A stretch of DNA of 64,000 nucleotides, taken from the NCBI GenBank assembly GCA_023136775.1, contig JAGLQO010000005.1:8198-72197 (forward strand), in the 5' to 3' direction. This document shows positions 1 to 64,000 of the stretch, in pieces. The stretch is from Candidatus Pacearchaeota archaeon (lineage in GTDB: Archaea; Nanobdellota; Nanobdellia; Pacearchaeales; GW2011-AR1). The notes under the pieces are model-generated. The model was not told where the DNA came from, did not search any database, and worked only from the letters and a program-made list of their open reading frames with translations. Numbering within the stretch: position 1 is the first letter of the stretch; the number at the start of each line of letters is the position of its first letter. The translations under genes were made by a program, and so were the position numbers.

Positions 1-417
1 TCTAAGCCCAGCTTCTAAATGAATATTTTTATATTTCTTAAACGGATTAAATAATTTAGAAGAAGCTAGGGCCGCAGTAAACGTAGTCATAGTATCTCCA
101 TGATAAATAACATATTTCAAATTAGGAAGTTTGGAAAGTTCCCTTTTTATTTTAAATAATAATCCAAGATTCCAAGTAATAGCCCTCAACTCTTTTGAAT
201 TAAACTTGGAGCTCCCTAAATGTTCTTTTGATAAAGATATATCTGGTTTTTTCACACCAAATGTTTCACACAGATCTTTCAAATTATGTTGCCCGGTATG
301 AATAAAGTAATAAGGAATTTTTTGCTTATCTAGTTCCAACATTACAGGAAAAGTTTTAATTAATTCAGCTCTCGTTCCAAGAATTATAGCAATTTTATAG
401 ATATTTTTATTTTTCAT
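1..417 (-). CDS. wecB: UDP-N-acetylglucosamine 2-epimerase, N-terminal part (gene continues beyond window start)
   Basis: Manual reverse translation from ATG at 417-415 gives MKNKNIYKIAIILGTRAELIKTFPVMLELDKQKIPYYFIHTGQH..., which matches the canonical N-terminus of non-hydrolysing UDP-GlcNAc 2-epimerases. Not in the ORF track because it is truncated by the window edge. Overlaps the stop of the next gene by 11 nt. Confidence 0.6.
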   Translation of the reverse strand, partial: MKNKNIYKIAIILGTRAELIKTFPVMLELDKQKIPYYFIHTGQHNLKDLCETFGVKKPDISLSKEHLGSSKFNSKELRAITWNLGLLFKIKRELSKLPNLKYVIYHGDTMTTFTAALASSKLFNPFKKYKNIHLEAGLR

Positions 418-1378
418 TTTTTTCTAAGTAAAGTATAGTTTCTTTTAGCTTTTTAGAATATTTTTTTAATTTAGGTACACTAGATTCAAGAAAGAGCACG
501 TGGTTTTTTAAGATTATGTAAAAATATTTTTCTTTGATTTTGCATTTCTCCATAATAATATTTTTTAAAGAAATGAAAAGACTTAGATCCAAATTTCCAG
601 ATAATAAATATTCTGCAAGAAAAAATCTTGTAAAATCTCGTAAAATATCTCCATCCTCTACACTTTCTAAATCTATTAAAAATATCTCCCCATCATGTTT
701 TATTAAATTTAATTTACAAAAGTCACCATGACAAGTAACATTATAATATTCTATTTCAGGTATTTTTATATTAGGAATGGGATAAACCTTCTTTCTTGTT
801 ATATAAAGTTCTTTCATGGCATCAAAGTATATTTTATGTTCAACCTTTTTTTTGGTCTTGTTATACATTTCGCATAAAGAACAAAATATTTTTTTTATAT
901 CATTGTTTTTTATCTTTTGTTCAGGAAAAAGGAGTTTTTCTTCTATCAGATCTTTTTCTATTTTTAGTTGAATATTGTAGTTCATATTATTTTTTATATC
1001 CAAATAGTTTTTCTTTATTTTCTCATTTTCTTTTTTGTCGCCGAATGTATACACTTTTTTATTTTCGAAATCCATAAGTTTCAATCTTCTACTCAGAAGG
1101 ATTAGGTCTATATTTTTAAAGGACCTAGTCTGTATCACTTTAAAAAGTTTCAATTTTAACAAAAGTAACAAAATTATTTTTTTTGGAGTTTTATAAATAG
1201 ATAGTCTATGTCTCAAAAATTTGACTGCATTAGGATTGTTTAAATTTACCAGACTTTTTGTTGCGAAACCAAGAGGCACTATAGAATATTTCTTATATAT
1301 TCTCTCCCCAAGATTAACATTTTTTAGCTTTTTTTCAATTTCTTTGAAATGAAAAAAATTATTATAGATATTTTTCAT
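407..1378 (-). CDS. protein-kinase-like phosphotransferase (APH/choline-kinase family)
   Basis: HGDFCKLN (HGDxxxxN catalytic loop), IDLE and DGD motifs in the C-terminal half. Position in a glycosylation locus suggests a sugar or choline kinase (inference). Confidence 0.5.
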   Translation of the reverse strand: MKNIYNNFFHFKEIEKKLKNVNLGERIYKKYSIVPLGFATKSLVNLNNPNAVKFLRHRLSIYKTPKKIILLLLLKLKLFKVIQTRSFKNIDLILLSRRLKLMDFENKKVYTFGDKKENEKIKKNYLDIKNNMNYNIQLKIEKDLIEEKLLFPEQKIKNNDIKKIFCSLCEMYNKTKKKVEHKIYFDAMKELYITRKKVYPIPNIKIPEIEYYNVTCHGDFCKLNLIKHDGEIFLIDLESVEDGDILRDFTRFFLAEYLLSGNLDLSLFISLKNIIMEKCKIKEKYFYIILKNHVLFLESSVPKLKKYSKKLKETILYLEKNEK

Positions 1379-2097
1379 TTTCTCTTTTTTGCTACCGCCA
1401 TAAGATGTGTCCCCAGGAGTATCTTTTTGGAGATTAATTTCTTTTCCACTTTTATCCAGTCATCAAATTTCAATAATTGTCTTTTTCTCCAATGAGGAAT
1501 AAATCCATAGGAATAAATCTCTTCTATTTCAAAATCGCCAATTTTTAAAAGGTTTCTTATATCTTTAACGGAGAGAGTATTTTTCTTCCTTCTAATCAAA
1601 TTTTTAATATACATGATACTATGTTTATTTTGATGAATATTAAATATAAGTCGCCCATCGTTTTTTAGAAGTTTGTTTAATTGTCTTATTACATTTTCTC
1701 TAAGGGGTTTATCTGCATTTAAAAAAAATCTAAAAGCAAGTATCACGTCAAATTTTTCTTTAATTCTGTTTCTATTCTTTTCTTTAGTGATGTCACAACA
1801 TAGTATTTTAGTACTTTTCAATTTATTCTGCGCCATAGAAAGCATTTCTTGAGAGGAATCAACAGCAGTAATATTTTTAAATTTTATTTCTTCAAGATAT
1901 TTTGACACCCTTCCAGTTCCGGCCGCAAAATCCATAATACTGGAAGGTTTTATTTTTGAAAGTATTCTTTTCAATAAGAATTTTTCAATTTCCCAAATTC
2001 GACTACTCCACCCGTCAACCGAATATAATTTCTCATCATAATCTTTACCTATATTTTTAGTTTTATGATATTCAGTGTAGTTATATTTATTTTCCAT
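1375..2097 (-). CDS. class I SAM-dependent methyltransferase
   Basis: Motif I DFAAGTGR and the overall Rossmann MTase pattern. 4-nt overlap with the downstream kinase gene. Directly abuts aglB. Confidence 0.6.
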   Translation of the reverse strand: MENKYNYTEYHKTKNIGKDYDEKLYSVDGWSSRIWEIEKFLLKRILSKIKPSSIMDFAAGTGRVSKYLEEIKFKNITAVDSSQEMLSMAQNKLKSTKILCCDITKEKNRNRIKEKFDVILAFRFFLNADKPLRENVIRQLNKLLKNDGRLIFNIHQNKHSIMYIKNLIRRKKNTLSVKDIRNLLKIGDFEIEEIYSYGFIPHWRKRQLLKFDDWIKVEKKLISKKILLGTHLMAVAKKRK

Positions 2098-4743
2098 CTA
2101 TCTAATAAACCTCAAATCATCAAATTCACCATATTCCCCAGAGACAGAAGTAAATTCTTCTCGAGCAATAATATAATCCATTTCATCTAAATTAACTTGA
2201 TAAATTTTAATAGCTCCTCTATATCCACCGTAGTTAAATCCAAATGGATAAGCAGCCTCGGAGTGAACCAGTTCTAATTCTTCATATTGGTTATCAGGAT
2301 CATTCATCAAATATAATTTAGCAACCAAAGAATCTTTCACTTTTTCGGATAAATACATAGCTGCACCATCTTGATCAAATTGTTGATTAACAACATTTGG
2401 ATAAACATACACAGTAGCATTAATTCCAGTTCCGAAATCTCTCAAATTTCCATTTTGATATAAATATCTTATTGGTAATCTATATTGTTGATTGTTATAA
2501 ACATAAATTCCAATAGGTTGCTCTGCAACATTAAATGTTTGATTCCCAACATTAATCTTTGTTGTTTCAATAGTGATAGCCCCCATTCCAGCCTTGCCCT
2601 TAGGTAAGAAAATATTTTTACCATCCATATTATAAATTAAATCTTCGTCTAACATCGCTCCACCTTGATAAATACGAATAGTCCCATTTGCAGTTTCTCT
2701 AATTTCGGATGGATTAGAAGTTAAAGTTGGGAAATAAGAAGCTCTGTCGCTCGAATCGTTATCGTCCCCAATAGAAGAATAAGCAGAATACTTTCCAATA
2801 TCAGTTGGGTCGATTAATAGATATGAAACATTATGAGCTTTCATAAATGATTTTGCAGTTTCTGGATAAGGAGTAGTTAAGACATATCTACCAATTAAAT
2901 GATCCCAATATCCATTAAAATGACCACCGTCAGTTACTGTCGGCCTGTTCCCACCAGTCTGAACCCAATATCCATAATCCCACCAGTGTAAAAACACAGA
3001 ACCTTCGCTAGTATTCTCACGAACAAATTCCATTGCCTTTTGCCAGTCTGAATTATAAGATGGGGTTTGAGCCTTGGCCTGATAATTAACTGAATTATAA
3101 TATCCAAAAGAAGCCACAATTAATAAAATAGACAATATAATAACAATAACAATTGGGACAATTTTTGTTAACTCATCTTTACTTTTCTTTCCCAATTTCC
3201 CAATTTCAAATAATGTAATAGGAATCATCATGGCGATAAAAGGAACAATCGCAAAGAATACACGAATGGCTGAACGAACTGCTAAAAGCATAGGTATCAT
3301 CCAGGCAGCAATAAAAATCCATTTTGTATCAATCTTCCATTCAGACTTTTTATAAATGTAAATTGAAGAAATTGCTAAAGCCAAAAACGAAATAAAGAAT
3401 AACGATTTAGATACAAAATTTTCTCCATTTAAAATTGAAGAAGAAGAAAGCCTAGTAAATAAAATCCCAAAAATAAAGAACGCAAACGATCCACTAAAAA
3501 TTAATTTATATTTTTTATTCTTAATCCCAGTAGAAATTTTCCCACCAACAATTGCACACCCGACCAAGAAAGTGTAAAACACGGTTTTCCCAACCTGCCC
3601 AATTAAGTCAGATAAATACGGTTGTTTGTTTTCAGCTACGGTTAATCCAACTCTTCCAGTTCCGAACGGATTAATAATTTTTAAAATAATATTACTAAAC
3701 ATTGATAAAAAATTTCCAACAAAAATTTGATAAAAAATTCCACCAACTACAACAGTGACAAAGACAGAAATTATATTAACATGTTTTTTAATTTTCTTTG
3801 GCAATATTTTTATCTTAGTAATAATAGCTTCAATAATAATATAAGTCAAAGCAAATATGGTTAAAATTCCAGTAGCTCCAAGCATATATCTTTTTAGAAT
3901 ATAGCTTAATGGCGTTCCGAAAATTAATCCACCAATAAAAATTCCGCCAATCCATAATCCATAAAATAAAATATTATTAATTTGATTTTTATCTTTTTTT
4001 GTAAACCATCTAATTAAAAATGCAAGAGGTAAAATCATAAATAAGAATGCAGCTCCTCCACCCCAAGAAACTGCGGCAAATGTTGTTCCAATTCCAGCAA
4101 ACAGTCCTATTAATACGGCACCAATTTTAGAAACTTTTTTCTTTTCTAGGTAAGACATTCCAACTGCAAAAAATAATAATGCCAAAAAGAAGCCAAACAT
4201 ACCAATGGATTCATGGTCGCTAAATCCAGCCAAAGTACGATATAAATAAGGAGGAATAATTGCCAAAATTCCAGAAGCCACAACAGCTATAGTTTTATTC
4301 TTAGTAATAAGTAATGTTAATAGAAAAAATACAACCAATCCCAATCCAAAAAATATAACTGGATTTAAAACATTTGCAAAATTCAGAGTAACATTAGGAT
4401 TAAAGATTTTCATTACATTATAAATTAGAACAGTTGCCTGAGGAGTAATTTCTGTAGACCATCCTGAGCCCAAGGCCTGATATCTCATATCATCAACCTC
4501 CGGATAAACTCCATTATTCGCTACTAAAGTTTCCGCATGTCTCAAAAAATAATACGGATCTAAAGCCAATGGCGTATAGTCCCCAGTTGTAACATCAATT
4601 AAATTTCCATTAACAATAGGCTGAATCCTAATATTAACACTAATAAACATAACAAACAAAAACAAAGCAATAGTAACTCCCCACTGAACTTTCTTATTAG
4701 AAATAATAGGTATAACATTTTTCTTAATCTCGTCGAACTTCAT
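2098..4743 (-). CDS. aglB: dolichyl-phosphooligosaccharide-protein glycotransferase AglB/STT3
   Basis: 881 aa with a multi-TM N-terminal half and the signature WWDYGYW motif (HWWDYGYWVQTGG) of STT3/AglB. Confidence 0.85.
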   Translation of the reverse strand: MKFDEIKKNVIPIISNKKVQWGVTIALFLFVMFISVNIRIQPIVNGNLIDVTTGDYTPLALDPYYFLRHAETLVANNGVYPEVDDMRYQALGSGWSTEITPQATVLIYNVMKIFNPNVTLNFANVLNPVIFFGLGLVVFFLLTLLITKNKTIAVVASGILAIIPPYLYRTLAGFSDHESIGMFGFFLALLFFAVGMSYLEKKKVSKIGAVLIGLFAGIGTTFAAVSWGGGAAFLFMILPLAFLIRWFTKKDKNQINNILFYGLWIGGIFIGGLIFGTPLSYILKRYMLGATGILTIFALTYIIIEAIITKIKILPKKIKKHVNIISVFVTVVVGGIFYQIFVGNFLSMFSNIILKIINPFGTGRVGLTVAENKQPYLSDLIGQVGKTVFYTFLVGCAIVGGKISTGIKNKKYKLIFSGSFAFFIFGILFTRLSSSSILNGENFVSKSLFFISFLALAISSIYIYKKSEWKIDTKWIFIAAWMIPMLLAVRSAIRVFFAIVPFIAMMIPITLFEIGKLGKKSKDELTKIVPIVIVIILSILLIVASFGYYNSVNYQAKAQTPSYNSDWQKAMEFVRENTSEGSVFLHWWDYGYWVQTGGNRPTVTDGGHFNGYWDHLIGRYVLTTPYPETAKSFMKAHNVSYLLIDPTDIGKYSAYSSIGDDNDSSDRASYFPTLTSNPSEIRETANGTIRIYQGGAMLDEDLIYNMDGKNIFLPKGKAGMGAITIETTKINVGNQTFNVAEQPIGIYVYNNQQYRLPIRYLYQNGNLRDFGTGINATVYVYPNVVNQQFDQDGAAMYLSEKVKDSLVAKLYLMNDPDNQYEELELVHSEAAYPFGFNYGGYRGAIKIYQVNLDEMDYIIAREEFTSVSGEYGEFDDLRFIR

Positions 4744-5084
4744 TCATTTTCAAACAACTTTCCATTTAAAAAACTTATCACAAATATTTATCACCACTCA
4801 AGGGTATTTCATTTAGATAAGCTTCGCTTATCATATTATATAAGTCTCCCTCATTCCGCTTCGCTACATTCACTCAGGCAAACCACTACATTCTCTCCAC
4901 TTCGTTCCATTCATTCCGCTGCCCACAACTTGTTAAACTAAATCCATAAAGAGTTACGACAATTTTCTAAAGAAAATCATCACACCTCCTCATGGAGCAA
5001 AATAACAATAAAACCACTCCACAAAAAGCAAACTTCTGTGGAAAAATAAGATATCAATTGTTCATTACATTTACCTCAAAAATT

Positions 5085-5330
5085 ACAGCTTCCATAAGAA
5101 CATCGTGGCGTCCGCAGATGCCACGATTTTTTATGGAAGAAAGCAGCCAAGCATGCGAAATTCAATTCTAGGTGCAGGTTGTCCACCTTTATGAAGGACG
5201 GCACCGTCAAGAAATTTAATTTGACCCCAGAAATCCGCAATTCGTGGGTCTGCCGAGGGGCCGCCTTACATTTTTTATTAGAATTTTAATTTTTTATTAG
5301 AAAATTAAAATTCTAATAAAACTAACCAAA
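5085..5330 (+). ncRNA. candidate structured ncRNA inside R1 copy i (identity unknown; weak SRP-RNA-like GGAAGAAAGCAGCCAAG motif)
   Basis: Segment noticeably GC-richer than surrounding DNA. Nested perfect stems cttccata/tatggaag, cgtggc/gccacg, ggtgc/gcacc, gtcc/ggac, gtcaa/ttgac. No ORF. Confidence 0.2.
5277..5317. terminator. perfect 17-bp inverted repeat attagaattttaatttt / aaaattaaaattctaat (AT hairpin)
   Basis: Seen directly. Lies between the structured region and the 3' end of the aglH-like gene, so it may be a bidirectional terminator. Confidence 0.3.
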
Positions 5331-5352
5331 TTTCTTCCCCGGGGTTCTTTGT

Positions 5353-6354
5353 TTAAAGAAGGCCGAACGCAATCAAAATAAACAAAATCTGAAAAGCAAA
5401 AATCAAATAAGTAACCTTCTTCTCAGTAGCCCGCTTACCCAAAATCTTAATCGCCAAATGCTCAAGCCCATAAATTTTATCATAAGGCATTTTCAAAGTT
5501 CCATCCTTCCGCGGAATTCCAAAAGAATGTTTATGAAGTCCCCCACGAAGTTTTAAAATCATCTCTATAATATAAGGGATAAAAACAATCAAAGCAATCT
5601 TTTCAAAATTCCCAAGAATCGCCATACCAGCAATCAAAGCCCCAATAGAATAAGTCATAATATCCCCAGGAAAAACTTTTGCCGGAACTTTATTAAAAAT
5701 ATAAAACGCAACGAGAGCAGCAACCATACAAAGTCCAATAATCGCAAGCCAAGGACTTCCACTTTGATAAGAAACAAACGACAAGAATCCCAAAATTAAA
5801 ATTCCCTGCCCAGCCTCAAGCCCATTAAATCCAGCCAAAAAATTATAAGTTGTAGTTACCCCAGCAACCGCGAAAGGAATAATCAAAAGAGGATACAAAA
5901 TTCCAAAATTAACTGACCCAAAAAAAGGCAAATTCATAGAATGAACTCCAGCATTAACAACCACCAAAGGAATAGACGCAATAAAAGCAAGAGCAACCCG
6001 AACATGACTAGGCAAACCTCCACTCTTCCATCCAAGCAAATCATCAACCAACCCAATAACACCAAGTATCAAAACCATACTAAGCAAAGAAAATATCTCG
6101 ACAACATGTGGAGTTCCGTCAAACAAGAAAGTCTTCAAAGCAAGATAAGATAAAACAGATAAAACAAAAGCCATAACGACGATAACTCCACCTGAAGAAG
6201 CAACATTTTTCGGATGCCCATATTTATTCATATCTTCCCAAGTAAGCCCAATTTTTCGACAATTACGAATCCATTTAGGAAGCGCGAACGAAGCTAACAT
6301 AAAGCTAATCACAAATGAAATCATTAACAGATATTCCATAAAAAAACTGAACAA
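5353..6354 (-). CDS. aglH: UDP-GlcNAc:dolichyl-phosphate GlcNAc-1-phosphate transferase family (AglH/WecA/MraY-like, GT4)
   Basis: About 10 TM segments, IGLVDDLLG (DDxxD-like) and NFLAGFNGLEAG (NxxNxxDGxxGL) motifs typical of polyprenyl-phosphate HexNAc-1-P transferases. Confidence 0.7.
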   Translation of the reverse strand: MFSFFMEYLLMISFVISFMLASFALPKWIRNCRKIGLTWEDMNKYGHPKNVASSGGVIVVMAFVLSVLSYLALKTFLFDGTPHVVEIFSLLSMVLILGVIGLVDDLLGWKSGGLPSHVRVALAFIASIPLVVVNAGVHSMNLPFFGSVNFGILYPLLIIPFAVAGVTTTYNFLAGFNGLEAGQGILILGFLSFVSYQSGSPWLAIIGLCMVAALVAFYIFNKVPAKVFPGDIMTYSIGALIAGMAILGNFEKIALIVFIPYIIEMILKLRGGLHKHSFGIPRKDGTLKMPYDKIYGLEHLAIKILGKRATEKKVTYLIFAFQILFILIAFGLL

Positions 6355-6477
6355 TTAATACTTAAAACACTTCCGTTTTCATTTATTGAAACTTTGTTTC
6401 AATTATATAATTGCACGTCGCTTCGCAACGCACGGCTGCAAATCGCGAAATTAAATTTCGCTCCAACGCATAAAAAT

Positions 6478-6915
6478 TTAAGCCCTTGTTATTTCCAAAT
6501 AAATTCGCTTAGTAAAATCAACTACATCTTTTGCATATTCCAAGTCAAAAATCATCCCATAATAAATCATCCCATTTCTAAAATATCTGAGCTTATTCAA
6601 AAACTGCACATCATTTTCCCGTTCCAGAATTTTTCTAGAAAAAGCCACTTCTGCCTCATGGGCTCCATGCCCAGTAGAAGAATAGCCCAAAAGAAACATT
6701 TTCGAGCGGATACTTTCTAAAATAATATCATAACAGTCTTTAATTACAGAATTAGAATTTTTCTTATTTATTCCCATTAATTCAACTCTTTCAATTAATC
6801 CATCAAAAGAAAGTTTAGATTCTTTTTCCAAAAATTCAGAACGAGATTTATCCACACCCTGTTTCCTAACGATTCCTTTTTCTAAAAAATAATCAAAATC
6901 CTTAAGCAGTCTCAC
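6478..6915 (-). CDS. HEPN domain protein (toxin-like partner of the upstream nucleotidyltransferase)
   Basis: 4-nt overlap with the NTase gene. Size and helical composition fit HEPN. Motif not cleanly resolved by eye. Confidence 0.45.
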   Translation of the reverse strand: MRLLKDFDYFLEKGIVRKQGVDKSRSEFLEKESKLSFDGLIERVELMGINKKNSNSVIKDCYDIILESIRSKMFLLGYSSTGHGAHEAEVAFSRKILERENDVQFLNKLRYFRNGMIYYGMIFDLEYAKDVVDFTKRIYLEITRA

Positions 6916-7457
6916 AATTCAATTCCTCCAGAATAAACGACCCCATTAAACAAATTCTCTTTCAAATTTTTATGTATCTTAGAAAACGAATCATAAAATT
7001 GTAAAATAATTTCCCTCTCCAAAACCCTCTCATATTTATCTAAATTAATTTCCTTTTCCTTCGCCCCAATAATAGCAATATCTATATCTGACTTCAAAGT
7101 GTCCTCGCCTCTAGAATAACTCCCAAATAGCACAATTGTAGCAGTCGGAAATTTCTCCTCCAAAAATAAATAAAGTCCAGATTCATAAATAGAATTAAAA
7201 TTAAAAATTCTTTTCATGTTAACAATTAAAGAATTATCAAAATTTAAATCAATTTCACTTCTCCCAGATTTATCAATCCCAATATTAACTAATTTCATTT
7301 TAACCAATCCAGGAAGCGCCTTCCCAATCGCAGTAGGGGAAACTCCTATTATTTTTGACAAATCTCGCTGACTCAAAACACTTCCAACCTTAACAAATAA
7401 AACATCCAAAATATTTCGTTGTAAAATTGTAAACTTTAATTTATCACTATAAACCAT
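6912..7457 (-). CDS. wHTH-fused minimal nucleotidyltransferase (MNT)
   Basis: LFGSYSRGEDTLKSDIDIAIIG (GSx9-13DxD NTase motif) after an N-terminal HTH-like segment. Confidence 0.6.
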   Translation of the reverse strand: MVYSDKLKFTILQRNILDVLFVKVGSVLSQRDLSKIIGVSPTAIGKALPGLVKMKLVNIGIDKSGRSEIDLNFDNSLIVNMKRIFNFNSIYESGLYLFLEEKFPTATIVLFGSYSRGEDTLKSDIDIAIIGAKEKEINLDKYERVLEREIILQFYDSFSKIHKNLKENLFNGVVYSGGIEL

Positions 7458-7519
7458 AGTTTACACAAGTAAACTTTAGTTTATATACGTTTTGAATAAT
7501 ATAATCAATAAAATTTTCA

Positions 7520-7741
7520 TAAAAAAGCGTGGCGTTTTTCCGAAGGAAAAATTGCTCTTTTATGAAAAAGTACTCCGAACAACGGGAATTTCGCCTCGAA
7601 GATTCGAAACTAGGCGCGTCAAATGACGAAAGAAATTCCCTCAATATATCAGACCGTCTGCGACGTTAGTCGGTAAGCGGTTCGGAAATTGAGGTCCTGT
7701 GTGGACCCCCAAAACCTGAGATTTTTTTCACCAGAAAAAAC
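7520..7741 (+). repeat. R1 repeat, partial copy A
   Basis: Carries ccgaacaacgggaatttcgcc, gcgcgtcaaatgacgaaa, aatatatcagaccgtctgcgac, gtcggtaagcggt, hairpin ggtcc-tgtgt-ggacc and ttttcaccagaaaaaa. Confidence 0.6.
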
Positions 7742-7743
7742 TC

Positions 7744-8598
7744 TCAAAAGAGTAACGGCGTCAAATATACTTCCATTAAAGCCGCAACAATCAAAACACC
7801 AATAGCAATAATTATCAACAATAAGGAATCTTGCAAAATCTTCCAAGTCCCTTCACCTCGAAGATCTTTCCTGATAACTGCAACAGAAACTATTCCACCC
7901 GCCAAAGCCCCAATAAAATAAGCCCCAATCTCAGGAATCCCATGAATCATATATCTTCCCAAAGCCAACGGCAAATTAATCAAACGACCCTTAGTAAAAA
8001 TCCCAATCGCAGCAGCAATAACCGAAGCATTCCAAACCAAAATAAATATAGCTCCCGCCCCAAAGACCAGCGAAAACAAAATCGTAAATATCAAAACATA
8101 AATATTATTAGCAAATATTGCCAGAAGAGCATTAGCTCCAGTAACTGAACCAGTCATCGACGGAACGCCATGTTGCTCAATACAATAGCTGTAATGCGAA
8201 GGAGAATTAATAGCACAAAAAGTTTTTATCTGAAAATTAAAATTCTGTCCAGCACTGTTTGGAAGAACTAAATACCAAATAGAAAGTGCAACAACAAATC
8301 CCAAAAACATCCACATCATAGCTCGAATTGCTTTTGAATGTTCTTTAATCAGCTTCCCAGAATTACTTATCTCAATATCTTTTTCTTCTTCCAACTTAAT
8401 AACATAATACATAAATGGCATACATGCAATAACTGTAAAAGTAACCACAAGGAGTCCACTACCGTCTTTCAAAACAGAATCATTCCCAAAAACAAAAGTA
8501 ACGAGAAGCAACGCAACCGACGCCCAAAACGCCCCAACAAAAAACATTTCCCATGGTCTCCTTTCCGCATGCTTCGGCTTCATTAAAAGTTCTATCAT
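7744..8598 (-). CDS. DUF95/SpoIIM-like polytopic membrane protein
   Basis: 284 aa with multiple TM segments. Weak resemblance to the COG1300 family. GGAGG 7 nt upstream of the ATG. Confidence 0.35.
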   Translation of the reverse strand: MIELLMKPKHAERRPWEMFFVGAFWASVALLLVTFVFGNDSVLKDGSGLLVVTFTVIACMPFMYYVIKLEEEKDIEISNSGKLIKEHSKAIRAMMWMFLGFVVALSIWYLVLPNSAGQNFNFQIKTFCAINSPSHYSYCIEQHGVPSMTGSVTGANALLAIFANNIYVLIFTILFSLVFGAGAIFILVWNASVIAAAIGIFTKGRLINLPLALGRYMIHGIPEIGAYFIGALAGGIVSVAVIRKDLRGEGTWKILQDSLLLIIIAIGVLIVAALMEVYLTPLLF

Positions 8599-8666
8599 TG
8601 TATTTCCTCCAATAGAACTTTTTCTAACTCAAAGGTTTTCATTTGGTGACGTAGTAGTTCTATCAT
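8595..8666 (-). CDS. leader uORF 1 (23 codons, MIELLRHQMKTFELEKVLLEEIQ), stop overlaps main ATG as ATGA
   Basis: Hand translation. Own GGAG 8 nt upstream. First five residues identical to the main gene start MIELL. Confidence 0.3.
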   Translation of the reverse strand: MIELLRHQMKTFELEKVLLEEIQ

Positions 8667-8734
8667 TGTTTCCACTCCATAGAATCTACTCCAAGTACAA
8701 AACCGCAGTTTTTACGCCGTAAAAATTCTATCAT
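8663..8734 (-). CDS. leader uORF 2 (23 codons, MIEFLRRKNCGFVLGVDSMEWKQ), stop overlaps uORF1 ATG as ATGA
   Basis: Hand translation. AGGAG just upstream. Derived from duplication of the gene 5' end. Confidence 0.3.
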   Translation of the reverse strand: MIEFLRRKNCGFVLGVDSMEWKQ

Positions 8735-8822
8735 AATCTCCTTTCCCTCATATCTATATTATATTTAGAACTTATTTAAATGTTCGCCGAAAAGTTAACT
8801 TTTTATATTCGATAAGTTTTGT

Positions 8823-9659
8823 ATGGCCATGAAGGGTGATAATTCAAAAAAATTCTACAAAATTCTCTCAGATATAAAATCCGTAAAAGTTCAAGGTGCC
8901 GAAAATGTTTGCAAAGCAGGAATCCAAGCTTTTCTTTTGCAGCCGAATAAAATTTCCGCAAAAAAAATTCTGGAAACTAGAGTTACCGAGCCATTATTAC
9001 AAAATGCAATTAAGATTTTATTAAAATCAGAAAATAAAGAAAAGACAGCAAAAAAATTTATATCTAATTTGGAAAAATCCCACGACGCAATAGCCAAGAA
9101 AGGTTCAAAATTAATTAAGAATAATATGAAAATTTATTCACATTGTCATTCTTCAACCGTAATGGATATTTTAAAATATGCAAAAAAGAAAGGCAAGAAA
9201 AATTTCACAGTTTACACAACAGAAGTCGAGCCATTACTTCAAGGAAGAAAGACAGCAAAAGATTTGGCACATTCAAGAATAAAAGTTGTAATAGCATCAG
9301 ACTTTGCAGCCGATCAATTAATGGAAGACTGCGACCTATTTTTATTCGGAGCCGACGCATATACAAAGTCAAGTGCAGTGAATAAAATCGGAACTAGTAC
9401 CTTGGTCTCCCTAGCAAAATCTCATCAAATACCCTCATACTCCTGCGGGGTTTCTTTAAAATTCACAAGCAAAGTAAAAATAGAAAAGAGGTCTCCAAAA
9501 GAAGTTTGGAACGAAAAAATAAAAAATATAAAAGTAGAAAATCCAGCATTCGACAAAACAAAAATAGATAGACTTACAGGAGTAATCTCGGAATTTGGAA
9601 TCCTAACTCCAAAACAATTCGTAAAAAAAGCAAAGCAAAATCTAAAGACTTTAAATTAG
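8823..9659 (+). CDS. eIF-2B alpha/beta/delta family protein (aIF-2B subunit or ribose-1,5-bisphosphate isomerase-like)
   Basis: LFGADAYTKSSAVNKIGT motif and overall family pattern. Confidence 0.6.
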   Translation: MAMKGDNSKKFYKILSDIKSVKVQGAENVCKAGIQAFLLQPNKISAKKILETRVTEPLLQNAIKILLKSENKEKTAKKFISNLEKSHDAIAKKGSKLIKNNMKIYSHCHSSTVMDILKYAKKKGKKNFTVYTTEVEPLLQGRKTAKDLAHSRIKVVIASDFAADQLMEDCDLFLFGADAYTKSSAVNKIGTSTLVSLAKSHQIPSYSCGVSLKFTSKVKIEKRSPKEVWNEKIKNIKVENPAFDKTKIDRLTGVISEFGILTPKQFVKKAKQNLKTLN

Positions 9660-9753
9660 TGGCATATTATCCAATTACATAAGGCATTTTAGAATAATTA
9701 TTTATGACGATTTATTTGAGAACTTTTATAAACAATAAATTCATTTACAATGT

Positions 9754-11598
9754 ATGAAAAAAGTGGGTGTATTAATTGTATTATTATTAATTGTGTTCAC
9801 TCTAGCTCCGCTGACCTTAGCCGCAGATAACGAGACAGAAGAGAAAAGCGAAATTGAAAAAGCATTCGATTGTCTAGAAGAAAAAGTTGATGATTGCAGC
9901 AAGATAACGACTCAAGAAATCGCTTTAACAATTATGGCCACACCAGACAATGTATTTAATGATTGCGTCGAAGAATTAGAAAACCGAGAAAAATCCAACA
10001 ATTGGAATGGAAATGTTAGAGATACCGCTCTAGCTGCTCTAGCATTAAAACATGCAGGCAAGGACACATCCGCTATAGAAGAATGGCTATTCCAACAAGA
10101 ACAAATTCCAAGAGAATTAGATTGGTTTATGCAACTAGATGCCAACGAAGCAATGAAATGTACAATCAGCTATGACTCCGAATCATATGAAAGTATTGAA
10201 ATAGGGGAAAATAAAAAAATACAAACTGCTGCAGGTAGTTGTCTAAGTTTAGCCAGACAAGGTTTTTGGTTCAGAGTCGGAGACAACTGTTACGAAAAGG
10301 AATTTTCTATTAAATGTGACAAAAATTTTATTTCTAGTTTGTTGTATGAGAATGGAGAATCCATTCCCAGAACTACCTATGTTTTAGAAGGAACAAAATC
10401 TGCTCCCGCCTACGAAGAAATTACATTAGATGTCAGATCAAAATGCTTCGGAAAGAGTGGCTGTGATTATGAGGGAACGGTTTGGGCAGCCTTGGCATTA
10501 AAGAAATCCGGACACGACATTGATGATTTTATTCCTTATATTGTTGCCATGACAGATACAAACAAAAAATACTTGCCTGACGCTTTTGTATATATGTTGA
10601 CAAATTATGAAGATTATGCAACTAAATTAGTAGCAAATCAAAAGCTCGGAGACTTTTGGGAAGCAGACCTTTCTCTTTACAAAAAATACTATGACACATC
10701 TTTGGCATTACTAGCTTTAGGAAGTTCCTCATCCGAAAGAGTAAACGCCGCTGAAGGTTGGATGTTATTTACTCAAGGAAGCAATGGATGTTGGCAAAAT
10801 TCTGTTAGGGATACAGCAATTGCTCTTTGGGCCATAGAAGGAAGACCAGGAAAAGCACCAAGTAGCGAAGGTGGAAATAGTCATACACTTTGTAGCGAGG
10901 CTAATTATTTTTGTATTCCAAATAGTGAATGTCCAGCAAATGAAGTTATGGGGAATTTTTATTGTTCTTCTTTGTCGACCACATGTTGTGCCACTGAAAA
11001 TTTAAAGACCTGCTCTGAATATATCGGACAAGCTTGTTTAGGGGATACATTTTGTGTTGGAAATGAACGTAGAAGTAGCGATGTTGATAAGTGTTGTACA
11101 GGAACTTGTGAAGAAAGACCTCAAGAAAGCGAATGCGAGGCTAATTTTTATACTTGTGCAGATTTTTGTAGTGAAACTCAAGAAAATGCATACTTAGATT
11201 GTGATGGTGGTCAAGTTTGCTGTAGAAACAAAGTAGCTGCAAAAGAGAAGAAATCTTTGTGGTGGATATGGTTAATTCTTTTTATTTTATTAGCTGTCCT
11301 TGGAGCTTTAGCTTATGTTTACAGAGAGCAATTAAAAGAAAAGCTAGAAGAAATCAAAAAGAAAATGGGCAAAGGAAAAAGTGGTGCGCCTACTGGTGGG
11401 CCTAAAGGACCACCAAGAAGACCAGGTATGCCTCAACGACCAGGTATGCCACCAAGAAGACCAGGTATGCCTCCTCGTCCAGGATCTCCTCCAGTAACTA
11501 GGCCGCAAATTCCAGGAAGAAGACCGATGCCGGGGTACAGAGAAGATCCAGCAATGAGAGAAACTTTTAGGAAGCTCAGAAAAATTGCAGCAAGATAA
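9754..11598 (+). CDS. secreted surface protein with alpha/alpha-toroid (prenyltransferase/squalene-cyclase-like) repeats, C-terminal Cys-rich domain, TM anchor and Pro-rich tail
   Basis: Signal peptide ...PLTLA|ADN. Repeats NVRDTALAALAL, GTVWAALAL, VRDTAIALWA. About 30 Cys in the last 200 extracellular residues. TM LWWIWLILFILLAVLGALAYVY. Tail of PRRPGMP repeats. Confidence 0.6.
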   Translation: MKKVGVLIVLLLIVFTLAPLTLAADNETEEKSEIEKAFDCLEEKVDDCSKITTQEIALTIMATPDNVFNDCVEELENREKSNNWNGNVRDTALAALALKHAGKDTSAIEEWLFQQEQIPRELDWFMQLDANEAMKCTISYDSESYESIEIGENKKIQTAAGSCLSLARQGFWFRVGDNCYEKEFSIKCDKNFISSLLYENGESIPRTTYVLEGTKSAPAYEEITLDVRSKCFGKSGCDYEGTVWAALALKKSGHDIDDFIPYIVAMTDTNKKYLPDAFVYMLTNYEDYATKLVANQKLGDFWEADLSLYKKYYDTSLALLALGSSSSERVNAAEGWMLFTQGSNGCWQNSVRDTAIALWAIEGRPGKAPSSEGGNSHTLCSEANYFCIPNSECPANEVMGNFYCSSLSTTCCATENLKTCSEYIGQACLGDTFCVGNERRSSDVDKCCTGTCEERPQESECEANFYTCADFCSETQENAYLDCDGGQVCCRNKVAAKEKKSLWWIWLILFILLAVLGALAYVYREQLKEKLEEIKKKMGKGKSGAPTGGPKGPPRRPGMPQRPGMPPRRPGMPPRPGSPPVTRPQIPGRRPMPGYREDPAMRETFRKLRKIAAR

Positions 11599-11652
11599 TT
11601 TTATTATTTTTAGTCCAGTTAAATTTATTAATTAATTGATATTCTATTAACT

Positions 11653-12975
11653 ATGAAAAAGTGTGTGATATTATTATTCTTAATTGTAATTTCTTTTGCT
11701 AATGCTGAGCCTATTTTAAAATTCCAAAATGAAGATATTCAATCTGGAGAAACTATTTTAGCCACAATAAATACCACGGGCAAATTTACAAAACAAATTG
11801 AGAGCAGCAATTTAGTGTTTTACAAAGGTCGAAAGAAAACAATATTCGAACACGATGTTATATATTACGACGGAATACATTATGTTTTTATTTATGCTAA
11901 TAGGGATGGAGAATTTGAAATAAGAATAGAAAATATCCTATACAAAGAAAATGACACCTTAAAATCATCTAACATAATAAAACCATTTAATATAACTACC
12001 AATATAAAAATCGATGAAGAGACTAACGAAACAATAACAGAAATTTTAGAAATTCGTCCAGGAGCAGTTTATTTTCCAAAAGATACATATATAAAATTAT
12101 TCAACAAAGGGACTATCCCCTTAGAATTAAAATATGGCAAAGAAAAAATTATAATAGAGCCTCTTACAACAAAAAAAATTGAACTCGAACCTCAAGAAAA
12201 ATTTTCGCTATTTGAAGTTGAGGGATATAAAGATTTTTCAATTCCAATTATTTATCCAACACTTGAAGATGAATTTGTCTCACCAATAATAAAGTCTGAT
12301 TTGAAAGCTGACCCAGATTTTTTTGTTTCCGAACTTTTTGTAGATGTCAAAGAAACCGAATTTATTCAAATATTTAACCTTGGAGATAGTGACATCACAG
12401 ATTTAGAAATTATGACAGATATAGAATACATAAGGACTGGAAAGTTAGAGAACATGGTGGGCAGACAGATTCAAAATTTAAGCGTAAAAATAGATGCGGA
12501 AGCTGCTGGACATTTTGAAGGAGTAATAAATATTACTTATTTTTCTAATAACGAATCAAATTACCTAAAAATTCCAGTGAGTATATATGCCCTACCAAAG
12601 GGAACCAATGAGACTGAATTCGAAGTGTTAGATGATTCCTGTGATAATTTAAACGGGCAAGTTTGTAAAAAAGGAAGTATTTGCGAAGAAGATGCAGATC
12701 AGCGTTTCACCAGTGACGGAAAATATTGCTGTTTTGGAGAATGTATCGAAACAAAAACAGGTTCAAGTGCGGATTCAGATTATGGTTGGATAATAGCAGT
12801 AGTAATTCTTGCAGCACTCGGGGGCTATGGATATTATATGTATAAAAAACAAAAAAACCTCACTCCAAAAAAACCAAGTGAGAGATTAAAAGAATCAGTA
12901 GCTGGATATAAAAAGAGAATGGCAGTAAAGCCAAAATCAACTTTGAGAGTCAAAGGAAATTTACAAAAATCCTAA
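11653..12975 (+). CDS. secreted, C-terminally membrane-anchored protein (Cys-rich stalk)
   Basis: Signal peptide ...SFANA|EP. C-terminal TM WIIAVVILAALGGYGYYMY followed by a basic tail. Confidence 0.5.
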   Translation: MKKCVILLFLIVISFANAEPILKFQNEDIQSGETILATINTTGKFTKQIESSNLVFYKGRKKTIFEHDVIYYDGIHYVFIYANRDGEFEIRIENILYKENDTLKSSNIIKPFNITTNIKIDEETNETITEILEIRPGAVYFPKDTYIKLFNKGTIPLELKYGKEKIIIEPLTTKKIELEPQEKFSLFEVEGYKDFSIPIIYPTLEDEFVSPIIKSDLKADPDFFVSELFVDVKETEFIQIFNLGDSDITDLEIMTDIEYIRTGKLENMVGRQIQNLSVKIDAEAAGHFEGVINITYFSNNESNYLKIPVSIYALPKGTNETEFEVLDDSCDNLNGQVCKKGSICEEDADQRFTSDGKYCCFGECIETKTGSSADSDYGWIIAVVILAALGGYGYYMYKKQKNLTPKKPSERLKESVAGYKKRMAVKPKSTLRVKGNLQKS

Positions 12976-13248
12976 TTATTTATTTTGAATAAACCAATCT
13001 ATTTTATCATATTTATACAAAGTTTTTACGTAGCATTCATGTTTTTGAGCAACAGACCGATTCTCACATTCTTTAAAATGAAGCAAACATTTAAACCTTT
13101 TACTTTTAACATACTTTGCACCCTTACCCTCAGCATGCGCCTTCATTCGTTTATCCAAATCATTAGTGACGCCACAATAAAACGAACCATCTTGACATTC
13201 CAACAAATATACAAACCAAGATTTTTCTTTAGAAATAGTAGCGTCCAT
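12976..13248 (-). CDS. GIY-YIG nuclease family protein (UPF0213-like)
   Basis: WFVYLLECQDGSFYCGVTNDLDKRMKAHAEGKGAKY matches the GIY-YIG fold motifs. Confidence 0.6.
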   Translation of the reverse strand: MDATISKEKSWFVYLLECQDGSFYCGVTNDLDKRMKAHAEGKGAKYVKSKRFKCLLHFKECENRSVAQKHECYVKTLYKYDKIDWFIQNK

Positions 13249-13958
13249 CAGTATTGCAAATCAAGATTTTTTTTCTTAGCACAAGCCGAACATAAAAGTG
13301 CAGTCTCTTCTAAACTCATATAATACCGATTTCCTTCCTCAAGAATGTCGTTAAACTTATCCCAACCTTCTTCGATGGTAAGCTTTCCAGAAACAACTTC
13401 CTCAGGAACTTTAGCAGCTTTTTCTAAAAGGTCAGTCCTTTTCTTAAACATATTATAATGAAATAAATTTGGCTTAGCAGCCTTAGAAATTTTCTTACTA
13501 CAAAGATAACATTTTGCTTGAGTCATCAGAAGTTCTTGTTCTCGAATGGCCCACTGAAGTTGAAAGTCGCTGTCTTGGATAAGATGCTTGTAATTTCCAA
13601 TTCCCCCAAGCCTATTAAATGTCAAAGTAATTTCTTCATCTTCAGTATTTCTATCCCTAATAACGATTTCACCAATTTTTCTAGAATATCTCCATATTGG
13701 ATATTTCCTCTCACCCTTAGGAGTAGTCGTCGGTCTGCCAATTCTATAAGCTTTATATCCAGTCTTAATATGACCAATAGACATTTCCTTTTTGAGAGCA
13801 GTAGTCTTAATTATTTTCTCCTTAACTTTTTTAGCAGCAGTCTTTTCCTTCCTAGAAACATAACCCTTTTCACCCGGAAGAATATTTGGAGTAACGATAA
13901 CCATAATAAAGAAACGCAAATTTGTTTTATAAATCTTAGCGTCGATAATCAGACACAC
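13248..13958 (-). CDS. hypothetical protein with C-terminal CxxC...CxxC zinc ribbon
   Basis: ORF only. CYLCSKK...CSACAKK. Start may be the internal MVIVT. Confidence 0.35.
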   Translation of the reverse strand: MCLIIDAKIYKTNLRFFIMVIVTPNILPGEKGYVSRKEKTAAKKVKEKIIKTTALKKEMSIGHIKTGYKAYRIGRPTTTPKGERKYPIWRYSRKIGEIVIRDRNTEDEEITLTFNRLGGIGNYKHLIQDSDFQLQWAIREQELLMTQAKCYLCSKKISKAAKPNLFHYNMFKKRTDLLEKAAKVPEEVVSGKLTIEEGWDKFNDILEEGNRYYMSLEETALLCSACAKKKNLDLQY

Positions 13959-13984
13959 AACATATTAGATTTGGAGAACGTTCC

Positions 13985-14530
13985 GTTCTCATATCACACA
14001 AGTCTCCCTCACTTCGCTTCGCTACATTCGCTCGACCGACTACTACATTCACATATGTTCATTCCGTTGCAACGCGTAAAAAACAAATCACTCCCTCTCT
14101 CCACTAAAGCTCCATTCACTCGTCCCAAAAAAATAAAATACCATTCCATAAGAAGTTGTGACTTCTTATGGAATAATTCATCTTAACCATTTCTACTTGA
14201 AATCATAACGACTTCCTAAAGAAAATCGTCACGCTCTCAAGTAGAGAGTAACAAGAAACCAATCGCGAATTAACATTCACTCCAATAGTTACAACTCCAT
14301 GAAAAATCATAGCGATTTTTCCTTCGGAAAAAACGCCAGTGATTTCTCATGGAAGAACATTCCGAATAACGGGAATTTCGCCCCGAAGATTCGTAACTGG
14401 GCGCGTCAAATGACGAAATTCCCTTCTTGTATCAAACCATCTGCGACAATAGTCGGTAAGGGGTTTGGAATCTAGGGCTCGCCTCTCGAAGACCAACCTG
14501 GCATTTTTTCACCAGAAAAAAAGCCAACCC
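13985..14530 (+). repeat. R1 mosaic repeat, full copy ii, ending 200 bp upstream of rpl3
   Basis: Contains all R1 blocks including tcaaaccatctgcgac...agtcggtaaggggt...ttttttcaccagaaaaaaagccaaccc. Confidence 0.6.
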
Positions 14531-14729
14531 AAATCTTTATATACCCAAATTTCTCAGTCTAATTATTGATTCCATTCAAAACTTAAATGTTTGGATGATG
14601 AGAATTTTGTGATAGGTTGGTCACGATAAATCCAAGGGTGCTACCGAGGAATTATCAAGTAGCGAAAACTACTGCAGAAAAGAAAAAGGAAACGAAAGTT
14701 TTCAATGTTCTTTTCAGGAAACAAAACAA

Positions 14730-15674
14730 ATGACAGATAATAATGGAATACACGCAGGAAGCTTACAGTTCTACCCGAGGGTAAGAGCTAAAAAAGTAAT
14801 ACCTAGCGTAAACTGGAAACCAGTAGAAAGAGAAGGTACTAATTTTATGGGATTCATCGGATACAAAGTAGGAATGATCTCAGTTTGGGCAAAAGACGAT
14901 ACTGAAAACTCTTTAACAAAAGGTAAAAGAATATCAATCCCAGCAACTGTTATCGAATGCCCAGTTATGAAAGTTTATTCTGTAAGATTTTACAAAGACA
15001 AAAAAGTTCTAAAAGATATTATTGTATCTAATGATAAAGATTTAAAAAAATCTGTTAAAGTTCCAAAGAAGCTTTCAGAATTTAAAGACGTTGAAGAATA
15101 CGACGATGTTCGAGCAATTTTATACACAGATGTAAAGAACACTTGCGTAGACAAAAACAAATCAGATTTAATCGAAATAGCTGTTTCAGGCTCTGTTGAC
15201 GAAAAATTAGCTTTCATTAAGGAAAGAATCGGAAAAGATATTTCTATTTCTGAAGTGTTTACTGAAGGATTAGTAGACGTTAGAGGAGTTACAAAAGGTT
15301 TCGGAACTTGCGGACCAGTAAAGCGATTTGGAATTTCATTAAAATCTCACAAGTCTGAAAAGGGACAAAGAAGACCAGGATCATTAGCTCCATGGCATCC
15401 TGCAAGAGTTACTTTTAGAGCTCCACAAGCTGGGCAAACAGGATATCACAGCAGAATTACATATAATAATTTAATCCTAAAAGTAGGAAAAACTTCCGAA
15501 GAAGACATCAATCGAAAGGGTGGATTTGAACATTACGGAGTTATAAAAAACGATTACATGATTTTAAAAGGCTCTATCCCAGGACCACAAAAGAGAGGAT
15601 TAATGATTACAACAGCAATTAGACCAACCGAGTTTCAATTAAAGAAAAAGTTTGAGGTATTAGAATTACAATGA
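14730..15674 (+). CDS. rpl3: 50S ribosomal protein L3
   Basis: FMGFIGYKVGM...KGFGTCG pattern. First gene of the operon. Confidence 0.9.
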   Translation: MTDNNGIHAGSLQFYPRVRAKKVIPSVNWKPVEREGTNFMGFIGYKVGMISVWAKDDTENSLTKGKRISIPATVIECPVMKVYSVRFYKDKKVLKDIIVSNDKDLKKSVKVPKKLSEFKDVEEYDDVRAILYTDVKNTCVDKNKSDLIEIAVSGSVDEKLAFIKERIGKDISISEVFTEGLVDVRGVTKGFGTCGPVKRFGISLKSHKSEKGQRRPGSLAPWHPARVTFRAPQAGQTGYHSRITYNNLILKVGKTSEEDINRKGGFEHYGVIKNDYMILKGSIPGPQKRGLMITTAIRPTEFQLKKKFEVLELQ

Positions 15675-16456
15675 AAGCAAAATTATTCGATAAAGCAGGA
15701 AAAGAAAAAGGAACAGTAGATTTACCTAAAAGTTTTACAGCTAGAATCAGAGAAGACATTTTATCTAAAGTTTTCCAAGCACAATTAGGATTATATAGAC
15801 AAGCTTACGGAGCTATGGAAGGAGCAGGTGCTCAATATTCAGCTTCTGGTATCTCTAAGAAAAAGAGACACGACTGGAAAGCAACTTACGGTAAAGGAAT
15901 TTCAAGAGTACCAAGAAAAGTTATGTCTAGACACGGAGCTAGTTTCAATTGGATTGGAGCTACAGTTTCTAACACTAGAGGTGGTAGAAGACCACACGCA
16001 CCAAGAAGTGCTAAAGTTTTATTAAAGAAAACAAATAAAAAAGAATTAGCAATGGCTTTTAATTCTGCAATCGCAGGAACTGTTGATGCTAAATCTTTAG
16101 CAAAGAAATACAATAAGAAAGTTGAATCTGGATTAGTATTTGAGAGTGATATTTTAGAAGTAAAGACAAAAGACTTTATCGCAACTATGAAAGTAGTTTT
16201 CGGTGACGCATTTTCTACTGTTTTAAAGAATAAGCAAATTAGAGCTGGAATCGGAAAGATGCGAGGACGAAAATACAAATCTAACGCTGGATTATTATTT
16301 GTCTTAGGAAACGAAGAATCAATGAAGAGAAAAGGAATTACAGTTGTGAATGTTTGCGACTTGACAATTAAAGACTTATCTCCAAACGGAGAACCAGGAA
16401 GATTAGTTTGTTATACTGAGAATGCAATTAAAGACATGGGAGAGCGATTTAAATAA
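15671..16456 (+). CDS. rpl4: 50S ribosomal protein L4 (L1e)
   Basis: Position and archaeal L4 pattern. 4-nt overlap with rpl3. Confidence 0.85.
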   Translation: MKAKLFDKAGKEKGTVDLPKSFTARIREDILSKVFQAQLGLYRQAYGAMEGAGAQYSASGISKKKRHDWKATYGKGISRVPRKVMSRHGASFNWIGATVSNTRGGRRPHAPRSAKVLLKKTNKKELAMAFNSAIAGTVDAKSLAKKYNKKVESGLVFESDILEVKTKDFIATMKVVFGDAFSTVLKNKQIRAGIGKMRGRKYKSNAGLLFVLGNEESMKRKGITVVNVCDLTIKDLSPNGEPGRLVCYTENAIKDMGERFK

Positions 16457-16457
16457 A

Positions 16458-16715
16458 ATGGCAGGAACAATTGTTTTAGAAAAGATTAAGTCTACGGAAA
16501 AGATAGTTAGACAAATCGAAATTGATAACGTTTTAGTATTTGTAGTTGATAGAAGTGTTACAAAACAAGATGTTAAAGAAGAAATACAAAATTTATTTGA
16601 TGTTAAAGTTGCAAAAGTTAGAACACACACTTTAAAGAATAAAAAAATTGCTTACGTTAAATTAAAACAGGAGTTCCCAGCAGTAGATTTAGCTACTAAG
16701 TTGGGTATGATGTAA
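16458..16715 (+). CDS. rpl23: 50S ribosomal protein L23
   Basis: MAGTIVLEKIKSTEK...AYVKL. ATG one nt after the L4 stop. Confidence 0.8.
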   Translation: MAGTIVLEKIKSTEKIVRQIEIDNVLVFVVDRSVTKQDVKEEIQNLFDVKVAKVRTHTLKNKKIAYVKLKQEFPAVDLATKLGMM

Positions 16716-16760
16716 TGGTAACAGTAAGACCTTTAAATACATTTGAGGAACGAAAATAAT

Positions 16761-17459
16761 ATGGGAAAGAGAATTATACAACAGCGTAGAGGGGCCGGCG
16801 GACCAACTTATAGAGCTAGTCCTAAATCAAGAAGTTTAAGACCAGGATATTCTAGCGATGCGACTGGAGAATATGAATGTGTTAAATTAATAGGTTCACC
16901 AGGTCACACAATTCCATTAGCAAAATTCATGAACAAAGAAGGAAAGATGTTTACAACTTTCGCAGTTAACTTACTTTACATAGGACAAAAAATTACAATC
17001 AATGGAAATAAAAAAGGCGATATCACAAAACTTGGGGACATGAAAAACGGAACAGAAGTTTTTAATCTAGAACATAATCCAAAGGACGGAGGAAAATTCG
17101 TTCGAACTGGTGGAAACTACGCAACGGTTATGGCAAAGGAAGGAGACATAGTAAAAGTTATGATGCCATCTAAAAGAACAAAGAAATTTAATACTAATTG
17201 TAGGGCGACTATTGGAAGAGCAGCTGGCGACGGTAGAATGGATAAACCAATCTTAAAAGCTGGTAACAAGTTTTATATAATGAAATCTAAGTCTAAACTA
17301 TGGCCTATTGTATCAGCTGTAAAGATGAACGCAATTGACCATCCATTCGGTTCTGGACGAGGAAAGAGAATGAAATCCAAGATTGCTAAGAGAAACGCTT
17401 CTCCAGGTAAGAAAGTTGGACATATTAGACCAAGTAGAACAGGGAGGAAGAAAAGATAA
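16761..17459 (+). CDS. rpl2: 50S ribosomal protein L2
   Basis: MGKRIIQQRRGAG...GGNYATV...HPFGSGRGK. GAGGAA 10 nt upstream. Confidence 0.9.
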   Translation: MGKRIIQQRRGAGGPTYRASPKSRSLRPGYSSDATGEYECVKLIGSPGHTIPLAKFMNKEGKMFTTFAVNLLYIGQKITINGNKKGDITKLGDMKNGTEVFNLEHNPKDGGKFVRTGGNYATVMAKEGDIVKVMMPSKRTKKFNTNCRATIGRAAGDGRMDKPILKAGNKFYIMKSKSKLWPIVSAVKMNAIDHPFGSGRGKRMKSKIAKRNASPGKKVGHIRPSRTGRKKR

Positions 17460-17461
17460 AA

Positions 17462-17848
17462 ATGGCAGAAATATTAGTAAAGAAAGATAAAAGTAAATTC
17501 TTCCGAGGAAAGAATACTGAAGAATTAAAAGCAATTGACACTAGAGAATTCGCCAAATTAGTTAAGTCTAGAGCTAGGAGAACTATTCTTCGAAACTACG
17601 ACGTAATCGATGCTTTCGTTGCAAAATGCGAGAGAAACGAATCTAGAAACAAGCCAATCAGAACGCATGACAGAACTATTGTTATTGTCCCTAGAATGTT
17701 AGGAAAGACAATTTTCGTTTACAACGGTAAAGAATTCCTAAAGGTTATTATTATCGAAGAAATGCTCGGACACAGGCTCGGAGAATTCGCTATGACAAGA
17801 AAAATTGCAAAACATACATCTATTGGTGGAGGAGCTAAGAAGAAATAA
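17462..17848 (+). CDS. rps19: 30S ribosomal protein S19
   Basis: GHRLGEFAMTRK motif. Confidence 0.9.
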   Translation: MAEILVKKDKSKFFRGKNTEELKAIDTREFAKLVKSRARRTILRNYDVIDAFVAKCERNESRNKPIRTHDRTIVIVPRMLGKTIFVYNGKEFLKVIIIEEMLGHRLGEFAMTRKIAKHTSIGGGAKKK

Positions 17849-17849
17849 A

Positions 17850-18461
17850 ATGGAAGAAGAAAAAATGACTAAGGATACAATTGAAAAAATCGACGCTAAA
17901 GTAGAAAAAGCTAAAGCTAAAGAAGTTAAAACTGAAGCTAAAGTTGAAACTCCAAAGACTGAAGAGAAAACTGAAGCTAAAGAAGAAAAGAAGACTGAGG
18001 AAGCAAAATCTGAAACTAAGAAAGCTAAAGTAGAAACTAAAGTCGCTAAAAAAGAAATGGCAATGGCTAACGGGTTTTCTTTAAAGATCTCACCTAAACA
18101 ATCTAAGTTTGTTTGTAGGGTAATCAAAGGCAAATCTCCTCAAGCAGCAGTTCAAAGATTAGAAGATGTAATCACAGAGAAAAGAGTAATTCCTATGGCA
18201 AGTTTAGAAATTGGGCACCGAAAAGGAAAAGGACTAGCTGGTGGAAGATATCCAAAGAACGCATGTAAAGCTATCATTGAAATTATTAAGCAAGCAGGAG
18301 CTAACGCTGTTGTTGCAGGAATTGATAATCCAGTTATCACAATCGCTAAGGCTGACAAGGCATCTGAACCGTTCAGAAGATCTGGAACAAGAGGAAGAAG
18401 GGCACATATTCATATTGAAATAAAAGATAAAAAAAGCCTAATTAAGGCAAAGAAAAAATAA
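17850..18461 (+). CDS. rpl22: 50S ribosomal protein L22 with ~65-aa Lys/Glu/Ala-rich N-terminal extension
   Basis: L22 core ANGFSLKISPKQSKFVCRVIKGKS preceded by a KE-rich low-complexity tract. Confidence 0.8.
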   Translation: MEEEKMTKDTIEKIDAKVEKAKAKEVKTEAKVETPKTEEKTEAKEEKKTEEAKSETKKAKVETKVAKKEMAMANGFSLKISPKQSKFVCRVIKGKSPQAAVQRLEDVITEKRVIPMASLEIGHRKGKGLAGGRYPKNACKAIIEIIKQAGANAVVAGIDNPVITIAKADKASEPFRRSGTRGRRAHIHIEIKDKKSLIKAKKK

Positions 18462-18462
18462 A

Positions 18463-19146
18463 ATGGAAGAAAAGAAATTTGTACAAATTAGAAAGGACGA
18501 ATATAACATTAAGTTATTTGTTATGAAAATGTTTGGGAAAGGAAAAGTATCAAAGGTTTCAATCGAATATACACCAGTTGGGGAAAGAGTTATTGTTTCT
18601 ACTCACAAGCCTGGTTGGATTATCGGTAAGCGAGGAGAAAAAATCTCTGAATTAACTGAAGTATTAAAGAGAAGATTTAAGATGGAAAACCCTCATGTTG
18701 ACATTGACGAAATAATGCATCCAGAATTCGACGCTCAATTAGTAGCTGACGATATTGCAGTAACTTTAGAAAGATTTGGAGCTATGAAATACAAGTCTGC
18801 AAGTTACAGAGTGCTTGGAAGAATTAAAAACTCAGGAGCCTTAGGGGCTGAATTAAGAGTTTCTGGAAAGCTACCAAGTGATAGAGCTCGGAGCTGGAGA
18901 TTCGCATTCGGATATTTAAAGAAAACTGGAGACGCTGCGAAAGTAGTTGACAGAGCTGAAGCGGTTGCGCAAACAAAGCAAGGAATTGTGGGAATCAAAG
19001 TGGCTATTCTAGCACCTGGAATTAAGATGTGTGACCAAATAACAGTTGATAAAGAATTTATGGAAGCAGTAAAAAAGAACGTAACTTTCGAAGAAGTTGA
19101 AGAAACATTCAAAAAAGTAAAGAAAAAAAGGGCGGCTAAAAAATAA
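18463..19146 (+). CDS. rps3: 30S ribosomal protein S3
   Basis: KH domain pattern IGKRGEKISELTEVLKRRF. Confidence 0.9.
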   Translation: MEEKKFVQIRKDEYNIKLFVMKMFGKGKVSKVSIEYTPVGERVIVSTHKPGWIIGKRGEKISELTEVLKRRFKMENPHVDIDEIMHPEFDAQLVADDIAVTLERFGAMKYKSASYRVLGRIKNSGALGAELRVSGKLPSDRARSWRFAFGYLKKTGDAAKVVDRAEAVAQTKQGIVGIKVAILAPGIKMCDQITVDKEFMEAVKKNVTFEEVEETFKKVKKKRAAKK

Positions 19147-19307
19147 TGGCAGAAAAAAAACAATTAACAGCGAAGGAATTCAATAAGAAAATCACAGATT
19201 TAAAAATTGAATTATTGAAAAATCCAACAAAAAGGAAAAGCATTAAAAGGGAAATTGCTCGATTGTTAACAGTCAACAAACAAGCTAAACAGGAGGACAA
19301 ACAATAA
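19146..19307 (+). CDS. rpl29: 50S ribosomal protein L29 (53 aa, below ORF-track cutoff)
   Basis: Hand translation MAEKKQLTAKEFNKKITDLKIELLKNPTKRKSIKREIARLL... Start overlaps the S3 stop by 1 nt. Confidence 0.7.
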   Translation: MAEKKQLTAKEFNKKITDLKIELLKNPTKRKSIKREIARLLTVNKQAKQEDKQ

Positions 19308-19308
19308 A

Positions 19309-19608
19309 GTGGAAATTTGTCCGAAATGTGGATTGCCTATGCCGGCTTGTGTTTGTGGAGAAATCGCAAAGACTCAAGCCTCAATTTCTGTAACAACAGA
19401 AAAAAGGCGTTTCGGAAAAGTTAACACAATAATCAGTGGATTCGACGACGGAGTTAATATCAAAGATATCGCAAAAAAGCTTAAGATGAAAAGAGCTTGT
19501 GGTGGTACTGTGAAAAATAAAGTTATCGAATTACAAGGAAATCACAAAGGCTTCATAAAATCAATCTTGGTTAAAGAAGGATTTAGTGAAGATCAAATTG
19601 AAGAATAA
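19309..19608 (+). CDS. sui1: translation initiation factor SUI1/aIF1 with N-terminal zinc ribbon, GTG start
   Basis: CPKCGLPMPACVCG...RRFGKVNTIISGFDD...ACGGTV. AGGAGG 12 nt upstream of the GTG. Confidence 0.75.
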   Translation: MEICPKCGLPMPACVCGEIAKTQASISVTTEKRRFGKVNTIISGFDDGVNIKDIAKKLKMKRACGGTVKNKVIELQGNHKGFIKSILVKEGFSEDQIEE

Positions 19609-19618
19609 AACAAATAAA

Positions 19619-19963
19619 ATGGCAAAAGAAAAAATAACAAAGAAAATAGAAGTAGAATGTAAGGATAGACTTTGTCCTATTCACGGAGATAAAAAGCTTA
19701 AGATGAGAGGTAGAACTTTCGAAGGAGTTGTTGTCAAGAAATTACACGGAAGAACTACAATTGAATTTGAAAGAATGCTTAAATTACCTAAATACGAAAG
19801 ATACGAAAAGAGAAAAACAAAGATTCACGCTAGGGTGCCAGAATGCATGAAGAATGATTTTGCAGTTGGAGATTTAATTCAAGTTGCAGAAACTAGACCA
19901 ATCAGTAAAATGATCCACTGTGTTGTAAGTAAAGTTATTAAAGTTAAGGAGAAAAAAGCATGA
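19619..19963 (+). CDS. rps17: 30S ribosomal protein S17
   Basis: MAKEKITKKIEVECKDRLCPIHGD...GRTTIEFERM. Confidence 0.85.
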   Translation: MAKEKITKKIEVECKDRLCPIHGDKKLKMRGRTFEGVVVKKLHGRTTIEFERMLKLPKYERYEKRKTKIHARVPECMKNDFAVGDLIQVAETRPISKMIHCVVSKVIKVKEKKA

Positions 19964-20361
19964 AAGCAGTAAGTAGTAGACCAACAAAATCTTTGAACAT
20001 AGGAAGTTTAGTAGAAGCTTGTGATAACTCTGGAGCTAGAATTTGTAGAATTGTTGGAGTTAAACTTTGTAAAACAAGTAAAGGACGAATGGTTTATGCA
20101 AAAATTGGAGACCAAGTTAAAGTTACTGTTAGGAAAGGAGATCCTAAAATGAAAGGAGAACTTTTCGATGCTGTTTTGGTAAGACAAAGAAAACCTTGGA
20201 AAAGAATAACTGGAGAAAGAATTTGTTTCTCTGATAATGCAGTAGCTCTTTTGAAAGATGAAAAAGGTAATCCTAAGGGAACTCAAATTAAAGGAGCAGT
20301 AGCTCGAGAAGTACAGGAAAGATGGAAGGAGGTTGCGAGAATCGCAAGTACAGTATATTAA
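19960..20361 (+). CDS. rpl14: 50S ribosomal protein L14
   Basis: LVEACDNSGARICRIVGV pattern. Confidence 0.9.
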   Translation: MKAVSSRPTKSLNIGSLVEACDNSGARICRIVGVKLCKTSKGRMVYAKIGDQVKVTVRKGDPKMKGELFDAVLVRQRKPWKRITGERICFSDNAVALLKDEKGNPKGTQIKGAVAREVQERWKEVARIASTVY

Positions 20362-20362
20362 G

Positions 20363-20869
20363 ATGAAAGCAAAATTTAACAAATCATGGAATTCAAGTAA
20401 GCAACCAAGGAAGCAGGTTAAATTCAGGGCCAATGCCCCGAATCATATTAAGAGAACATTAATGGGTTCAACTTTAGATAAGAAGCTTCGAGAGAAATAT
20501 GGAAGAAGGTCAATCGAAGTTAAGAAAGGCGACGAAGTAAAGATTATGAGAGGAAAGTTTAAAGGTAAACAAGGTAAAGTTGGAAGTGTTGATATTAAGA
20601 ATACTAGACTAACTGTCGACGGAGTTCAAAGAACTAAGAAGGGCGGAGAAAAATTAATAACATGGTTTAACCCATCAAAAGTTAAAATTATTGTTTTAGA
20701 TGAAAAAGATTCTAAGCGATTAAATAAGTCTAAAAGGACAGAGAAGAAAGAAGTAAAGGAAGAAAAGACTGAAGCAAAAAAAGCTCCAGCAAAGGAAATT
20801 AAAAAAACAGCACCAAGCGGCGTACCTTCTGCGAAAGGCAAAGAAATAAAAAAGGAAACTAAAAAATAA
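20363..20869 (+). CDS. rpl24: 50S ribosomal protein L24 (KOW) with Lys/Glu-rich C-terminal extension
   Basis: VKKGDEVKIMRGKFKGKQGKV KOW motif. About 60-aa KE-rich tail. Confidence 0.85.
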   Translation: MKAKFNKSWNSSKQPRKQVKFRANAPNHIKRTLMGSTLDKKLREKYGRRSIEVKKGDEVKIMRGKFKGKQGKVGSVDIKNTRLTVDGVQRTKKGGEKLITWFNPSKVKIIVLDEKDSKRLNKSKRTEKKEVKEEKTEAKKAPAKEIKKTAPSGVPSAKGKEIKKETKK

Positions 20870-20870
20870 A

Positions 20871-21530
20871 ATGGCACATATTAAGAAAACAAAAATGGCA
20901 AAAACTTGGCCAGTACCAAGAAAAGGAAAGGGTAAAAGATTCGTGGCAGTACCAAGTCACGCTGCAGGAAAAGGAATCTCAATTTTATTCTTACTTAGAG
21001 ATGTACTAAAGATTGCTGATACAAGAAAGGAAGTAAGATACATGACACTGAATGGAATGGTTAAAGTAAACAATTCAACGAGAAAAGACGAAAATTTTCC
21101 AGTTCAAGTTTTTGATACTTTAAGTCTAGAAAAGGCAAAACTTAACTATAGATTGGAAATTGTAAGTAAGAAATTTAACTTAGTAGAAATTACAGCAAAA
21201 GAAGCAGAAACTAAGATTGTTAAAATTGCTGGAAAGAAAATTATTGGAGCAAAAAAAATTCAAATGAATTTGGATGATGGACAAAATCTTTTAACTACAG
21301 CAAAATTCTCAGTAGGAGATTCTATTTTGCTAAACACAAAAGAGTCTAAGATTGTAAAAGTTTTACCTCTAAAAGAAGGCGCTAAAGTAGAAGTCGTTCT
21401 CGGTAAACACGCTGGTGAGAAAGGAGAATTAATCGGATTCGAAGAATTAGTTCGAGGAAGAAACTATCAAATTAAATTAGAAGATAAGACTGTAAGTTTA
21501 CCTTACAAGACAATCTTAGTAATAGAATAA
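20871..21530 (+). CDS. rps4e: 30S ribosomal protein S4e
   Basis: MAHIKKTKMAKTWPVPRKGKGKRFV typical S4e N-terminus. Archaeal/eukaryal-specific. Confidence 0.9.
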   Translation: MAHIKKTKMAKTWPVPRKGKGKRFVAVPSHAAGKGISILFLLRDVLKIADTRKEVRYMTLNGMVKVNNSTRKDENFPVQVFDTLSLEKAKLNYRLEIVSKKFNLVEITAKEAETKIVKIAGKKIIGAKKIQMNLDDGQNLLTTAKFSVGDSILLNTKESKIVKVLPLKEGAKVEVVLGKHAGEKGELIGFEELVRGRNYQIKLEDKTVSLPYKTILVIE

Positions 21531-21531
21531 A

Positions 21532-22092
21532 ATGGCAGCACCAAGCGACGTATCTTCTACGGAAAACAAAACAAAAATGGAAAATGTAATGAGAAAAATC
21601 AAATTAGAGAAAGTAATCTTAAACATTGGTGGAGTAGATGATAAGTTAGACAAAGGAGTTATTCTTTTAGAAACTATCTCTGGAAAGAAACCAGTTAAAG
21701 TTAAAGCAACAAAGAGAATCCCAACATGGAAAGTTAGACCAGGCATGGAAGTAGGATGTAAGGTTACATTAAGAGGAAGCGAAGCTTTAGGAATGGTTAA
21801 GAAATTACTTCCAGCAATCGATAATACTTTGAAAGAAAAACAAATTCAACCAAATTGTTTTTCATTTGGAATACATGAGTATATTGAAATTCCAGGTGTT
21901 GAATATATTAGAGAAGTTGGAATTATGGGATTCGAAGTAACAGTAGTGTTCTCTCGTCCAGGAAAATCTGTAGAAACGAAAAAGATTAAAAGGGGAAAAG
22001 CACGAAGAATAGTAGTTTCCCGAGAAGAAATTGAAAATTATCTTGTAACTAAATTTAACACAGAAATTCTGCGTAAGCAGAAAAAGAACTAA
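21532..22092 (+). CDS. rpl5: 50S ribosomal protein L5
   Basis: Position and L5 pattern. Confidence 0.85.
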   Translation: MAAPSDVSSTENKTKMENVMRKIKLEKVILNIGGVDDKLDKGVILLETISGKKPVKVKATKRIPTWKVRPGMEVGCKVTLRGSEALGMVKKLLPAIDNTLKEKQIQPNCFSFGIHEYIEIPGVEYIREVGIMGFEVTVVFSRPGKSVETKKIKRGKARRIVVSREEIENYLVTKFNTEILRKQKKN

Positions 22093-22093
22093 G

Positions 22094-22324
22094 ATGACAG
22101 CAAGTGACTGGAGAAAAATCACGCGTCAACTTCGTGGAAAACCTGCGATTTTGAAAAAGTTTTTGAAACACAACAGACCAAAAGCCAGAAAATTTGGAGT
22201 TGCAGCTCAAAAATGCGAAGTATGTGGAAGACACGGAAGTCACATATCATCTTACAATCTAAATTTATGCCGACACTGTTTCAGAGAGTTGGCAGTTGAA
22301 CTAGGTTTCAAGAAATACAGTTAG
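22094..22324 (+). CDS. rps14: 30S ribosomal protein S14 (type Z, zinc-binding)
   Basis: CEVCGRHGSHISSYNLNLCRHCFRE. Confidence 0.85.
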   Translation: MTASDWRKITRQLRGKPAILKKFLKHNRPKARKFGVAAQKCEVCGRHGSHISSYNLNLCRHCFRELAVELGFKKYS

Positions 22325-22336
22325 GAGAAAAATAAT

Positions 22337-22714
22337 ATGAGTCAAGATATAGTAGCAGACGGATTAAACCAAATAATGAACGCAAAGCGTATTGGAAAGA
22401 CTAGCCTTACAATTAGGCGATATTCCAAAGTTTTGTTAAACTTATTTGAGATAATGAAGTCTAAAGGTCACATTGAATATGATGTCAATGAGGAAGAAAA
22501 GACAGTTACAGTAACAATTGTTAAAGTAAATGCTTGTAAAGCAGTTAAACCAAGATACCCTGTAAGTGTTGATACAATCGATAAATACCTTAGAAGATTT
22601 TTACCATCTAGAAATTTAGGTAGCTTAGTTGTTTCAACTAATTTAGGATTATTAGATCACAAGGAAGCAGTTAAGAATAATGTTGGAGGATGCGTAGTTG
22701 CATATTTCTATTAA
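22337..22714 (+). CDS. rps8: 30S ribosomal protein S8
   Basis: Position, size and S8 C-terminal GGCVVAYFY-like end. Confidence 0.85.
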   Translation: MSQDIVADGLNQIMNAKRIGKTSLTIRRYSKVLLNLFEIMKSKGHIEYDVNEEEKTVTVTIVKVNACKAVKPRYPVSVDTIDKYLRRFLPSRNLGSLVVSTNLGLLDHKEAVKNNVGGCVVAYFY

Positions 22715-22715
22715 A

Positions 22716-23258
22716 ATGAACAAAGATTTAGAAAGAACAGTAGAAATTCCTTCAGGAATTGAAATATCAGTTAACGGTAAAGAATTTAAAGTTAAGGGCG
22801 CAGGAAAAGAATTTGTTAGAACATTCGATACTGGTAAAATTAAAACAGAAGTTAAAGGAGATGTTTTGACATTAACAGCTATTGGCGCAACAAAGCGAGA
22901 AGCTAAGATGATGGGAACTGTTTGGGCACATTTAAAGAATATGATTAAAGGAACTTCTGAAGAATTTGTTTATGAGTTGGAAGTTTGCAATGTACATTTC
23001 CCAATGAATGTAAAAAAAGTTGGAAATGAAGTTGTTATCAAATCTTTCCTTGGAGAAACTACTATTAGAAAATCTAGAATAATGCCTGAGACAGATGTAA
23101 ATATTTCTGGAAGTAAAATTACTGTTAAATCTAATAACATTGAATATGCAGGACAAACAGCGGCTAACTTAGAAAAAGCAACTAGATTAACTGGACGAGA
23201 CCGAAGAATCTTCCAAGATGGAATCTTTATTACAAGTAAATGTGGGAGAGCTATCTAA
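22716..23258 (+). CDS. rpl6: 50S ribosomal protein L6
   Basis: Two-domain L6 pattern. ATG one nt after the S8 stop. Confidence 0.85.
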   Translation: MNKDLERTVEIPSGIEISVNGKEFKVKGAGKEFVRTFDTGKIKTEVKGDVLTLTAIGATKREAKMMGTVWAHLKNMIKGTSEEFVYELEVCNVHFPMNVKKVGNEVVIKSFLGETTIRKSRIMPETDVNISGSKITVKSNNIEYAGQTAANLEKATRLTGRDRRIFQDGIFITSKCGRAI

Positions 23259-23695
23259 TGGCAGAAGTAAAGACAGTTACCTCGCACAAAGGCGTACCCT
23301 CTAAAAAGGGAGCTAGCGCTCCAGCTTCATCGGTCAAGAGAAGTAAGCCAAAATTTTTGAGAACAGATTGGCATAAAAAGATTCGTCTAGGGAAAGGCGT
23401 TAAAAAGAATCAGAAATGGCACGGAGCTAAAGGTAGACAAAATAAATTAAGATTAAATCGAAAGGGAAGAATGCAAAGACCAAAGGTTGGTTGGGGAGCA
23501 GATAATTCCGAAAAAGGATTCATTGCTGGAGTAGATTTTGTTAGAGTAGAAAATGTTAAGGATATTGAAGCTGTAAAGAAAGGACAAGGAATTTTAATAG
23601 CTAATGTAGGAAAGAAAAAAAGAGCAGAAATTATTGCTAAAGCAGAAGAAAAGAAAATTACAATTGTAAATAAATATTTGGAAAATAAAAAATGA
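23258..23695 (+). CDS. rpl32e: 50S ribosomal protein L32e
   Basis: KFLRTDWHKKIRLGKGVKKNQKWHGAKGRQNK pattern. Archaeal/eukaryal-specific. Confidence 0.85.
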   Translation: MAEVKTVTSHKGVPSKKGASAPASSVKRSKPKFLRTDWHKKIRLGKGVKKNQKWHGAKGRQNKLRLNRKGRMQRPKVGWGADNSEKGFIAGVDFVRVENVKDIEAVKKGQGILIANVGKKKRAEIIAKAEEKKITIVNKYLENKK

Positions 23696-24096
23696 ATTTA
23701 AGCCGGAAAAAAGAATTGGCATCTAAAGTTTTAGGCGTAGGAAAGAAAAGAATTTTATTCGTTGAAGAAAACTTGTCAGAAATTAAAGAAGCAATTACGA
23801 GAATGGATATTCAAGACCTTCATAAGAGTGGAGCTATTAAGATTAGAGAAGTAGCAGGCCGAAAGAAAATAGTTAGAAGAAAAAACAGAAGAAGAACTGG
23901 AAAGATTAAGTGTAGAGTTAATAACAGGAAAGCTGAATATGTGATAATTACAAGAAAACTTCGAGCATTTACTCGTGGAATGGTTCGAACAGGAAAGATT
24001 GGTAAAGAGCAAAACAGAGAAATTCGAAAACAAATTCGGTCTCGAAAATTCAGAAGCAAAAGACAGTTAAAGGAACATTTGGAGAATAAACTATGA
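23692..24096 (+). CDS. rpl19e: 50S ribosomal protein L19e
   Basis: Basic RKKNRRRTGK pattern. Archaeal/eukaryal-specific. Confidence 0.85.
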   Translation: MNLSRKKELASKVLGVGKKRILFVEENLSEIKEAITRMDIQDLHKSGAIKIREVAGRKKIVRRKNRRRTGKIKCRVNNRKAEYVIITRKLRAFTRGMVRTGKIGKEQNREIRKQIRSRKFRSKRQLKEHLENKL

Positions 24097-24581
24097 AAGG
24101 ATTAAGAACATTAAAGAGAAGAAGAAGAGAAAATAAAACAGATTACAAGGCTAGGAGAATCTTGTTAACTTCTGGTATTCCAAGAATAGTAGTTAGAAAG
24201 ACAAATAAGTATTTTATTATTCAAGCGGTAGAAAGCACAGGGGCTCAAGACAAAGTTATTGCGACAATTACTTCAAAGGATCTTTTGAAGAATGGATGGG
24301 ATGCAAATGCCAAAGGAAGTTTGAAGTCTGTTCCAGCAGGATATCTATCAGGAATATTAATGGCAAAGAAATTAGGTTCAGGAAAATTCATTATGGATTT
24401 AGGAATGCTTAGAACTTTTAGGGGCGGAAGAGTATTTGCAGTCGTTAAGGGACTAATTGATGGCGGATTAGACATTGCAGCAAATGAAGTTGTTTTTCCG
24501 AGTGAAGAGAGAATTTCTGGAGAGCATTTAGCTGAAGACGTAAAAATCATGATTAAAAAAGTAAAGGAGAAATTAATATAA
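24093..24581 (+). CDS. rpl18: 50S ribosomal protein L18
   Basis: LRTLKRRRRENKTDYKARRIL typical archaeal L18 N-terminus. Confidence 0.85.
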   Translation: MKGLRTLKRRRRENKTDYKARRILLTSGIPRIVVRKTNKYFIIQAVESTGAQDKVIATITSKDLLKNGWDANAKGSLKSVPAGYLSGILMAKKLGSGKFIMDLGMLRTFRGGRVFAVVKGLIDGGLDIAANEVVFPSEERISGEHLAEDVKIMIKKVKEKLI

Positions 24582-24582
24582 A

Positions 24583-25461
24583 ATGGTAATTGAAGAAAAA
24601 ACAAGTGTTGAAAAAGAAGAAAAAATTGAAACTATGAAAAACGAAGCAGAGGTAGCAAAAGAACAATTGCAAGAAATGGAAGCAATAGTAGAGGCTAAAG
24701 AAGAAAAAGCTGACGCTGAAGTTTCTAAAAAAGCTGCTGAAGATTTTAAAAAAACCGAAGGAAGAACTCCTTATGTTAGAGAATCTAGAGAAGTTAGATT
24801 TGCTAGAGAAGCTAAAGAAAAATTAGATGCCTGGATTCCAAAAACAGAACTTGGAAGAGCAGTTAGAGCTGGCAAGTATAATAATATCGATGAAGTTTTG
24901 GCTGAAGGTAGAAAAATTATGGAGCCACAAGTTGTTGATTTACTTATTCCGAGTTTAACTACTGATACATTATTTATTGGACAATCTAAAGGAAAGTTCG
25001 GTGGCGGAAAAAGACGAGCATTTAGACAAACTCAAAAAGCAACTAGAGAAGGTTCAGTTATGACTTTCGGAGTAATGGCTGTTGTGGGCGACGGAGTCGG
25101 ACATGTAGGAATTGGTTATGGTAAAGCTGCAGAAACTCTTCCGGCAAAAGAAAAAGCAATTAGAAAAGCAAAGTTAGCAATATTCAAAGTAAGAAGAGGA
25201 TGCGCTTCATTTGATTGTTCATGTGATGAAGAACACTCAATCCCTGTAACTACTCAAGGTAAATGTTCTTCAGTAGTTGTTAAATTAATTCCAGCACCAC
25301 AAGGAACTGGATTAGTGGTTAATGATGAATTGAAGAAAATTTTGAGAGCTGTTGGTATCAAGGATGTTTATTCTAAATGTTCTGGAAAATTACAAACAAC
25401 ATTTAATACAGGTAAAGCTTGCATCCAAGCACTAGAAAAGATCGGGGAGGTACAACTATGA
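24583..25461 (+). CDS. rps5: 30S ribosomal protein S5 with ~70-aa Glu/Lys/Ala-rich N-terminal extension
   Basis: S5 dsRBD and C-terminal domain (GHVGIGYGKA...) after an acidic low-complexity tract. Confidence 0.85.
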   Translation: MVIEEKTSVEKEEKIETMKNEAEVAKEQLQEMEAIVEAKEEKADAEVSKKAAEDFKKTEGRTPYVRESREVRFAREAKEKLDAWIPKTELGRAVRAGKYNNIDEVLAEGRKIMEPQVVDLLIPSLTTDTLFIGQSKGKFGGGKRRAFRQTQKATREGSVMTFGVMAVVGDGVGHVGIGYGKAAETLPAKEKAIRKAKLAIFKVRRGCASFDCSCDEEHSIPVTTQGKCSSVVVKLIPAPQGTGLVVNDELKKILRAVGIKDVYSKCSGKLQTTFNTGKACIQALEKIGEVQL

Positions 25462-25799
25462 TATTTGTAATAAGAATCGCTGGTCAAGTTAAGAATAAGA
25501 TTAAGGATAATGAAACAATGAAGAGACTTAAACTTAATAGAAAATTCACAGCGAGATTAATAGAAGAAGACGACGCTGTTGTTATGGGAATGGTTAAAGC
25601 CGTTGCTCATAAAGTAGCATTCGGGACTGTAACTGATGATTTTGTAAAGAAATTGAATAAAGCTAGAGAAGCTAAAGAAGGAATTTATTTCATGCATCCA
25701 CCAAGAGGCGGATTCAAGAAAAGTTCTAAAGTAGCAGCACCTAAAGGAATTTTAGGGAAGCACGAAGACATCACTAAATTAGCGGAGAGGATGTTTTAA
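25458..25799 (+). CDS. rpl30: 50S ribosomal protein L30
   Basis: MIFVIRIAGQVK. ATGA overlap with the S5 stop. Confidence 0.8.
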   Translation: MIFVIRIAGQVKNKIKDNETMKRLKLNRKFTARLIEEDDAVVMGMVKAVAHKVAFGTVTDDFVKKLNKAREAKEGIYFMHPPRGGFKKSSKVAAPKGILGKHEDITKLAERMF

Positions 25800-26287
25800 T
25801 GGTAAAAATTCACAAAAGAACAAAGAACTCTAGAATTAGAGGAGCAAGAACTGTTGGCTGGGGATTTAGACAAAAACATAAAGGTCACGGTAACAAAGGT
25901 GGTTTTGGTAAAGCCGGAACTGGTAAGAGAGCCGACCATAAGAAGCAAGTATTTTTAGAAGCTGATCCAAAGAAAAAATATTTCGGTAAACAAGGTGGAA
26001 CTTCAAGAGGAACTGCTTTGGCAAAATACGAAAAAATTAACTTATATGCTGTAAAAGATAATATGTATACAAAAGAAGGTTGTAAAATTGATTTGAGTAA
26101 ACATAAAATTTTAGGACACGGTGACGGATTCAAAGCAGAAATCACAGCTTTATTCGCAACTGCCTCAGCAATCGAAAAAATGGAAGCCGCAGGCGGAAAA
26201 ATTATTCTACCAGCCGCAAAAGACGACGTAAAACAATATGTTGTTAAAGAAAAAGCAGTTGAAGAGAAATCTGAAGACAAAGAATAA
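25799..26287 (+). CDS. rpl15: 50S ribosomal protein L15
   Basis: RGARTVGWGFRQKHKGHGNKGGFGKAGTGKRADHK. Confidence 0.9.
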   Translation: MVKIHKRTKNSRIRGARTVGWGFRQKHKGHGNKGGFGKAGTGKRADHKKQVFLEADPKKKYFGKQGGTSRGTALAKYEKINLYAVKDNMYTKEGCKIDLSKHKILGHGDGFKAEITALFATASAIEKMEAAGGKIILPAAKDDVKQYVVKEKAVEEKSEDKE

Positions 26288-26366
26288 TTTTTATTTTTTT
26301 ATTGAATAATTTTTGAGAAGTTTTATAAATGATTAAGCACTTGCTAATTTAAGAGATTAAAGTATT

Positions 26367-26600
26367 ATGGAAGACATTATTATTACATTTGACGACGCAT
26401 CCAGAGACAAGACGATGGAGATGTTGGGATTAAAAAAAGACAAAGAGGGCATTCAAGATTCCGAAGGGATGACTGTCACGGATCAAGATTTTGAAGAGAT
26501 GGAATTAAAAAATTTTGGAGGGGCGCTTATTGGCTCTAAAGTTTTTATCAATAAAGATTCTAACGATTTGATAGATTATTTTTCATCTAAGCGAATTTAA
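26367..26600 (+). CDS. hypothetical small acidic protein (non-canonical insert between rpl15 and secY)
   Basis: ORF only. Confidence 0.35.
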   Translation: MEDIIITFDDASRDKTMEMLGLKKDKEGIQDSEGMTVTDQDFEEMELKNFGGALIGSKVFINKDSNDLIDYFSSKRI

Positions 26601-26606
26601 TCGTAC

Positions 26607-27416
26607 ATGACGCTTCTTGATATACTTGGTAAACTTCCAAATTTTAATATTAATATAGGAAACAAAACTATAACAAATAATACATTACACCTTAATTCTG
26701 ATGGTAATTTTTCTGTGGATGGGAAACCGTTATCTCCCGAGATAAGCGAAGAGATAACCAAAGAAATAAGTGCACAACAAAAATCTCCATCATATCCGTG
26801 TCAAGTTATACATAAGGACTTGAAAAAGGATTATGATGCATATGAGGAAATATCTTCAAATAACAAATGTTCTTTTAGGACCTTAAAAGATATATTGCCT
26901 GACAATAAATTTAAAATGATTTTAATGGCGAAAAGAGTTTCATTGGAAATAGAAGACCCTTCCAGTAGTGGAAAGGAGATTAGTCAACTTATGTTTAAAT
27001 TAGATAGAAGATATCCAAAAGATGGTAAGAAGGTATTAAATTTAATTACTGCAAAATATTTTGATAATCTAGTTCTACCTATGATAGATATGATAAAGGA
27101 AGACTATCCACTTAAGTATAGGAAAAAATTTGAAGAATTTTTTGATTCAATCTTGAAATTCTTTCCAGTAGCTGTTTTTGTTAGCGACATTACAAGCCAA
27201 GAAGATATAATTCGTGAAACCAAAAAAAGAATGAGACTAAGTGTTCCATTTATAAGAATCCACACAATTGGAGAGTCTAATATTAGAAAAGTAGACATAG
27301 CTACTAGTGGAATAGATTTTGAAGAACTAGGGTTTTATGTTGATAACAATAAACATACTACTGCAAAGGGTTCTAGATTTCAAGAATTTACAATAAGGCC
27401 AGCAAAAGAAAGTTAG
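26607..27416 (+). CDS. hypothetical protein (non-canonical insert between rpl15 and secY)
   Basis: ORF only, 269 aa, no recognisable motif. Confidence 0.4.
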   Translation: MTLLDILGKLPNFNINIGNKTITNNTLHLNSDGNFSVDGKPLSPEISEEITKEISAQQKSPSYPCQVIHKDLKKDYDAYEEISSNNKCSFRTLKDILPDNKFKMILMAKRVSLEIEDPSSSGKEISQLMFKLDRRYPKDGKKVLNLITAKYFDNLVLPMIDMIKEDYPLKYRKKFEEFFDSILKFFPVAVFVSDITSQEDIIRETKKRMRLSVPFIRIHTIGESNIRKVDIATSGIDFEELGFYVDNNKHTTAKGSRFQEFTIRPAKES

Positions 27417-27444
27417 GTCACAAAGAGATTCTAGTATCAGTAGC

Positions 27445-27590
27445 CAATCCTCAATATATCAAACCATCTGCGACAAAGTCGGTAAGTGGTTTGGTATCTG
27501 AAATCCTGTGCGGATTTCTTCCCAACGATTTTTCGCCGCTTCGCAAAGTGGTGTACTGGGTGAGTATGAACCAGAAAAAAAGCCAACAAT
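27445..27590 (+). repeat. R1 repeat, partial copy C, immediately upstream of secY
   Basis: cctcaatatatcaaaccatctgcgac...gtcggtaagtggt...hairpin gaaatcc-tgtgc-ggatttc...aaccagaaaaaaagccaac. Confidence 0.6.
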
Positions 27591-27625
27591 ATATTTATAA
27601 AACAAATTTAGCTACTCTTCTTAGA

Positions 27626-28993
27626 ATGGGATTAAGAAATTTATTGCATAATTTGCCAGAAGTTAAGGCTCCAGCAGAAAAGAAAGTTAGCTTTAATGTT
27701 AAACTTAAATGGACTTTAGTTATCTTAGTCGGATTTTTTATCCTTTCAAATATTCCTTTATTCGGAATTACAGAAGGCAGTCTTTCCAGATTCGAATATT
27801 TAGCAATTCTTTTGGGTACATCTTTTGGTTCGATTATCTCGCTTGGTATTGGTCCAATAGTTATGTCGTCTATTATTTTACAGTTACTCAGTGGAGCTCA
27901 AATTATCCATATTGACCAATCAACCGACGAAGGAAAGAAATTTTATCAAGGTATGCAAAAATTATTAGCATTCGCATTCGTAATTTTCGAAGCAATGGTT
28001 TATGTTTTAATGAAAGGAATAGCCCCCGAGCCAGGATTTACAGGATTAGTTATTTTGCAATTATGTATTGGTGGTTTCTTAATTATATTTATGGATGAAG
28101 TTATACAAAAATGGGGATTCGGGAGCGGTGTTTCTCTGTTCATCGCTGGTGGAATCGGTTGGAGACTTTTTGCACAACTCTTCCAATTCATCGGACCAAC
28201 AGGCGGATTCGAAGCAACAGGTAAAATATTAGCTATAGTAGCTTCGGTAATCTCTGGAGACGGAACAGGAGTAATGAGAGCATTTTTTCCAATAGCGGTT
28301 ACAGCAGGTTTATTTTTAGCTGTAGTATTTGCCCAAAGCCTGAAAGTTGAAATTCCTTTAGCATTCGACAGAGTAAGAGGACATTCGACCAAGTGGCCAT
28401 TGCAGTTCTTCTATGCTGGTGTAATCCCAGTTATTTTAGTTTCAGCCCTAGCTGCAAATGTTCAATTATTAGCATCTTTATTACAAAACTGGGTTGGACA
28501 TCCAACTTTCCTCGGAGGATTCTCAAGTAGCGGACAAGCAATTTCTGGTTTCTCATTTTGGATTACTTCAGTACCAATTTTAGAAACAATTGTCACAGGA
28601 AGTTTTAGATGGGTATACGCAGCACAAGCCTTTTTCCATGTATTATTTTACACGGTATTATCAGTTCTATTTGCATTCTTCTGGGTCGGAACTTCTGGAC
28701 AAGACGCTAGAAGTCAAGCAAAGAGAATTGTAAGTTCAGGAATGAGTATGCCAGGATTTAGAAAAGACGAAAGAGTATTAGAATCAATCCTAAAAAGATA
28801 CGTAGGACCTCTAACAATTATGGGTGGAGCAGCAATTGGAATTTTAGCCTCTGTCGCAAATTTACTTGGAGCATTAGTTGGTGGAACAGCAATCTTATTA
28901 GTAATCATGATTCTATACCAGCTATACCAAAACATCGCCCAACAACACGCAGTAGACATGAATCCAGCATTGAAGGGATTCTTTGGCGCATAA
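27626..28993 (+). CDS. secY: preprotein translocase subunit SecY
   Basis: MGLRNLLHNLPEVKAP...KLKWTLVIL typical archaeal SecY N-terminus and 10 TM segments. Chosen start excludes the repeat-derived upstream ATGs at 27491 and 27566. Confidence 0.85.
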   Translation: MGLRNLLHNLPEVKAPAEKKVSFNVKLKWTLVILVGFFILSNIPLFGITEGSLSRFEYLAILLGTSFGSIISLGIGPIVMSSIILQLLSGAQIIHIDQSTDEGKKFYQGMQKLLAFAFVIFEAMVYVLMKGIAPEPGFTGLVILQLCIGGFLIIFMDEVIQKWGFGSGVSLFIAGGIGWRLFAQLFQFIGPTGGFEATGKILAIVASVISGDGTGVMRAFFPIAVTAGLFLAVVFAQSLKVEIPLAFDRVRGHSTKWPLQFFYAGVIPVILVSALAANVQLLASLLQNWVGHPTFLGGFSSSGQAISGFSFWITSVPILETIVTGSFRWVYAAQAFFHVLFYTVLSVLFAFFWVGTSGQDARSQAKRIVSSGMSMPGFRKDERVLESILKRYVGPLTIMGGAAIGILASVANLLGALVGGTAILLVIMILYQLYQNIAQQHAVDMNPALKGFFGA

Positions 28994-29129
28994 TTATAAT
29001 TCTTGCTAGCGATTTCGTCGCAAAAAATTTCTCATGTGCGCTTGTACACTACTAAATTTTTTACTTAGAAATCGTGTCGCAATAATTATAATTTCTTATG
29101 GAAGAAAACTTTTCTAATCAAAAATAACA

Positions 29130-29266
29130 TCCATTCCGAACAACGGGAATTTGAAACAAATTCCCTTTATATATCAGACCGTCTGCGACCTGTGCGGTAA
29201 GCGGTCTGGATTTAAAATCCTGTGTGGATTTCCCTGGCATTTTTTTCACCAGAAAAAAAGCCAACA
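29130..29266 (+). repeat. R1 repeat, partial copy D, upstream of the DUF106 gene
   Basis: cattccgaacaacgggaat...tttatatatcagaccgtctgcgac...gcggtaagcggt...hairpin aaatcc-tgtgt-ggattt...ttttttcaccagaaaaaaagccaac. Confidence 0.6.
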
Positions 29267-29297
29267 TCTTTATATAGGATAATTTACAATATTAAAT

Positions 29298-29708
29298 ATG
29301 ATAACTGGCGCTATGATTACAGAGATGCTTTCTGTCCAACCTAAATATTCCATTGCAATGTTTTCCGTTTTAGTGACGCTAGTCTCAACTATGGTTCAAA
29401 AATGGCTAACGAATCAAGAACATTTGAAGACACTAAAAGCTAGGCAAAAAGAACTTCAAAAAGAAATCAAAAAGACAAAAGACCCAACACTTTTACAAGG
29501 AATTAACAAAGAAATGATGGACATTACAATGGTTATGTTTAAGTCTTCAATGAAACCAATGTTTGTTACAATAATTCCATTCCTACTTTTGTTTAGTCGG
29601 CTTAAAGGCGTATATGTTCCAGTTCTTGGAAGTTCCTGGATTTGGTATTACTTAGGGTATTCTATAGTAGCCTCAATGATAATCAGAAAAGTATTCAAAG
29701 TCGCATAG
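29298..29708 (+). CDS. YidC/Oxa1-like DUF106 membrane insertase homologue
   Basis: TM, then the K-rich coiled coil KELQKEIKKTKDPTLLQGINKEMMDITMVMFKSSMKPMF, then TM. This matches the Oxa1/DUF106 hairpin-region signature. Expected synteny next to secY. Confidence 0.5.
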   Translation: MITGAMITEMLSVQPKYSIAMFSVLVTLVSTMVQKWLTNQEHLKTLKARQKELQKEIKKTKDPTLLQGINKEMMDITMVMFKSSMKPMFVTIIPFLLLFSRLKGVYVPVLGSSWIWYYLGYSIVASMIIRKVFKVA

Positions 29709-29984
29709 ACCCCTTTTTTAAAAAAAGCCTCTTGGAGAAAAATCAAATTGGTTTATTTTATTTTTCAATTCGCTAATAACAAATTGAAAATAAAATAAAC
29801 GATATAAGGCGAAATTAAATTTCTTTACGCGCCTGTCCAGAGGACAACCTGTCGCTAAAATTTGATTTCGCATACTTGGCTGCTCAATTGCGAAATTAAA
29901 TTTCGATCGGGGTCACCAGAGCCATGCCCGTTGAGGCCCGTAACTTGGAAACTAATCGCTCAATTCTTTCACTTCAACAATCAA

Positions 29985-30045
29985 ACTCCATGAGAAATGC
30001 AGCGTCGAAGATGCTGCAATTTTTTATGGAAGAAATTAAACAAGG
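29985..30045 (+). repeat. R1 repeat, fragment (ctccatgagaaatgcagcgtcgaagatgctgcaattttttatggaagaa)
   Basis: Identical block in the copy at 62790. Confidence 0.5.
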
Positions 30046-30079
30046 CAAAAAACAACCCCCCCAACAAGTTATTGTCTTG

Positions 30080-30180
30080 AATCCGTGAATGGGCAAGCCC
30101 ATCCGTGCAAATCCGTGAGCTATTAAAATAACCAAAAACTCCCAAAGCAAAAAATCCGTGTAATCCGCGAGCAAAAAATT
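30080..30180 (+). repeat. R2 module (AATCCGTGAA-hairpin tgggcaagccca-TCCGTGCAAATCCGTGAGC ... AATCCGCGAGCAAAA)
   Basis: Near-identical to 59048-59150. Confidence 0.65.
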
Positions 30181-30197
30181 AGCCCAATTCCCAAACT

Positions 30198-31781
30198 TTA
30201 AATCGCAAACTTCTTCCCAGAATTAGTCATCTCATTACTCTTCCACTCCTTCCGAGAAGCCCTACCCTTAGCCCTCATAGCTTTTCGCAAAGTATAATTA
30301 ATCGGATTCTTCATCCCAGGCTCAGGCGGAGAAGTAATCCCAAACTCCTTGTAAATCGGCTTATCATAATTAGGCGGCAACCGCTTATTCTTCAAAGCCC
30401 ACATAATTTGCGCCCGAATATAACCCTCCTTAATCGGCTGATAATTTTTCTTATTCCATTCCCTAATCCTCTCCTCAATATAATCCTGCGGAAATTCCAA
30501 ACTAGTAAAAAAAGAAAGCAACAACCCAAGCGCCCTCTTTCGACCATCAGTCGGAATCCCTTTAAGCAACTTTTTAATAATCGGCGGAAACATATCGTCA
30601 GTAATCGCAAGACCCGCGACATCAATAGACCCACCCTCATATTTCCGAGGCATTTCCTTCGGAGCTTCTTCATAATATTTTTCAATAGAATGAAGCAAAA
30701 GATTCTCAGCCTCATTTGGCTCCACCTTAGGCATAAAATCCCGAACCTTAACAATTTTTATAGGTTCAGCATCACTAGGTTTAAAATTTTCAATCTCATC
30801 TTTACGAAGAGGAATCGAAGCGAACGCAGTTTTTTCATGAAGCGAATAAGGAGCTCTAAACAAATGACGAGAAGCCACCAAAACAAAATCAACAGAATCC
30901 TCTTGAGATTTGATAGTTTGCTCTTCTTTAAATTGCATTTTTGATTTTTTTATTTCCAAACCAACAGTCGAAATTTTACACTTTTTACAAAAATCAGTTT
31001 TTCTCTCACTCACCCTTTCCATCTTTGCATTACAGCTTGGACAAATCATAGTAGACTTCTTTTTTATCGGGCTTTCAATTTCTGTTTTGCATTTAATGTC
31101 TGGACATTTATATTTATAGAATATTTTTTCATCAATTGATTCTTGACATTTTGGACAAACTTTTTCTATTGTCAATTCTCCAACCTCAATTAATTTTTCA
31201 CGACTAGACATCCCCAAAATCTCAGAATTCATAGGATCTTTAATTTCATCAAACAAATATTTGGCAATATACCGAGCCCATTCAGGAAAATGATCTTTTG
31301 TTAATTTCCCCCTAACCTCAATTGGAAACGCCGCAAAAGGAACAATTAAATGAAATCCTTTTGACCCACTAAATTTTATTCCATAATTTTTAACCCCATG
31401 TTTCTCCAAAGTCTCAAGCAAAAGCCGAAGAGCAATTTTCCCATAATCAAGATAAGGCGAATCAATATCAATCAATAAATCCCACCCAGCCTTAATTTCA
31501 TTATATTGTGCAGGCGTCATATTCGTATCAATATCCATCGGATTCTTCCAAATCTCCTCACTGCAATGAAATGAAGTCGCACCAGTCCGAGCTATACTTA
31601 ACACATCGGAAGGATAATCAAACGTGTCAGGTCTCTTAGAAAAATACTTATTATTAAAATTAGCAACAGTTTCCCTGCCTTTACAAAACTCAAACATAGC
31701 AGCCTGAACATCTTTCCGAGCATAATGCGAAAGCGCCGCAATCTGCACTTTACTCATCGGCTCAGTCTGATAATTCCCCAT
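30198..31781 (-). CDS. priS: DNA primase small subunit PriS (AEP) with inserted zinc ribbons and a ~150-aa C-terminal extension
   Basis: LLIDIDSPYLDY and IKFSGSKGFHLIVPF (AEP motifs I and II). Several CxxC pairs. Extension with GIPTDGRKRALGLLLSFF. Confidence 0.65.
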   Translation of the reverse strand: MGNYQTEPMSKVQIAALSHYARKDVQAAMFEFCKGRETVANFNNKYFSKRPDTFDYPSDVLSIARTGATSFHCSEEIWKNPMDIDTNMTPAQYNEIKAGWDLLIDIDSPYLDYGKIALRLLLETLEKHGVKNYGIKFSGSKGFHLIVPFAAFPIEVRGKLTKDHFPEWARYIAKYLFDEIKDPMNSEILGMSSREKLIEVGELTIEKVCPKCQESIDEKIFYKYKCPDIKCKTEIESPIKKKSTMICPSCNAKMERVSERKTDFCKKCKISTVGLEIKKSKMQFKEEQTIKSQEDSVDFVLVASRHLFRAPYSLHEKTAFASIPLRKDEIENFKPSDAEPIKIVKVRDFMPKVEPNEAENLLLHSIEKYYEEAPKEMPRKYEGGSIDVAGLAITDDMFPPIIKKLLKGIPTDGRKRALGLLLSFFTSLEFPQDYIEERIREWNKKNYQPIKEGYIRAQIMWALKNKRLPPNYDKPIYKEFGITSPPEPGMKNPINYTLRKAMRAKGRASRKEWKSNEMTNSGKKFAI

Positions 31782-31864
31782 ACAATTATATAGGGTTTTG
31801 TTTAATAAAGAGTTTGCGTTTTAACCATAATAATCCTTATAAATAGAATACGACTTTTCATTAT

Positions 31865-32587
31865 ATGATATTAAAGCTAGACGACCCAAAATTAATGAGC
31901 GACGCTATAGCTATCGTTTCTGAAATTGTTTCTGAAGTAAGAATAAAACTTTTACCTGACGGAATGAGCATCGTGGCAGTAGACCCAGCAAATGTTGCAC
32001 TAGTAATTTTCAAACTACCAAAAGAATCTTTCTCAGAATATGACGCAGGAAGTGAAGTTTGGGGAGTAAATCTAGACGATCTAAAAAAGATTTTAAAAAG
32101 AGCAGGAGCTTCAAGTAGCATTGTTCTAGAAGAATGCGAAGGGAAATTAAAAATAACAATTTTCGATAAAATCAAAAGAACATTTAATCTTTCACTAATC
32201 GAAGTTTCTTCCGAGGATAAAGACATCCCAGAATTAAACTTCGCAACCAGAATAGAAATGAACTCAGTTGATTTCGCCCAAGCAATCGAAGACACAAATG
32301 TAGTAGCAGACTCTTGCGCATTAATAAAAACAGGAGATGTTTTTTCGGTTGAAGGATCAGGAAATTTAAATTCAGCTAAAGCAGAATTTTCAGGAGAAGA
32401 CTTAGAAATGTTTGGAATCGGAAGATCAAAATATTCATTAGAATATATGATGAAATTTATCAAAGCATTAAAGATTTCTTCAAGAGTCGTAGTAAATTTC
32501 TCCGACGATTATCCACTAAGACTAGATTTTCCAGGCGAAAAAATGGGAATAGGTTTCGTTCTAGCTCCAAGAGTAGAAAACGATTAA
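31865..32587 (+). CDS. pcn: DNA polymerase sliding clamp PCNA
   Basis: 240 aa with MILKLDDPKLMSDAIAIVSEIVSEVRIKLLPDGMSIVAVDPANVALV, typical of archaeal PCNA. Confidence 0.8.
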   Translation: MILKLDDPKLMSDAIAIVSEIVSEVRIKLLPDGMSIVAVDPANVALVIFKLPKESFSEYDAGSEVWGVNLDDLKKILKRAGASSSIVLEECEGKLKITIFDKIKRTFNLSLIEVSSEDKDIPELNFATRIEMNSVDFAQAIEDTNVVADSCALIKTGDVFSVEGSGNLNSAKAEFSGEDLEMFGIGRSKYSLEYMMKFIKALKISSRVVVNFSDDYPLRLDFPGEKMGIGFVLAPRVEND

Positions 32588-32648
32588 ATTAGTTTTGATT
32601 TTTCAATTACAACCATAATTTTAAATAAATTGAAAGATATATTATAAA

Positions 32649-33692
32649 ATGACAAGAGAATTAACAATAAAAGATGAAGTGACCGATTTTTTACTTTATA
32701 ATTCACCAGATGGGAAAATTAAAGTAGATGTATTTTTGCACAATGAAGATGTTTGGCTTAATCAGAAGAATATGTCTGAACTTTTTGGAGTGGGTATCCC
32801 CGCAATTTCCAAGCATTTAGAAAATATATATACAGAGCGAGAACTGAATAAGGATTCAACTATTTCCATTTTGGAAATAGTTCAAAGGGAGGGGTTGAGA
32901 GATGTAAGGAGAGAACAGTTATTCTATAATCTTGACGCTATAATCTCAGTGGGATATCGTGTCAATTCTTCAAAGGCAACTCAATTCAGGATATGGTCAA
33001 CCAAGATTTTAAAAGAATATATTATCAAAGGATTTGCTCTTGATGATGAGCGACTAAAAAACGGAAAATATTTCGGCAAAGATTATTTTAAAGAACTTCT
33101 TGAGAGAGTTAGGTCAATTAGGGCAAGCGAAAGAAGGATTTATCAACAGATTACTGATATTTTTGCAGAATGCAGTATTGACTACGATAAGGATTCAAAT
33201 ACAACAAAGGAGTTTTATTCTACAGTTCAGAATAAATTCCATTACGCAATATCGGGACAAACAGCAGCAGAAATAATTTACAACAAAGCGGATTCTAATA
33301 AAAGGAGTATGGGGCTAGTTGCCTAGAAGAATTCCCCGGAAGGCAAAGTATTAAAATCAGATACAATAGTCGCCAAAAATTATCTTTCTGAAAATAAAAT
33401 TAAAAGATTAGAAAGAGTAATTTTTAGCTTCTTTGACTATCTTGAAAATTTAATTGAGAATAGGACAACTATGAAAATGAAAGATCTATCAGAAAGTGTA
33501 AATAAATTTTTAGATTTTAATGAATATAAAATATTGGAAAATAAAGGAGAGATATCCTTTAATGATGCAAAAACAAAAGCCTTCATAGAATATGATTTAT
33601 TTAACAAGACTCAAAAGTTTACTTCTGATTTTGACAAGCTAATAAAAGAACAAAACTTAATTCAATCTTCACACTTAAGAAACGATTAGTCA
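32649..33692 (+). pseudogene. RhuM-family virulence-associated protein interrupted by a single in-frame TAG (33324-33326) at a conserved Trp position
   Basis: The two ORFs 32649-33326 and 33471-33689 are in the same frame with no other stop. Sequence across the stop reads MGLVA*KNSPEGKVLKSD where RhuM homologues have a Trp (recalled). Confidence 0.55.
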
Positions 33693-33832
33693 AGTTTGTT
33701 CCAAACTTGTTAATATCTGGTTCGCCTCCAGCGAACACTTGTCCATTCAATCGCGAAAATTCTTTTCGCTTCAACATCCCATCACCCCATCGCCCAAACA
33801 ACTCCTCACTCCCAAAATCATTGCCCCCCCCC

Positions 33833-33925
33833 AATTCGTGAGAAGTCCTGAGTTAATCCGTGGATAAAATTGTTTTTCTTCCCCTGCTTTAAATCCACTG
33901 AATCCTTATAATCCGCGAGCAAAAT
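33833..33925 (+). repeat. R2 module, degenerate copy
   Basis: aattcgtgag...taatccgtgg...aaatccactgaatccttataatccgcgagcaaaa. Confidence 0.5.
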
Positions 33926-33939
33926 TGTTTCCAATCTTA

Positions 33940-34250
33940 GTTTCTCACCACCCCTTTCCCCGTCATAAAACTATGAACATTCATAATAATATACACAATA
34001 ATATATATCATCATATTCATACTATTTTACACTATAGAATAAATAATAAATTACATCTCTATATCCATAATAAACTTAATAATAAAACTAGCAATAATAT
34101 TAACAATAAATAACATTATAATATCAATAAGTAAATAACTACTAAATTTATTTCTATTCTAAATAATAATCTTAATAATAAAATACTAGTGCCTTATCAA
34201 AAGCAAATTAATAACAAACTTTATAAGTAAACTATTTCTATAATTCTTAT
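33940..34250. repeat. extreme AT-rich low-complexity tract (about 85-90% AT)
   Basis: Seen directly. The ORF 33925-34113 (MFPILVSHHPF...NIHNNIHNN) is a low-complexity artefact. Confidence 0.6.
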
Positions 34251-34434
34251 GAATGTCCATAATAAGAAGATAATTGACCTCATTAAAAAAGAAAGAATAG
34301 TAACATCGTCCGAAGTCGCAGGGCATCTAGGAGTCTCTTGGAACACCGCTGAAAAATATTTATTAGAACTAATTATAGACGGAAAAGTTGAAAGAATTAA
34401 AAAAGTGGGGGTAAACTTATGGCTTCTAAAGTAA
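34249..34434 (+). CDS. small winged-HTH DNA-binding protein
   Basis: 61 aa. VTSSEVAGHLGVSWNTAEKYLLELIIDGKVERIKK. Confidence 0.5.
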   Translation: MNVHNKKIIDLIKKERIVTSSEVAGHLGVSWNTAEKYLLELIIDGKVERIKKVGVNLWLLK

Positions 34435-35111
34435 CAGTAATTCTAATCACTTTGGTTTACATTTTTGCATTCGCATTCTTAGTTAGAGCAGACCCAACGG
34501 GACCAGACAGTATAGTTCGTGGTACAAATGAAACTTGGTCAGGTTCTACTTCTGGAGAAATGGTAAACATATCAGGCGGATACATAGCAAAAATGAACAT
34601 TACATCAACTCAGCAAAATAGTCGTTGGAAAGCTTTCCTCGGAAACGTAGTAGGAAAATTCACACTTAACGACGGCTCAGGCGCAACAATTTACGATTGG
34701 TCTTCAGCTTCAGTTGCTGGTGAAGTCTTGGCATCAAGAAATTCCACATCAATTGATTGGTCCTCTATAGGTTGCGCATCTACTGCGAACATGGAAGCAG
34801 AAAATACAGCCCTAGGTCATTTCGGCTCAGACAATATCACAGCAACATTCAATAAAACTGGAGGAAATTATCAGATTGCTGGACAAGCAGCCAATAATTG
34901 CCCAGCAACAAACCCCTATGTAAATAATAATACTCAAGATACAGCTTTCCAAGAAATTGTTTTGAGCGTCGGAGGTGACATTGTTTATGCAGCAAATATT
35001 AACGCAACAGCAACAGGTTACGACGGGAACACTTACGATTTCCAAATGATAGTGCCAGAAGGAACAGCTGCAGGAAATACTCCATATTACCTTTACGTCG
35101 AACTCGACTAA
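34419..35111 (+). CDS. secreted protein rich in N-glycosylation sequons
   Basis: Signal peptide ...FLVRA|DPT. At least 10 N-x-S/T sequons (NET, NIS, NIT, NST, NIT, NKT, NNT, NAT ...). Confidence 0.5.
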   Translation: MASKVTVILITLVYIFAFAFLVRADPTGPDSIVRGTNETWSGSTSGEMVNISGGYIAKMNITSTQQNSRWKAFLGNVVGKFTLNDGSGATIYDWSSASVAGEVLASRNSTSIDWSSIGCASTANMEAENTALGHFGSDNITATFNKTGGNYQIAGQAANNCPATNPYVNNNTQDTAFQEIVLSVGGDIVYAANINATATGYDGNTYDFQMIVPEGTAAGNTPYYLYVELD

Positions 35112-35202
35112 CTATCACATATCATAATCGCGTGCGTCAGATTGAACAATCCCAACTGTTCAATCTGGCACCCCGATAAATAAATTATTTTATAAAGAAC
35201 AA

Positions 35203-35985
35203 ATGCTAAAAATAATAATGGAAAGAGGGGGAAAGAGAGGACAAGTAACTTTGTTTATAATTTTAGGAATAATATTAGTAGCTGGGATTATAGCAACATC
35301 AGTTCTTTTGTTAAATGTAGAACCAGAAACAAATACCCCAGAAATTCTAGGACCAAGAGCGTTTATAGATAAATGTGTAAGAGATGCAGTAGAAGTCTCA
35401 GTTGAAAAAATAATATTAGGAGGGGGAGAAATAGAACCAAGTTTAACTATAATGCATAATAGTACAAATTATACATATCTTTGTCATCAGCCAGATCTGT
35501 ATAAAACTTGCTACAATCTACATCCAACATTAGAAAGTGATATAGAGAAAGTGATAAAATCAGATACAAATAACGCAGTATCAGAGTGTTTTAATGCTAT
35601 GAGAGAAGATTTTGAAAATAGAGGGTATGATGTCATAGGTAATGACACATATTATTCAATAAGTATTCTATCAGGAGAAATAAAAATCAATTTAGAAAAA
35701 TCAATTACAATATCTAAAGATGATACATCTCAAAATTTTAATAGTTTTAATACAAAAATAATACATCCGTTACATGAAATACTTAGAACAGTTCATAGAA
35801 TTACAACATCAGAATCTCAACATTGCTATTTTGACGCAACAGGGCACATGTTGCTATATCCACAAGAAAAAATTAGAATAATAAATTATCAAAGCAGCAA
35901 GCTTTATAGAATAATAAATCGTAAAACTAATATAGAATTTAAATTTGCAGTAAGAGGATGTGTTCGTCCAGCAGGATTAATTTAA
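35203..35985 (+). CDS. type IV pilin-like protein, class III signal peptide with Gln at +1 (EppA-type), paralogue A
   Basis: MERGGKRG|QVTLFIILGIILVAGIIATSVLLL. Four conserved Cys shared with the paralogue at 39765. Confidence 0.6.
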   Translation: MLKIIMERGGKRGQVTLFIILGIILVAGIIATSVLLLNVEPETNTPEILGPRAFIDKCVRDAVEVSVEKIILGGGEIEPSLTIMHNSTNYTYLCHQPDLYKTCYNLHPTLESDIEKVIKSDTNNAVSECFNAMREDFENRGYDVIGNDTYYSISILSGEIKINLEKSITISKDDTSQNFNSFNTKIIHPLHEILRTVHRITTSESQHCYFDATGHMLLYPQEKIRIINYQSSKLYRIINRKTNIEFKFAVRGCVRPAGLI

Positions 35986-38900
35986 TGGGAGAAAATAAAA
36001 ATAAAAAAATAATAGCAAGTTTTGAATTAACATTAATAATAATGTCAATGTTCGCATTTTCATATATGATTTCAGATTACAATGAATTGTCGATAATTAC
36101 TCCAAAAGAAATATCATTATTAGAAAAAATAAAAATTATTAGCCATATAGGATTAAACAAATTAAAATCACCAATTATTCCAGTTGTATCTGCGCTAGAA
36201 CAAGACGGATGTTGCGAATTGACAATAAAAGGAGAAGAATGTAAGTCATCAGTAGTTGCATCAGACTGCACAGTTCCAATAATAGAGGGAAGGGTATGTA
36301 GTGACGATGATGTTCAAGTTTGTGTAAGAGGTTGTTGTTATGAGGAATCTACAGGAAGATACATCCCAGATAGCCTTCAATCAAGTTGTGTTGATTGGAT
36401 TCCAAATCCTAGTTGTAGTATTCCAGAAGCTAGACTTGGATGCTGTGTAACGGGAGAAAGTGTAATTCCTGATATTACCGAAGCAGCGTGTCAAATAGAA
36501 TCAGAAAATAGAGGATATGATTCAGTAGATTGGAACTTAGGAATGGACGCAGCAAGTTGTACATGGATTGCAGGAGCAACAGATAAGGGAGCATGCGTTT
36601 TTCCTAGTGGAATTTGTTCTTTTGGGGCTAGATCTGAATGTTCGCCAGAAAATGAATTCCGAAAAGATTATTTGTGCACAGCTCCAATTTTAGAAACATC
36701 TTGTAAAATGACAGGCGAAACAACTTGTGTTGAAGGTAGGGATGAAGTGTATTTTATAGATGATTGTGGAAATTTGGCAAACGTATATGATTCTAGTAAA
36801 ATAGATGATGTTGCTTATTGGACTACTGTTCAAGACCCTACTTGCGGAGTAAATTCTCAAGATGGCAATGCGAATTCCAAAGATTGTGGAAATTGTAATT
36901 TAAATACAGGTGGAAGCTGTGCGTCTGCTTTGCAAGATGATTTTAAAGCAGATTCTGGAGATAATTACTGTAGGTCAACAGGATGTTATTTTGATGTTAC
37001 GGGTGAAGGAGAAGAATTTTTAATGACTGGAGAATCTTGGTGTATGTATGACGGAAAAATAGGAGATGGTAAAGATATTCCAGGTTCGTCACATTGGAGA
37101 TATGAATGTGATCAAGGAGAAATAATTTCAATCAGATGCGGGGATCAATATAGAAATAGTATATGCATAGGAGGTTCAGAGGCAGAAATAGATGGAGTTA
37201 ATACTGGCTTTAGAGTTGCTACATGTGCTCCAAATAATTGGGTACAATGTCTAAATGTTAATACCGAAGAAAATATGGAAAATGGAATTGTAGAAGAAGA
37301 ATGTAATAAACTCTTGAATTGTAGAACAGAAAAATTATCTATAAGTGAAAAATATTTTGAATTTGATATATGTGTTCCAGAATATCCAGCAGGGTTTAAT
37401 ACAAAAACACAAATCCAAGAAGTTAATAAAAATTTATGTGGAATAGCAAGTATGACATGTGTAATTCCAAGAGATCCAGAATTCTGGGATGGGTGTGGAT
37501 GGTCAAAAGATGAAGATGATATTAAAATTAATAAAGGATGTACATCTGAAGAATTTACCAAACAAATGAATGATTTCTGCATAGGACTTGGGGACTGTGG
37601 AGCTAACGTAAATATTGTAGGGGTTCGTTCTGATAGCTATGATGTAAGATATACACTTTCTGATATGTCTGATGGAGTAATATCGAGAAGTAAATTGAAA
37701 TCCAATACTGAAAAATTATCTACAAATTATCTACAAAATATTATGTCTATGAACATTCCAACTATACCGCATCAAATAGCAAAAGATGAAGATTATACAA
37801 AAATGTTAGAATCTCTAGGGATGATTGAAATACAAACGGAAGGTATCCCAGATGAGAGACAGGGTGACGACTTTTATGATTTTTCAATGTGGGGTTCAGC
37901 AGGAATAGCAACGGCTATTTATGGTGGAGTAGCATTATTTGGACTAGAAGCTGGCGTATCATTTTCAGCAACTAAAATATTATCTGGATTAGGGCAGTTA
38001 ACAGGAGGTGCGGCATGGCTAGGTCCAGTAATGGGAGCTTTCGCAGGAGTAGCTGCAGGACTATATGTTTCAGAAGCATTAGGAGCTTCAGGTGTTTCAA
38101 CAGTTATAATAACAGGAGGGCTAGCAGCTGCAGGAGCATTAGCAGGAGTAGCAATGACGTCTCTTGCATTTCCAGGGATAGGTTGGGCAATTGCAGGATC
38201 AATAGCATTAGCAGCATTAGGAGCTTCTATAGCAAAATTTATTGAAGACGATTGCGAACCAATAGAAGTTAAATTTGAATGTAAGCCATGGAGACAGCCA
38301 CAAGGAGGAGAAAATTGTGATCAATGCAATAATGACCCATTAAGACCCTGTAATAAATATCGTTGTCATAGTCTGGGGGCAGCATGTGAATTAGAAAATG
38401 TAGGAACAGTTGATGAAAGTTGTATAGCATCTCCAGATGATGGAGCTCCATTATTTATAACGACAGGAGCAACTTCAGACAATGCTATATATTCAGATTT
38501 TGATGATACTCTTGGGAGTAGTTGGGCATCTGCATCAATACCTTCAGGCGGATGTTTTAATGCTTACGAAACAATAGTTTTGGGAATAAATATAAGTAAA
38601 ATAGCATATTGTAGATATGCTACAACAGAAAGTGATTTTGAAGATATGGAAGATTTCGGATCAAATACATATCTAAAACAACAATATCTAACTTTGCATG
38701 TACCAGATCCAAGTAGAGGAATAAGCCAAGGAATAGATTGGTCAGAAGATATAGATTTATTTATTAAATGTGAAGGAGCATATGAAAACATTGAAAACAT
38801 TGGATTTTATAAAATAGATTTATGCATAAATCAAGGTGAAGACATAGGAGCACCTATAATAGAAGCGAAATCTCCTGAAGATGATTCGTTAGTAGGATTT

Positions 38901-39737
38901 GATATAACTCAAAAAAACATTTCCATCTCTACACACGAGCCAGCCACATGTAGATGGAGCTTAGATGATATTACTTATGATGATATGGAAAATAATATGA
39001 GTTGTATTTCGGATATAGCTATAAAGTTTCCAAATACAAATGTTCCAATTCCATATACATGCAAAGCAACTCTCCCAACTCCATTAGCAGAGAACAATTA
39101 TTACATTAATTGCAAAGATCAACCGTGGTTGGAAATATCAAATCCAGACAAGAGAAATTCTAAATTAAGAAATGAACTATATACACTAAAAAGACCAAAT
39201 GAAAAAATAAAAATAAATTATATTAATCCAGAAAATGATATTGAAACGGGAACTCCAAAAAAAGTGTTAGATTTAGAAATAAAAACTTCCTCAGGGGGAT
39301 TAAATCATAAATGTTATTATTCTTTCTTAGATTTTGAAATAATGTATGAAATAATTGATATATCAAGTAATATACATACGGTTCCATTTAATCTTATTCC
39401 AGGCAAAAAGACAATTTATGTAGAATGTCGCGATGAAACAGGAGACACAGTTCAGAGCTCGACAAGTTTTGAAATAATATATGATAATAAAATTCCATTA
39501 ATTGCAAGGGTCTGGCAAGATGCAGGACAACTTCACATTACAACAAATGAAGATTCAGAATGTAAATATTCAACAGAAACCTGTGCATTTGATTGGGAAG
39601 AAGGGAAATTGATGAATGGGAATATTGAACACATAACTTCGGTAACTAAAGGAGAAACTTATTATGTTAAATGTGCGGATGATTTTGACAATGGTAAATC
39701 AAGCAACACATGTTCGATACAAGTGATGGCAGTTTAA
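35985..39737 (+). CDS. giant Cys-rich envelope protein, paralogue 1 (N-terminal signal anchor, ~600-aa Cys-rich ectodomain, ~120-aa Gly/Ala-rich hydrophobic bundle, ~500-aa C-terminal domain)
   Basis: 1250 aa from the ATG overlapping the upstream stop by 1 nt. Roughly 60 Cys. Hydrophobic GSAGIATAIYGGVALFGLEAGVSF...AIAGSIALAALGASIA. C-terminal blocks conserved with 41195. Confidence 0.6.
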   Translation: MGENKNKKIIASFELTLIIMSMFAFSYMISDYNELSIITPKEISLLEKIKIISHIGLNKLKSPIIPVVSALEQDGCCELTIKGEECKSSVVASDCTVPIIEGRVCSDDDVQVCVRGCCYEESTGRYIPDSLQSSCVDWIPNPSCSIPEARLGCCVTGESVIPDITEAACQIESENRGYDSVDWNLGMDAASCTWIAGATDKGACVFPSGICSFGARSECSPENEFRKDYLCTAPILETSCKMTGETTCVEGRDEVYFIDDCGNLANVYDSSKIDDVAYWTTVQDPTCGVNSQDGNANSKDCGNCNLNTGGSCASALQDDFKADSGDNYCRSTGCYFDVTGEGEEFLMTGESWCMYDGKIGDGKDIPGSSHWRYECDQGEIISIRCGDQYRNSICIGGSEAEIDGVNTGFRVATCAPNNWVQCLNVNTEENMENGIVEEECNKLLNCRTEKLSISEKYFEFDICVPEYPAGFNTKTQIQEVNKNLCGIASMTCVIPRDPEFWDGCGWSKDEDDIKINKGCTSEEFTKQMNDFCIGLGDCGANVNIVGVRSDSYDVRYTLSDMSDGVISRSKLKSNTEKLSTNYLQNIMSMNIPTIPHQIAKDEDYTKMLESLGMIEIQTEGIPDERQGDDFYDFSMWGSAGIATAIYGGVALFGLEAGVSFSATKILSGLGQLTGGAAWLGPVMGAFAGVAAGLYVSEALGASGVSTVIITGGLAAAGALAGVAMTSLAFPGIGWAIAGSIALAALGASIAKFIEDDCEPIEVKFECKPWRQPQGGENCDQCNNDPLRPCNKYRCHSLGAACELENVGTVDESCIASPDDGAPLFITTGATSDNAIYSDFDDTLGSSWASASIPSGGCFNAYETIVLGINISKIAYCRYATTESDFEDMEDFGSNTYLKQQYLTLHVPDPSRGISQGIDWSEDIDLFIKCEGAYENIENIGFYKIDLCINQGEDIGAPIIEAKSPEDDSLVGFDITQKNISISTHEPATCRWSLDDITYDDMENNMSCISDIAIKFPNTNVPIPYTCKATLPTPLAENNYYINCKDQPWLEISNPDKRNSKLRNELYTLKRPNEKIKINYINPENDIETGTPKKVLDLEIKTSSGGLNHKCYYSFLDFEIMYEIIDISSNIHTVPFNLIPGKKTIYVECRDETGDTVQSSTSFEIIYDNKIPLIARVWQDAGQLHITTNEDSECKYSTETCAFDWEEGKLMNGNIEHITSVTKGETYYVKCADDFDNGKSSNTCSIQVMAV

Positions 39738-39764
39738 TAATACAACAGAATTTATAAAGATAAG

Positions 39765-40523
39765 ATGGCTATAAAAAATATGAGAGAGGGGAAAAGGGGA
39801 CAAGTTACAATATTTATTATATTAGCAATAATAATAGTAGCGAGCGTTCTAACATTTTTCCTTTACGCAAAACCAACTTTTCTTTCCAAAGAAGGGACAA
39901 GGATAGGTTTTGATGGTTGTGTTCAAGATTCATTAGAACTAGCAATTTACGAATTAGAAAAAAATGGTGGATTTGTAGAGCCAGAATTTTCTTATACGCA
40001 CGAAGGAGAGGAAATATCTTATCTTTGTTATACAAATGAATATTATAAAACATGTACAGTCCAAGTTCCATTCTTATCAAGTCAAATTGACAACCAATTA
40101 GAAATAATAATGAGAGATAAAGTCGACAAATGTTATTCTGATTCAATAGAGGAATTAAAATCTCAAGGTTACGAAGTGACTGCAGGACGAGTTGATTACG
40201 ATGTGCTTTTAGAAACAGGAATTGTAAGAATGGAAATAAAAGCACCAACAGTTGTGGGTTCACAATCTTTCACAAAGTTTGATGTTAAATTAACTAGTCC
40301 AGTATATGACATGGCAATGATGGCAACTTCTCTTTTACAATTCGAAGCAACTTTTGGCGATACTGATTTAAATACAATGTCACAATATTATCCAGAGTAT
40401 AAGATTACAAAAATGAAAATGGGAGATGGAACAACTATTTATTCAATAGAAAGCAAAATTTTTGGCGACAAATTACAGTTTGCTAGTCGAAGCCTAGTTT
40501 TCCCAGCGGGGTATGATTTATAA
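39765..40523 (+). CDS. type IV pilin-like protein, class III signal peptide with Gln at +1, paralogue B
   Basis: MREGKRG|QVTIFIILAIIIVASV. CVQD...LCY...KTC...KCY pattern as in 35203. Confidence 0.6.
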   Translation: MAIKNMREGKRGQVTIFIILAIIIVASVLTFFLYAKPTFLSKEGTRIGFDGCVQDSLELAIYELEKNGGFVEPEFSYTHEGEEISYLCYTNEYYKTCTVQVPFLSSQIDNQLEIIMRDKVDKCYSDSIEELKSQGYEVTAGRVDYDVLLETGIVRMEIKAPTVVGSQSFTKFDVKLTSPVYDMAMMATSLLQFEATFGDTDLNTMSQYYPEYKITKMKMGDGTTIYSIESKIFGDKLQFASRSLVFPAGYDL

Positions 40524-40902
40524 AATGGATAAAGAAAAAACAAATACTAGCTTTATAGAGTGGATGGAAAAAGCAAAACAAGATTTAGACGTATCTAGGG
40601 ATAGTTTGAAATCCAATAATTTAGGTTGGGCAACTTTTCAAATACAACAATCAGCCGAAAAAGCACTTAAGTCGGTTTTAATAAAAAGAGAAAGTAGGTT
40701 GGTTAAAAATCATGATTTGGTTTATTTAGGAAACATGTTAAATTTACCTAAAAATTATCTAGATCATTGTAAAGAAATTAGTCAATTTTATGTGGTAAAT
40801 CGCTATCCAGACATTCCAGAAATAAATTTAACAAAAGAAAGAGTGGAAGAATATCTTTCTTGGGCTAAGGAGGTGCTAGAATGGTGCGAGAAACAGATTT
40901 GA
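40513..40902 (+). CDS. HEPN domain protein
   Basis: QQSAEKALKSVLIKRESRLVKNHDLVYL and a C-terminal NRYPD motif. Confidence 0.6.
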   Translation: MIYKMDKEKTNTSFIEWMEKAKQDLDVSRDSLKSNNLGWATFQIQQSAEKALKSVLIKRESRLVKNHDLVYLGNMLNLPKNYLDHCKEISQFYVVNRYPDIPEINLTKERVEEYLSWAKEVLEWCEKQI

Positions 40903-41198
40903 AGGTAGTCGAAAAATTCAAAGAAAAACTAACAAAAAGATTCCAAAATTCTAAAGTAATTTTATTCGGTTCCAGAGCAACGGGAAATTCCACAGAACAA
41001 AGTGATTTTGATTTAATTGTAGTAAGTGAAGCGTTTGAGGATAAAGATATAATAAAAAGAGGTTCTCTCATGTATGATGATTGGGATTATAATTTTGCAG
41101 TAGATTTTATTTGTTATACTCCCGAGGAATTTAAAGAAAAGGAATCCCGAGTGAGCATAGTTAGTGAAGCATTAAAAACAGGAGTAGTTATAAAATGA
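40881..41198 (+). CDS. minimal nucleotidyltransferase (MNT)
   Basis: LFGSRATGNSTEQSDFDLIVV. Confidence 0.65.
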   Translation: MVRETDLKVVEKFKEKLTKRFQNSKVILFGSRATGNSTEQSDFDLIVVSEAFEDKDIIKRGSLMYDDWDYNFAVDFICYTPEEFKEKESRVSIVSEALKTGVVIK

Positions 41199-44100
41199 GA
41201 TTCAATAAAAAAGGTTCAGCAGTATTACAGTTAACTTTAATGTTATTTTCAATGTTTGCGTTTGCATTCATTATGTCAGATAAGGCAATTGTAACTGCGA
41301 TAACTTCAGAGGCTAGTTATTGTTGTGAAAGAACAAGAGATGGTGCTTCTTGTCAAAATGCTCCAGAATCTGAATGTTCTCCAAGTGCCAAAGCCGCCCC
41401 AACTTCTTGTGAGTCAACCTCATATTGTAAAACAGGGACTTGTTATAATTCCAAAGAAGGACTTTGTATGTCAAATACTCCTCAGGTAACTTGCGAAGCA
41501 GATGGTGACAATACTTGGGATGCTAGACCAATGAATCAAGTTCCACAATGTCAACTAGGATGTTGCATAATTGCAGATCAAGCAGCATTTGTAACATTAA
41601 CAAAATGTAAAAAAATGTCTACAGAATTTGGAGTTGCAAATAATTATAGAAGCGATATTGCCGACGAGTTAAGCTGTATAGCAATGGCTCAATCTCAAGA
41701 TATGGGAGCTTGTGTCTACGAAAGAGATTATGAAAGAGTTTGTGATTTTACGACAAGAAATGAGTGTGGAGCAGCAGACGGAATAGAAACAAGTGAAGGT
41801 GCAGAAATAATTACTTCATCAGAAAAAAAATTCTATAAAGATTTCTTATGTTCAAATGATGATTTAGCGACCACGTGTGCAAGACAGGCAACAACTGAAT
41901 GTTATCAAGGTGATGTTTATTGGGTTGACTCTTGTGGGAATAAAGAAAATGTTTATGCGGGAGACAGTGATGCTGAAAAAGCAGACAGTTGGGCAAATGG
42001 TAAAGTTGCGAGTCCAAGTGTAAATGCAGAAGGTGATTGTAATTATTTAGCGGGAACTCGTTGTGCAGCAAAAGAAGGAATTTTTAATTCGGGGGTAGAA
42101 CACGAATGTAGATTAACAGTATGTAGAGATAGGGATGATAATCCAAGAAAAAATGGTGAATCATGGTGTGTTAGTCCAGGATTAGAGGGGGTTAATGAAT
42201 ATGATTACGATTATAAAAATCCAGGTGAATCCGATTACACAGGTTCAAGTGCAGATAAGGTAGGCTCAAGATATTTTAGAGAAATTTGTATAGATGGAGA
42301 AGTTGTTGTAGAACCATGTTCAGATTATAGAAATGAAATTTGTATACAAGATGAAATTATAACTCAAGATGTTTCGGAAGGTTTTGGAACAGCAGCATGT
42401 AGAGTGAACAGATGGCAAGATTGTGCAGCTCAAGTATGGCAAGATGATTGTGAAAGTGGAGCAAGAGATTGTCAATGGAGAATCCCAGTTAAGGGAATGA
42501 ATGTAGAAGAAAGTGTTCTTGGAAATTATGGAGTTTGTGTCCCAAATTTCCCACCAGGATTAAAATTTTGGGAAGACAGTAGTTCTGAAGAAGTTTGCAA
42601 GCAAGGGAATGTAGAATGTACTGTTGAGTTTGAAAGAGGTATCTTTGATAAAATTGGAGATTGGAAAGGAGGAGAAGGAGCTGGATTTGAAGCTAAGACT
42701 AATGAGGAATGTTTGGAAGAAGATTGGGCATTATCAGCAAATGGAATTTGTGCATCACTCGGTGACTGTGGAGGTTATGTAAATTATAACGAAGATTTAG
42801 GAGCAGGTGGATACAGATGGGTTTCAGCAACAAACGAAGATGGTCCATGGGAATCAGAAGTATTAAAATTTACATCATTAAAAAGTGAAATAAGATCATA
42901 TGTAACAGCGAACGTAGCGACATTAATAACAGGAAGAGCAATCGCAGGACTTGGAACTATAACTGGAATGGTAAGTCTGGGAGAGGCTTACGAACGAGAA
43001 TTATTAACTGCCTCAACATTTATTTATGGAGATCCAGATAGAGAAACATATACAATAGATAATCAAGGCACAGTTAGAAATACAAAAGGAACAAAATTTT
43101 ATCAAAATTCTGCAAATGAATGGGGCTATGGTCCAGCTGATAATTTCATTATATTGGATAAAAATAATCAGAATAAATTTACTCAGGATTATTTTAATAC
43201 TGCACATGCAAAATGGACTGTAGCAAAAAAGAATGTTGATAGTATACCTAAAACAGCACCAGGAACTATTCCAATGGGTGATGGAACAGGTACTGGAACA
43301 AGTGCCATACCAGTTTTGACTGACGCAGCAATGTTAGAACTAGCTAAATATGAATGTAATGTAGATGAATCAAGGGTTTGGAATAAAGCTACTAATACAT
43401 GTGATAGTATTTATAACCCAGAATATTGCAAAGGGATTAATAAGATTTATGTAGAGGGTGGATGTATAGACCCCATGCGATGTGCAGAATGTACATCCCA
43501 AGAATGTAATCCTGCCACAGGTAATTGTGATCTAAAAGATAGTGGAAAAGAATGTGGTTATCTAGATGGAATTGGAGATAATATTGTTACAGCAAAATAT
43601 ACATATTGTACAGATGAAACTAAAACTTGTCATGTAGATAAATGTATTCCAAAAGATGAAGCAAAAAAAATAACGAATGAAACTATAACAGGTCTTCTGG
43701 GGTTTGGAAAAGCTCTAATAATAGGCGGAGGAGCAGCATGGGCATCTTATCAGGGAGCTGCAATGTTTGGAGGAATATTGGGATTTGATGAAGGTGAAAC
43801 AAAAACCTTGCAAGAGTCAGCGGCTATAGCAGCTGGAATATATGCATTCACTACAAAATGGAGTGCAACTTCTAAAACTAAATGGGCATCACCATGGACT
43901 GCAGGAGCAATAGCTGTAGCTTATTTTGCATTGACATATAGAGACACAGAAAGTATAACAGTAGAATTTCAATGTTTACCTTGGGAAGCACCAGATGGAA
44001 CTGATTATGATTGTGAAGTATGTAATGACGACACCCTCCCATGTTCAGAATATAGGTGTAGAAGTTTGGGACTTAATTGCGAGATAGTAAACAAAGGAAC

Positions 44101-45502
44101 TACGGAAGAAAAATGTGTAAATGTAAATCCAAACGATGTGAATCAACCAATAGTAATACCAAGTTATAGTGCATTGGCAGATGATTATTCATATTCAAAT
44201 GTAGTAACGTCACCTCCAAGTCCAGGATTTACAATAACTAACGATGCTAGTGATAATGGATGCATTCCAGCATTTACTCCAGTACAATTTGGGATATATA
44301 CAACAGATGGAGAGGATGGACGAGGAGAACCAGCCCAATGTAAAATAGATTTCGAACATACAACAAGTTATGAAGAAATGAGATCTTATATGGGTTCAAG
44401 TAATCTTTACAAATATAATCACTCAGAATATATCACCCTACCTACAGCAAGAGAGATTGAAAATTCATCACTAAGTATAGAAAATGGAAAAGATCTAACA
44501 TTCTTCATAAGATGTAAAGATAAAACAGGAAACATAAATGAGGCAGAATATTCAGTTAACTTCTGCGTAGATCCAACGCCAGATACGACAGCTCCAAAAA
44601 TAATTGCGACCTCAATTAAAGATGGATCATGTGTCGGAGAAGGTCAAAAGACAGCTCCTGTAAAATTCTATACAGACGAACCATCTTATTGTAAATGGAG
44701 TAATCAAGATCAAGATTATGATAGTATGGCAAATGAGATGGTTTGTTCTAGAAGGGCTGATAATAATTTACTATATCCTTGCAGTGCAGAACTCTCAGGG
44801 ATACCAATGGACGGAGCTGATTTCTACATAAGATGTGAAGATGATGGAGAAACGCATAACAATCCAAGAGGAAGCGAATTTAACAACAAGATGAAAGAAA
44901 GCCTTAAGTTTTCTTTGAGAGGAAGCACTGGACTTCTAATGAGAAATTTGCAACCTAATGGAAGTGAGATAATTTACGGAGCAATAAGCCCAATGCCAGT
45001 AGAACTCTATGCAGAAACATCAATGGGTTGTGACAACGGTTTAGCAACTTGTGCATATTCAGATGAATATTCTGAAACGGGCTCAGGATATATTGATTTC
45101 TTTGATACAAATAATGAAGACGGAATTCATACACAATTATTGAATCTAGAAGAAGATACTCACGAGTATTTCATTCGATGCATCGATGCTGGGGGAAATA
45201 TTATAGAAGATAGTATAGAATTCAAATTAGATATTGACGAAGACGCCCCAATTGTTGCAAGAGTATACGAAGAAGCGGGAATGTTAAAGATAGTAACAGT
45301 GCGAGATAGTGAATGTTCTTATAGTTTCGAAAGTTGTGCTTTCGAGTTTGATGAAGGAACGGTGATGCCATATCCAAATTCAACAATCCACGTAGCAGAA
45401 TGGAGTCCAGATAAAACATTCTTTATAAAATGTAGGGACGAATTTAGAAACGTAGAAGATGGCTGTTCTATAACAGTTCGTCCAACGAAAGATTTCCTTT
45501 GA
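41195..45502 (+). CDS. giant Cys-rich envelope protein, paralogue 2
   Basis: 1435 aa. N-terminal anchor LTLMLFSMFAFAFIMSD similar to paralogue 1. Internal hydrophobic ITGLLGFGKALIIGGGAAWASYQGAAMFGGILGF...AGAIAVAYFALTY. Conserved C-terminal blocks CLPWEAPDG...CNDDTLPCSEYRCRSLGLNCE and ...ARVYEEAGMLKIV...SECSYSFESCAFEFDEG. Confidence 0.6.
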   Translation: MRFNKKGSAVLQLTLMLFSMFAFAFIMSDKAIVTAITSEASYCCERTRDGASCQNAPESECSPSAKAAPTSCESTSYCKTGTCYNSKEGLCMSNTPQVTCEADGDNTWDARPMNQVPQCQLGCCIIADQAAFVTLTKCKKMSTEFGVANNYRSDIADELSCIAMAQSQDMGACVYERDYERVCDFTTRNECGAADGIETSEGAEIITSSEKKFYKDFLCSNDDLATTCARQATTECYQGDVYWVDSCGNKENVYAGDSDAEKADSWANGKVASPSVNAEGDCNYLAGTRCAAKEGIFNSGVEHECRLTVCRDRDDNPRKNGESWCVSPGLEGVNEYDYDYKNPGESDYTGSSADKVGSRYFREICIDGEVVVEPCSDYRNEICIQDEIITQDVSEGFGTAACRVNRWQDCAAQVWQDDCESGARDCQWRIPVKGMNVEESVLGNYGVCVPNFPPGLKFWEDSSSEEVCKQGNVECTVEFERGIFDKIGDWKGGEGAGFEAKTNEECLEEDWALSANGICASLGDCGGYVNYNEDLGAGGYRWVSATNEDGPWESEVLKFTSLKSEIRSYVTANVATLITGRAIAGLGTITGMVSLGEAYERELLTASTFIYGDPDRETYTIDNQGTVRNTKGTKFYQNSANEWGYGPADNFIILDKNNQNKFTQDYFNTAHAKWTVAKKNVDSIPKTAPGTIPMGDGTGTGTSAIPVLTDAAMLELAKYECNVDESRVWNKATNTCDSIYNPEYCKGINKIYVEGGCIDPMRCAECTSQECNPATGNCDLKDSGKECGYLDGIGDNIVTAKYTYCTDETKTCHVDKCIPKDEAKKITNETITGLLGFGKALIIGGGAAWASYQGAAMFGGILGFDEGETKTLQESAAIAAGIYAFTTKWSATSKTKWASPWTAGAIAVAYFALTYRDTESITVEFQCLPWEAPDGTDYDCEVCNDDTLPCSEYRCRSLGLNCEIVNKGTTEEKCVNVNPNDVNQPIVIPSYSALADDYSYSNVVTSPPSPGFTITNDASDNGCIPAFTPVQFGIYTTDGEDGRGEPAQCKIDFEHTTSYEEMRSYMGSSNLYKYNHSEYITLPTAREIENSSLSIENGKDLTFFIRCKDKTGNINEAEYSVNFCVDPTPDTTAPKIIATSIKDGSCVGEGQKTAPVKFYTDEPSYCKWSNQDQDYDSMANEMVCSRRADNNLLYPCSAELSGIPMDGADFYIRCEDDGETHNNPRGSEFNNKMKESLKFSLRGSTGLLMRNLQPNGSEIIYGAISPMPVELYAETSMGCDNGLATCAYSDEYSETGSGYIDFFDTNNEDGIHTQLLNLEEDTHEYFIRCIDAGGNIIEDSIEFKLDIDEDAPIVARVYEEAGMLKIVTVRDSECSYSFESCAFEFDEGTVMPYPNSTIHVAEWSPDKTFFIKCRDEFRNVEDGCSITVRPTKDFL

Positions 45503-45506
45503 TAAA

Positions 45507-45797
45507 ATGAATAAGAAAATGATAATCAATGAAATTGAAAAAAGACGTGAAAAACTAAAAGATAAAGGTGTTAAAAAAATTGGATTATTCGGATCATATT
45601 TGAAAGGAACGCAGAAAAAAGGAAGTGATATAGATTTTTTAGTTACTTTTGAAAAAGAAAATTTAGGGAAGAATTATTTTAAAGTCTTGTTTTATTTAGA
45701 AAATCTATTTAAGAGGAAAATTGATTTAGTTGCAGTTCAGTCATTAAGACCAGAATTAAATTATGTAAAAAAGGAAGCTGTATATGCCAAAATATGA
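45507..45797 (+). CDS. nucleotidyltransferase antitoxin-like (MntA-type)
   Basis: GLFGSYLKGTQKKGSDIDFLV. Confidence 0.6.
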   Translation: MNKKMIINEIEKRREKLKDKGVKKIGLFGSYLKGTQKKGSDIDFLVTFEKENLGKNYFKVLFYLENLFKRKIDLVAVQSLRPELNYVKKEAVYAKI

Positions 45798-46104
45798 TTT
45801 AAATTTAAATTTAATCAAGGAAATGATTGAAAGAATTGAAGTAGATTTAAATAAATCTCTAGAAGATAAAACTGTTTGGGATGCCACTCTTATGAGGTTT
45901 CAAGTTATGGGAGAAAATATTGACAAACTACCAAGAGAAGTTCTTAAAAAACATAATGAAATAAATTGGAGAAAATATTACGCTTTTAGAAATTCAATAA
46001 GTCACACTTATAATGATATTCTAATAGAAGTTATTGCCGATTTAATTAGCGAATTACCAGTTTTAAAAAGAGCAATTGTAAAAATTAAGAGAGAGATAAA
46101 ATGA
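45784..46104 (+). CDS. HepT/DUF86-like HEPN toxin
   Basis: FRNSISHTY (R-x4-6-H HEPN motif). Overlaps the upstream NTase gene. Confidence 0.55.
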   Translation: MPKYDLNLNLIKEMIERIEVDLNKSLEDKTVWDATLMRFQVMGENIDKLPREVLKKHNEINWRKYYAFRNSISHTYNDILIEVIADLISELPVLKRAIVKIKREIK

Positions 46105-46162
46105 AATATAAAAAAGCACAGCAAACAAGAGGTTTAATAATAATTAAGACGGAGTATATACT

Positions 46163-46540
46163 ATGAAAATAGAAATCTCAGATTGGATAAAGCAAGCACA
46201 AGTAGATTTAGGTACGGCAAGATATAATCTCCAAGGAAAAATTTATTACGCAAGTGCTTTTTTTTCACAACAATCGGTAGAAAAAGCTCTAAAAGCATAT
46301 TATATTCAGGAAAAAAATACTATAAAGAAAACTCATAGTGTGAGCTCTCTAGCTAAAGAACTTAAGCTTCCAAAAGAACTTTTATCTAAAATAATAGAAC
46401 TTGAAGAAATACATAGAACTGCAAGATATCCAGGCATAAGTCAAAAAATTCCCTCAGAAGAAATAGAGGAAGAAGATGCTATAAATTTTTGTAATATTGC
46501 ACAGGAGGTCTTAAAATGGATAGAAATCAAAGTGAAGTAA
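46163..46540 (+). CDS. HEPN domain protein
   Basis: QQSVEKALKAYYIQ...KTHSVSSL...HRTARYPG. Confidence 0.6.
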   Translation: MKIEISDWIKQAQVDLGTARYNLQGKIYYASAFFSQQSVEKALKAYYIQEKNTIKKTHSVSSLAKELKLPKELLSKIIELEEIHRTARYPGISQKIPSEEIEEEDAINFCNIAQEVLKWIEIKVK

Positions 46541-46836
46541 TAAAGTTAATTAAAAACTTTAAAAATAAAATAAAAAATATTAAATTAGATAAAGTAATAT
46601 TATTTGGTTCATACTCAAAAGGGACACAAAAAAGAGGAAGCGATATTGATTTATTAGTTATTTCAAATGATTTTGAAAATATTAAATCATTCAAACGAGC
46701 AAACGATTTATATCTAAATTGGGATATAGACATAGACATAGATTTTATTTGCCTAACAAATGAAGAATTAAGAATTAAGAAAAATCAAATTGGCATAGTT
46801 AGTGAAGCACTAAAAACAGGAGTGGTTATAAAATGA
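46516..46836 (+). CDS. minimal nucleotidyltransferase (MNT)
   Basis: LFGSYSKGTQKRGSDIDLLVIS. C-terminal SEALKTGVVIK identical to the MNT at 40881. Confidence 0.65.
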   Translation: MDRNQSEVIKLIKNFKNKIKNIKLDKVILFGSYSKGTQKRGSDIDLLVISNDFENIKSFKRANDLYLNWDIDIDIDFICLTNEELRIKKNQIGIVSEALKTGVVIK

Positions 46837-47324
46837 AATATAAAAAAGCACAACAAACAATGAGTATGCCATTTGGTATGATATTCGCAATTTTTCTAAT
46901 TATAGTTTTTGTAGTTTTTGCATTTATGGCGGTCGGTGGATTTTTAGATATTGGGAAAAGTGCAGATGTTGGAATGTTCTATGACGAATTACAAGAAGAA
47001 GTAAATGACGCTATGCGTGGACAATCAAGTGAATCCACTTTTAGAATAAATTTACCAAAAAAGATTAAGCAAGTTTGTTTTGCTAATCTGTCAGCAACAA
47101 TTACAAACCCAGGTTCAGAGTACGATGCAATTAGAAATTATGAAGTTTATGAAGCCAATACATTTTTGCTTCCACCAGAATTTGCGTCAAATATGCAATG
47201 GAAAATGATTGACCATATTGATGTAGCAAAAATAACAGCTACAAAAAATCCCTATTGTGTAAATGTCAAAGACGACCTAAAAATAAAGAAGAGTTTTTAT
47301 GATAGAAAAGTTACAATAGCATAG
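46833..47324 (+). CDS. type IV pilin-like protein (class III signal, KKA|QQ)
   Basis: MKYKKA|QQTMSMPFGMIFAIFLIIVFVVFAF. Confidence 0.5.
   Translation: MKYKKAQQTMSMPFGMIFAIFLIIVFVVFAFMAVGGFLDIGKSADVGMFYDELQEEVNDAMRGQSSESTFRINLPKKIKQVCFANLSATITNPGSEYDAIRNYEVYEANTFLLPPEFASNMQWKMIDHIDVAKITATKNPYCVNVKDDLKIKKSFYDRKVTIA
47216..47324 (+). repeat. direct repeat copy 1 (3' end of pilin gene 46833-47324)
   Basis: About 90% identical to 47981-48090. Confidence 0.7.
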
Positions 47325-47361
47325 GAGATTAATTTTTATAAATTAGGAAGGGAACAATTTT

Positions 47362-47502
47362 GCTCTCAGGACTTCTAGAGATTGTTTGGATTAAGACAGG
47401 GGCAGGAAATTGAGATATAAAAAGACAATTAACATGAATATTAGATATTATAATTAAGCATATTTGCATTGAATCTTCTAAATCTATTAAAGTCCTGAGA
47501 GC
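47362..47502. mobile_element. MITE-like element bounded by 12-bp inverted repeats gctctcaggact / agtcctgagagc
   Basis: IRs at 47362-47373 and 47491-47502. The same 12-mer recurs at 56397 and as agtcctgag at 33847, both at other insertion junctions. Confidence 0.35.
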
Positions 47503-47556
47503 TGTTTGTCTTGAGGAATTAGTTAATTATTTAAATTCCAATTTATTAAATAATAT

Positions 47557-47757
47557 ATGGATTTTAATATAATAATTGAAAAAGGAGAAGATGGGTATTT
47601 ATTATCTGAAGTAATTGAGCTTCCTGGTTGTAGAACTCAAGCTAAAGATATGAATGAACTTCTTAAAAGAACAAAAGAGGTTATTACTCTTTATTTGCAA
47701 GTAGAGGAAATGTCAACAAGAAACAGTTTTTTAGGAGTACAAAAAATAGCAGTTTAA
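47557..47757 (+). CDS. hicB: HicB-family antitoxin
   Basis: EDGYLLSEVIELPGCRTQAKDMNELLKRTKEVI. Confidence 0.65.
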   Translation: MDFNIIIEKGEDGYLLSEVIELPGCRTQAKDMNELLKRTKEVITLYLQVEEMSTRNSFLGVQKIAV

Positions 47758-47758
47758 T

Positions 47759-47986
47759 ATGCAAAAATTACCTCAGTTAACTGCCAATCAATTTATCAAA
47801 ATTTTATTTAAATTAGGTTTCAAAGCTATAAGGCAATCTGGAAGTCATGTATTCTTAAGGCATGAAGATGGTAGAACGACAGTAATCCCAAATCATCCTG
47901 GAGAGAAATTGGATAGGGGACTATTAAATAAAATATTAAAAAAGGATGTACAAATTTCTAGAGATGAACTTTTAGAATTAATTTAG
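47759..47986 (+). CDS. hicA: HicA-family mRNA interferase toxin
   Basis: GFKAIRQSGSHVFLRHEDGRTTVIPNHPGEKLDRGLL. Confidence 0.65.
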   Translation: MQKLPQLTANQFIKILFKLGFKAIRQSGSHVFLRHEDGRTTVIPNHPGEKLDRGLLNKILKKDVQISRDELLELI

Positions 47987-48090
47987 ATATAGCAAAAATA
48001 ACAGCTACAAAAAATCCCTATTGTGTAAATGTTAAAGACGACCTAAAAATAAAGAAGGGTTTTCATAATAGAAAAGTTACAATAGAATAA
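47981..48090 (+). repeat. direct repeat copy 2 (orphan duplicate of the pilin gene 3' end, including a stop)
   Basis: atttagatatagcaaaaataacagctacaaaaaatccctattgtgtaaatgttaaagacgacctaaaaataaagaag... Confidence 0.7.
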
Positions 48091-48135
48091 TATAAGAAAT
48101 TTAACCGCTTCCTTTAAAAAAACTATTTACATTAT

Positions 48136-49098
48136 ATGACAATGAGAAAGATAGTGAAAAAAGGACAATTTAATTTTGCATGGCTCTTTGCAATTTTAGC
48201 AGGAGCTGCAATTTTATTCTTAGCAATTTTTGGAGCAATGAAAACAGGAGACACCGCAAGATTCCAAACAGATACTCAAGTTGCAAAACAAATCTCAATT
48301 TTAACAGACCCTCTGCAAGCAGGATTTAGCGAAGGTTCATTTGGAAGCATCTCATTTAAAAAAGAAACCCGTGTAAATAATATTTGTTTTTCAGATGAAT
48401 TTGGTAAAAACGACATATCAGTCTCGACGAAAAGTGAAGTAGGAGAAGAGTGGAACTTACCAGGAGCAACGATATCAATTCATAATAAATATATATTTTC
48501 TAAAGAGAGAAGTTCGGGATTAGATTATTATGTCTTATCAAAACCATTTAACCTCCCATATAAAGTAGCAGATTTAATATTTATGATTTCAGAAAATTAT
48601 TGTTTTACAGGTGCCCCCGAAGAAATAGAAACAGAAATATTAGGACTCGGAATTCCGAACATAGAAATAAATAACTGCACAGTCTCAGACTCAATAAAAG
48701 TATGTTTCTCGTCCACTTCTAATTGTGACATAGTAGTTTCAGGATCATGCTATACAAACTGTGATTCACTCTACGACAAGGGAACGGTGATAAAAAAAGA
48801 CTCTAATGAGGACGTAAATTTCGTAGGGAATTTAATGTATGCAGCAATATTTTCAGATAAAAGAAACTACGACTGTAATGTAAAAAGATTGCTTTACAGA
48901 ACTAAAAAAATCGCAAGAGAATTGTCAGAAAAAACTGCGATAATGAGTACAAGAGGTTGTACGAGTTCACTTAATAGCGATTTAGTAATTTGGGAATCCA
49001 TGCTAAATAGCACGACCCCAGATACCATAGATAATCTTTTAGGGGATTTAGAAGAACTTGAAAATAAAAATTATAGGGAACAGTGTAATTTATGGTAA
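48136..49098 (+). CDS. type IV pilin-like protein (class III signal, KKG|QF), Cys-containing 320-aa
   Basis: MTMRKIVKKG|QFNFAWLFAILAGAAILFLAIF. Confidence 0.5.
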   Translation: MTMRKIVKKGQFNFAWLFAILAGAAILFLAIFGAMKTGDTARFQTDTQVAKQISILTDPLQAGFSEGSFGSISFKKETRVNNICFSDEFGKNDISVSTKSEVGEEWNLPGATISIHNKYIFSKERSSGLDYYVLSKPFNLPYKVADLIFMISENYCFTGAPEEIETEILGLGIPNIEINNCTVSDSIKVCFSSTSNCDIVVSGSCYTNCDSLYDKGTVIKKDSNEDVNFVGNLMYAAIFSDKRNYDCNVKRLLYRTKKIARELSEKTAIMSTRGCTSSLNSDLVIWESMLNSTTPDTIDNLLGDLEELENKNYREQCNLW

Positions 49099-49595
49099 AA
49101 AAAGCACAAATGCAGATTCAACAAATGTCATTTATGTTAATAGCAGTGTTTATATTCTTCGCATTAGTCGGGATGTTTTTTCTAAGAGTTCAAGTTGGAG
49201 GAATAAAGGGGAGTGCCGCACAATTACAAAAAGAACAAGCGATTTCTTCATTGCAAGTTATAGCAGATATGCCAGAATTGAACTTTGACTGCAAAGAATC
49301 CATGACATTAGATAAAGATAAATTACTAATAATGTCAGGAGATTTTGGACAAGATTATGATTTATTTTGGCCGGTAGCCTCAGTTGAAGTTTTCAAAGCA
49401 TATCCAGCATTTGACTCCCAAATAGAATGCCCAGCTCCGAATTGTAATTATTACAATGTCTATAATAACAGCCAATTAAATAGCAAGAAATTCGCGACAT
49501 TCGTATCAATATGTAGCAAGGAACGAGAATCTGGTTCAGTTTACACCAGATGTAACATAGGTAAATTAGTGGTAGGAATAATAAACAATGAATAA
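49092..49595 (+). CDS. type IV pilin-like protein (class III signal, KKA|QM)
   Basis: MVKKA|QMQIQQMSFMLIAVFIFFALVGMF. Confidence 0.5.
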   Translation: MVKKAQMQIQQMSFMLIAVFIFFALVGMFFLRVQVGGIKGSAAQLQKEQAISSLQVIADMPELNFDCKESMTLDKDKLLIMSGDFGQDYDLFWPVASVEVFKAYPAFDSQIECPAPNCNYYNVYNNSQLNSKKFATFVSICSKERESGSVYTRCNIGKLVVGIINNE

Positions 49596-50082
49596 AAAAG
49601 CTCAACAAGAAATCGTAGGATTTGTTTTAATTGTAGTGGTCGTAATGGTGGGATTAATGATATATTTAACAATGTCGCTTAGAAGCTCCCCAGAAAACGA
49701 AGGGAGTTTAGAGGTCGCGAACGCACTAGACGCATTAATGAAACAAACAACAGAATGCGCAGTAGTATATGTTCCAAATTATGACACCTTCGAAGATTTA
49801 TTCAAAAGTGCATATAAAGGAGAAAGTTGTACTAATTTAAACAAACCAGCAAGAGAATACCTAGAAGAAGCTTCTAGGGAAGTTTTAACAGACATGATGG
49901 CAAGTGAGTCCTCGGTTATGGCATATGAATTACAGTTTGCAGAAAAAAATTCCGAAGGAGCGATACAAGGATTACTCATGTTCACTGAGGGAAACTGCAC
50001 AGGAAATGTAAATTCAGCAATGAGAACATTATCATCAGGCTCAGAAAGGTTACTAATAACATTAAAAACTTGTACTTTCTAA
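49588..50082 (+). CDS. type IV pilin-like protein (class III signal, KKA|QQ)
   Basis: MNKKA|QQEIVGFVLIVVVVMVGLMIYL. Confidence 0.5.
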   Translation: MNKKAQQEIVGFVLIVVVVMVGLMIYLTMSLRSSPENEGSLEVANALDALMKQTTECAVVYVPNYDTFEDLFKSAYKGESCTNLNKPAREYLEEASREVLTDMMASESSVMAYELQFAEKNSEGAIQGLLMFTEGNCTGNVNSAMRTLSSGSERLLITLKTCTF

Positions 50083-50441
50083 ATATTTATAATTATCTCA
50101 AGCTTATCAATCGCCAAAACAGGTCGAAGAGATTCCCTTTTTCCAGTTCTTTCCGCATGAAATTCAATAAATCCAAACCTTTCCAAAACCTTAATATCTT
50201 CTCGAACAGACTTAAAATCTCTCTTGAGACTTTTAGCCAAAGCATAAATCGACCGAGGTTCTTCAGTCTTCAAAATATGAAGTATCCGAGCTTTTTCATT
50301 ACTCAAAAGAGATCTCAAGAGCTTAACATCACTAAAGTCATGAGATTTTTTAGCTCCAGTTAACTTAGAGACAAAACTGTCTTTACTAACATTAACATCG
50401 ACATATCTTATTTTAGTTTTTAGTTTTTTCTTTGTTACCAT
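50079..50441 (-). CDS. HTH transcriptional regulator (ArsR-like fold)
   Basis: KARILHILKTEEPRSIYALAKSLKRDFKSVREDIKVLERFGFIEF. Confidence 0.45.
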   Translation of the reverse strand: MVTKKKLKTKIRYVDVNVSKDSFVSKLTGAKKSHDFSDVKLLRSLLSNEKARILHILKTEEPRSIYALAKSLKRDFKSVREDIKVLERFGFIEFHAERTGKRESLRPVLAIDKLEIIINI

Positions 50442-50468
50442 TTTATTTTATAAATTCCAAGACAATTT

Positions 50469-50583
50469 TAGCTCACGGATTTATAGCCGTATTATCATTA
50501 ATTTATATAATTGCTTTGGAAAGTTTGGTTATTTTTTTAGCTCACGGATCCACACGGATGTCTTCGACATTCACGGATTTTTT
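50469..50583 (-). repeat. R2 modules, inverse orientation (ttagctcacggatccacacggatgtcttcgacattcacggattt)
   Basis: Reverse complement is aaatccgtgaa-tgtcgaagaca-tccgtgtggatccgtgagctaa. Confidence 0.6.
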
Positions 50584-50973
50584 TAGCTCATTATTATATA
50601 TTTTACGCTTAACCTCAGGCTGTTTTCCATAATTTAAAAGTAATCCCACTTCTTTATCCGTTGAAGTTAAATAATTTAGTAATTGATTTATATTTTGGTC
50701 CAAAAGTTCCCTTATAGCTTTTATCTCAATTATTATTACATCTTCTATAATAAAATCGGCAATATAATCACCGATGATATTCCCCTCATAATAAACTTTT
50801 ATAGGATATTGATTTTCATATTTTAAATCCATTTTGTTAAATTCAATTATCATAGCTTTCTCATATACTTTTTCTAAAAATCCATAACCAAGAGTATTGT
50901 AAACCTTATAAAATATCTTTATTACTTTATCAGTAATTTCCTCATGTTTCATATTTTCTATCATTTTATTCAC
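50542..50973 (-). CDS. GxxExxY family protein (PD-(D/E)xK-like)
   Basis: GYGFLEKVYEKA contains G-x-x-E-x-x-Y. About 140 aa as is typical. Confidence 0.55.
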   Translation of the reverse strand: MNKMIENMKHEEITDKVIKIFYKVYNTLGYGFLEKVYEKAMIIEFNKMDLKYENQYPIKVYYEGNIIGDYIADFIIEDVIIIEIKAIRELLDQNINQLLNYLTSTDKEVGLLLNYGKQPEVKRKIYNNELKKSVNVEDIRVDP

Positions 50974-51004
50974 TCAAGTTTTGCCTTGGAAGTTTAGTTG
51001 TATT

Positions 51005-51232
51005 TATTGCTCACGGATTTGCACAGATACTCATCGAGTATTCACGGATTTCTGTTTTTGAGAGTGTTTTCTCATTTTTGAATATGTTTTTAAGCCAGTG
51101 CCTTGAATCCGTGAACGCGATAGCGTCCGTGTAAATCCGTGAGCCATTTTGCATTGATTATATTTTTCCATATTTTTAATCTATCTGTCCCCTGTCTTGA
51201 ATCCCATAAATCCCCAGAATCCGCGAGCCAAT
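51005..51232. repeat. R2 modules: inverse partial (51005-51052) and direct full copy (51100-51232, hairpin cgc-gata-gcg)
   Basis: ttgctcacggattt...ttcacggattt; then cttgaatccgtgaacgcgatagcgtccgtgtaaatccgtgagcca...cttgaatcc...atccgcgagccaa. Confidence 0.6.
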
Positions 51233-51473
51233 TTGCTTTCCTGCATTGAATCTTCCCAATCCCCGAACCAAGTTGCATCCCCCGACGCTGATTAACCATT
51301 AACCCAAATCCCTCGTCGACAAATCTTAATAGTACTACCATTTCTTTATATATCCGGTAAGTCAACCCAGATATATAAAGATTGTGTTTTTGTATATTAA
51401 TAATTTTTTATTAATTCCTCGTCGATAATAATAAAGTCATAAAAAATCAGCGTCGAAGAACGACGCAACAAGT

Positions 51474-51504
51474 CCCGTCACCCGTCACCCGTCACCCGTC
51501 ACCC
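51474..51504. repeat. heptanucleotide microsatellite (cccgtca)x4
   Basis: Seen directly in the long leader of the S-layer-like gene. Confidence 0.7.
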
Positions 51505-51894
51505 CAGACCATCTGCATCAGCAGATATAGGGGGCATTTTATACCATATATATAAATTTAACCAATATCGTTAACAACCCCAAAACAAGAAATGTGTTGT
51601 CTCCAAATGTAATAACGAAAGCTTTATAAATAAACTAGCAAAAACAGCCATTTTAACCCATTTTGTCGAGGACGCTTAACCATTAGCTTTATATATAGAA
51701 AACGGCTAAAGTGATTAAGTGTTATTGTTATCAATAATGCTGACTAGTCAGTGTTCAAATGGGAACCCTAGTGATGACGCTTATAACGCTCCCTAGTTAT
51801 AAGAACCTGCCAGACTATTTTGTTGAATGTGGATTAACCACAGCCAAATCATTGGCGGCTAACAAAAATAGTACTGAAAGGAGGTTTAATAATA

Positions 51895-54288
51895 ATGAAA
51901 AAAATATTTAGAAAAGCTATAACAGTTTTAGGAAGTGCTGCTTTAATTGGTGCTACTGTAGGTGCGGCTGCTGCTGCTGCTTACCCTGCTCAATTTACAG
52001 CAAGTAACACAGTTATCGTTTACGGATCCGACTCTGGAGCCGCTGATAACATTGCTACTACAGCCCTAAATGCTGATTTATTATCTTTAGCTGCTGGTTC
52101 TACAACTACAACAACTGTTGAAGGTGGAGAAGTTTTTTCTTTAGGTAAAGATTCTGACGAGTTTGAATTTGGTTACAATTTATCTAGTGTTTTCACAAGC
52201 TTAGATGATGGTGAAATGGAAAGTTTCTTAGCTGATGGAGAATATGACGATGGAGTTATTGATTCTGAATTTTCTCAAGAGATTACTTTAGGTACTCAGG
52301 CATTAAGTTTATTCGCTGATACTGATTACGACGACGATAAGACTCCAACAATTGGATTCCATTTCGATGATACTGAAGTTTTATCTTACGAGATGACTTT
52401 GGATGATTCTGATGAAGTTTATGTAAACATGATAGATACTGAAATCCCATTAATGGGAAGAGAGTATTATGTTCTGGATGCAACAGCTGACGAGGTAACT
52501 CTATTGGATTCTGCTGAAAAGGTAGTTGTTACTGAAGGAGAAACAATAACTGTTGATGGTAAAACAATTTCTATATCTGTTGCTGCTGAAACATATGTAA
52601 GGTTTGTAGTTAATGGAGAAATGACTGATAAGTTACACGATTCTGGTACTGATTACGACTTGTATCAAGAATTAGATGATGGTTCTTATATAGTAGTATC
52701 TTCAAATGATTACAATGCTAAAGATAGTGGAATTAGTAGTGCTGAAATTTCTATTGGTAAAGGTAAGTTAACTTTATCTAATGATGGTGGAGAAGTTGAA
52801 ATAAACGATGAAACCGTTACTGGATTAACATCTTACGTATATTCTACTGGAACTACTCCAGTTAATGCTGTAGGCACAGAAGTAATCAAGTCTATTAAAT
52901 TGACTTGGACTACTGATGATGAAGAATTTTTAGTTGAAGGAGGAGCTATGGTTATGCCAGGCTTTGAAACAATCAAGGTTCTATTTGGTGGAATGAACTT
53001 TCCAGAAGACTCTGAAAAGATATCAATTGACAATGGAGAAACTGTTACATTAAACATGGAAAATTTCGATGTTGATTTAATGTATGCTACTACTGAAGCA
53101 AATGGTGTTCAAGGTGACGATGGTAATTTATTACACATTGATGCAACTCCGAGTTCCACAAAAACATATTTCCTAAAAGATGGAGATAGATTCTTGGCTA
53201 CTGATTTAGATGAAACTTTAAGTGAGGTTGAACAACTTTACTATGAAGTTACTACATTGAGGAATGATTCTAACGGATTTGACTTAGTGCTAAATGATTT
53301 AACAGATGCTGATAAAGACATACCATTTGATGATGATGAAGCTGACGAAACTGATACCTCTCGAGGTGACGTAGAGGTTAAGCTAAATTTAGTTTATGAA
53401 GATGGTGTTAATGTTACTGATGCTGATGCCGCATTAATTGATGCAGCAGGTTTATCTACCGCTCTATTGACTAGTTATCCTAGTGATAACTCTACATTAG
53501 TAGAGATTGCAAAGGTTACTGTTACTCAAGACGATAGTATTGATTTACATTTCGACAAGGTAGTTTCTGATACTGGTATGATTGTAGAGATCCCTGTAGC
53601 TGCTGATGTAGCAGATAACGACGATCTTTTAATCTTCTACGAAGCTAAAGATGATGGTGATTTAGAAACAACATTTTCATCTGCTACTGCTGATATCTAT
53701 GCCGATTTAGATTGGGATACTTCTGATGAATATGTATATGCAAATGAGAATTCTACTGCTATTACTTTCAAGGAAGAATCTGATAACAATTACATAGGTT
53801 ATGTTGAATCTGATTTAACATCTATGGTTAGTTATGATACAGACGCACACTCTTACGAAATAACATATTTCGGAGAAGAGGTTGTTGCTGACGTTTCAAT
53901 TGCATCTGCTGATGCTGTACTTTCTACTTCTACAGAATCTGGAAACTTAATTGTTTTAGATACTGATGCTGATAAGCTCGTTGGTAAAAACTTGATTGTT
54001 GTTGGTGGTTCTGCTATCAACCGTGTTGCTGCTGATTTACTTAGTTTAAATTACCCATCTTATGGTGCTGATTTCACTGAGAAGACTGGTATTGCTGACG
54101 GACAAGCTCTAATTGAAGTTTTCCCTTACAGTGGGAATACTGCTATATTAGTTGCTGGTTACACGGCTGCTGACACTGCAAAGGCTACAACTTACTTACT
54201 TCACGAATCCGAAGATTTCGATTTGGTTGAAGGAGCTAAGTTAAAAGTTACATCTGCTACTGAAGCTACTGTTGTTACTACTGCTTAA
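51895..54288 (+). CDS. S-layer-like acidic, Thr/Asp-rich secreted protein
   Basis: Signal peptide ...GAAAAAA|YPAQ. 797 aa with no Cys. GGAGG SD 8 nt upstream. Strong hairpin terminator downstream. Confidence 0.5.
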   Translation: MKKIFRKAITVLGSAALIGATVGAAAAAAYPAQFTASNTVIVYGSDSGAADNIATTALNADLLSLAAGSTTTTTVEGGEVFSLGKDSDEFEFGYNLSSVFTSLDDGEMESFLADGEYDDGVIDSEFSQEITLGTQALSLFADTDYDDDKTPTIGFHFDDTEVLSYEMTLDDSDEVYVNMIDTEIPLMGREYYVLDATADEVTLLDSAEKVVVTEGETITVDGKTISISVAAETYVRFVVNGEMTDKLHDSGTDYDLYQELDDGSYIVVSSNDYNAKDSGISSAEISIGKGKLTLSNDGGEVEINDETVTGLTSYVYSTGTTPVNAVGTEVIKSIKLTWTTDDEEFLVEGGAMVMPGFETIKVLFGGMNFPEDSEKISIDNGETVTLNMENFDVDLMYATTEANGVQGDDGNLLHIDATPSSTKTYFLKDGDRFLATDLDETLSEVEQLYYEVTTLRNDSNGFDLVLNDLTDADKDIPFDDDEADETDTSRGDVEVKLNLVYEDGVNVTDADAALIDAAGLSTALLTSYPSDNSTLVEIAKVTVTQDDSIDLHFDKVVSDTGMIVEIPVAADVADNDDLLIFYEAKDDGDLETTFSSATADIYADLDWDTSDEYVYANENSTAITFKEESDNNYIGYVESDLTSMVSYDTDAHSYEITYFGEEVVADVSIASADAVLSTSTESGNLIVLDTDADKLVGKNLIVVGGSAINRVAADLLSLNYPSYGADFTEKTGIADGQALIEVFPYSGNTAILVAGYTAADTAKATTYLLHESEDFDLVEGAKLKVTSATEATVVTTA

Positions 54289-54650
54289 ATCTTAAGTTAA
54301 AAACAAATTTTTTATTTTTTTATTTTTACTTTTGATTCGCCCTTCGGGGCGAATCAATATCTATTCTTGATTAATTTCGAGAAGGATTTTCCTTTCTTTT
54401 GCTTATGTCGAGAAACTAAATTTTTATCTAAACTCCAAGGCAATTTTAGCCACGGATTACTCAAGACTTTAACGGATTCAAGACAAAAGCAGAAAGACAA
54501 ATTGGCTCACGGATTACACGGACGTCTTCGACGTTCACAGATTCAAGACAATAACTTGGATAACAATTTTTATTTAATCTACCAGCTAGTACCTTAATCC
54601 GTGAATACCGAAGGTATCCGTGAAATCCGTGAGCAAATTGTATTCCTGCC
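54088..54650 (+). repeat. direct repeat copy 1 (S-layer gene 3' end, terminator and downstream, carrying an extra inverse R2 module)
   Basis: Matches 56044-56510. Downstream 200 bp near-identical, coding part diverged. Confidence 0.7.
54334..54355 (+). terminator. hairpin gattcgccc-ttcg-gggcgaatc (9-bp perfect stem) after T-rich run
   Basis: Seen directly, 46 nt after the S-layer gene stop. Duplicated at 56282. Confidence 0.5.
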
Positions 54651-54671
54651 TTGAAGTAGTCCATAATTATT

Positions 54672-55973
54672 CTAACCCCCTTTTACAATTTTCCAAGACC
54701 CTTCCTTCCTTCCCCCAACACGTTTCAAATAGCCATCTTTCTTTAAGTTATCAAGATGATATTTAACCCCATCTGCCGAAATATTGAGAACTTTAGCCAA
54801 CTCATTTCTCGTAATTTTAGAATTATTTAGGACTAATGAAAGAATCTTTTGGGTAGTCTTTTGGGTAGGAGCTGGGAAGTAGTTCTTACGCCTGAATGTT
54901 GTGATAAATATTTCTGCAACTTCTTTAAAATTAGCTGTTGGTTCTTCCGATAAAATTAAACTTATACCTCTTCCCCATTTTTCAACAAAATGTACATCAT
55001 GAAATAGATTTGCAATTATTTCATTTCTTCTTTTAGAAACCTTTTCCTTTCTAATTTGTTTAATTGTAAGTCCTCCATACAAACTTCCCGGATTTCTAAT
55101 TTCTAATCTATCTTTGAAAATAGCTATATTAACAGAATCATCGTCGTAATAATTTCTATGACAAAAAGCATTAATGATCGCCTCTCTAAAGGCATCTTTA
55201 TCTATTTCAGGGATATCAACCCTATACATTCCCTCAATTTTCATACCTATATGAATATTTTTCAAAATATATTCTTCTGCTTTTTCAATTAATTCAAATA
55301 AATCCCCTTCAAATTCTTGTCGATCAATAATCATTGATGTTTCAGTGGTTCCAAATACAGCACACCTTAACTTTGCATTCAAAAATCTTTTTTGGGGATT
55401 TTCCCCAAAGAGAATAATCGCAGCGTTAAGTAACTTCTTATTTTTTACTAGTCCTAATTTATTAAGAGAACTTTCGACAGATTCATATTCTTTACCGGAT
55501 TTTTTCAAAAACCACTTCAATCTCTTAATACTTATATCTTCTAACGTTGCATCTTCACAAATTTCTGTATCCCATCTTAATTTATCCTTATTCTTTTCTA
55601 AAATTATTTTTTCAAGTTCTTTGGCAGAAATCAATTTATCCTCGTCGGCAACCCGCATATAAGCCCGACCATTTGCATAATATGGAATATTGCCTCCCTG
55701 AAATTCTACCAAAATACATTTCCTCCCCTCTACCTCTTCTTCACGAATTTTTGGAAAAATCTTTGGCTCGATATTAGAAGAAATTTTTTGAGAAATATCT
55801 CTCAAAGTTTTTTCATTGATACTCTGTCCGATAACTTTACCATCAGAATTAATCCCAAAATAAATTTCTCCTTTTTGATGTTTGTTTAAAATACTCGAAA
55901 TTGAAATTATAGCCTCCTTTAATTCAGATGTAGATTTTTTGAATTCCAGCGTTTCGCTTTCTTTTTTATCCAT
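54672..55973 (-). CDS. AlbA_2 (divergent AAA/Schlafen-like DNA-binding) + HATPase_c_4 + C-terminal wHTH protein
   Basis: N-terminal ETLEFKKS...EIYFGINSDGKVIG. Middle AINAFCHRNYYDD. C-terminal wHTH ITRNELAKVLNISADGVKYHLDNLKKDGYLKR. Confidence 0.55.
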   Translation of the reverse strand: MDKKESETLEFKKSTSELKEAIISISSILNKHQKGEIYFGINSDGKVIGQSINEKTLRDISQKISSNIEPKIFPKIREEEVEGRKCILVEFQGGNIPYYANGRAYMRVADEDKLISAKELEKIILEKNKDKLRWDTEICEDATLEDISIKRLKWFLKKSGKEYESVESSLNKLGLVKNKKLLNAAIILFGENPQKRFLNAKLRCAVFGTTETSMIIDRQEFEGDLFELIEKAEEYILKNIHIGMKIEGMYRVDIPEIDKDAFREAIINAFCHRNYYDDDSVNIAIFKDRLEIRNPGSLYGGLTIKQIRKEKVSKRRNEIIANLFHDVHFVEKWGRGISLILSEEPTANFKEVAEIFITTFRRKNYFPAPTQKTTQKILSLVLNNSKITRNELAKVLNISADGVKYHLDNLKKDGYLKRVGGRKEGSWKIVKGG

Positions 55974-56041
55974 ATAATCGCCAAGTATCCTAATCTTTTA
56001 AATCTATTTTATGCAATGTAGCGAAGCTTTTACTTCTACCA

Positions 56042-56236
56042 TTGGTGTTGCTGACGGAGAATTCTCGAATCCAATCTTTCGATAGATCTGGAAAGACTGC
56101 TCTATTAGTTGCTGGTTACAGTGCAGCCGATACAACTAAAGCCGCTACTTATTTACTAAACGAAGACGTTGATACAACTGTCGGAGTTAAGGTAAAAGGT
56201 ACATCTGCTACTGAAGCTACTGTTGTAACTGCTTAG
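56042..56236 (+). pseudogene. orphan C-terminal fragment of an S-layer-like gene (second copy of the direct repeat)
   Basis: TALLVAGYSAADTTKAATYLLNED...GTSATEATVVTA parallels the C-terminus of 51895-54288. No upstream gene body. Confidence 0.55.
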
Positions 56237-56281
56237 ATCTTAAGTTAAAAAACAAATTTTTATTTTTTTATTTTTACTTTT

Positions 56282-56303
56282 GATTCGCCCTTCGGGGCGA
56301 ATC
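56282..56303 (+). terminator. second copy of gattcgcccttcggggcgaatc hairpin
   Basis: Seen directly. Confidence 0.45.
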
Positions 56304-56479
56304 AATATCTATTCTTGATTAATTTCGAGAAGAATTTTATTTTCTTTTGCCTATGTCGAGAGACTAAGTTTTTATCTAAATTCCTAAAACAAATTAGCTC
56401 TCAGGACTTTTGGGGATTTGAAGGATTCAAGGCAATAAATTGAATAATAATTTTTATTTAATCTACTAGCTAGTGTCTT

Positions 56480-56506
56480 AAATCCGTGAGAATCCGTGAG
56501 CAATTT
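56480..56506 (+). repeat. R2 core dimer aaatccgtgagaatccgtgagcaattt
   Basis: Seen directly. Confidence 0.5.
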
Positions 56507-56561
56507 CCCCTCCCTTGTCCCATATTTCAAAATTAGTATATTCCGACTAATTCATCCACGT

Positions 56562-56616
56562 TTGTTACACAAAATCGTAACATTTAAGTAGTATATGTTA
56601 CATTAAAATGTAACAT
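56562..56616. promoter_or_regulatory. operator-like palindromes tgttaca-N7-gtaaca and atgttacat-taaa-atgtaacat overlapping the start codon
   Basis: Perfect 9-bp inverted repeat with 4-bp spacer at 56595-56616. The last three bases are the ATG of the ATPase gene. Confidence 0.4.
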
Positions 56617-57907
56617 GGAAATTGGAAAATTAGTTGAATGGAATCCCTGGTGGGAAAATAAAAATTTACTAACCAATCTAACAGGTAAGCCCAGACCAGC
56701 ATACAATATACTAGTTAATTCTATTAAAATAAAAGAAATAACAATTATAACAGGCGTTAGAAGAGCAGGAAAAAGTACACTGATGTATCAAATGATAGAA
56801 AATTTGTTTGCTAAGAATATTGATCCAAAACAAATATTATTTGTTAATCTAGAAGACAAAACATTGTCTAAAGATTCTCTGGAAGATATTTATTTGACTT
56901 ACAGAAAAGATATTAATCCAGATAAACGAGCATACATTTTCCTTGACGAAATTCATAAAAGAGAAGGATGGGAAAGTTGGGTAAGGAAAAAATATGATCT
57001 TAAAACAAATGATAAATTTATTATTTCTGGATCATGTTCTTATTTGTTAAAGAAGGAATATTCAACATTATTGACTGGCAGAAATCTTACCTTTGAAGTA
57101 TTTCCCTCAAGCTTTGATGAATTTTTATTATTTAAAAAAGTAATTATTAACAAAAAAGATATAAAAAAAGGCATAATTTTGGAAAAAACAAAAAATTCTA
57201 TTCTAAAAAATCTTAATGAATATTTGAATATAGGAGGATTTCCAGAAATAGAGTTCAAACAAAAAGATTATCAGATGAAAATATTGAAACAGTATTTTGA
57301 TGATATTTTATTTAAAGATATAATAGATAGATTCAATTTGAATAGCCAGAAAACTGAAGACTTGGCATTATTTTTTATAACTAACGTTACAAGTTTAGTC
57401 TCCTTAAGAAATATAAGAAATTCGTTAAATTTATCCTATGATACCATTAAAGAATATATGTCACATTTTAAAGATGCCTTTTTGTTTTTTACCCTTGATT
57501 ATTTTTCATATTCTTTAAAGGAACAAAAGACAATGGCGTCTAAAGTATATTGTGTGGACAGTGGTTTAAGAAATGCAGTTTCATTTAAATTCTCTCGAGA
57601 CTTGGGAAAATTAGCAGAGAATTTAGTTTTTGTAGAATTGAAAAGAAGAGAAAATGAATTTTATTATTGGAAAACTCCAAAAGAAGAAGTCGATTTCGTA
57701 ATTAAAGAAAAAAACAATTCTTTGACTGCTATAAATGTCTCGTATACGGACGAAATTGATGATAGAGAAACTAGGGGACTCTTAAATTTTAATAAACAAT
57801 TTGAAAAATGTAAAAAATTGATTTTATTAACGAAGGATTTAGAAAAAAAAGAAAAGGGAATTTTATTTATTCCCTTATGGAAATGGTTAATAATAACTGA
57901 TAAATAA
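56615..57907 (+). CDS. AAA+ ATPase of the AAA_14/DUF4143 family
   Basis: Walker A GVRRAGKST, Walker B IFLDEIH. Family-typical N-terminus WNPWW. Confidence 0.6.
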   Translation: MEIGKLVEWNPWWENKNLLTNLTGKPRPAYNILVNSIKIKEITIITGVRRAGKSTLMYQMIENLFAKNIDPKQILFVNLEDKTLSKDSLEDIYLTYRKDINPDKRAYIFLDEIHKREGWESWVRKKYDLKTNDKFIISGSCSYLLKKEYSTLLTGRNLTFEVFPSSFDEFLLFKKVIINKKDIKKGIILEKTKNSILKNLNEYLNIGGFPEIEFKQKDYQMKILKQYFDDILFKDIIDRFNLNSQKTEDLALFFITNVTSLVSLRNIRNSLNLSYDTIKEYMSHFKDAFLFFTLDYFSYSLKEQKTMASKVYCVDSGLRNAVSFKFSRDLGKLAENLVFVELKRRENEFYYWKTPKEEVDFVIKEKNNSLTAINVSYTDEIDDRETRGLLNFNKQFEKCKKLILLTKDLEKKEKGILFIPLWKWLIITDK

Positions 57908-58131
57908 AAAATTAAATCATATTAACTAATATTGTTGCTCCCAAATCCTCAAAAATCAACAACACCAATTTCTTCAATATTATTTTCCTCATCCTCTTCA
58001 TCAATTAAATTTTTCAAAATCAATTATCCCACTTAATCATTTCAGCCAATCAATTTCACTTCAAAAATTAATTTTTAGAAAACCTAAAAAAGAATATAAC
58101 CTAATTAATCATAGAGTCACAATATTAGAAA

Positions 58132-58893
58132 ATGGAAAAACAAATAGTAACTAAACTAACCAAAAACTTCGAAGAACACGTAAACAAAAAAGATAACCTT
58201 GAATTTTGGTTTGCAAGAGATTTACAAGTATTACTTGGCTATACTGAATGGAGAAATTTCCTAAAAGCTATAGAAAGAGCAAAAGAATCTTGCAAATCAG
58301 CAAATCAGCAAATCAGCTATCATTTTGCTGACGCCAACAAAACGATAGCTATGCCCAAAGGAGCAACTAAGGAGATTAAGGACTATATGCTCACAAGATA
58401 TGCTTGTTATCTTATAGCACAAAATGGTGACCCAAGAAAACAAGAAATAGCATTTGCTCAAAGTTACTTCGCAATCCAAACCAGAAAACAAGAATTAATC
58501 GAAGAGCGAATCGCACTAAAAGAACGTTTTGAAACTAGAGAAAAACTAATTAAATCAGAAACCGAATTATCAAAATTAATCTATGAACGCGGAGTAGACG
58601 AGATGGGCTTTGGAAGAATAAGAAGCAAAGGAGATAATGCATTATTTGGAGGAAACGACACCAAGCAAATAAAACAAAAATTCAACATTCCTAAAAGTAG
58701 ACCTTTGGCAGATTTTTTACCAACAGTAACCATAGCGGCAAAAAATTTTGCAACAGAAATTACAAATTTTAATGTTCAAAAAGATAACTTACAGGGAGAA
58801 AATAAAATCACCGATGAACACATAAGAAATAATACAAGAATAGGAGGAGTTTTGTTAGAAGACAATATTGTACCAGAAAAATTATCCCAGTAG
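58132..58893 (+). CDS. dinD: DNA damage-inducible protein D (DinD) family
   Basis: YACYLIAQNGDPRKQEIAFAQSYFAIQTRKQE closely matches the DinD core (recalled from E. coli DinD). Confidence 0.6.
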   Translation: MEKQIVTKLTKNFEEHVNKKDNLEFWFARDLQVLLGYTEWRNFLKAIERAKESCKSANQQISYHFADANKTIAMPKGATKEIKDYMLTRYACYLIAQNGDPRKQEIAFAQSYFAIQTRKQELIEERIALKERFETREKLIKSETELSKLIYERGVDEMGFGRIRSKGDNALFGGNDTKQIKQKFNIPKSRPLADFLPTVTIAAKNFATEITNFNVQKDNLQGENKITDEHIRNNTRIGGVLLEDNIVPEKLSQ

Positions 58894-58950
58894 AAGATAT
58901 AAAAAAATTAGAAAGAAAAATCAATAGGAAAAAAAGAATTCCCATCAAAC

Positions 58951-58998
58951 AAAGAAACAAAGAAACAAAGAAACAAAGAAACAAAGAAACAAAGAAAC
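58951..58998. repeat. octanucleotide microsatellite (aaagaaac)x6
   Basis: Seen directly. Confidence 0.7.
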
Positions 58999-59047
58999 TA
59001 GAATAAAAAATACAATTACCTATAAATCTCATCCAATACTCCCAAAT

Positions 59048-59150
59048 TCATTGTCCCCAATCCGTGAATGGGCAAGCCCATCCGTGCAATCCGTGAGCAA
59101 AAATTGCCTTCCTTCCCCTTGCCTCGAATCCTCTGAATCCATCAAATCCG
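59048..59150 (+). repeat. R2 module (hairpin tgggcaagccca)
   Basis: aatccgtgaatgggcaagcccatccgtgcaatccgtgagcaaaaa...ctgaatcc...aaatccgcgagcaaaa. Confidence 0.65.
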
Positions 59151-59205
59151 CGAGCAAAACAGCTTTCCCAACAAGTTATTTAAACTAACATCTCAATATT
59201 ATTAA

Positions 59206-59766
59206 ATGAGAAAAATCAAATCCAAAAATCAAATAGAAAAAAAACAAAAAAGAAATCAATTAATTCTAGGAATAATAATGGTCTTTTTATTAGTAGGCTC
59301 AGTCGCAGGATTTTCACTTATGAGTCAAGATAACGACGATTCCTCAAAAGTAGAAGAATACGGATTAGAGTTTTATAGAGAAAACGGAGTTTGGAAAACA
59401 CTAATCGGAGAAGAGGCCTTCGCTTTTCAAAATTTACCTTCAGAAGTTTCAAACATAAAAGTAGATACAAATATAACTCTAGGGCAATATTCAAACCAGC
59501 CAGTATACTTGGTAAATCCAAATCAAGGCATACAAGAAATATCAAACAACATAGGAAAATATATCCAAAGATTTAATGAAGCTTGTCTGCAAGGACAAAA
59601 TTGTACAAAAGATGTCCCAACAAAAGACTGCTCAAGTAACATAATCATATTCGAAGCAGGTAACGAAACAAAAGTTTATTCCAAACAAAACTGCGTGTAC
59701 ATCGTCGGTGATTCGATTAAAGCAGCTGACGCATTTTTATATAAAATTCTAGGTATCACACAATGA
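59206..59766 (+). CDS. N-terminally anchored secreted protein
   Basis: Basic N-terminus then TM LILGIIMVFLLVGSVAGFSLM. Confidence 0.4.
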   Translation: MRKIKSKNQIEKKQKRNQLILGIIMVFLLVGSVAGFSLMSQDNDDSSKVEEYGLEFYRENGVWKTLIGEEAFAFQNLPSEVSNIKVDTNITLGQYSNQPVYLVNPNQGIQEISNNIGKYIQRFNEACLQGQNCTKDVPTKDCSSNIIIFEAGNETKVYSKQNCVYIVGDSIKAADAFLYKILGITQ

Positions 59767-60485
59767 AAGTTGAAAAGTTAACTGAAGAAGAAAAGGAAGA
59801 AAAAATTCAAGAAGGTGAACTTCCAAAAAAGTCAGTCAGACAAAAAGAAAATAGACAATTGATTTGGTTCTTTGTAATTATAGGAATTGTTTTTATGTCA
59901 TTTTTGGGACCATATTTTTACATTCAAGATTCAAAGACTTTTGAATACGCACACATAGATTGGGCGATTGAAGATTACGAAAGTTTGCGAATTTATCACG
60001 GAAGATTCCCAGTTCTTACAAACCCGACAGTAACATTCAATACATATCTAAGAACAGATCCAAGAGAAAACAACATAGAAACTGTTGGAGAATTTGTTGA
60101 TTTCGACTCAAAAGCAATAATTTCAATGAGTCCAGAAGTAGATAGTTGCCGAGGAGAATTAAGTAGAGTAATGTTGGATTTAAGCAGTTTCTTAAAAGAA
60201 GGTCTTGGAGTAAGTGAAATAGTTGTAGGCTCAACCGTACAAGAATCAGCGACGAATTTAGACAGACCATACGCAACTTGTGATTCGGTTCAAGGAAAAA
60301 CTTTAGTAATTGTAGAATTAGGCGACGAGTCAAAAGTGGTCCAAAACGAAAATAATAAAAAATGTTACACAATTTATGCATCTAGTTGTGCGGACTTAAC
60401 GGGTGCAGAAAAGTTCATCGTAAAAACAGTAGACGATATAGAAACTATGCTAGACGAAGCTCGAGCAAAAAAGCAGGAGCAATAA
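59763..60485 (+). CDS. N-terminally anchored membrane protein
   Basis: KE-rich N-terminus, TM LIWFFVIIGIVFMSFLGPYFYI. Confidence 0.4.
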   Translation: MKVEKLTEEEKEEKIQEGELPKKSVRQKENRQLIWFFVIIGIVFMSFLGPYFYIQDSKTFEYAHIDWAIEDYESLRIYHGRFPVLTNPTVTFNTYLRTDPRENNIETVGEFVDFDSKAIISMSPEVDSCRGELSRVMLDLSSFLKEGLGVSEIVVGSTVQESATNLDRPYATCDSVQGKTLVIVELGDESKVVQNENNKKCYTIYASSCADLTGAEKFIVKTVDDIETMLDEARAKKQEQ

Positions 60486-60962
60486 ATGTCAGCTCAAATC
60501 TACCTTGCATATTTATTAACAATTCTTCCAGTTTTTGAACTTCGTGCAGGACTGCCTCTAGTCATTGAATACGCCCTAAAAAACAATCAGCAAATCTGGC
60601 CATACGTTTTGATAGTAATTATCCTAAATATCTTAGCAATATTTTTAGCATTTATGTTCTTGGATTTCTTGCATAATATATTAATGAACTTTAAATTCTA
60701 CAAAAAATTAATCAATAAAGTTCTAATCAAAGCTCAAAAAAAAGCCGCCAAGCTAGAAAAGAAAATGGATAAATGGGGCTACGTTGCATTAATGCTACTT
60801 GTCGCAGTTCCACTCCCAGGAACAGGAGCTTACACAGGAGCTTTAGTCTCATGGATTTTAGGATTAAATAGAAAAAATAGCTTAATCGCAATCGCAGCAG
60901 GAGTAATAATCGCAGGACTACTTGTACTTCTTATTACTCTCGGATTTGCTAGAGTTTTTTAA
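60486..60962 (+). CDS. small multidrug-export-like membrane protein (COG2426/PF06695)
   Basis: LPVFELRAGLPLVIEY and PLPGTGAYTGALVSWILG motifs. Confidence 0.55.
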   Translation: MSAQIYLAYLLTILPVFELRAGLPLVIEYALKNNQQIWPYVLIVIILNILAIFLAFMFLDFLHNILMNFKFYKKLINKVLIKAQKKAAKLEKKMDKWGYVALMLLVAVPLPGTGAYTGALVSWILGLNRKNSLIAIAAGVIIAGLLVLLITLGFARVF

Positions 60963-61067
60963 ATACATAAAATCAATTAGATGAAAAATTTCTACGCAAT
61001 AAAAATTCAAATCGCTCAATTAGAGAAGCTCTGCTTCTCGTATGCAATATAGTTCTTTCATGTCTTA

Positions 61068-61132
61068 AAATCCGTGAATGACGAAGTCATACGTGTAATC
61101 CGTGAGCAAATTGCTTTTTGTCTTGAATCCAA
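61068..61132 (+). repeat. R2 module (hairpin tgac-gaa-gtca)
   Basis: aatccgtgaatgacgaagtcatacgtgtaatccgtgagcaaattgc...cttgaatcc. Confidence 0.6.
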
Positions 61133-61141
61133 AACCCAAGT

Positions 61142-61681
61142 TTATTTCCCCTTCCCCTTAATCCCCTCACCAGACAATTTTCTAATATACATAAAATCAG
61201 TATATCCAGGAACAGCCTTTATCTTAAAATACCTAACAACACCAAACCAAATTCCAACAACAAACAAAGTAGACACCAAATGCCAAAATATCCAATGCAC
61301 TAATTCAAAATTTGAAGTTCCAATTAAGCCAGCCAAAACCAAAAGCCTAAACATATTGACAATAAAAAAAGCCACCAAAGAAGCCCCAACAACCTTAATC
61401 CTAGTCTTCCAATTCATAGCTGTCAACATAACTAAAACGAACAAAAGATAATAAGCAGCCCCTGCAACGCACGCAGGAACTATCTCCACAACAGTCTCAC
61501 CAAAATTAACAATATTTCCATACAAGTTAGCCTCGGTAAAAAGATTAACAATAAAATAAAAAACACGAACAGTCAACGGAGTAAGAACCTTGTAAAACAA
61601 ATATAAATCGCCAAGTCCAAGCAAAAGCACAGCAAAATATCTAGAAAACAATCCAATCAATTTTTTATTCTGTTTGTCCAT
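61142..61681 (-). CDS. small polytopic membrane protein, candidate archaeosortase/exosortase-family
   Basis: 179 aa, about 5 TM. IVPACVAGAAYY (Cys in a TM helix) and NMFRLL (Arg), loosely like the exosortase catalytic Cys/Arg arrangement. Confidence 0.3.
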   Translation of the reverse strand: MDKQNKKLIGLFSRYFAVLLLGLGDLYLFYKVLTPLTVRVFYFIVNLFTEANLYGNIVNFGETVVEIVPACVAGAAYYLLFVLVMLTAMNWKTRIKVVGASLVAFFIVNMFRLLVLAGLIGTSNFELVHWIFWHLVSTLFVVGIWFGVVRYFKIKAVPGYTDFMYIRKLSGEGIKGKGK

Positions 61682-61692
61682 AATTTTTTCTC

Positions 61693-62535
61693 CTATTTTT
61701 CAATTAATTTTTTCTTTTTAATATCTAAATAATTGTTTTTTGACACAACACTTTTCCCAAGCGTATTTTCAAAATCAATTCTTGCATTTCCCGCAACTTT
61801 ACCACCATCTTTAGCATCATCTTTCAATCTTGGAAATCCCTCAGAATCGCGTTCTTTAGTTAATCTTGTAGTGGTCGCCTCTCCAAGCATAGTAAGAATT
61901 AATTCAACATCATCCATATGATCTCTTAGATTTTCCTTGTCCAAATTCTTATGATTTTTGTATTCGTCAACCGTTTTGCCGAATGTAGCTTTAGAAATTT
62001 CGTTAGTTAAAATAGCAAAACCCTTACCATCTTCAACTCCCCTATTTTTCCACTCATCTGTTAAACTTTGTCTAACAGCAATTCCACGAATCCGTTTATC
62101 TACCCAAGATTTGGGATAACCTTTCTGTTCATAAATAGTTTTCATCCTATCTTGGGCAAGTTCAGGATTCTCAATTTCATCAATTCTATCTGAACCAACC
62201 TTCGCCAACCATAATTTAAATGGCTCAGCTTTCTTAGATGGAATTGATTGAATAATTCTGAGAATACCTTGTTTATCGGCACAATCAGTCTTATACGTTT
62301 TCCCATCATTTGACATCATTTTCAGTTGTACCCAAATTGGGGACAACTGAAGTTGCACAAATTCTCTATTTTTAACTTTCCCCCAATATTGTCTTGGATT
62401 GGGACTCTCACTTAAAACTCCGACAACATCAACAATACTAAAAAACCATTCCCCCCTGTACAAGATTCTCCTAATCCTCTTATTATCAAAAACAATCAAT
62501 TTCTTATCTTCCATGATTAATATAAATTCTATCAA
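61693..62535 (-). CDS. Bro-N/KilA-N domain protein
   Basis: LIVFDNKRIRRILYRGEWFFSIVDVVGVLSESPNPRQYW matches the Bro-N signature. Confidence 0.55.
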   Translation of the reverse strand: MIEFILIMEDKKLIVFDNKRIRRILYRGEWFFSIVDVVGVLSESPNPRQYWGKVKNREFVQLQLSPIWVQLKMMSNDGKTYKTDCADKQGILRIIQSIPSKKAEPFKLWLAKVGSDRIDEIENPELAQDRMKTIYEQKGYPKSWVDKRIRGIAVRQSLTDEWKNRGVEDGKGFAILTNEISKATFGKTVDEYKNHKNLDKENLRDHMDDVELILTMLGEATTTRLTKERDSEGFPRLKDDAKDGGKVAGNARIDFENTLGKSVVSKNNYLDIKKKKLIEK

Positions 62536-62624
62536 AGTTTTATACTTTTCTAATCATTTCCATATATCCAAAAACAAACAGAGCTTTAATTAATTATTGA
62601 AACTTAGTGGTAGTGTTTTAGAGA

Positions 62625-63010
62625 AGCTGTGCTTCTCGTATATCATAAGTCTCCCTCATTTCGCTCCGCTACATTCACTCGGGCAAATCACTACGCTAAC
62701 GCTCCGTTGCACAACTTACTCATTTAATCGTTCGGGGAACCCTTGCTCCAAAAAATAAAAGCTGACTTCCACTAAAAATAACAATACTCCATGAGAAATG
62801 CAGCGTCCGAAGATGCTGCAATTTATTATGGAAGAACATTCCGAACAACGGCGAAACAAATGTTTCGCCTCAATATATCAAATCATCTGCGAGGGTCTGC
62901 CCCAACCTAAAAAATATATATCAGTGAGGGTGCGCTAGTCGGTAAGTGATTTGGAATCTAAAATCCTGTGTGGATTTTTACGAAGAAAATTTCACCAGAA
63001 ATTTTTTCGG
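62625..63010 (+). repeat. R1 mosaic repeat, full copy iii (starts with hairpin gagaagctgtgcttctc)
   Basis: agtctccctcatttcgctccgctacattcactc...ctccatgagaaatgcagcgtccgaagatgctgcaatttattatggaagaacattccgaacaacgg...aatatatcaaatcatctgcgag...agtcggtaagtgat...aaaatcctgtgtggatttt...ttcaccagaaa. Confidence 0.6.
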
Positions 63011-63013
63011 CAT

Positions 63014-64000
63014 TTAAAATTGTGCTTTTGCAGGTCTTTTAGAAGAAACCTTTACAATCAAAACAACCAAGATTAAAATTAACATTCCAGAAATTCCAGC
63101 CACCAAATAAAGAGTCATCCCACTAAGTCCAAAGAATTCAGTATCTCCCTTAATGTTTACAGTAACCGGTTGATTGAAAGTTTCTCCATCAACAGTAGCC
63201 CCAATCTTGAAAGATTGCATTCCAGATTCTGTTGGCATAAGAACCACAGTAACCTCAACTTCTTCACCCTCAGCAATAGTTGCAGTTTCAGGCGTAATAC
63301 TTACAAGCGTAGCCCAAGATTCATATCCAGAAACAAATACCTTAAAGTCGTCACTGTCCCCATTATTTGTAATTATAGTTTTAACAACCAATTCAGTTCC
63401 CTCAACAGTAGCCGATTCCAAAGTTGGACTTATAGAAGGGCTAGGAGTTTTATATTGAATTGTAATAGTTTTTGTTTCTTCAGCTTTATCGTTTTCCTTA
63501 TTTTCATAAATATGCTTACTTGCCATTTTTTCATCGTCATAAGCAGTGAATTTAATCTTATAATCTCTATACTCCGCATCTACAGGGATAGTTACTGTTA
63601 TTTCAAAAAGTTCCTTATCAAGAGCATCAATTCCAGAATCAAATTCAATAATTTCATCTATTCTTAGAGCATTATTATAAATTTCTAAAAATATTTCATC
63701 ATCCTTTATGTCTTTGTCTCCAACATTCCAAATTTCTCCAGAAATCTTTACTTTGCTTCCTGTCAAGAATTCATTTTCTCCAACCATTCCAGATAAAGAT
63801 TCAAATTCTATATTATTTAAGATTACAAATTCTTCGTCAGTTCTAATTTCAATATCATCATTGTCTTCAAAACAAGAGTCTTCTCCGTCAATAGCCTCAC
63901 TGGCATCAGAATCGTCAATTGTTCCTTTTGCTCCAACAACAATTTGGTAATCTTTATTTTCGCTTAATTCTTCAGGGTCAACTTGAAATGTAATAATAAT
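63014..64000 (-). CDS. secreted protein with C-terminal (T)EF-hydrophobic-basic anchor, 5' end beyond window
   Basis: Frame stays open upstream of the Met at 63787 to the window edge. C-terminus GDTEFFGLSGMTLYLVAGISGMLILILVVLIVKVSSKRPAKAQF resembles a PEF/PGF-CTERM sorting signal. Confidence 0.5.
   Translation of the reverse strand: MIITFQVDPEELSENKDYQIVVGAKGTIDDSDASEAIDGEDSCFEDNDDIEIRTDEEFVILNNIEFESLSGMVGENEFLTGSKVKISGEIWNVGDKDIKDDEIFLEIYNNALRIDEIIEFDSGIDALDKELFEITVTIPVDAEYRDYKIKFTAYDDEKMASKHIYENKENDKAEETKTITIQYKTPSPSISPTLESATVEGTELVVKTIITNNGDSDDFKVFVSGYESWATLVSITPETATIAEGEEVEVTVVLMPTESGMQSFKIGATVDGETFNQPVTVNIKGDTEFFGLSGMTLYLVAGISGMLILILVVLIVKVSSKRPAKAQF

Follow-up and report, generated by a model that had tools for sequence, protein, structure and literature searches.

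R1 is a repeat family that lies in the intergenic spacers of some Pacearchaeota (DPANN archaea). With about even confidence, we read it as a lineage-specific, non-coding family of modular hairpin arrays with fast turnover, which would be mobile or dynamic at the single-strand level and coupled to replication. R1 does not serve as promoter or leader for rpl3, secY or the DUF106/EMC3 gene. The seven copies reported in a first-pass annotation of the window (the whole 64,000-nt stretch analysed here) are all present, at the positions given for them or at most a few tens of bases away, although copy D starts at ~29085, earlier than the claimed 29130. All seven are on the + strand, and eight further copies lie close by, outside the window on the same 102-kb contig (Candidatus Pacearchaeota MAG GCA_030641395.1), so that 14 of the 15 contig copies are on +.

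4812–5345, +: copy A (long), between STT3 (−) and GT4 (−); 5′ part 4812–4889 with hairpin GATAAGC-TTC-GCTTATC plus the conserved C-rich block AGTCTCCCTCAYTYCGCTYCGCTACATTC; P1 hairpin 5089–5140; T module 5142–5345 replacing the usual 3′ module and ending 8 nt from the GT4 stop codon.
7516–7749, +: copy A2; P1-like hairpin 7516–7572; hairpin ACTCCGAACAACGGGA; X hairpin GGGAATTTCG...GAAATTCCC; 3′ module 7636–7749 (98.2 bits) with S1/S2, Y (GGTCC-TGTGT-GGACC) and Z, Z overlapping the SpoIIM (−) stop codon by 5 nt.
13963–14532, +: copy B (long; 96.8 bits), flanked by a divergent 218-aa gene and by rpl3; 5′ hairpin and C-rich block; P1-like short hairpin 14143–14175; acgac..ttcctaaagaaaatcgtc block; P1 with UUCG-capped extension 14294–14356; X; 3′ module 14419–14530.
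14536–14543, +: rpl3 TATA box TTTATATA, an ordinary box downstream of copy B and outside the repeat.
27446–27589, +: copy C (89.6 bits), consisting solely of the 3′ module, whose Z carries an insertion; on its 5′ side the stop codon of an inserted 269-aa gene, on its 3′ side the secY TATA box (27594–27601) and leaderless ATG (27626).
29085–29267, +: copy D (91.4 bits); P1 3′-arm remnant; hairpin ATTCCGAACAACGGGAAT; short X (GGGAATTTG-AAA-CAAATTCCC); 3′ module 29161–29267; downstream, the EMC3/DUF106 TATA box (29269–29276) and ATG (29298).
29800–30045, +: copy E (70.6 bits), in the convergent gap EMC3/primase, at one breakpoint of the r-protein block inversion; inverted T-module fragment 29842–29884 (minus sense); S mini-module 29909–29940; P1 29985–30033; R2 repeat 30066–30150 directly after.
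61020–61064, +: isolated fragment resembling the R1 5′ hairpin (TTAGAGAAGCTCTGCTTCTCGTATGCAATATAG), adjoining an R2 repeat.
62617–63013, +: copy G (long; 82.8 bits and 72 bits); 5′ hairpin and C-rich block; P1 62786–62835; X (GGCGAAAC-AAAT-GTTTCGCC); 3′ module 62865–63013 with a 47-nt insertion in the S2 loop; Z foot 1 nt from the stop codon of a convergent surface-protein gene.

The 16-mer ATCARAYCRTCTGCGA occurs five times against 0.01 expected, which excludes chance, and TTCACCAGAAA, allowing at most one mismatch, nine times against 2.6 expected. The family is also recovered by repeat finding and by self-BLAST, with E-values as low as 5e-29. All the ordered blocks listed earlier were found again, including the 5′ block, acgac..ttctaaagaaaatc, the tccatga...tcatgga stem, cattccgaacaacgggaat, gcgcgtcaaatgacg, atatatcaRaccRtctgcgac, gtcggtaag and ttttttcaccagaaaaaaagccaac. 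The change from aaatcc-tgtg-ggattt to ggtcc-tgtgt-ggacc is indeed compensatory, one of many such changes, but its carrier is the 7516–7749 copy and not copy A. The first part of the copy A T module (5142–5184) recurs, inverted, at 29842–29884. Copies are 70–87% identical to one another and no pair is near-identical; the best pair, at 87%, thus falls short of demonstrating recent transposition.

R1 is built from the modules P1, X, S1/S2, Y, Z and T, plus a 30-nt insert S, found singly or in ordered combinations, and each of P1, X, S1/S2, Y, Z and T is a hairpin maintained through compensatory substitutions. The covarying hairpins already proposed were borne out in the 3′ module and in P1. A covariance model of the 3′ module gave 20 distinct matches, with 92.6% of cells paired in alignments fitted to the model (slid controls, 36–66%); 20 of 24 pairs have changed on both sides, which none of 500 shuffles equalled. 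In a plain MAFFT alignment of P1, 89.5% of cells are paired versus 38–49% in slid controls, and four pairs show an AU/GU/GC series. Whole elements fold into strings of five hairpins (z = −6.0 and −4.4 with RNA parameters, −6.9 with DNA parameters). Owing to G·U/G·T wobbles, the + strand folds better in 12 of 13 P1 copies, by 5–12 kcal/mol, and in all 17 S1/S2 copies; Y and Z, the latter made up of a T-run, a loop and an A-run, are equally stable on both strands. In-phase C(GAA)G triloops, which correspond to the d(GNA) mini-hairpin motif (PMC13037366, PMC3201870), are common in P1, X and T. The S mini-module, sometimes part of a ~70-nt unit, sits inserted in the loops of other modules: in the S2 loop of copy K, at the P1 apex in L039, and within or beside Z and X in L024 and L017. 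R1 showed neither terminal inverted repeats nor target duplications.

Co-orientation of R1 extends over at least 87 kb, whatever the orientation of the genes. On other contigs the copies are all + (L014) or all − (L016, L017, L023/24, L026, L029, L031 and L032). Copies C and D lie inside a recently inverted r-protein block, yet are oriented with the chromosome strand rather than with the genes. Relative to R1, skew at third codon positions has the same sign on nine of nine contigs (11 regions; GC3 −0.19 to −0.67, AT3 +0.15 to +0.48) independently of gene strand; on all nine, the best-folding strand of P1 and S1/S2 is the C/A-rich chromosome strand at these positions. The same skew is also present in relatives without R1. 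By the usual skew convention, the C/A-rich strand has lagging-type sequence and is the leading-strand template. It is solely from this compositional skew that we infer a link between R1 and replication; neither an origin nor a terminus of replication was evident.

At orthologous sites in close relatives, R1 is present, absent or oppositely oriented. The closest relatives have R1-free spacers of 30–70 nt at the same sites, with a range of 30–97 nt for the genes of the proposed cassette; L027 and L033, whose secY is 89% and 83% identical, have compact spacers without R1, and L031 and L032 carry P1 units only. In the more distant L029 the same gaps contain P1, 3′ and T modules, here antisense to secY.

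The first-pass annotation had proposed a shared promoter/5′-leader cassette that drives or regulates highly expressed genes (the rpl3 operon, secY, DUF106/EMC3), a reading largely refuted here and one that we consider very improbable. Its appeal lies in spacing. Z is 29–37 nt from a leaderless ATG in six copies (L014, L016, H, C, D and N2), and the element's 3′ end lies at this distance before secY, EMC3, a 121-aa gene and IF5A, as well as before two genes in a related organism. Element 3′ ends also lie upstream of the rpl3 and rpl1 promoters, and in the copies upstream of IF5A and rpl1 (just outside the window) similarity extends through the TATA box, so that some copies may have brought a promoter along. 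Copy B, however, is not immediately upstream of rpl3 but ends 200 nt before its ATG (14730); the rpl3 TATA box is excluded from the repeat because the spacer between repeat and box varies, and the rpl3 leader is thus ~165 nt. The real boxes are generic: ordinary TTTATAWA boxes stand 21–32 nt before leaderless ATGs, 3′ of the repeat, and R1-free genes have the same type. The internal TATA-like box, rejected as a promoter, lies directly beside the 5′ strand of S1, which covaries with its downstream partner, and an RNA begun ~25 nt 3′ of it would lack half of the S1 stem. Furthermore, half of the R1 copies have opposite-strand genes on one or both sides (A, A2 and G are flanked by minus-strand genes), and 8 of 18 3′ modules instead place the element's 3′ end against a convergent gene's stop codon, with Z within −38 to +3 nt of it in eight copies, seven of these within 5 nt. 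Orientation independent of neighbours, TATA boxes downstream, and relatives in which the same genes have R1-free or oppositely oriented spacers leave the cassette unsupported. The warning of false in-frame ATGs upstream of secY holds, since 455-aa homologues (100% coverage) support the start at 27626.

An RNA element, also suggested earlier, is a live rival, though we think it unlikely. The modules would be structured RNAs under RNA-level selection, either small non-coding RNAs or cis-acting transcript parts (terminators, stabilisers, processing sites), and the repeated copies paralogous RNA genes or UTR elements. Consistent with this, G·U is the most frequent pair at three P1 positions, with AU/GU/GC series; the + strand is the more stable under RNA parameters (P1 12/13, S1/S2 17/17); copies A and B have UUCG-capped stems; U-runs terminate P1 and Z; an internal loop that never varies, AUCUG/GUAAG, points to contact with a protein or to a tertiary interaction; and in five copies the P1 loop CCGCAGAUG complements CAUCUGCG(G) of the same element. 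Against it, a conserved promoter is absent upstream of both P1 and the 3′ module, and the internal TATA-like box abuts S1. Orientation follows chromosome strand composition and ignores neighbouring genes; with the genes in their ancestral order, R1 runs antisense to the majority, so that read-through transcripts would be of the wrong strand. Many loops are GAA triloops, poor in RNA, Rfam yields no match even at E = 5, and presence among close relatives is erratic. Improbable, in our view, is that R1 is immobile host sequence, that is, terminator/insulator or chromosomal-protein binding arrays evolving in place and spreading only through local duplication or gene conversion, with co-orientation due to selection connected with replication–transcription conflict. 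The ends of Z and T do coincide with gene ends, both strands have T-runs, no copies are recent, and the T module at GT4–STT3 retains position and relative orientation in the window and L029 (16942–17117). Such immobility is at odds with one S unit inserted in different loops, with empty sites in the closest relatives and with a secY–EMC3 spacer that carries oppositely oriented modules in two genomes; stem sequence varies freely while pairing is retained, which argues against sequence-specific double-strand binding.

The modular hairpin array remains our preferred reading, even though fixed-position wobble pairs, a few UUCG loops and possible loop–loop complementarity fit RNA at least as well as DNA. 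R1 may have colonised spacers by acting and spreading as folded single-stranded DNA in step with replication, either through an enzyme encoded elsewhere that recognises hairpins and nicks or transfers strands, as in HUH/Y1 transposition or attC recombination, or through orientation-dependent survival of hairpin arrays at the replication fork. A search of ~270 kb of sequence that carries R1 or is related revealed no transposase, HUH enzyme, recombinase or reverse transcriptase, a result that also suits immobility. The genome would tolerate or exploit R1, we propose, because T-tract hairpins act as transcription terminators and insulators where genes are tightly packed.

BOX elements of Streptococcus pneumoniae, Correia, RUP and ERIC are modular MITE-like repeats, with ordered, optional or repeated modules, strong predicted secondary structure, and intergenic positions near gene starts and ends with possible side effects on transcription, all features that R1 shares. 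R1 differs in its lack of terminal inverted repeats and target duplications, in hosts and sequences, and in its chromosome-wide orientation bias. The RAYT/TnpA-REP-mobilised REP/BIME repeats of enterobacteria and pseudomonads are likewise abundant, intergenic and non-coding, with imperfect-palindrome units in mosaics with variable linkers and compensatory differences between copies; they are strain-polymorphic, often at the 3′ ends of genes, and believed to work as folded single strands (PMC3333891). However, REPs are 30–40 nt, with a conserved 5′ GTAG and REP/iREP inverse pairs (PMC3333891), whereas R1 modules are 40–110 nt, without GTAG and co-oriented; R1 is also archaeal (DPANN), has no RAYT gene found, and is locked in orientation to chromosome strand composition. 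IS200/IS605-type single-strand transposons and the non-autonomous PATE elements derived from them resemble R1 in their hairpins near the ends, absence of inverted terminal repeats and target duplications, strand-specific structure and replication-tied orientation bias (PMC5027513, PMC6006769). In R1, no TnpA/TnpB was found and no cleavage tetranucleotide identified, internal hairpins are many, and the folding strand is the C/A-rich one, opposite to the IS200/IS605 active strand on the lagging-strand template (PMC5027513). Integron attC sites of sedentary chromosomal integrons are, like R1, structure-defined, sequence-variable single-strand hairpins, co-oriented, and the strand that folds is reported to lie on the leading-strand template (PMC5371416). 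R1 has no integrase and no R″/R′ core sites (RYYYAAC/GTTRRRY); attC flanks cassettes, whereas R1 is a multi-hairpin array that flanks core genes such as secY and rpl3.

The window is a reversed 64-kb part of contig DAOWHN010000006.1 (102 kb; MAG GCA_030641395.1), and reading of this contig was extended by 8.3 kb past the left end of the window and by 15 kb past the right end. The window has a G+C content of ~33% and carries a ribosomal-protein operon, from rpl3 at 14730 through L15, together with secY, the EMC3/DUF106 gene and, elsewhere, glycosylation genes and a variable region with many HEPN/MNT, Bro-N and AlbA_2 genes. The proteins are listed at NCBI under 'Candidatus Pacearchaeota archaeon', and homologues of secY (80-91% identity) carry the names Pacearchaeota or Nanoarchaeota. 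Repeat finding and sensitive self-BLAST recovered all seven copies of the intergenic repeat family R1 reported in the first-pass annotation, all of them on the + strand and with every sequence block listed there present, and a core 16-mer of R1 occurs 5 times against 0.01 expected. Eight further copies (H, I, I', J, K, N1, N2 and N3, with I' inverted) lie just beyond the window on the same contig, so that 87 kb contain a total of 15 elements, of which 14 share one orientation. Within these 87 kb, R1 fills nearly all intergenic gaps longer than 200 nt and makes up ~5% of the contig sequence, roughly one third of the intergenic DNA.

R1 copies, secY and the EMC3/DUF106 gene in the window
4812-5345, + strand, R1 copy A
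7516-7749, + strand, R1 copy A2
13963-14532, + strand, R1 copy B
27446-27589, + strand, R1 copy C
27626-28993, secY
29085-29267, + strand, R1 copy D
29298-29708, EMC3/DUF106 gene
29800-30045, + strand, R1 copy E
62617-63013, + strand, R1 copy G

The hairpin modules of R1 form a mosaic: their order is fixed, and individual modules are optional. Long copies have at their 5' end a short hairpin and then a C-rich, G-poor block (AGTCTCCCTCAYTYCGCTYCGCTACATTC). P1 is a hairpin of 42-56 nt whose outer stem (CCATRAGAAAT / ATTTNTYATGG) is almost invariant and whose inner stem varies freely; it is followed on its 3' side by a small hairpin, ATTCCG-AACAA-CGGGAAT, and by the variable hairpin X, which takes the form GGGAATTTCG.../...CGAAATTCCC, GGCGAAAC/GTTTCGCC or GGGC-GAA-GCCC depending on the copy. 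The 3' module follows X: stem S1 (CAAAYC/GRTTTG) surrounds an invariant internal loop (ATCTG / GTAAGN) and encloses the small stem S2 (CGAC/GTCG), with hairpins Y and then Z coming after. Z reads CAAC-G-ATTTTTTC-ACCA-GAAAAAAT-GTTG in the metagenomic Ga0233410 and Ga0075122 copies and at L029, a locus of a relative, and TGGC...GCCA in copies B, D and H; A2 and I have other feet (GAG/CTC, GAC/GTC). The bases at the 3' terminus (GCCAAC, GTTGAT, GTCAAC) are no fixed site: they form the 3' strand of the (extended) Z stem and covary with its 5' strand. Module T, an alternative 3' part, stands in for the 3' module in A and J and lies inverted near E. In-phase triloops of the form C(GAA)G, which is the hyperstable d(GNA) mini-hairpin motif of DNA (PMC13037366, PMC3201870), are numerous in P1, X and T.

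The mini-module S (GGGSYCACCAGRGYCATGYC...GWGRCC) is 30 nt long and stands either by itself or within a ~70-nt unit ending in GTGAGGGTG. It is found in the S2 loop of K, at the P1 apex in N2 and, in a related organism, inside Z and after X, and it is also free-standing near copy E; no other feature points as clearly to insertion events as this presence in loops of several different R1 hairpins (S2, P1 apex, Z). Five copies show an 8-10-nt complementarity within the element, between the apical loop of P1 (CCGCAGATG) and CATCTGCG(G) in the conserved internal loop of S1/S2. The two loops may contact each other, or they may represent a single protein site present in both orientations; the complementarity is missing from the subfamily with a CGAAG loop.

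Sites of S, copies with loop complementarity and the stretch shared by N2 and N3 (L039, contig beyond the window with N2 and N3; other L numbers, further loci)
L010 19664-19735, S mini-module
L039 ~5600-5670, minus strand, S mini-module
L024 4960-5000 and 5075-5105, S mini-module
Window 29909-29940, S mini-module
L039 549-738, copy with loop complementarity
L016 5400-5580, copy with loop complementarity
L023 648-806, copy with loop complementarity
L024 4942-5181, copy with loop complementarity
L039 5430-5460 and 520-550, minus strand, stretch shared by N2 and N3

The hairpins had been described as covarying, and compensatory changes in the 3' module and in P1 bear this out. Among 20 distinct 3'-module matches, 92.6% of cells are in standard pairs and both-sided changes occur at 20 of 24 pairs, equalled by 0 of 500 shuffles and with slid controls at 36-66%, in an alignment that was fitted to a covariance model and so leans towards structure. 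In a plain MAFFT alignment of P1 (18 copies, five genomes), 89.5% of cells are paired versus 38-49% with the partner slid, G.U is the most frequent pair at three positions and AU/GU/GC series are present. Whole elements form five hairpins in a row (z = -6.0 and -4.4 against shuffles). P1 is more stable on the + strand of the element by 5-12 kcal/mol in 12 of 13 copies and S1/S2 in 17 of 17; Y and Z are symmetric. Because P1 and S1/S2 are more stable on the + strand while the stems compensate, the constrained entity is one strand, the + strand of R1. Mutation bias was considered as the source of the wobble asymmetry and rejected, since the G-to-A bias expected on a C/A-rich strand makes A.C mismatches, not G.T wobbles.

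R1 had been proposed to be a shared promoter or 5'-leader cassette for highly expressed genes. This reading is essentially refuted by copy orientation, the internal TATA, the downstream TATA boxes and synteny, and we consider it very improbable. Copies A, A2 and G have minus-strand genes on both sides. Of the 18 3' modules across all genomes, 8 have their Z foot at -38 to +3 nt relative to a convergent gene's stop codon, 5 have it 29-37 nt ahead of an ATG on the same strand and the remainder have it at other distances; the Z foot of copy B, which had been placed immediately upstream of rpl3, is 200 nt from the rpl3 ATG. The internal TATA-like box is directly 5' of the 5' strand of S1, whose covarying partner lies ~25 nt downstream, and RNA begun from that box would miss half of the S1 stem. 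Genes here are mostly leaderless, with TTTATAWA 21-32 nt ahead of the ATG, and copies B, C and D are followed by TATA boxes of this same ordinary type, which lie outside the repeat, 2-6 variable bases away. No archaeal promoter (BRE/TATA ~26 nt upstream, in the orientation of the gene) was found within the repeat, and R1 is not conserved upstream of the same genes in relatives, being absent from L027 and L033 and opposite in L029. In favor of a promoter link, N2 and N3, upstream of IF5A and rpl1, are identical past Z through the TATA box (GTCAAY-AGTAATATTTATAAAYCAAA), and since this identity runs through the TATA box, some R1 copies, including this pair, may have been duplicated together with a promoter.

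The 3' module was also considered as a small RNA gene (TATA, ~55-nt RNA, oligo-T) and rejected, the segment before the putative start being the covarying 5' strand of S1. As a separate observation, rpl3 appears to differ from the mostly leaderless genes of this genome in having a ~165-nt leader (14568-14729), downstream of the TATA box found at 14536-14543; this leader contains an AUGAUGA (C-box-like) motif at ~14594-14600 and has no Rfam match.

R1-related elements in four Ga0233410 contigs (JGI metagenome; possibly of a single genome), in Ga0075122 and in three NCBI/ENA genomes are co-oriented within each of these metagenomic contigs, whatever the orientation of the genes. We calculated G/C and A/T skew at third codon positions for the genes of each strand separately, using simple ORF calls and contigs turned so that R1 is on the + strand. 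In 9 of 9 contigs (11 regions), C exceeds G and A exceeds T on this strand in the genes of both strands, the gene-strand-independent component ranging from -0.19 to -0.67 (GC3) and from +0.15 to +0.48 (AT3); single core genes reach GC3 skews as far as -0.8 to -0.9. The very strong gene-strand-independent G/C and A/T skew (GC3 to 0.8) covers the whole window and the loci L027-L033, L038 and L039. Since third-position skew is also found in relatives without R1, it is a property of the genomes, and it resembles a replication-type asymmetry, one of unusual strength for an archaeon. A G/T-rich strand is the usual leading-strand signature. In the relatives, the coding strand of the r-protein operon is G- and T-rich and thus leading-type, and the structured strand of R1 would therefore be the lagging-type strand, with replication direction derived from composition.

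The order r-proteins, secY, EMC3, IF-2B (minus strand), SpoIIM, GT4, STT3 is kept in all five relatives examined. The spacers in L027 (secY 89%) are 65, 30, 70 and 49 nt long and R1 is absent, as it is from L033; L031 and L032 have P1 units only. L029/L030 (secY 84%) carry P1 both upstream of secY and after EMC3, a 3' module in the secY-EMC3 spacer and T modules in the SpoIIM-GT4 and GT4-STT3 gaps, every R1 module there being antisense to secY. The secY-EMC3 spacer thus holds oppositely oriented 3' modules in two genomes and is empty in L027, L031, L032 and L033. Comparison with the five relatives further shows that the rpl3-EMC3 block of the window's lineage is inverted relative to the IF-2B...STT3 block, with breakpoints in the gaps that hold copies B and E.

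Inversion breakpoints in the window
~9660-14730, gap holding copy B
29708-30198, gap holding copy E

The inversion puts the r-protein operon on the lagging-type strand, and the GC3 skew of the inverted block is still opposite in sign to that of its neighbors, which indicates that the inversion is recent. Copies C and D, within the inverted block, are oriented with the chromosome strand and not with the genes; R1 turnover is therefore faster than re-equilibration of third codon positions, and R1 orientation is set by something chromosome-wide. Replication would be the obvious candidate; no origin or terminus was seen.

Other insertions and repeats were observed in these regions. Small ORFs of 65-100 aa with no Pfam match are numerous between the ribosomal-protein genes in L029, L032 and L033 and absent there from L027 and L031. 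Relative to syntenic relatives, the window has gained several genes, some of which adjoin R1 copies, and four of them (614 aa, 440 aa, GIY-YIG 90 aa and 218 aa) lie at an inversion breakpoint. A second repeat family, R2, consists of ATCCGTGA units around a small hairpin (TGGGC-AA-GCCCA, TACC-GAAG-GTAT or TGAC-GAAG-TCAT), then AATCCGTGAGC; unlike R1, it occurs on both strands, and it clusters near variable, defence-like genes. The variable region also contains several local segmental duplications, 62-89% identical.

Small ORFs, inserted genes and other repeats (window coordinates except for L032)
L032 1975-2202, 3329-3565, 4100-4345, 4564-4782, 5158-5445, 6768-7058, 7539-7814 and 9158-9355, examples of small ORFs
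6478-7457, 40513-41198 and 46163-46836, inserted MNT/HEPN-type pairs
9754-13958, four inserted genes at the inversion breakpoint
26607-27416, inserted unknown gene of 269 aa between L15 and secY
30066-30150, 33808-33930, 50511-50580, 50980-51150, 54498-54655, 56482-56500, 59038-59165 and 61067-61127, R2
58939-59009, 8-nt tandem repeat AAACAAAG, ~7 times
54072-54486 and 56028-56435, segmental duplication
47215-47336 and 47981-48102, segmental duplication
40902-41209 and 46543-46847, segmental duplication

Together, the compensated hairpins, the insertions nested within loops, the patchy occurrence at orthologous sites, the strand-specific fold, the orientation locked to the chromosome strand and the C(GAA)G triloops fit best with R1 elements acting as folded single-stranded DNA in step with replication. 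An enzyme could recognize the hairpins and nick or join them, or the survival of hairpin arrays at the fork could depend on their orientation. Mechanism is the weakest part of this account, as no enzyme was found, there are no near-identical copies (the best pair is 87% identical) and neither terminal inverted repeats (TIRs) nor target duplications were seen. In ~270 kb, no transposase and no related autonomous element with the same ends was found, Pfam scans of 50 neighboring or unknown proteins gave no transposase, HUH enzyme, recombinase or reverse transcriptase, and inspection of the small unknown proteins gave no HUH motif. The fuller proposal, which we regard as unlikely as it stands, is that R1 represents a previously undescribed class of structure-conserved single-strand elements in DPANN archaea with orientation set by the fork, either a hairpin-array transposon (moved by a non-IS200-type enzyme that would act either on the nascent lagging strand or on the leading-strand template) or elements with a replication role; if so, R1 orientation would mark replichores and recent inversions in uncultured Pacearchaeota.

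A structured RNA family is possible, if doubtful: R1 has the covarying helices on one strand that are generic to structured RNAs, and the conserved wobble pairs, some UUCG loops, the invariant internal loop and the complementarity between P1 and S1/S2 loops in five copies all point this way. Against it, R1 orientation is independent of genes, neither a promoter of its own nor steady co-transcription with a host gene was found, P1 has no conserved TATA at -25 or conserved promoter upstream, and Rfam 15 gave 0 matches at gathering score and noise only at E <= 5; no tRNA or tmRNA was found either. Host terminators or protein-binding arrays that stay in place would fit the gene-end positions and do not fit the empty sites and nested S insertions, and we consider them distinctly unlikely. 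As a side role of the end hairpins, terminator or insulator function is plausible, because they contain T-runs and because of where Z sits: it presents a T-run towards polymerases from both sides, exactly at convergent stops or just before promoters.

The R1 family is of interest for several reasons. DPANN genomes are tiny and streamlined; one non-coding repeat family occupies ~5% of this contig, and R1 gives a direct view of how mobile or self-propagating hairpin DNA persists in minimal genomes, apparently doubling as gene-end hairpins. R1 also reveals the very strong replication-type strand asymmetry of the clade, and its orientation and GC3 skew provide an internal compass that exposes the recent inversion of a whole ribosomal-protein operon. 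An enzyme partner, if found, would define a new archaeal single-strand DNA system. For annotation, recognizing R1 avoids false ORFs and false start codons such as those upstream of secY.

The searchable literature gave no description of intergenic repeats or MITEs of this sort in DPANN or Pacearchaeota. The 3'-module pattern had 4 matches, all chance bacterial ones, in a genome contig collection that lacks the source MAG and relatives, and phage and plasmid collections had no BLAST match. Among viral contigs, the R1 5' block and the 3' module had 0 matches, and the P1 pattern matched 4 contigs with one P1-like palindrome each and no 3' modules. Two contigs classed as viral in IMG/VR (L035 7731-7779 and L036 2865-2923) have such a single palindrome (UUCCAUAAGAAAU...AUUUCUUAUGGAA), with no 3' module.

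R1 works most like REP/BIME, BOX-type modular repeats and IS200/IS605-derived hairpin elements, and it lacks the defining features of these, of attC sites and of Rfam families. Unlike MITEs, it has no terminal inverted repeats: in A, B and G, local alignment of the two ends scored lower than the mean of shuffles, and repeat finding on the window gave no such pair either. No flanking direct repeats were seen around R1, whose ends are not exactly defined and for which no closely related empty site could be aligned. REPs are imperfect palindromes of 30-40 nt with a conserved GTAG 5' of the foot (PMC3333891), whereas R1 modules span 40-110 nt with no conserved GTAG in the 3'-module and P1 alignments; REP and iREP pair inversely and have a RAYT, whereas R1 modules are co-oriented and no RAYT or Y1/HUH gene was seen. 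Like IS200/IS605-derived PATEs, long R1 copies have hairpins at both ends (the 5' hairpin and Z) and no TIR, whereas the partner TnpA and conserved cleavage tetra- or pentanucleotide of PATEs are not found in R1. The 3' end GTTGAT/GCCAAC was tried as an IS605-like cleavage site and rejected, its bases belonging to the extended Z stem. The active strand of IS200/IS605 is on the lagging-strand template (PMC5027513); the strand bias of R1 is strong (9 of 9 contigs), and its better-folding, C/A-rich strand corresponds to the leading-strand template by the usual convention, with direction taken from skew. R1 ends do not, on inspection, fit the RYYYAAC/GTTRRRY of integron attC sites, and the gene tables contain no integrase. 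Reportedly, the attC strand that folds in sedentary integrons is located on the leading-strand template (PMC5371416), and R1 would have the same polarity as attC if the usual skew convention holds. The strand-locked orientation, together with the very strong skew of the clade, is the most interesting aspect of R1.

Follow-up and report, generated by a model that had tools for sequence, protein, structure and literature searches.

R2 repeats in a Candidatus Pacearchaeota genome as probable end-arrays, gene-less copies and broken copies of a small selfish element carrying a GxxExxY nuclease gene

The window analysed here, a stretch of 64,000 nucleotides from a Candidatus Pacearchaeota MAG, contains 13 copies of a repeat, R2, between 30.0 and 61.2 kb (Table 1). 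A sequence-only reading had reported at least nine copies in both orientations, and all ten that it listed are present at the places and in the orientations given; a profile search of the window added three degenerate copies (M11, M12 and M13). The core architecture that had been proposed is borne out, with the order AATCCGTGAA, a hairpin, TCCGTG, NAA and TCCGTGAGC complete in eight copies, while the hairpin is missing from M8, and M2 is degenerate. In M1 (partially), M2, M5, M6 and M9, the first (A) array is followed by a second (B) array, AATCC...AATCCGCGAGC. ATCCGYG occurs 31 times in the window (3.99 expected), a count reached by none of 100 shuffles, and the 13-mer ATCCGTGAGCAAA occurs 14 times with up to two mismatches (1.3 expected). 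Similarity between copies is 60-89% and the number of sub-arrays varies from one to three; thus, many of the copies may be old.

All R2 copies are intergenic, in a window of which only 13.6% is intergenic. As had been noted for 0-29 kb, no copy is found in 1-29.7 kb. R2 is found in 9 of the 13 intergenic gaps of at least 100 nt that lie after 29.7 kb, compared to none of the 10 that precede this position (Fisher p = 0.0016, a figure that, like the binomial ones, assumes independence of neighbouring gaps or iterons, which does not fully apply). The description of the R2-containing half as accessory did not hold: primase, PCNA, the S-layer gene and a large pilus-like operon are also located there, with core genes returning past the window end. 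The copies are grouped within at most ~20 kb on either side of the single GxxExxY gene in the window.

Table 1. R2 copies, the GxxExxY gene and the GxxExxY unit (window positions).
Feature	Position	Strand	Description
M1	30072..30175	+	Solo array: three iterons, mini-hairpin 30089-30102, type-I linker, then ATCCGTGTAATCCGCGAGC; lies 23 nt past the stop codon of the primase gene
M2	33833..33927	+	Degenerate first array AATTCGTGAG..GTCCTGAG..ATCCGTGG, then intact B array 33885-33927
M13(-)/M11(+)	47355..47520	.	Degenerate head-to-head pair (M13 47355-47398, M11 47464-47520), GTCCTGAGAGC variant, 65 nt apart, upstream of HicB
GxxExxY unit	50468-51235		Arrays at both ends in inverted layout (M3...M5)
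M3	50468..50582	-	Array overlapping the 3' end (last 13 codons) of the GxxExxY gene; hairpin 50558-50570; GCTCACGGATCCACACGGA (50540-50558) forms an inverted repeat with M5 (19 nt, 89%)
GxxExxY gene	50542..50973	-	PF13366 PDDEXK_3 (Pfam E = 2.6e-37); TIGR04256 (E = 8e-36)
M4	51006..51053	-	Internal array directly upstream of the GxxExxY start; hairpin 51027-51041; head-to-head pair with M5 (arms 22 nt, 86%)
M5	51099..51235	+	Outer A array 51099-51147 (hairpin 51115-51126) and B array 51193-51235; second terminal inverted repeat of the GxxExxY unit
M6	54441..54547	-	A array 54500-54547 (hairpin 54522-54534), B array 54441-54486; gene-less head-to-head pair with M7 (54441..54640), outward GCTCAC...GTGAGC ends, 52 nt between arms, arms 44 nt, 80%; single-strand fold of the pair z = -5.85
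M7	54592-54640	+	Hairpin 54605-54617
M12	56379-56435	-	Degenerate; reduced head-to-head pair with M8 (56379..56504), upstream of a DUF4143 ATPase gene
M8	56478-56504	+	Two iterons, no hairpin
M9	59056..59160	+	Solo A array (hairpin 59068-59081) and B array 59119-59160; between a Bro-N/DinD-like gene and the 59206 operon
M10	61065..61131	+	Solo A array (hairpin 61078-61090, middle iteron TACGTG) and start of a B array; adjoins a truncated copy of a different repeat family (61020-61064)

The GxxExxY gene is the sole protein-coding part of the element in the window. Residues G26, E29 and Y32 of the GxxExxY motif as well as D68, E78 and K80 are invariant in 18 homologues; because the catalytic D...ExK residues are invariant, the protein is, judging from its sequence, probably an active nuclease. 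A structure model (pLDDT 88) gave lambda-exonuclease-type nucleases and Cas4 (SSO0001) as the best, weak fold matches. An HVO_A0114-type winged-helix gene lies after M3 in the window and likewise in a sibling Pacearchaeota genome.

Four head-to-head pairs (M4/M5, M6/M7, M12/M8 and M13/M11) have outward-facing GCTCAC...GTGAGC ends, which are those of the full GxxExxY unit, and 46-65 nt between their arms. These pairs look MITE-like, while solo or truncated ends are represented by M1, M2, M9 and M10. No similarity exists between the interior of the full unit and the spacers in the gene-less pairs, which therefore lend no support to an origin by internal deletion. Among the explanations offered earlier, iteron-like arrays describe the R2 units correctly; a MITE points in the right direction for the head-to-head pairs, while the solo copies are unpaired and a target-site duplication was found neither at the pairs in the window nor at loci L032, L036, L050, L052 and L053, the flanks of the sole filled/empty pair of sites having diverged too far to decide the matter. 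As a consequence, a classical cut-and-paste transposon is not demonstrated.

The arrays accompany GxxExxY genes well beyond this genome. In 12 of 13 GxxExxY loci picked by protein similarity alone (31-79% identity), (A)TCCGYG iterons (TC[CT]G[TC]G-type) lie at most 130 nt from the gene; at the remaining locus, the iterons are phased AATCC. Loci with iterons include those of the sibling Pacearchaeota, another archaeon, Marinimicrobia, Bacteroidota, Fusobacteria, Treponema, Gemmatirosa and an IMG/VR contig, and TCCGYG is enriched 19-fold in the 150-nt flanks of five GxxExxY genes. In seven loci, the arrays form terminal inverted repeats of 15-30 nt around the gene, i.e. in B. finegoldii (30 nt, 90%), Sphingomonas (25 nt, 92%), Treponema (28 nt, 71%, with a 16-nt core of 88%), the IMG/VR contig (18 nt, 83%), Marinimicrobia (18 nt, 83%), the sibling Pacearchaeota (15 nt, 100%) and the window (19 nt, 89%). 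The orientation of arrays relative to the gene is inverted in most loci and direct in L040 and at the second gene of the sibling (L036). Iteron sequence drifts with protein divergence, from ATCCGTG down to ~40% identity to CCTCTGTG, CTTCGCG, ATCCGCG or AATCC beyond it, and units are found within operon spacers (fabD-fabG, radA-FAD and an Mbh/Mrp operon). Thus, the element is built alike in bacteria and archaea, and R2 is not a free-standing repeat family. The GxxExxY gene, previously seen as one neighbour of R2 among many, does adjoin R2, but it is also the gene to which the arrays belong across domains. An identical GxxExxY protein was not seen in two genomic contexts and, therefore, there is no evidence of recent movement.

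Filled and empty sites bear on whether the arrays arrived with the gene. The fabD-fabG spacer of S. parapaucimobilis is a filled site with a unit of roughly 437 bp, while that of S. paeninsulae is an empty site of 32 nt with neither gene nor arrays; therefore, the arrays came with the gene at this locus. This argues against the idea that the arrays are pre-existing dispersed palindromic repeats serving as a target or homing site for insertion of GxxExxY, with the head-to-head pairs as unoccupied targets, as does the tight bounding of the operon-spacer units by arrays. A homing endonuclease would have an empty allele with an intact site, and the Sphingomonas spacer has no iterons, although one such comparison, of species that have diverged, is weak evidence. 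Gene-less palindromic arrays are nonetheless common, with four pairs in the window and tight CACGGA...TCCGTG palindromes without a gene nearby in bacterial contigs L004/L010, L006, L007 and L016. In Gemmatirosa, the palindromic array is next to the GxxExxY gene and not around it, and PD-(D/E)XK homing endonucleases exist. Overall, we consider that the arrays are unlikely to be mere targets.

Based on these data, we suggest that R2 probably comprises the end-arrays, together with broken copies and copies without the gene, of a very small selfish element carrying the GxxExxY nuclease gene. In this model, the full-length element would be the inverted-repeat-bounded unit carrying the PD-(D/E)XK gene. 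Each of its ends consists of two or three (A)ATCCGYG iterons 9-10 nt, i.e. one helical turn, apart and has GAGC at the outer tip, and the arrays face one another across the gene. The head-to-head pairs would be the same two ends with 46-65 nt replacing it. From this layout, we infer that the GxxExxY protein binds the phased iterons at both ends and cuts or otherwise acts there; if so, the arrays would delimit the inserted unit. The gene-less copies would then either be mobilised in trans or be relics of gene loss.

R2 is also polymorphic between related genomes, being missing at three orthologous sites in close relatives. In relative L027, there is no R2 downstream of the primase gene (the M1 site), and ~165 nt including M2 are missing at the orthologous position after RhuM; in the sibling, the S-layer gene is followed by a terminator and then the ATPase gene without R2 (the M12/M8 site). 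At its GxxExxY locus, the sibling has R2 arrays in a simpler form. That orthologous promoters in close relatives lack R2 speaks against R2 representing operator or upstream sites of a cellular transcription factor, e.g. the neighbouring winged-helix proteins, that regulates adjacent genes. Such a function would fit direct repeats phased at one helical turn, which are typical of cooperative DNA binding, the location of M3, M4, M8, M9 and M11 14-110 nt upstream of a co-oriented start codon, the TATA-like A/T stretch that often follows the outer end, and the winged-helix gene after M3 in both the window and the sibling. However, M1, M6, M7 and M10 point into the 3' ends of convergent genes, and the same iterons accompany GxxExxY in unrelated bacteria with different neighbours. 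We therefore regard an operator function as rather improbable.

Eight R2 copies contain the mini-hairpin, a palindrome of 10-13 nt inserted between iterons 1 and 2, which pairs perfectly in each of them, with six different sequences. The hairpins described earlier (tgggc-aa-gccca twice, tgac-gaa-gtca, cgc-gata-gcg, tacc-gaa-ggta, tgtc-gaa-gaca and cgtc-gaa-gacg) are all correct, and M4 adds an eighth, tactc-gat-gagta. In a hand-made structural alignment, 42 of 42 cells are paired, with 12 two-sided changes and no one-sided change. In a comparison with shuffled controls, the percentage paired, the number of two-sided changed cells and the covariation score were each reached by 0 of 500 shuffles, while the counts of pairs and of pair types were unexceptional (38/500 and 171/500). 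Slid controls gave 14-38% pairing, and no stem accompanies the flanking words at the four other places in the window where they match by chance. The insert stretches the spacing of iterons 1 and 2 from ~10 to 18-21 nt, or roughly two helical turns, so that phasing is roughly kept. Among the loci compared, the hairpin is found only in the organism of the window, and the orthologous arrays of the sibling lack it. The earlier conclusion that compensatory changes imply selection on structure is a reasonable one, but it is not proven: template-switch correction of quasi-palindromes would likewise keep stems perfect without selection, and the sibling's arrays do without the hairpin.

It could also be argued that R2 acts as RNA, either through cleavage of the inverted-array stem in read-through transcripts, as in rRNA intervening sequences, or as the small-RNA family suggested by the sequence-only reading. 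The pairs fold into long stems (z = -5.9 and -7.0), but these scores reflect no more than the arms being inverted repeats, and solo arrays cannot form such a stem. There is a precedent in the Coxiella 23S intervening sequence (IVS), which is 428 nt long and has a terminal stem of 28 bp that RNase III cuts (PMC4990558), and in GxxExxY units within operons a processed stem could limit polarity. Rfam gave no match at gathering score in the whole window, and a single chance sub-threshold match in 47-62 kb, to a miRNA precursor (26.5 bits, with the threshold at 61). Neither promoters nor terminators occur at a fixed position, and the orientation of R2 relative to genes is inconsistent. Moreover, all stem changes are from one Watson-Crick pair to another without G-U intermediates, and CGAAG is a loop known best from DNA, where it forms an exceptionally stable mini-hairpin. 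An RNA function for R2 is, thus, very improbable, and the small-RNA proposal is not upheld.

R2 copies lie at several insertion junctions, and the sequence-only reading had raised the possibility that they are recombination sites used by the gene insertions, i.e. integron-like sites for RhuM, AlbA_2, HicAB and DinD cassettes. In line with this, the homology between the two copies of the duplicated S-layer 3' end stops exactly after TCCGTGAGCAA(A/T)TT, and the GxxExxY gene lies between the same-orientation arrays M4 and M3. However, duplicated host sequence, and not R2 as such, flanks the AlbA_2, HicAB and RhuM insertions, amounting to 122-430 nt for AlbA_2 and HicAB, an AlbA_2 homologue in L030 has a similar flanking duplication without R2, and RhuM in L027 has no adjacent R2. 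A Pfam scan of 30 window ORFs, which covered 1-14 kb, 26.6-34.4 kb and 50-63.8 kb, revealed no integrase or other recombinase, and R2 lacks the symmetry of attC-like R/L boxes. It is, therefore, extremely doubtful that R2 serves as a cassette recombination site, and the proposal in its original form finds no support.

An element with iteron end-arrays around a nuclease gene, as we favour here, shares features with several known systems. Like attC sites, R2 copies are imperfect inverted repeats beside accessory genes with structure more conserved than sequence; in contrast to attC, they have no R''/L''-L'/R' boxes with a GTTRRRY core, occur in mixed orientations and have conserved boxes that are direct rather than inverted repeats, and an IntI-type tyrosine recombinase domain was absent from the 30 ORFs scanned. 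Like bacterial MITEs and modular intergenic repeats, e.g. Correia elements and the pneumococcal BOX A-Bn-C elements, R2 is small, non-coding, intergenic and present in both orientations, with inverted ends, presence/absence between relatives and truncated and composite copies, and, in the manner of BOX elements, its number of sub-arrays varies (A, A+B). The four head-to-head pairs, but not M1, M2, M9 and M10, have terminal inverted repeats around a short non-coding unit. The longer partner with the same ends would be the GxxExxY unit, the architecture of which recurs in bacteria and the mobilising role of which is putative. By contrast to MITEs, no target-site duplication was found, the ends consist of phased iterons, and the presumed autonomous form encodes a nuclease of 125-140 aa and not a recognised transposase.

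The REP/REPIN sequences and their RAYT genes have a similar organisation: short intergenic repeats, each with a small hairpin, are dispersed as singlets and inverted doublets, and a single-copy nuclease-type gene is flanked by repeats that far outnumber it, a ratio that for R2 applies to the ~80 kb of the genome examined alone. The two differ in the fold of the partner, which is PD-(D/E)XK for R2 (PF13366/TIGR04256) and HUH/Y1 for RAYT, with no Y1_Tnp among the 30 ORFs scanned, and in the conserved part, which is the direct iterons in R2, where the hairpin sequence is free, and the palindrome itself in REPs. To our knowledge, RAYT genes do not form large paralogous families; GxxExxY genes elsewhere do.

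By analogy, the closest described counterpart of the GxxExxY element appears to be the 23S rRNA IVS element with its S23p/four-helix-bundle ORF (Coxiella, Leptospira, Salmonella). The IVS resides in helix 25 or 45 of 23S rRNA and is removed by RNase III, whereas R2/GxxExxY units occupy ordinary intergenic spacers; the window itself contains no rRNA, and every R2 copy is located between genes that encode proteins. The ORFs also differ (PD-(D/E)XK versus four-helix bundle), as does iteron spacing (9-10 nt versus 7). Nevertheless, both elements are ~430-500 bp and called selfish, and both have tandem repeats upstream of the ORF: in Coxiella, three tandem GACAGAT heptamers lie just upstream of it (PMC4990558) and, going by the published description only, are similar to the CACAGAT/CACGGAT iterons found upstream of GxxExxY. 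Terminal inverted repeats able to form a stem of 25-30 bp enclose a small ORF in both elements.

The repeat family R2 is confirmed: the window has 31 occurrences of ATCCGYG where 3.99 would be expected, and 14 of the 13-mer ATCCGTGAGCAAA (up to two mismatches allowed) where the expectation is 1.3. All ten copies named in the sequence-only reading are present at the positions and in the orientations it reported, and a profile of the second sub-array recovers three additional, degenerate copies. The first sub-array (A array) reads (c)TTGAATCCGTGAA, a hairpin, TCCGTG, NAA(A) and TCCGTGAGC; the second (B array), cTTGAATCC-N3-4-(A/G)AATCC-N4-5-AATCCGCGAGC, often follows the A array and a C/T-rich linker. 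Iteron variants include ATCCGCG and GTCCTGAGAGC. The start-to-start spacing of the iterons is 9-10 nt, as compared to 18-21 nt across the hairpin, and the hairpin thus adds approximately one helical turn. Eight copies form four head-to-head pairs of inverted copies (M4/M5, M6/M7, M12/M8 and M13/M11) with GCTCAC...GTGAGC tips facing outward and 46-65 nt between the arms.

All 13 copies are intergenic, in a window of which 13.6% is intergenic. Counting only gaps of 100 nt or more, R2 is present in 9 of 13 past 29.7 kb and in none of the 10 that precede it (Fisher p = 0.0016). The sub-array profile gave no match in the first 30 kb, in the 7.7 kb of contig sequence past the window end, or in three relatives identified by their primase (L027-L029). 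Thus, the proposed confinement to an accessory half holds in that no copy lies before 30 kb; however, the R2-bearing half is not merely accessory, as it includes primase, PCNA, the S-layer gene and a large pilus-like operon. Beyond the window end, the core genes FtsZ, Spt5 and L11 follow. The copies cluster within ~20 kb of a gene for a PD-(D/E)XK protein, GxxExxY (PF13366/TIGR04256).

To relate arrays and gene, 13 GxxExxY loci were picked by protein similarity alone (31-79% identity). They comprise the window, two sibling Pacearchaeota genes and another archaeon; MAGs of Marinimicrobia and Bacteroidales; plasmids or chromids of a Fusobacteria bacterium, Gemmatirosa, Treponema, Bacteroides finegoldii, Sphingomonas and Persicobacter; and a viral IMG/VR contig of 61% G+C, the one locus from an IMG/VR scan. 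A tblastn search of a phage collection with GxxExxY gave no match. TC[CT]G[TC]G-type iterons lie no more than 130 nt from the gene in 12 of the 13 loci, and the thirteenth has phased AATCC iterons, as in the B array of R2. TCCGYG is enriched 19-fold in the 150-nt flanks of five GxxExxY genes, an effect seen at every locus, with the reservation that neighbouring iterons are not independent. At seven loci the arrays are terminal inverted repeats around the gene, for instance TTCACCACAGAGGACGCAGAGGACACGGAG / CTCTGTGACCTCTGTGTCCTCTGTGGTGAA in B. finegoldii and TTCACGCGAAGGCGCGAGGACGCGA / TCGCGTCTTCGCGGCTTCGCGTGAA in Sphingomonas. The resulting units of ~440-620 bp sit in tight operon spacers (fabD-fabG, radA-FAD and an Mbh/Mrp operon). 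S. parapaucimobilis has a unit between fabD and fabG, where S. paeninsulae has a 32-nt spacer with neither gene nor arrays. This array-free empty site weakens the reading in which the arrays are homing targets rather than element ends, which we consider unlikely. Among the loci compared, we found no target-site duplication and no identical GxxExxY protein in two contexts.

The ATCCGTG iteron is constant down to ~40% protein identity, and the most distant proteins have other iterons. Such drift of iteron with protein is the pattern expected of co-evolution between a protein and its site, and could also follow from shared ancestry alone. The D...ExK catalytic residues are kept in 18 of 18 aligned homologues, and the best but weak fold matches of a confident structure model (pLDDT 88) are lambda-exonuclease-type and Cas4 nucleases. 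GxxExxY ORFs often run on into the downstream iteron array, giving variable C-terminal tails such as ..KKSVNVEDIRVDP in the window.

R2 is probably a local, expanded version of these end-arrays. M3 and M5 form an inverted repeat (19 nt, 89%) enclosing the window GxxExxY gene, and M4 is an internal array upstream of its start codon, as in the sibling. The four head-to-head pairs carry the unit ends without the gene and are, therefore, MITE-like, and the other copies would be solo or truncated ends. The GxxExxY protein is predicted to bind the phased iterons and to act at the ends, with transposition, homing-type copying and recombination between arrays as candidate modes of movement. On this reading, the window would hold a small selfish element that has inverted repeats at its ends, along with miniature derivatives of it, and the link to a large nuclease family is unexpectedly broad and apparently undescribed. 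More tentatively, it is possible that GxxExxY genes and phased-iteron inverted repeats constitute an undescribed class of mini mobile elements of bacteria, archaea and viral contigs, in which a PD-(D/E)XK nuclease of ~125 aa would recognise arrayed repeats of 7-9 nt and spread itself as well as gene-less array pairs, as a PD-(D/E)XK counterpart of the RAYT transposases and their REPIN repeats; the 23S rRNA intervening sequence (IVS) would then be a special case with other cargo. The sequence-only reading had offered a small-RNA family, a MITE, protein-bound iterons or recombination sites; its observation is confirmed and its interpretation partly supported.

Eight arrays contain a 10-13 nt palindrome that takes seven sequence forms, has an invariant A-T closing pair and is not derived from its flanks. 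MAFFT was unable to place the variable stems in common columns, and pairs were, therefore, counted in a hand-padded structural alignment. The earlier claim that this hairpin always pairs was borne out: 42 of 42 alignment cells are paired, with two-sided changes in 12 and one-sided changes in none. In 500 shuffles, the observed percentage paired, number of cells with two-sided change and covariation score were never attained; on the two measures based on numbers of pairs or of pair types, the alignment was unexceptional (38/500 and 171/500). Slid controls paired at 14-38%, and there was no stem at four chance matches to the hairpin-flanking words. In a descriptor search of 53 fetched loci, the hairpin-bearing module was found only in contigs of the window organism; the orthologous arrays of the sibling genome read AAATCCGTGAAATCCGTGA(A/G)C and have no hairpin. 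The perfect stems could result from selection on DNA or RNA structure, and could equally result from template-switch correction of quasi-palindromes. Because no stem has a G-U (G-T) pair and many are capped by CGAAG, a cap that we take to point to DNA, we lean toward a DNA-level feature. That R2 as a whole acts at the RNA level is improbable, because it has no Rfam match and shows no promoter or terminator geometry that is consistent between copies. A tRNA-like or att-site origin, C/D-box or K-turn RNA, archaeal ORB origin elements and hairpin-opening excision footprints were dropped on sequence grounds; ARAGORN found no tRNA, R2 has no box motifs and the iteron has no dyad.

A scan for a strict module pattern in genome, metagenome and viral contigs gave 17 single matches in unrelated, mostly high-GC bacteria and did not recover the window organism. 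Several (L002, L008 and L009) are simple tandem repeats. A Streptococcus suis contig (L001) has a tandem TCCGTGAAGTG iteron array ~280 nt from an ORF of 274 aa; if this putative plasmid rep gene is one, the array belongs to an unrelated iteron system that shares the hexamer by chance. Other matches are tight palindromic TCCGTG arrays that in hindsight fit the same class. Being selected by pattern, the matches prove nothing alone. A search of 1.84 billion representative proteins with a spurious ORF derived from R2 recovered the ORF itself and, beyond that, just three unrelated proteins, repetitive and eukaryote-like.

Coordinates of features in the window and in compared loci
Feature	Location	Remark
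GxxExxY gene	window 50542-50973 (-)	between M3 and M5
GxxExxY read-through into array	window 50542-50582; L047 1860-1911; L053 960-1017
Degenerate R2 copies	window 47355-47398 (-), 47464-47520 (+), 56379-56435 (-)	from sub-array profile
R2-derived spurious ORF	window 51093-51341 (-)
Iteron array of S. suis contig	L001 181-221
~200-nt family	window 7553-7747, 14340-14528, 27449-27587, 29157-29265, 62808-62977	intergenic
~200-nt family, partial	window 5113-5151, 30006-30044	30006-30044 adjoins M1
~200-nt family in a relative	L027 4010-4260	conserved there
78-nt family	window 4812-4889, 13970-14047, 62617-62694
78-nt family, partial	window 61020-61064	adjoins M10
Tandem 8-mer (AAACAAAG)n	window 58939-59009
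CGTCACC x4, tandem	window 51474-51503	660-nt non-coding region upstream of S-layer gene
AlbA_2/HATPase_c_4/wHTH gene	window 54672-55973	between S-layer-end duplicates
S-layer-end duplicates	window 54080-54640, 56030-56504	79-100% identity by segment
AlbA_2 allele indel	window 54845	12 nt, in frame
HicB/HicA pair	window 47557-47986	inside direct repeat
Direct repeat around HicB/HicA	window 47215-47336, 47981-48102	122 nt, 89% identical
Direct repeat around AlbA_2 homologue	L030 7700-7850, 9150-9190	~35 nt
RhuM ORFs	window 32649-33326, 33471-33689
Inverted block	window 9754-30197	M1 at junction
Genes with homologues after primase in L028/L029	window 9754-11598, 11653-12975

The window, from a Candidatus Pacearchaeota (DPANN) population, is matched by contig DAOWHN010000006.1 of MAG GCA_030641395.1, save two small indels, and also by several metagenome assemblies. 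In another NCBI record for Pacearchaeota, a contig of 85,993 bp encodes proteins identical to the window AlbA_2 and GxxExxY variants. The NCBI MAG contig and the window differ in the length of the tandem 8-mer by two units (16 nt), and the AlbA_2 alleles (433 and 437 aa) are separated by an in-frame indel. In L027 (primase 84% identical), a different repeat family lies downstream of the primase gene and the ~165 nt holding M2 after RhuM are missing; L028 and L029 (primase 68%) have compact spacers, no repeat families and no RhuM. In sibling Pacearchaeota from the same samples (L036-L039), the S-layer gene and its terminator hairpin are followed directly by the DUF4143 ATPase gene, with neither the R2 pair nor AlbA_2, and the order S-layer, inverted array, array, GxxExxY, array, HVO_A0114 is kept. 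Thus, R2 copies come and go on a short evolutionary scale, while the arrays around GxxExxY persist. If the arrays were operators for a host regulator, their phasing and some of their positions would fit; however, copies at convergent genes do not, R2 is missing at orthologous promoters and the arrays travel with GxxExxY across phyla, making this reading quite doubtful.

Other rearrangements and repeats share the region. Relative to primase-PCNA, a block with the ribosomal protein operon, SecY and an EMC3-like gene is inverted in the window as compared to L028 and L029. RhuM, inserted between PCNA and a small wHTH gene that adjoin directly in L028 and L029, is split in two ORFs and probably a pseudogene; it is also split in L027. 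A ~200-nt intergenic family (core CCTCAATATATCAGACCGTCTGCGAC..AGTCGGTAAG.GGTTTGGAA..AAATCCTGTGTGGATTT..TTTTTTCACCAGAAAAAAAGCCAAC, then TTTATA) has no Rfam match and often lies just upstream of core genes (the L3 operon, SecY and the EMC3-like gene). A 78-nt family, with the hairpin TTTAGAGAAGC-NNN-GCTTCTC followed by AAGTCTCCCTCATT.CGCT.CGCTACATTCACTC, precedes it by 120-300 nt in three places, and both families may belong to a single longer element. Two solo or truncated R2 copies, M1 and M10, adjoin truncated copies of these families.

AlbA_2 is surrounded by a duplication of the last ~190 nt of the S-layer gene, the terminator hairpin and the R2 pair; given the direct S-layer-ATPase order in the sibling, AlbA_2 is an insertion that arrived with a diverged target copy. 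The HicB/HicA toxin-antitoxin pair follows the same pattern, with a direct repeat of its upstream neighbour's 3' end on both sides. On an unrelated contig, L030, an AlbA_2 homologue with 72% identity lies inside a sugar-biosynthesis operon; the direct repeat that flanks it covers the junction of stop and start (..ttgaggtgcttaaatgaa(g/a)gtcttag..). In general, single-gene insertions of this kind seem to duplicate the junction entered. That R2 travels with AlbA_2 is ruled out by the contexts of its homologues in L030 and L031, which have no R2. It is also very improbable that R2 copies are integron-like recombination sites: a Pfam scan of 30 window ORFs, covering 1-14 kb, 26.6-34.4 kb and 50-63.8 kb, found no recombinase, and duplicated host sequence flanks both the AlbA_2 and the HicAB insertion, an arrangement that recurs in L030 without R2.

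GxxExxY is a large, widely transferred family, and linking it to a phased DNA motif provides the testable hypothesis that it binds or cleaves ATCCGTG arrays. The link could explain a class of intergenic repeats and spurious ORFs in many phyla and, in this DPANN genome, would account for intergenic spacers at 30-61 kb that exceed those of relatives in length and variability; the R2 arrays are likely substrates for rearrangements there. In a 2012 superfamily survey, PF13366 was listed with function "Unknown" and multiple transfers between Bacteria and Archaea (PMC3424549). The papers on GxxExxY consulted in the open-access literature, an incomplete set that leaves room for an earlier description, do not describe repeats flanking the gene.

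Several known repeat systems are functional analogues of R2. REP/REPIN-RAYT is one, but the partner gene of R2 lacks the HUH/Y1 fold; MITE-like modular repeats (BOX, Correia) are others, but for R2, unlike MITEs, no target-site duplication was found. As compared to integron attC sites, R2 lacks attC boxes, and no integrase was found among the scanned window ORFs. The closest described system is the 23S rRNA IVS. In Coxiella, the IVS is a selfish element of 428 nt whose terminal stem spans 28 bp; it has an ORF for S23p (a four-helix bundle), preceded by three GACAGAT heptamers in tandem (PMC4990558). R2, unlike the IVS, is not in rRNA. The link of GxxExxY to a phased motif suggests a common origin of its units and the long-unexplained rRNA intervening sequences.

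Follow-up and report, generated by a model that had tools for sequence, protein, structure and literature searches.

The gene cluster and its surroundings

The stretch of DNA analysed here (the window, 64,000 nt) is part of the chromosome of a Pacearchaeota (DPANN) archaeon, a very small symbiont. It contains four open reading frames starting at 46833, 48136, 49092 and 49588, all on the + strand. A sequence-only reading had described them as beginning with a short basic leader, then Ala or Gly, then Gln and a hydrophobic segment, and their N-termini bear this out. Two further genes upstream (35203 and 39765) also match the description given of them, which makes six such genes in one cluster. 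The genes and their neighbours are as follows, with an arrow at the putative cleavage site.

35203..35985, + strand: upstream KRG↓Q protein A, 260 aa, KRG↓QVTLFIIL, likely start 35218; paralogue of 39765
35985..39737, + strand: giant Cys-rich protein 1, 1250 aa, 5% Cys
39765..40523, + strand: upstream KRG↓Q protein B, 252 aa, KRG↓QVTIFIIL, likely start 39780
40513..41198, + strand: HEPN / nucleotidyltransferase toxin-antitoxin cassette (Pfam)
41195..45502, + strand: giant Cys-rich protein 2, 1435 aa, KKG↓SAVLQ
45507..46836, + strand: two toxin-antitoxin cassettes, NTase/HepT (45507-46104) and HEPN/NTase (46163-46836)
46833..47324, + strand: pilin-like gene 1, 163 aa, KKA↓QQ, N-terminus MKYKKA↓QQTMSMPFGMIFAIFLIIVFVVFAF
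47557..48102, + strand: hicB/hicA cassette (47557-47986) and relic
48136..49098, + strand: pilin-like gene 2, 320 aa, KKG↓QF, N-terminus ..KIVKKG↓QFNFAWLFAILAGAAILFLAIF
49092..49595, + strand: pilin-like gene 3, 167 aa, KKA↓QMQIQQM, N-terminus MVKKA↓QMQIQQMSFMLIAVFIFFALVGMFF
49588..50082, + strand: pilin-like gene 4, 164 aa, KKA↓QQEIVGF, N-terminus MNKKA↓QQEIVGFVLIVVVVMVGLMIYL
50079..50441, − strand: convergent HTH protein, Pfam HVO_A0114, E = 1.2e-17
51895..54288, + strand: S-layer-like protein, 797 aa, conserved downstream neighbour, weak S_layer_C match

Gene 2 has an alternative start at 48142, which is the start used by NCBI. It overlaps gene 3 by 7 nt, and gene 3 overlaps gene 4 by 8 nt. 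The protein encoded by gene 1 has two invariant cysteines (C82 and C142) and that of gene 2 has 10 cysteines; the conserved cysteines of the outer domains would fit an extracellular location.

The four genes lie downstream of two modules, each made up of a KRGQ protein and a giant Cys-rich Ig-domain protein, and beside S-layer genes. The two KRGQ proteins are 28% identical across 252 aa (E = 4e-28) and are therefore paralogues. Giant protein 1 has an N-terminal hydrophobic helix that contains Glu (KKI↓IASFE), a Gly/Ala-rich hydrophobic block in the centre, and a Cys-rich C-terminal region, where its orthologues have Ig-like domains. Giant protein 2 is split into two genes in most relatives, with a Sec-type signal on the N-terminal half and a pilin-like N-terminus on the C-terminal half, and Big_13 Ig-like domains were found in 14 of 32 orthologues of the C-terminal half. 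No adhesin domain other than Big_13 was recognised in the giant proteins. On the far side of the cluster, the HTH protein adjoins it in 62 loci, and is a possible regulator. The S_layer_C match of the protein at 51895 is stronger in an orthologue, and its position is syntenic in 43 loci. The surroundings of the cluster also include pacearchaeosortase and N-glycosylation genes.

The four genes had been placed directly downstream of the duplicated module, which is not the case, as two toxin-antitoxin pairs (45507-46104 and 46163-46836) separate them from the giant gene. They do follow one another in the order given, although not strictly consecutively, since the hicBA pair and a relic sit between genes 1 and 2. 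A 33-nt copy of the start of gene 1 is present as a relic at 46096-46128, and an 89% copy of its 3′ end at 47981-48102. Judging from these sequences, the cassettes were inserted secondarily, with duplicated gene ends on their flanks. The cassette at 40513..41198 is missing at the same place in compact relatives such as L008, and on this comparison it is a lineage-specific insertion that lies outside the system.

Conservation of the cluster

Of 80 loci from related species, 56 keep the order 46833-48136-49092-49588. Most of the rest run into the end of a contig, and two have a permuted order. In the relatives, consecutive genes are separated by a median of 1, 11 and 12 nt. The same gene order is found between PCNA and the S-layer gene in about 80 species, and the compact versions have no toxin-antitoxin cassettes. 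Orthologues of 49092 occur in 77 related loci and of 49588 in 66. Gene 1 has 146 close homologues, and 870 representatives at 50% identity. Gene 2 has 727 homologues; among the 120 matches listed, identity is 54-67% and all are named 'hypothetical'. The four genes are real, strongly conserved, and located in the core chromosome of a Pacearchaeota archaeon.

The N-terminal module

The motif, [KR][GA]Q and then a hydrophobic 18-mer, was searched for in all window ORFs of at least 60 aa, read from the first ATG (n = 105). It is present in six, all of them in the cluster. When the N-termini were shuffled 300 times, the mean number found was 0.04 and the maximum was 1. An N-terminal hydrophobic segment as such is found in 21 window ORFs, and the motif only in the six cluster genes.

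Orthologue alignments were examined for five families. Position −1 is Gly or Ala in close to 100% of members, with Ser in a few distant ones, and Lys or Arg occupies positions −2/−3 across the orthologues. Gln is at +1 in 63/70 members of the 46833 family (80/106 among the representatives clustered at 50% identity), 65/70 for 49092, 56/57 for 49588 and 32/33 for 39765, which puts these four families at 75-97%. The exception is the 48136 family, where only 30/77 have Gln and +1 drifts to F/Y/E/I/L while −1 remains Gly or Ala. The leader upstream of the conserved start varies from 3 to about 50 residues among orthologues. Control single-pass membrane families from the same loci are mostly without the motif (59206, 29/38 members; 59763, 22/33).

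Comparison of the five families by hhalign indicates that only the N-terminal module is common to them, the best local alignments being the KKGQ junction itself. By this measure the four genes represent four unrelated families, with the N-terminal module alone in common. The alignments support the view that this module evolves like a class III (prepilin-type) signal.

A hydrophobic segment of 20-25 residues had been described after the Gln. The segment is there, but its core begins 4-8 residues past the Gln and not at +1. In four families a polar spacer of 3-8 residues is conserved between the putative cut site and the hydrophobic core. The family alignments contain no Glu at +5, and have polar residues at +2/+3/+6 instead. 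Orthologues of gene 3 have a conserved N-terminus [KR][GA]↓Q[MLF]KIQQMAF, and in those of gene 4 residues Q6, E8, G11 and F12 are invariant. In the 39765 family Q13 is invariant and G12 nearly so.

A FlaFind-type core pattern, [KRDE][GA][ALIFQMVED][ILMVTAS]x3, calls for a hydrophobic stretch that starts at +1. Applied in this form, which is not the same as the published program, it divides the cluster in two: 34/37 members of the upstream KRGQ family pass, while the four downstream families fail (0/62, 0/58, 0/71 and 6/71 members pass), because the polar spacer precedes the hydrophobic core.

This failure, together with the polar and family-specific nature of the residues after the Gln, favours a different explanation, in which the proteins stay uncleaved as signal anchors of type II (N-in, C-out). 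The K-K-G/A-Q sequence would then follow the positive-inside rule and mediate juxtamembrane contacts in an envelope complex that is embedded in the membrane and includes the giant proteins; neither a peptidase nor a filament would be involved. In some species the giant proteins have I/L/F, and no small residue, at the place that corresponds to −1; a prepilin peptidase should not accept this, which also favours uncleaved anchors. However, such anchoring leaves unexplained why a small −1 residue and Gln at +1 are retained after basic residues in five unrelated families, down to about 25% identity, when the leader varies freely, and why the other single-pass proteins of the same loci mostly do not have the motif.

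Structure predictions and profile searches

AlphaFold2 models were made for the 46833 and 48136 families, and their layout was taken from the secondary structure and not from coordinates. The 46833 model (pLDDT 84) has a helix at 14-62 followed by six β-strands. The 48136 model (pLDDT 88.8, pTM 0.82) has a helix at 14-56, a β domain and a C-terminal helical domain. Both are thus predicted to have an N-terminal helix of 43-49 residues followed by a β-rich domain, and the models support a pilin-like secondary-structure layout for these two proteins.

Searches for relatives of known structure or family gave little. Foldseek found no match at E ≤ 0.001 between either model and the solved pilins in the PDB, and none for the 48136 model in BFVD. 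For the four genes, no pilin or class III profile (Pilin_N, Class_IIIsignal) in Pfam and NCBIfam was above threshold; Pilin_N matched 2 of 58 members with E = 0.047, which is below threshold. PF04021 (Class_IIIsignal / DUF361) gave no match among these proteins. No PDB sequence or profile match was significant; the 46833 family profile weakly matched the N-terminal helix of the type IV pilin PilE1 (8pfb_G, E = 0.013). The suggestion that the genes follow the pattern of archaeal type IV pilin precursors is partly supported: the signal is class III-like in its conservation and two models have a pilin-like helix layout, but no pilin profile or fold match and no +5 Glu back it. That the proteins resemble pilins neither in fold nor in profile is again in line with simple signal anchors.

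Genes for pilus machinery

Pfam scans of the window found neither an A24 peptidase nor a T2SSE ATPase or T2SSF platform gene, in agreement with the earlier observation that it has no assembly ATPase or platform gene. Homologues of eppA/flaK, pilB/flaI and pilC/flaJ were looked for further afield, and no peptidase, ATPase or platform gene was located in the ~80 kb of the 102-kb contig that the search covered. In ~80 relatives, the 10-kb neighbourhood of the cluster contained none either. There is also no candidate for a major pilin near the cluster. The lack of machinery and peptidase genes close by is a further point in favour of uncleaved anchors.

The link between Gln at +1 and the peptidase EppA had been drawn from Methanococcus. 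In M. maripaludis, EppA substrates have leaders of 5-13 residues that end in Gly, with Gln at +1, as had been proposed, although the +1 Gln is described there only as something that 'may be required' (PMC3875500). Reports on related archaea vary. The TFF 'system 1' (Epd-like) is present in some DPANN (bioRxiv 10.64898/2026.04.22.720090), and a lake study reports flaI/J/K genes for most of its Woesearchaeota MAGs (PMC11606122), while a preprint describes DPANN genomes without type IV pilus components (10.1101/2020.05.14.094862).

A proposed surface complex

Taken together, the protein build (a variable basic leader, a [KR]-[G/A]↓Gln junction, a 43-49-residue helix, and a β-rich outer domain capable of disulfide formation) is, as judged from sequences and models, that of a type IV pilin-like protein with a class III signal peptide. 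The operon, with its giant surface proteins, is conserved across 80 or more related species, and so it probably encodes an undescribed cell-surface structure. The reading that we favour, and consider somewhat better than an even bet, is that the proteins are processed pilin-like subunits that join the giant proteins in a hetero-oligomeric complex at the cell surface.

From these data we infer a course of events that covers cleavage, the peptidase responsible, assembly, the partnership with the giant proteins, and function. The proteins would insert N-in, and an aspartic class III signal peptidase of the FlaK/PibD/EppA type, encoded elsewhere, would cut after the Gly or Ala on the cytoplasmic face. 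The new N-terminal Gln may then cyclise. The four subunits, with one gene each in a fixed order and presumably translationally coupled, would bundle with the two KRGQ proteins through their N-terminal helices. The product would be a short pseudopilus-like or tip/priming-type hetero-oligomer and not a long homopolymer. It would hold or present both of the operon's giant Cys-rich Ig-domain proteins, which themselves have pilin-like N-termini. If this is right, it would be a conserved surface structure of host-dependent archaea.

Of the other explanations, the uncleaved signal anchors discussed above survive best, and we regard them as rather unlikely.

A bolder version of the pseudopilus, to which we would attach less weight still, is an organelle specific to Pacearchaeales/Woesearchaeales. 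Here a short heteromeric pseudopilus of six pilin-like subunits would carry the giants as two 'giant modular pilins' (N-termini with Glu or Gln), for host attachment or host-membrane contact, and there may be only a distant link, or none, with the classical ATPase/platform machinery.

It is distinctly improbable that the class III signals are real and serve only as a general route of export and anchoring for unrelated surface proteins that are not partners in a pilus-like complex. A precedent is provided by the sugar-binding proteins of the Sulfolobus bindosome, which have class III signal peptides, are processed by PibD, and form no filament. Such a route would account for outer domains that are mutually unrelated and for the lack of a major pilin or machinery gene nearby. 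However, the genes keep a strict order with one copy of each, their stop and start codons overlap, and they are conserved together in at least 56 species, all of which points to a stoichiometric complex; in addition, no enzyme or binding-protein domain was detected.

Finally, an integrated virus or mobile element, with these products as virion or entry proteins, is close to refuted: four toxin-antitoxin cassettes interrupt the operon, with RhuM and Bro-N genes close by, but the cassettes appear to be secondary, the locus is syntenic in about 80 species and exists in cassette-free form, eight proteins gave no significant PHROG match (giant protein 1 weakly matched an unannotated family, E = 0.0036), and no relative was found in IMG/VR and no fold match in BFVD.

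Comparison with known systems

Among known systems, the EppA-dependent (Epd, TFF 'system 1') pilins and pilin-like DUF361 proteins of M. maripaludis come close, with a short basic leader, a small final residue and Gln at +1 as here (PMC3875500). They too are a varied set, with pilin-like members of 70-300 aa, and some of their genes lie away from the ATPase locus (PMC3875500; bioRxiv 10.64898/2026.04.22.720090). Unlike the Epd set, the proteins of the cluster have no +5 Glu and no PF04021 match, and a polar spacer lies ahead of the hydrophobic core. Their outer domains have no detectable homology, and the window and its flanks contain no epd-type ATPase, pair of twin platform genes or dedicated 9-TM EppA peptidase.

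Bacterial minor pilins and pseudopilins form priming or tip complexes, such as GspH-I-J-K in the T2SS, and FimU-PilV-W-X in the T4aP, which has the large adhesin PilY1. The analogy extends to organisation alone: in both, an operon contains roughly four distinct pilin-like genes, each in single copy and in a constant order, adjoining genes for very large surface proteins. Four single-copy, unrelated and strongly conserved families look more like subunits of the minor-pilin or pseudopilin type than like 'pilins' in the sense of filament subunits, and the one-gene-each stoichiometry, as in minor-pilin complexes, would imply a heteromer and not a homopolymer. There is no similarity to GspHIJK or PilVWX in sequence, profile or fold, and the signal is of archaeal type, without G↓F/M-xxx-E. 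In contrast to PilY1, the giant proteins have hydrophobic N-termini of their own and a central hydrophobic block, and there is no linked major pilin or machinery.

PilB from Streptococcus sanguinis is a modular type IV pilin, whose N-terminal pilin module carries a larger functional outer domain (PMC8179133). The 320-aa product of gene 2 may be modular in the same way, as possibly are the giant proteins, which differ in their size (1250-1435 aa) and in that some species have no small residue at −1.

Class III signal peptides are also found on proteins that form no filament in the Sulfolobus bindosome (PMC4858521). There too a prepilin-type signal serves proteins that can do without a long pilus and whose genes do not adjoin that of the ATPase. 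Unlike bindosome proteins, those described here have no solute-binding or enzyme domains, and the six are co-conserved as one operon.

N-terminal sequences of the pilin-like proteins

The genes of the operon discussed here are the following.
35203 (start), KRGQ protein of 260 residues, junction KRG|Q
35985-39737, giant protein 1, 1250 residues
39765 (start), KRGQ protein of 252 residues, junction KRG|Q
41195-45502, giant protein 2, 1435 residues
46833 (start), + strand, pilin-like protein of 163 residues
48136 (start), + strand, pilin-like protein of 320 residues
49092 (start), + strand, pilin-like protein of 167 residues
49588 (start), + strand, pilin-like protein of 164 residues

The four pilin-like open reading frames (ORFs) proposed in the sequence-only reading were found at the positions, on the + strand and with the N-termini that it described, and the two upstream genes 35203 and 39765, which it had also counted as pilin-like, have starts of the same kind, making six such genes. 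A FlaFind-like scan of all six frames, looking for [KR][GA] ahead of a strongly hydrophobic segment, picked each of the six, and also the giant protein 41195 and internal false starts within SecY. The stricter motif [KR][GA]Q is present in 6 of 105 ORFs, every one in the cluster, and in none of the other 15 ORFs of the window that have an N-terminal hydrophobic segment. When the N-termini were shuffled (300 rounds), the mean number of ORFs with the motif was 0.04 and the maximum 1. The clustering is far beyond chance.

Profile-profile comparison with hhalign shows that the families of 46833, 48136, 49092, 49588 and 39765/35203 are unrelated. The only piece common to the five is the junction and the helix that follows it, and for two pairs of families the best local alignment consists of only 9-10 columns around KKGQ. 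Numbering from the putative cut site, almost all orthologues have G or A at position -1 (G in 56, A in 50 and S in about nine members of the wider 46833 family), and K/R at positions -2 and -3. Gln is found at +1 in 63/70 sequences for 46833, 65/70 for 49092, 56/57 for 49588 and 32/33 for 39765. In the 48136 family, +1 is Q in close relatives and F, Y, E, I or L in distant ones, while -1 remains G/A. The leader upstream of the junction ranges from 3 to about 50 residues across orthologues. Two control families of single-pass membrane proteins from the same loci, 59206 and 59763, are mostly without such a junction. The combination of a fixed small residue just before the hydrophobic segment, basic residues and a free leader reads as the signature of a class III (prepilin) signal peptidase site, and no other known signal type is cut N-terminal to its hydrophobic core. 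In M. maripaludis, substrates of EppA have a leader ending in Gly, and Gln at +1, which 'may be required' (PMC3875500).

Glu at +5 is absent from the four families, in which conserved polar residues (QFNFxW, QMKIQQMAF, QEE[IM]VGF and QQTMGMPFG) separate the putative cut site from the hydrophobic core. When a FlaFind-type core pattern is applied, the upstream KRGQ family passes (34/37), whereas the four families fail because this polar spacer precedes the hydrophobic core.

Structure predictions and homology searches

AlphaFold2 models of 46833 and 48136 were made from alignments of the window sequences and database homologues. The 48136 model (pLDDT 88.8, pTM 0.82) has a helix at 14-56, a β-rich domain and a C-terminal helical domain, and the 46833 model (pLDDT 84) has a helix at 14-62 followed by six short strands. 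In both models one continuous helix of 43-49 residues, the first half of it hydrophobic, is predicted to lead into a β domain; type IV pilins are laid out in this way, the comparison being made at the level of secondary structure. Cysteines are conserved in the outer parts of the proteins: two are invariant in 46833, 49092, 49588 and 39765 each have four that are invariant or almost so, and the window 48136 protein has ten. These fit extracellular disulfides.

None of the homology tests that were run placed the proteins in a defined pilin family. Foldseek gave no significant match of the 46833 and 48136 models to any solved structure in the PDB, pilins included, and no match of one model to the viral models of BFVD. 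Searches of Pfam, NCBIfam and PHROGs with the six proteins and both giants gave nothing significant, and Pfam searches with 71 and 58 orthologues gave only noise below threshold (DUF7248, DUF7289, and Pilin_N at E = 0.047). Profiles of all five families and of the giant C-terminal half, searched against PDB sequences, found nothing beyond one weak match, in which the 46833 profile aligned with the helix from the pilin PilE1 (E = 0.013).

The giant proteins

The pairs 35203 with giant 1 and 39765 with giant 2 are a diverged duplication, in which the small proteins are 28% and the giants 27-30% identical. A third module of a KRGQ protein and a giant-like protein is present in some related loci from other species (L008:7351-9466, L053:6995-7726 and L076:1233-4605), and thus the module duplicates repeatedly. 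The giants are 5% Cys, with 64 residues in giant 1 and 74 in giant 2, and both have a central hydrophobic block rich in Gly and Ala. The window giants have no Pfam match; Ig-like Big_13 domains are found in orthologues of the C-terminal part. In most species giant 2 is encoded as two genes, with different signal types. Both the C-terminal one of these and giant 1 start with [KR][KR]x|xASF[E/Q] and then a hydrophobic helix, so that the giant N-termini resemble those of pilins, with Glu or Gln at about +5. By this resemblance, and with the six small proteins, all eight products of the operon have prepilin-like starts. Only about two thirds of the giants have G/A/S at -1, and their processing at this start in some species is doubtful.

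Gene order and inserted cassettes

The order in related loci is PCNA, a KRGQ protein (in some), giant 1, a KRGQ protein, giant 2, 46833, 48136, 49092 and 49588, followed downstream by a minus-strand HTH gene, an S-layer-like protein and the small membrane proteins 59206, 59763 and 60486. The order of the four small genes is kept in 56 of 80 loci and most of the others end at contig ends; in two of the 80, both gene pairs of the set are permuted. The median spacings between consecutive small genes in the related loci are 1, 11 and 12 nt.

In the window itself this arrangement is interrupted. The four genes had been described as consecutive and as lying directly downstream of the duplicated module. 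Neither is so: a hicBA pair lies between 46833 and 48136, and two toxin-antitoxin pairs intervene between giant 2 and 46833. Two of the cassettes inside the operon are listed here.
46163-46836, HEPN/NTase cassette
47557-47986, hicBA cassette

Two pieces of 46833 are duplicated nearby: 33 nt from its start (46828-46860) recur at 46096-46128, 97% identical, and 122 nt from its end (47215-47336) recur at 47981-48102, 89% identical. In relatives such as L008 the genes abut with no cassette between them. The cassettes are secondary insertions, and the duplicated pieces of 46833 around them suggest a target duplication that accompanies insertion or recombination. The two NTase genes are also 74% alike over their final 109 nt together with the next start codons (41101-41209 and 46739-46847). 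In at least 13 other species the operon has NTase, HEPN and HepT toxin-antitoxin genes inserted at various points; examples among related loci L007-L088 are L007:9126-10011 and L015:1246-1575. Toxin-antitoxin cassettes appear to land in this operon repeatedly.

The neighbourhood of the operon abounds in cell-envelope genes, and the window (G+C about 33%) carries archaeal core genes, namely a ribosomal protein operon, SecY, PCNA, primase and AglB/STT3. This gene content, with an identical protein that NCBI names 'Candidatus Pacearchaeota archaeon', marks the organism as a DPANN archaeon of the Pacearchaeota. By an exact protein match the window lies, reversed, on contig DAOWHN010000006.1 (102,228 bp; assembly GCA_030641395.1). 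Beyond the window, the left flank (8.3 kb to the contig end) has glycosylation genes, and the right flank (7.7 kb) has FtsZ, ribosomal and SepF genes. Features downstream of the operon are as follows.
59206-59766, 59763-60485 and 60486-60962, small membrane proteins, two without a family match and one Sm_multidrug_ex
61142-61681, - strand, pacearchaeosortase (NF033505, 153 bits)
63010 to past the window end, - strand, PACE-CTERM putative S-layer protein (NF033506, 286 bits)

The last two adjoin, forming a C-terminal sorting system near the pilin-like operon. Relatives keep the membrane trio in synteny with the S-layer-like gene; the window has a block inserted between them at 54672-58893 (Schlafen/AlbA_2, AAA_14/DUF4143 and Bro-N). 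Two further proteins with Sec-type signal peptides, 9754-11598 (614 residues) and 11653-12975 (440 residues), gave no Pfam or NCBIfam match.

Distribution

The 320-residue protein 48136 has 727 homologues; the 120 matches listed are 54-67% identical, and every named entry is "hypothetical". The 163-residue protein 46833 has 146 close homologues. Its family is large, an exhaustive HMMER search (E <= 0.001) matching representatives of 870 clusters at 50% identity; the matches listed, all of which are close members, do not link it to any known family. Many database entries of this family are 154-residue products that start at an internal Met just past the putative cleavage site. Because many gene callers start the gene after the putative cut site, the prepilin-like signal is often absent from the entries.

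When one genome was scanned for each GTDB species, 206 relatives of the 320-residue protein came up. The best 80 of these loci are all from metagenome-assembled genomes, labelled Pacearchaeota, Woesearchaeota, Nanoarchaeota or 'archaeon', and their proteins are about 24-70% identical to those of the window. Identity of the small genes is comparable to or above that of the neighbouring S-layer-like protein. A 133-kb contig deposited as 'Methanococcoides sp. SA1' (JABKBV010000002.1, GCA_013166765.1) has synteny of the Pacearchaeota type. Either the contig was mis-binned, or its label hints at a symbiont and host in co-culture.

Search for filament machinery

Pfam scans bear out the earlier remark that the window contains no assembly ATPase or platform gene. 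Genes for an A24 peptidase, a T2SSE ATPase or a T2SSF platform protein were found neither in the window nor in the roughly 80 kb of contig read, and in about 80 species none lies closer than 10 kb to the cluster. A search of all ORFs of 88 loci for T2SSE Walker A and A24 GxGD motifs gave no candidate. A search for a major pilin, as an extra class-III-like ORF, in 1.07 Mb of related loci found none that was convincing. The literature on DPANN pilus machinery is mixed. Type IV pilus components are missing from DPANN genomes in a groundwater preprint (10.1101/2020.05.14.094862), flaI, flaJ and flaK are present in most Woesearchaeota genomes of a lake study (PMC11606122) and, in another report, in Nanoarchaeota and Woesearchaeota generally, and an Epd-like 'system 1' is described in some DPANN (bioRxiv 10.64898/2026.04.22.720090).

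Interpretation

The most economical reading of these sequences is that the four genes encode prepilin-type proteins. They fit minor-pilin or pseudopilin-like subunits of a hetero-oligomer better than a filament-forming major pilin, because each gene occurs once, and all are different, strongly conserved and translationally coupled.

The main alternative is a complex of signal-anchor proteins that are never cleaved. It explains both the missing machinery and the atypical spacer, but leaves unexplained why a small residue and Gln are fixed across unrelated families, and we consider it possible though rather unlikely. That the signal is used in a bindosome-like manner, with no structural partnership between the proteins, is improbable. 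A viral or mobile origin is very improbable indeed, given that IMG/VR has no copy of the cluster, that PHROGs gave no significant match and that the genes are syntenic in related species; the cluster is core chromosomal.

For prepilin-type subunits, a class III signal peptidase encoded elsewhere would cleave the proteins. Once mature, they and the two KRGQ proteins would form a bundle held by the N-terminal helices, and this complex would join the giant Cys-rich Ig-domain proteins in a conserved surface structure. Every step beyond conservation of the motif is one that we infer.

Pacearchaeota and Woesearchaeota are abundant, uncultured and genome-reduced, and are thought to be attached to hosts. 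The operon is a concrete candidate for an attachment apparatus because its products have no family annotation, are about 24-70% identical over 80 loci, are encoded beside S-layer genes and have prepilin-like N-termini. More generally, the eight genes together are a good candidate for a surface apparatus of these archaea. Literature searches found no description of six pilin-like and two giant proteins encoded in the core genome beside S-layer genes without linked machinery.

In kind, the proteins belong with what is already known, namely class III signal peptide proteins of the type IV filament superfamily. The closest parallels in organization are the Epd pilins of M. maripaludis, the minor-pilin/PilY1 tip complexes of bacteria, and modular pilins. 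The predicted signal of the four families is a variant of the known one: it has Gln at +1 followed by a polar spacer, and lacks Glu at +5. It would extend the range of prepilin-type signals to a polar spacer after Gln at +1, and possibly to giant pilin-like proteins.
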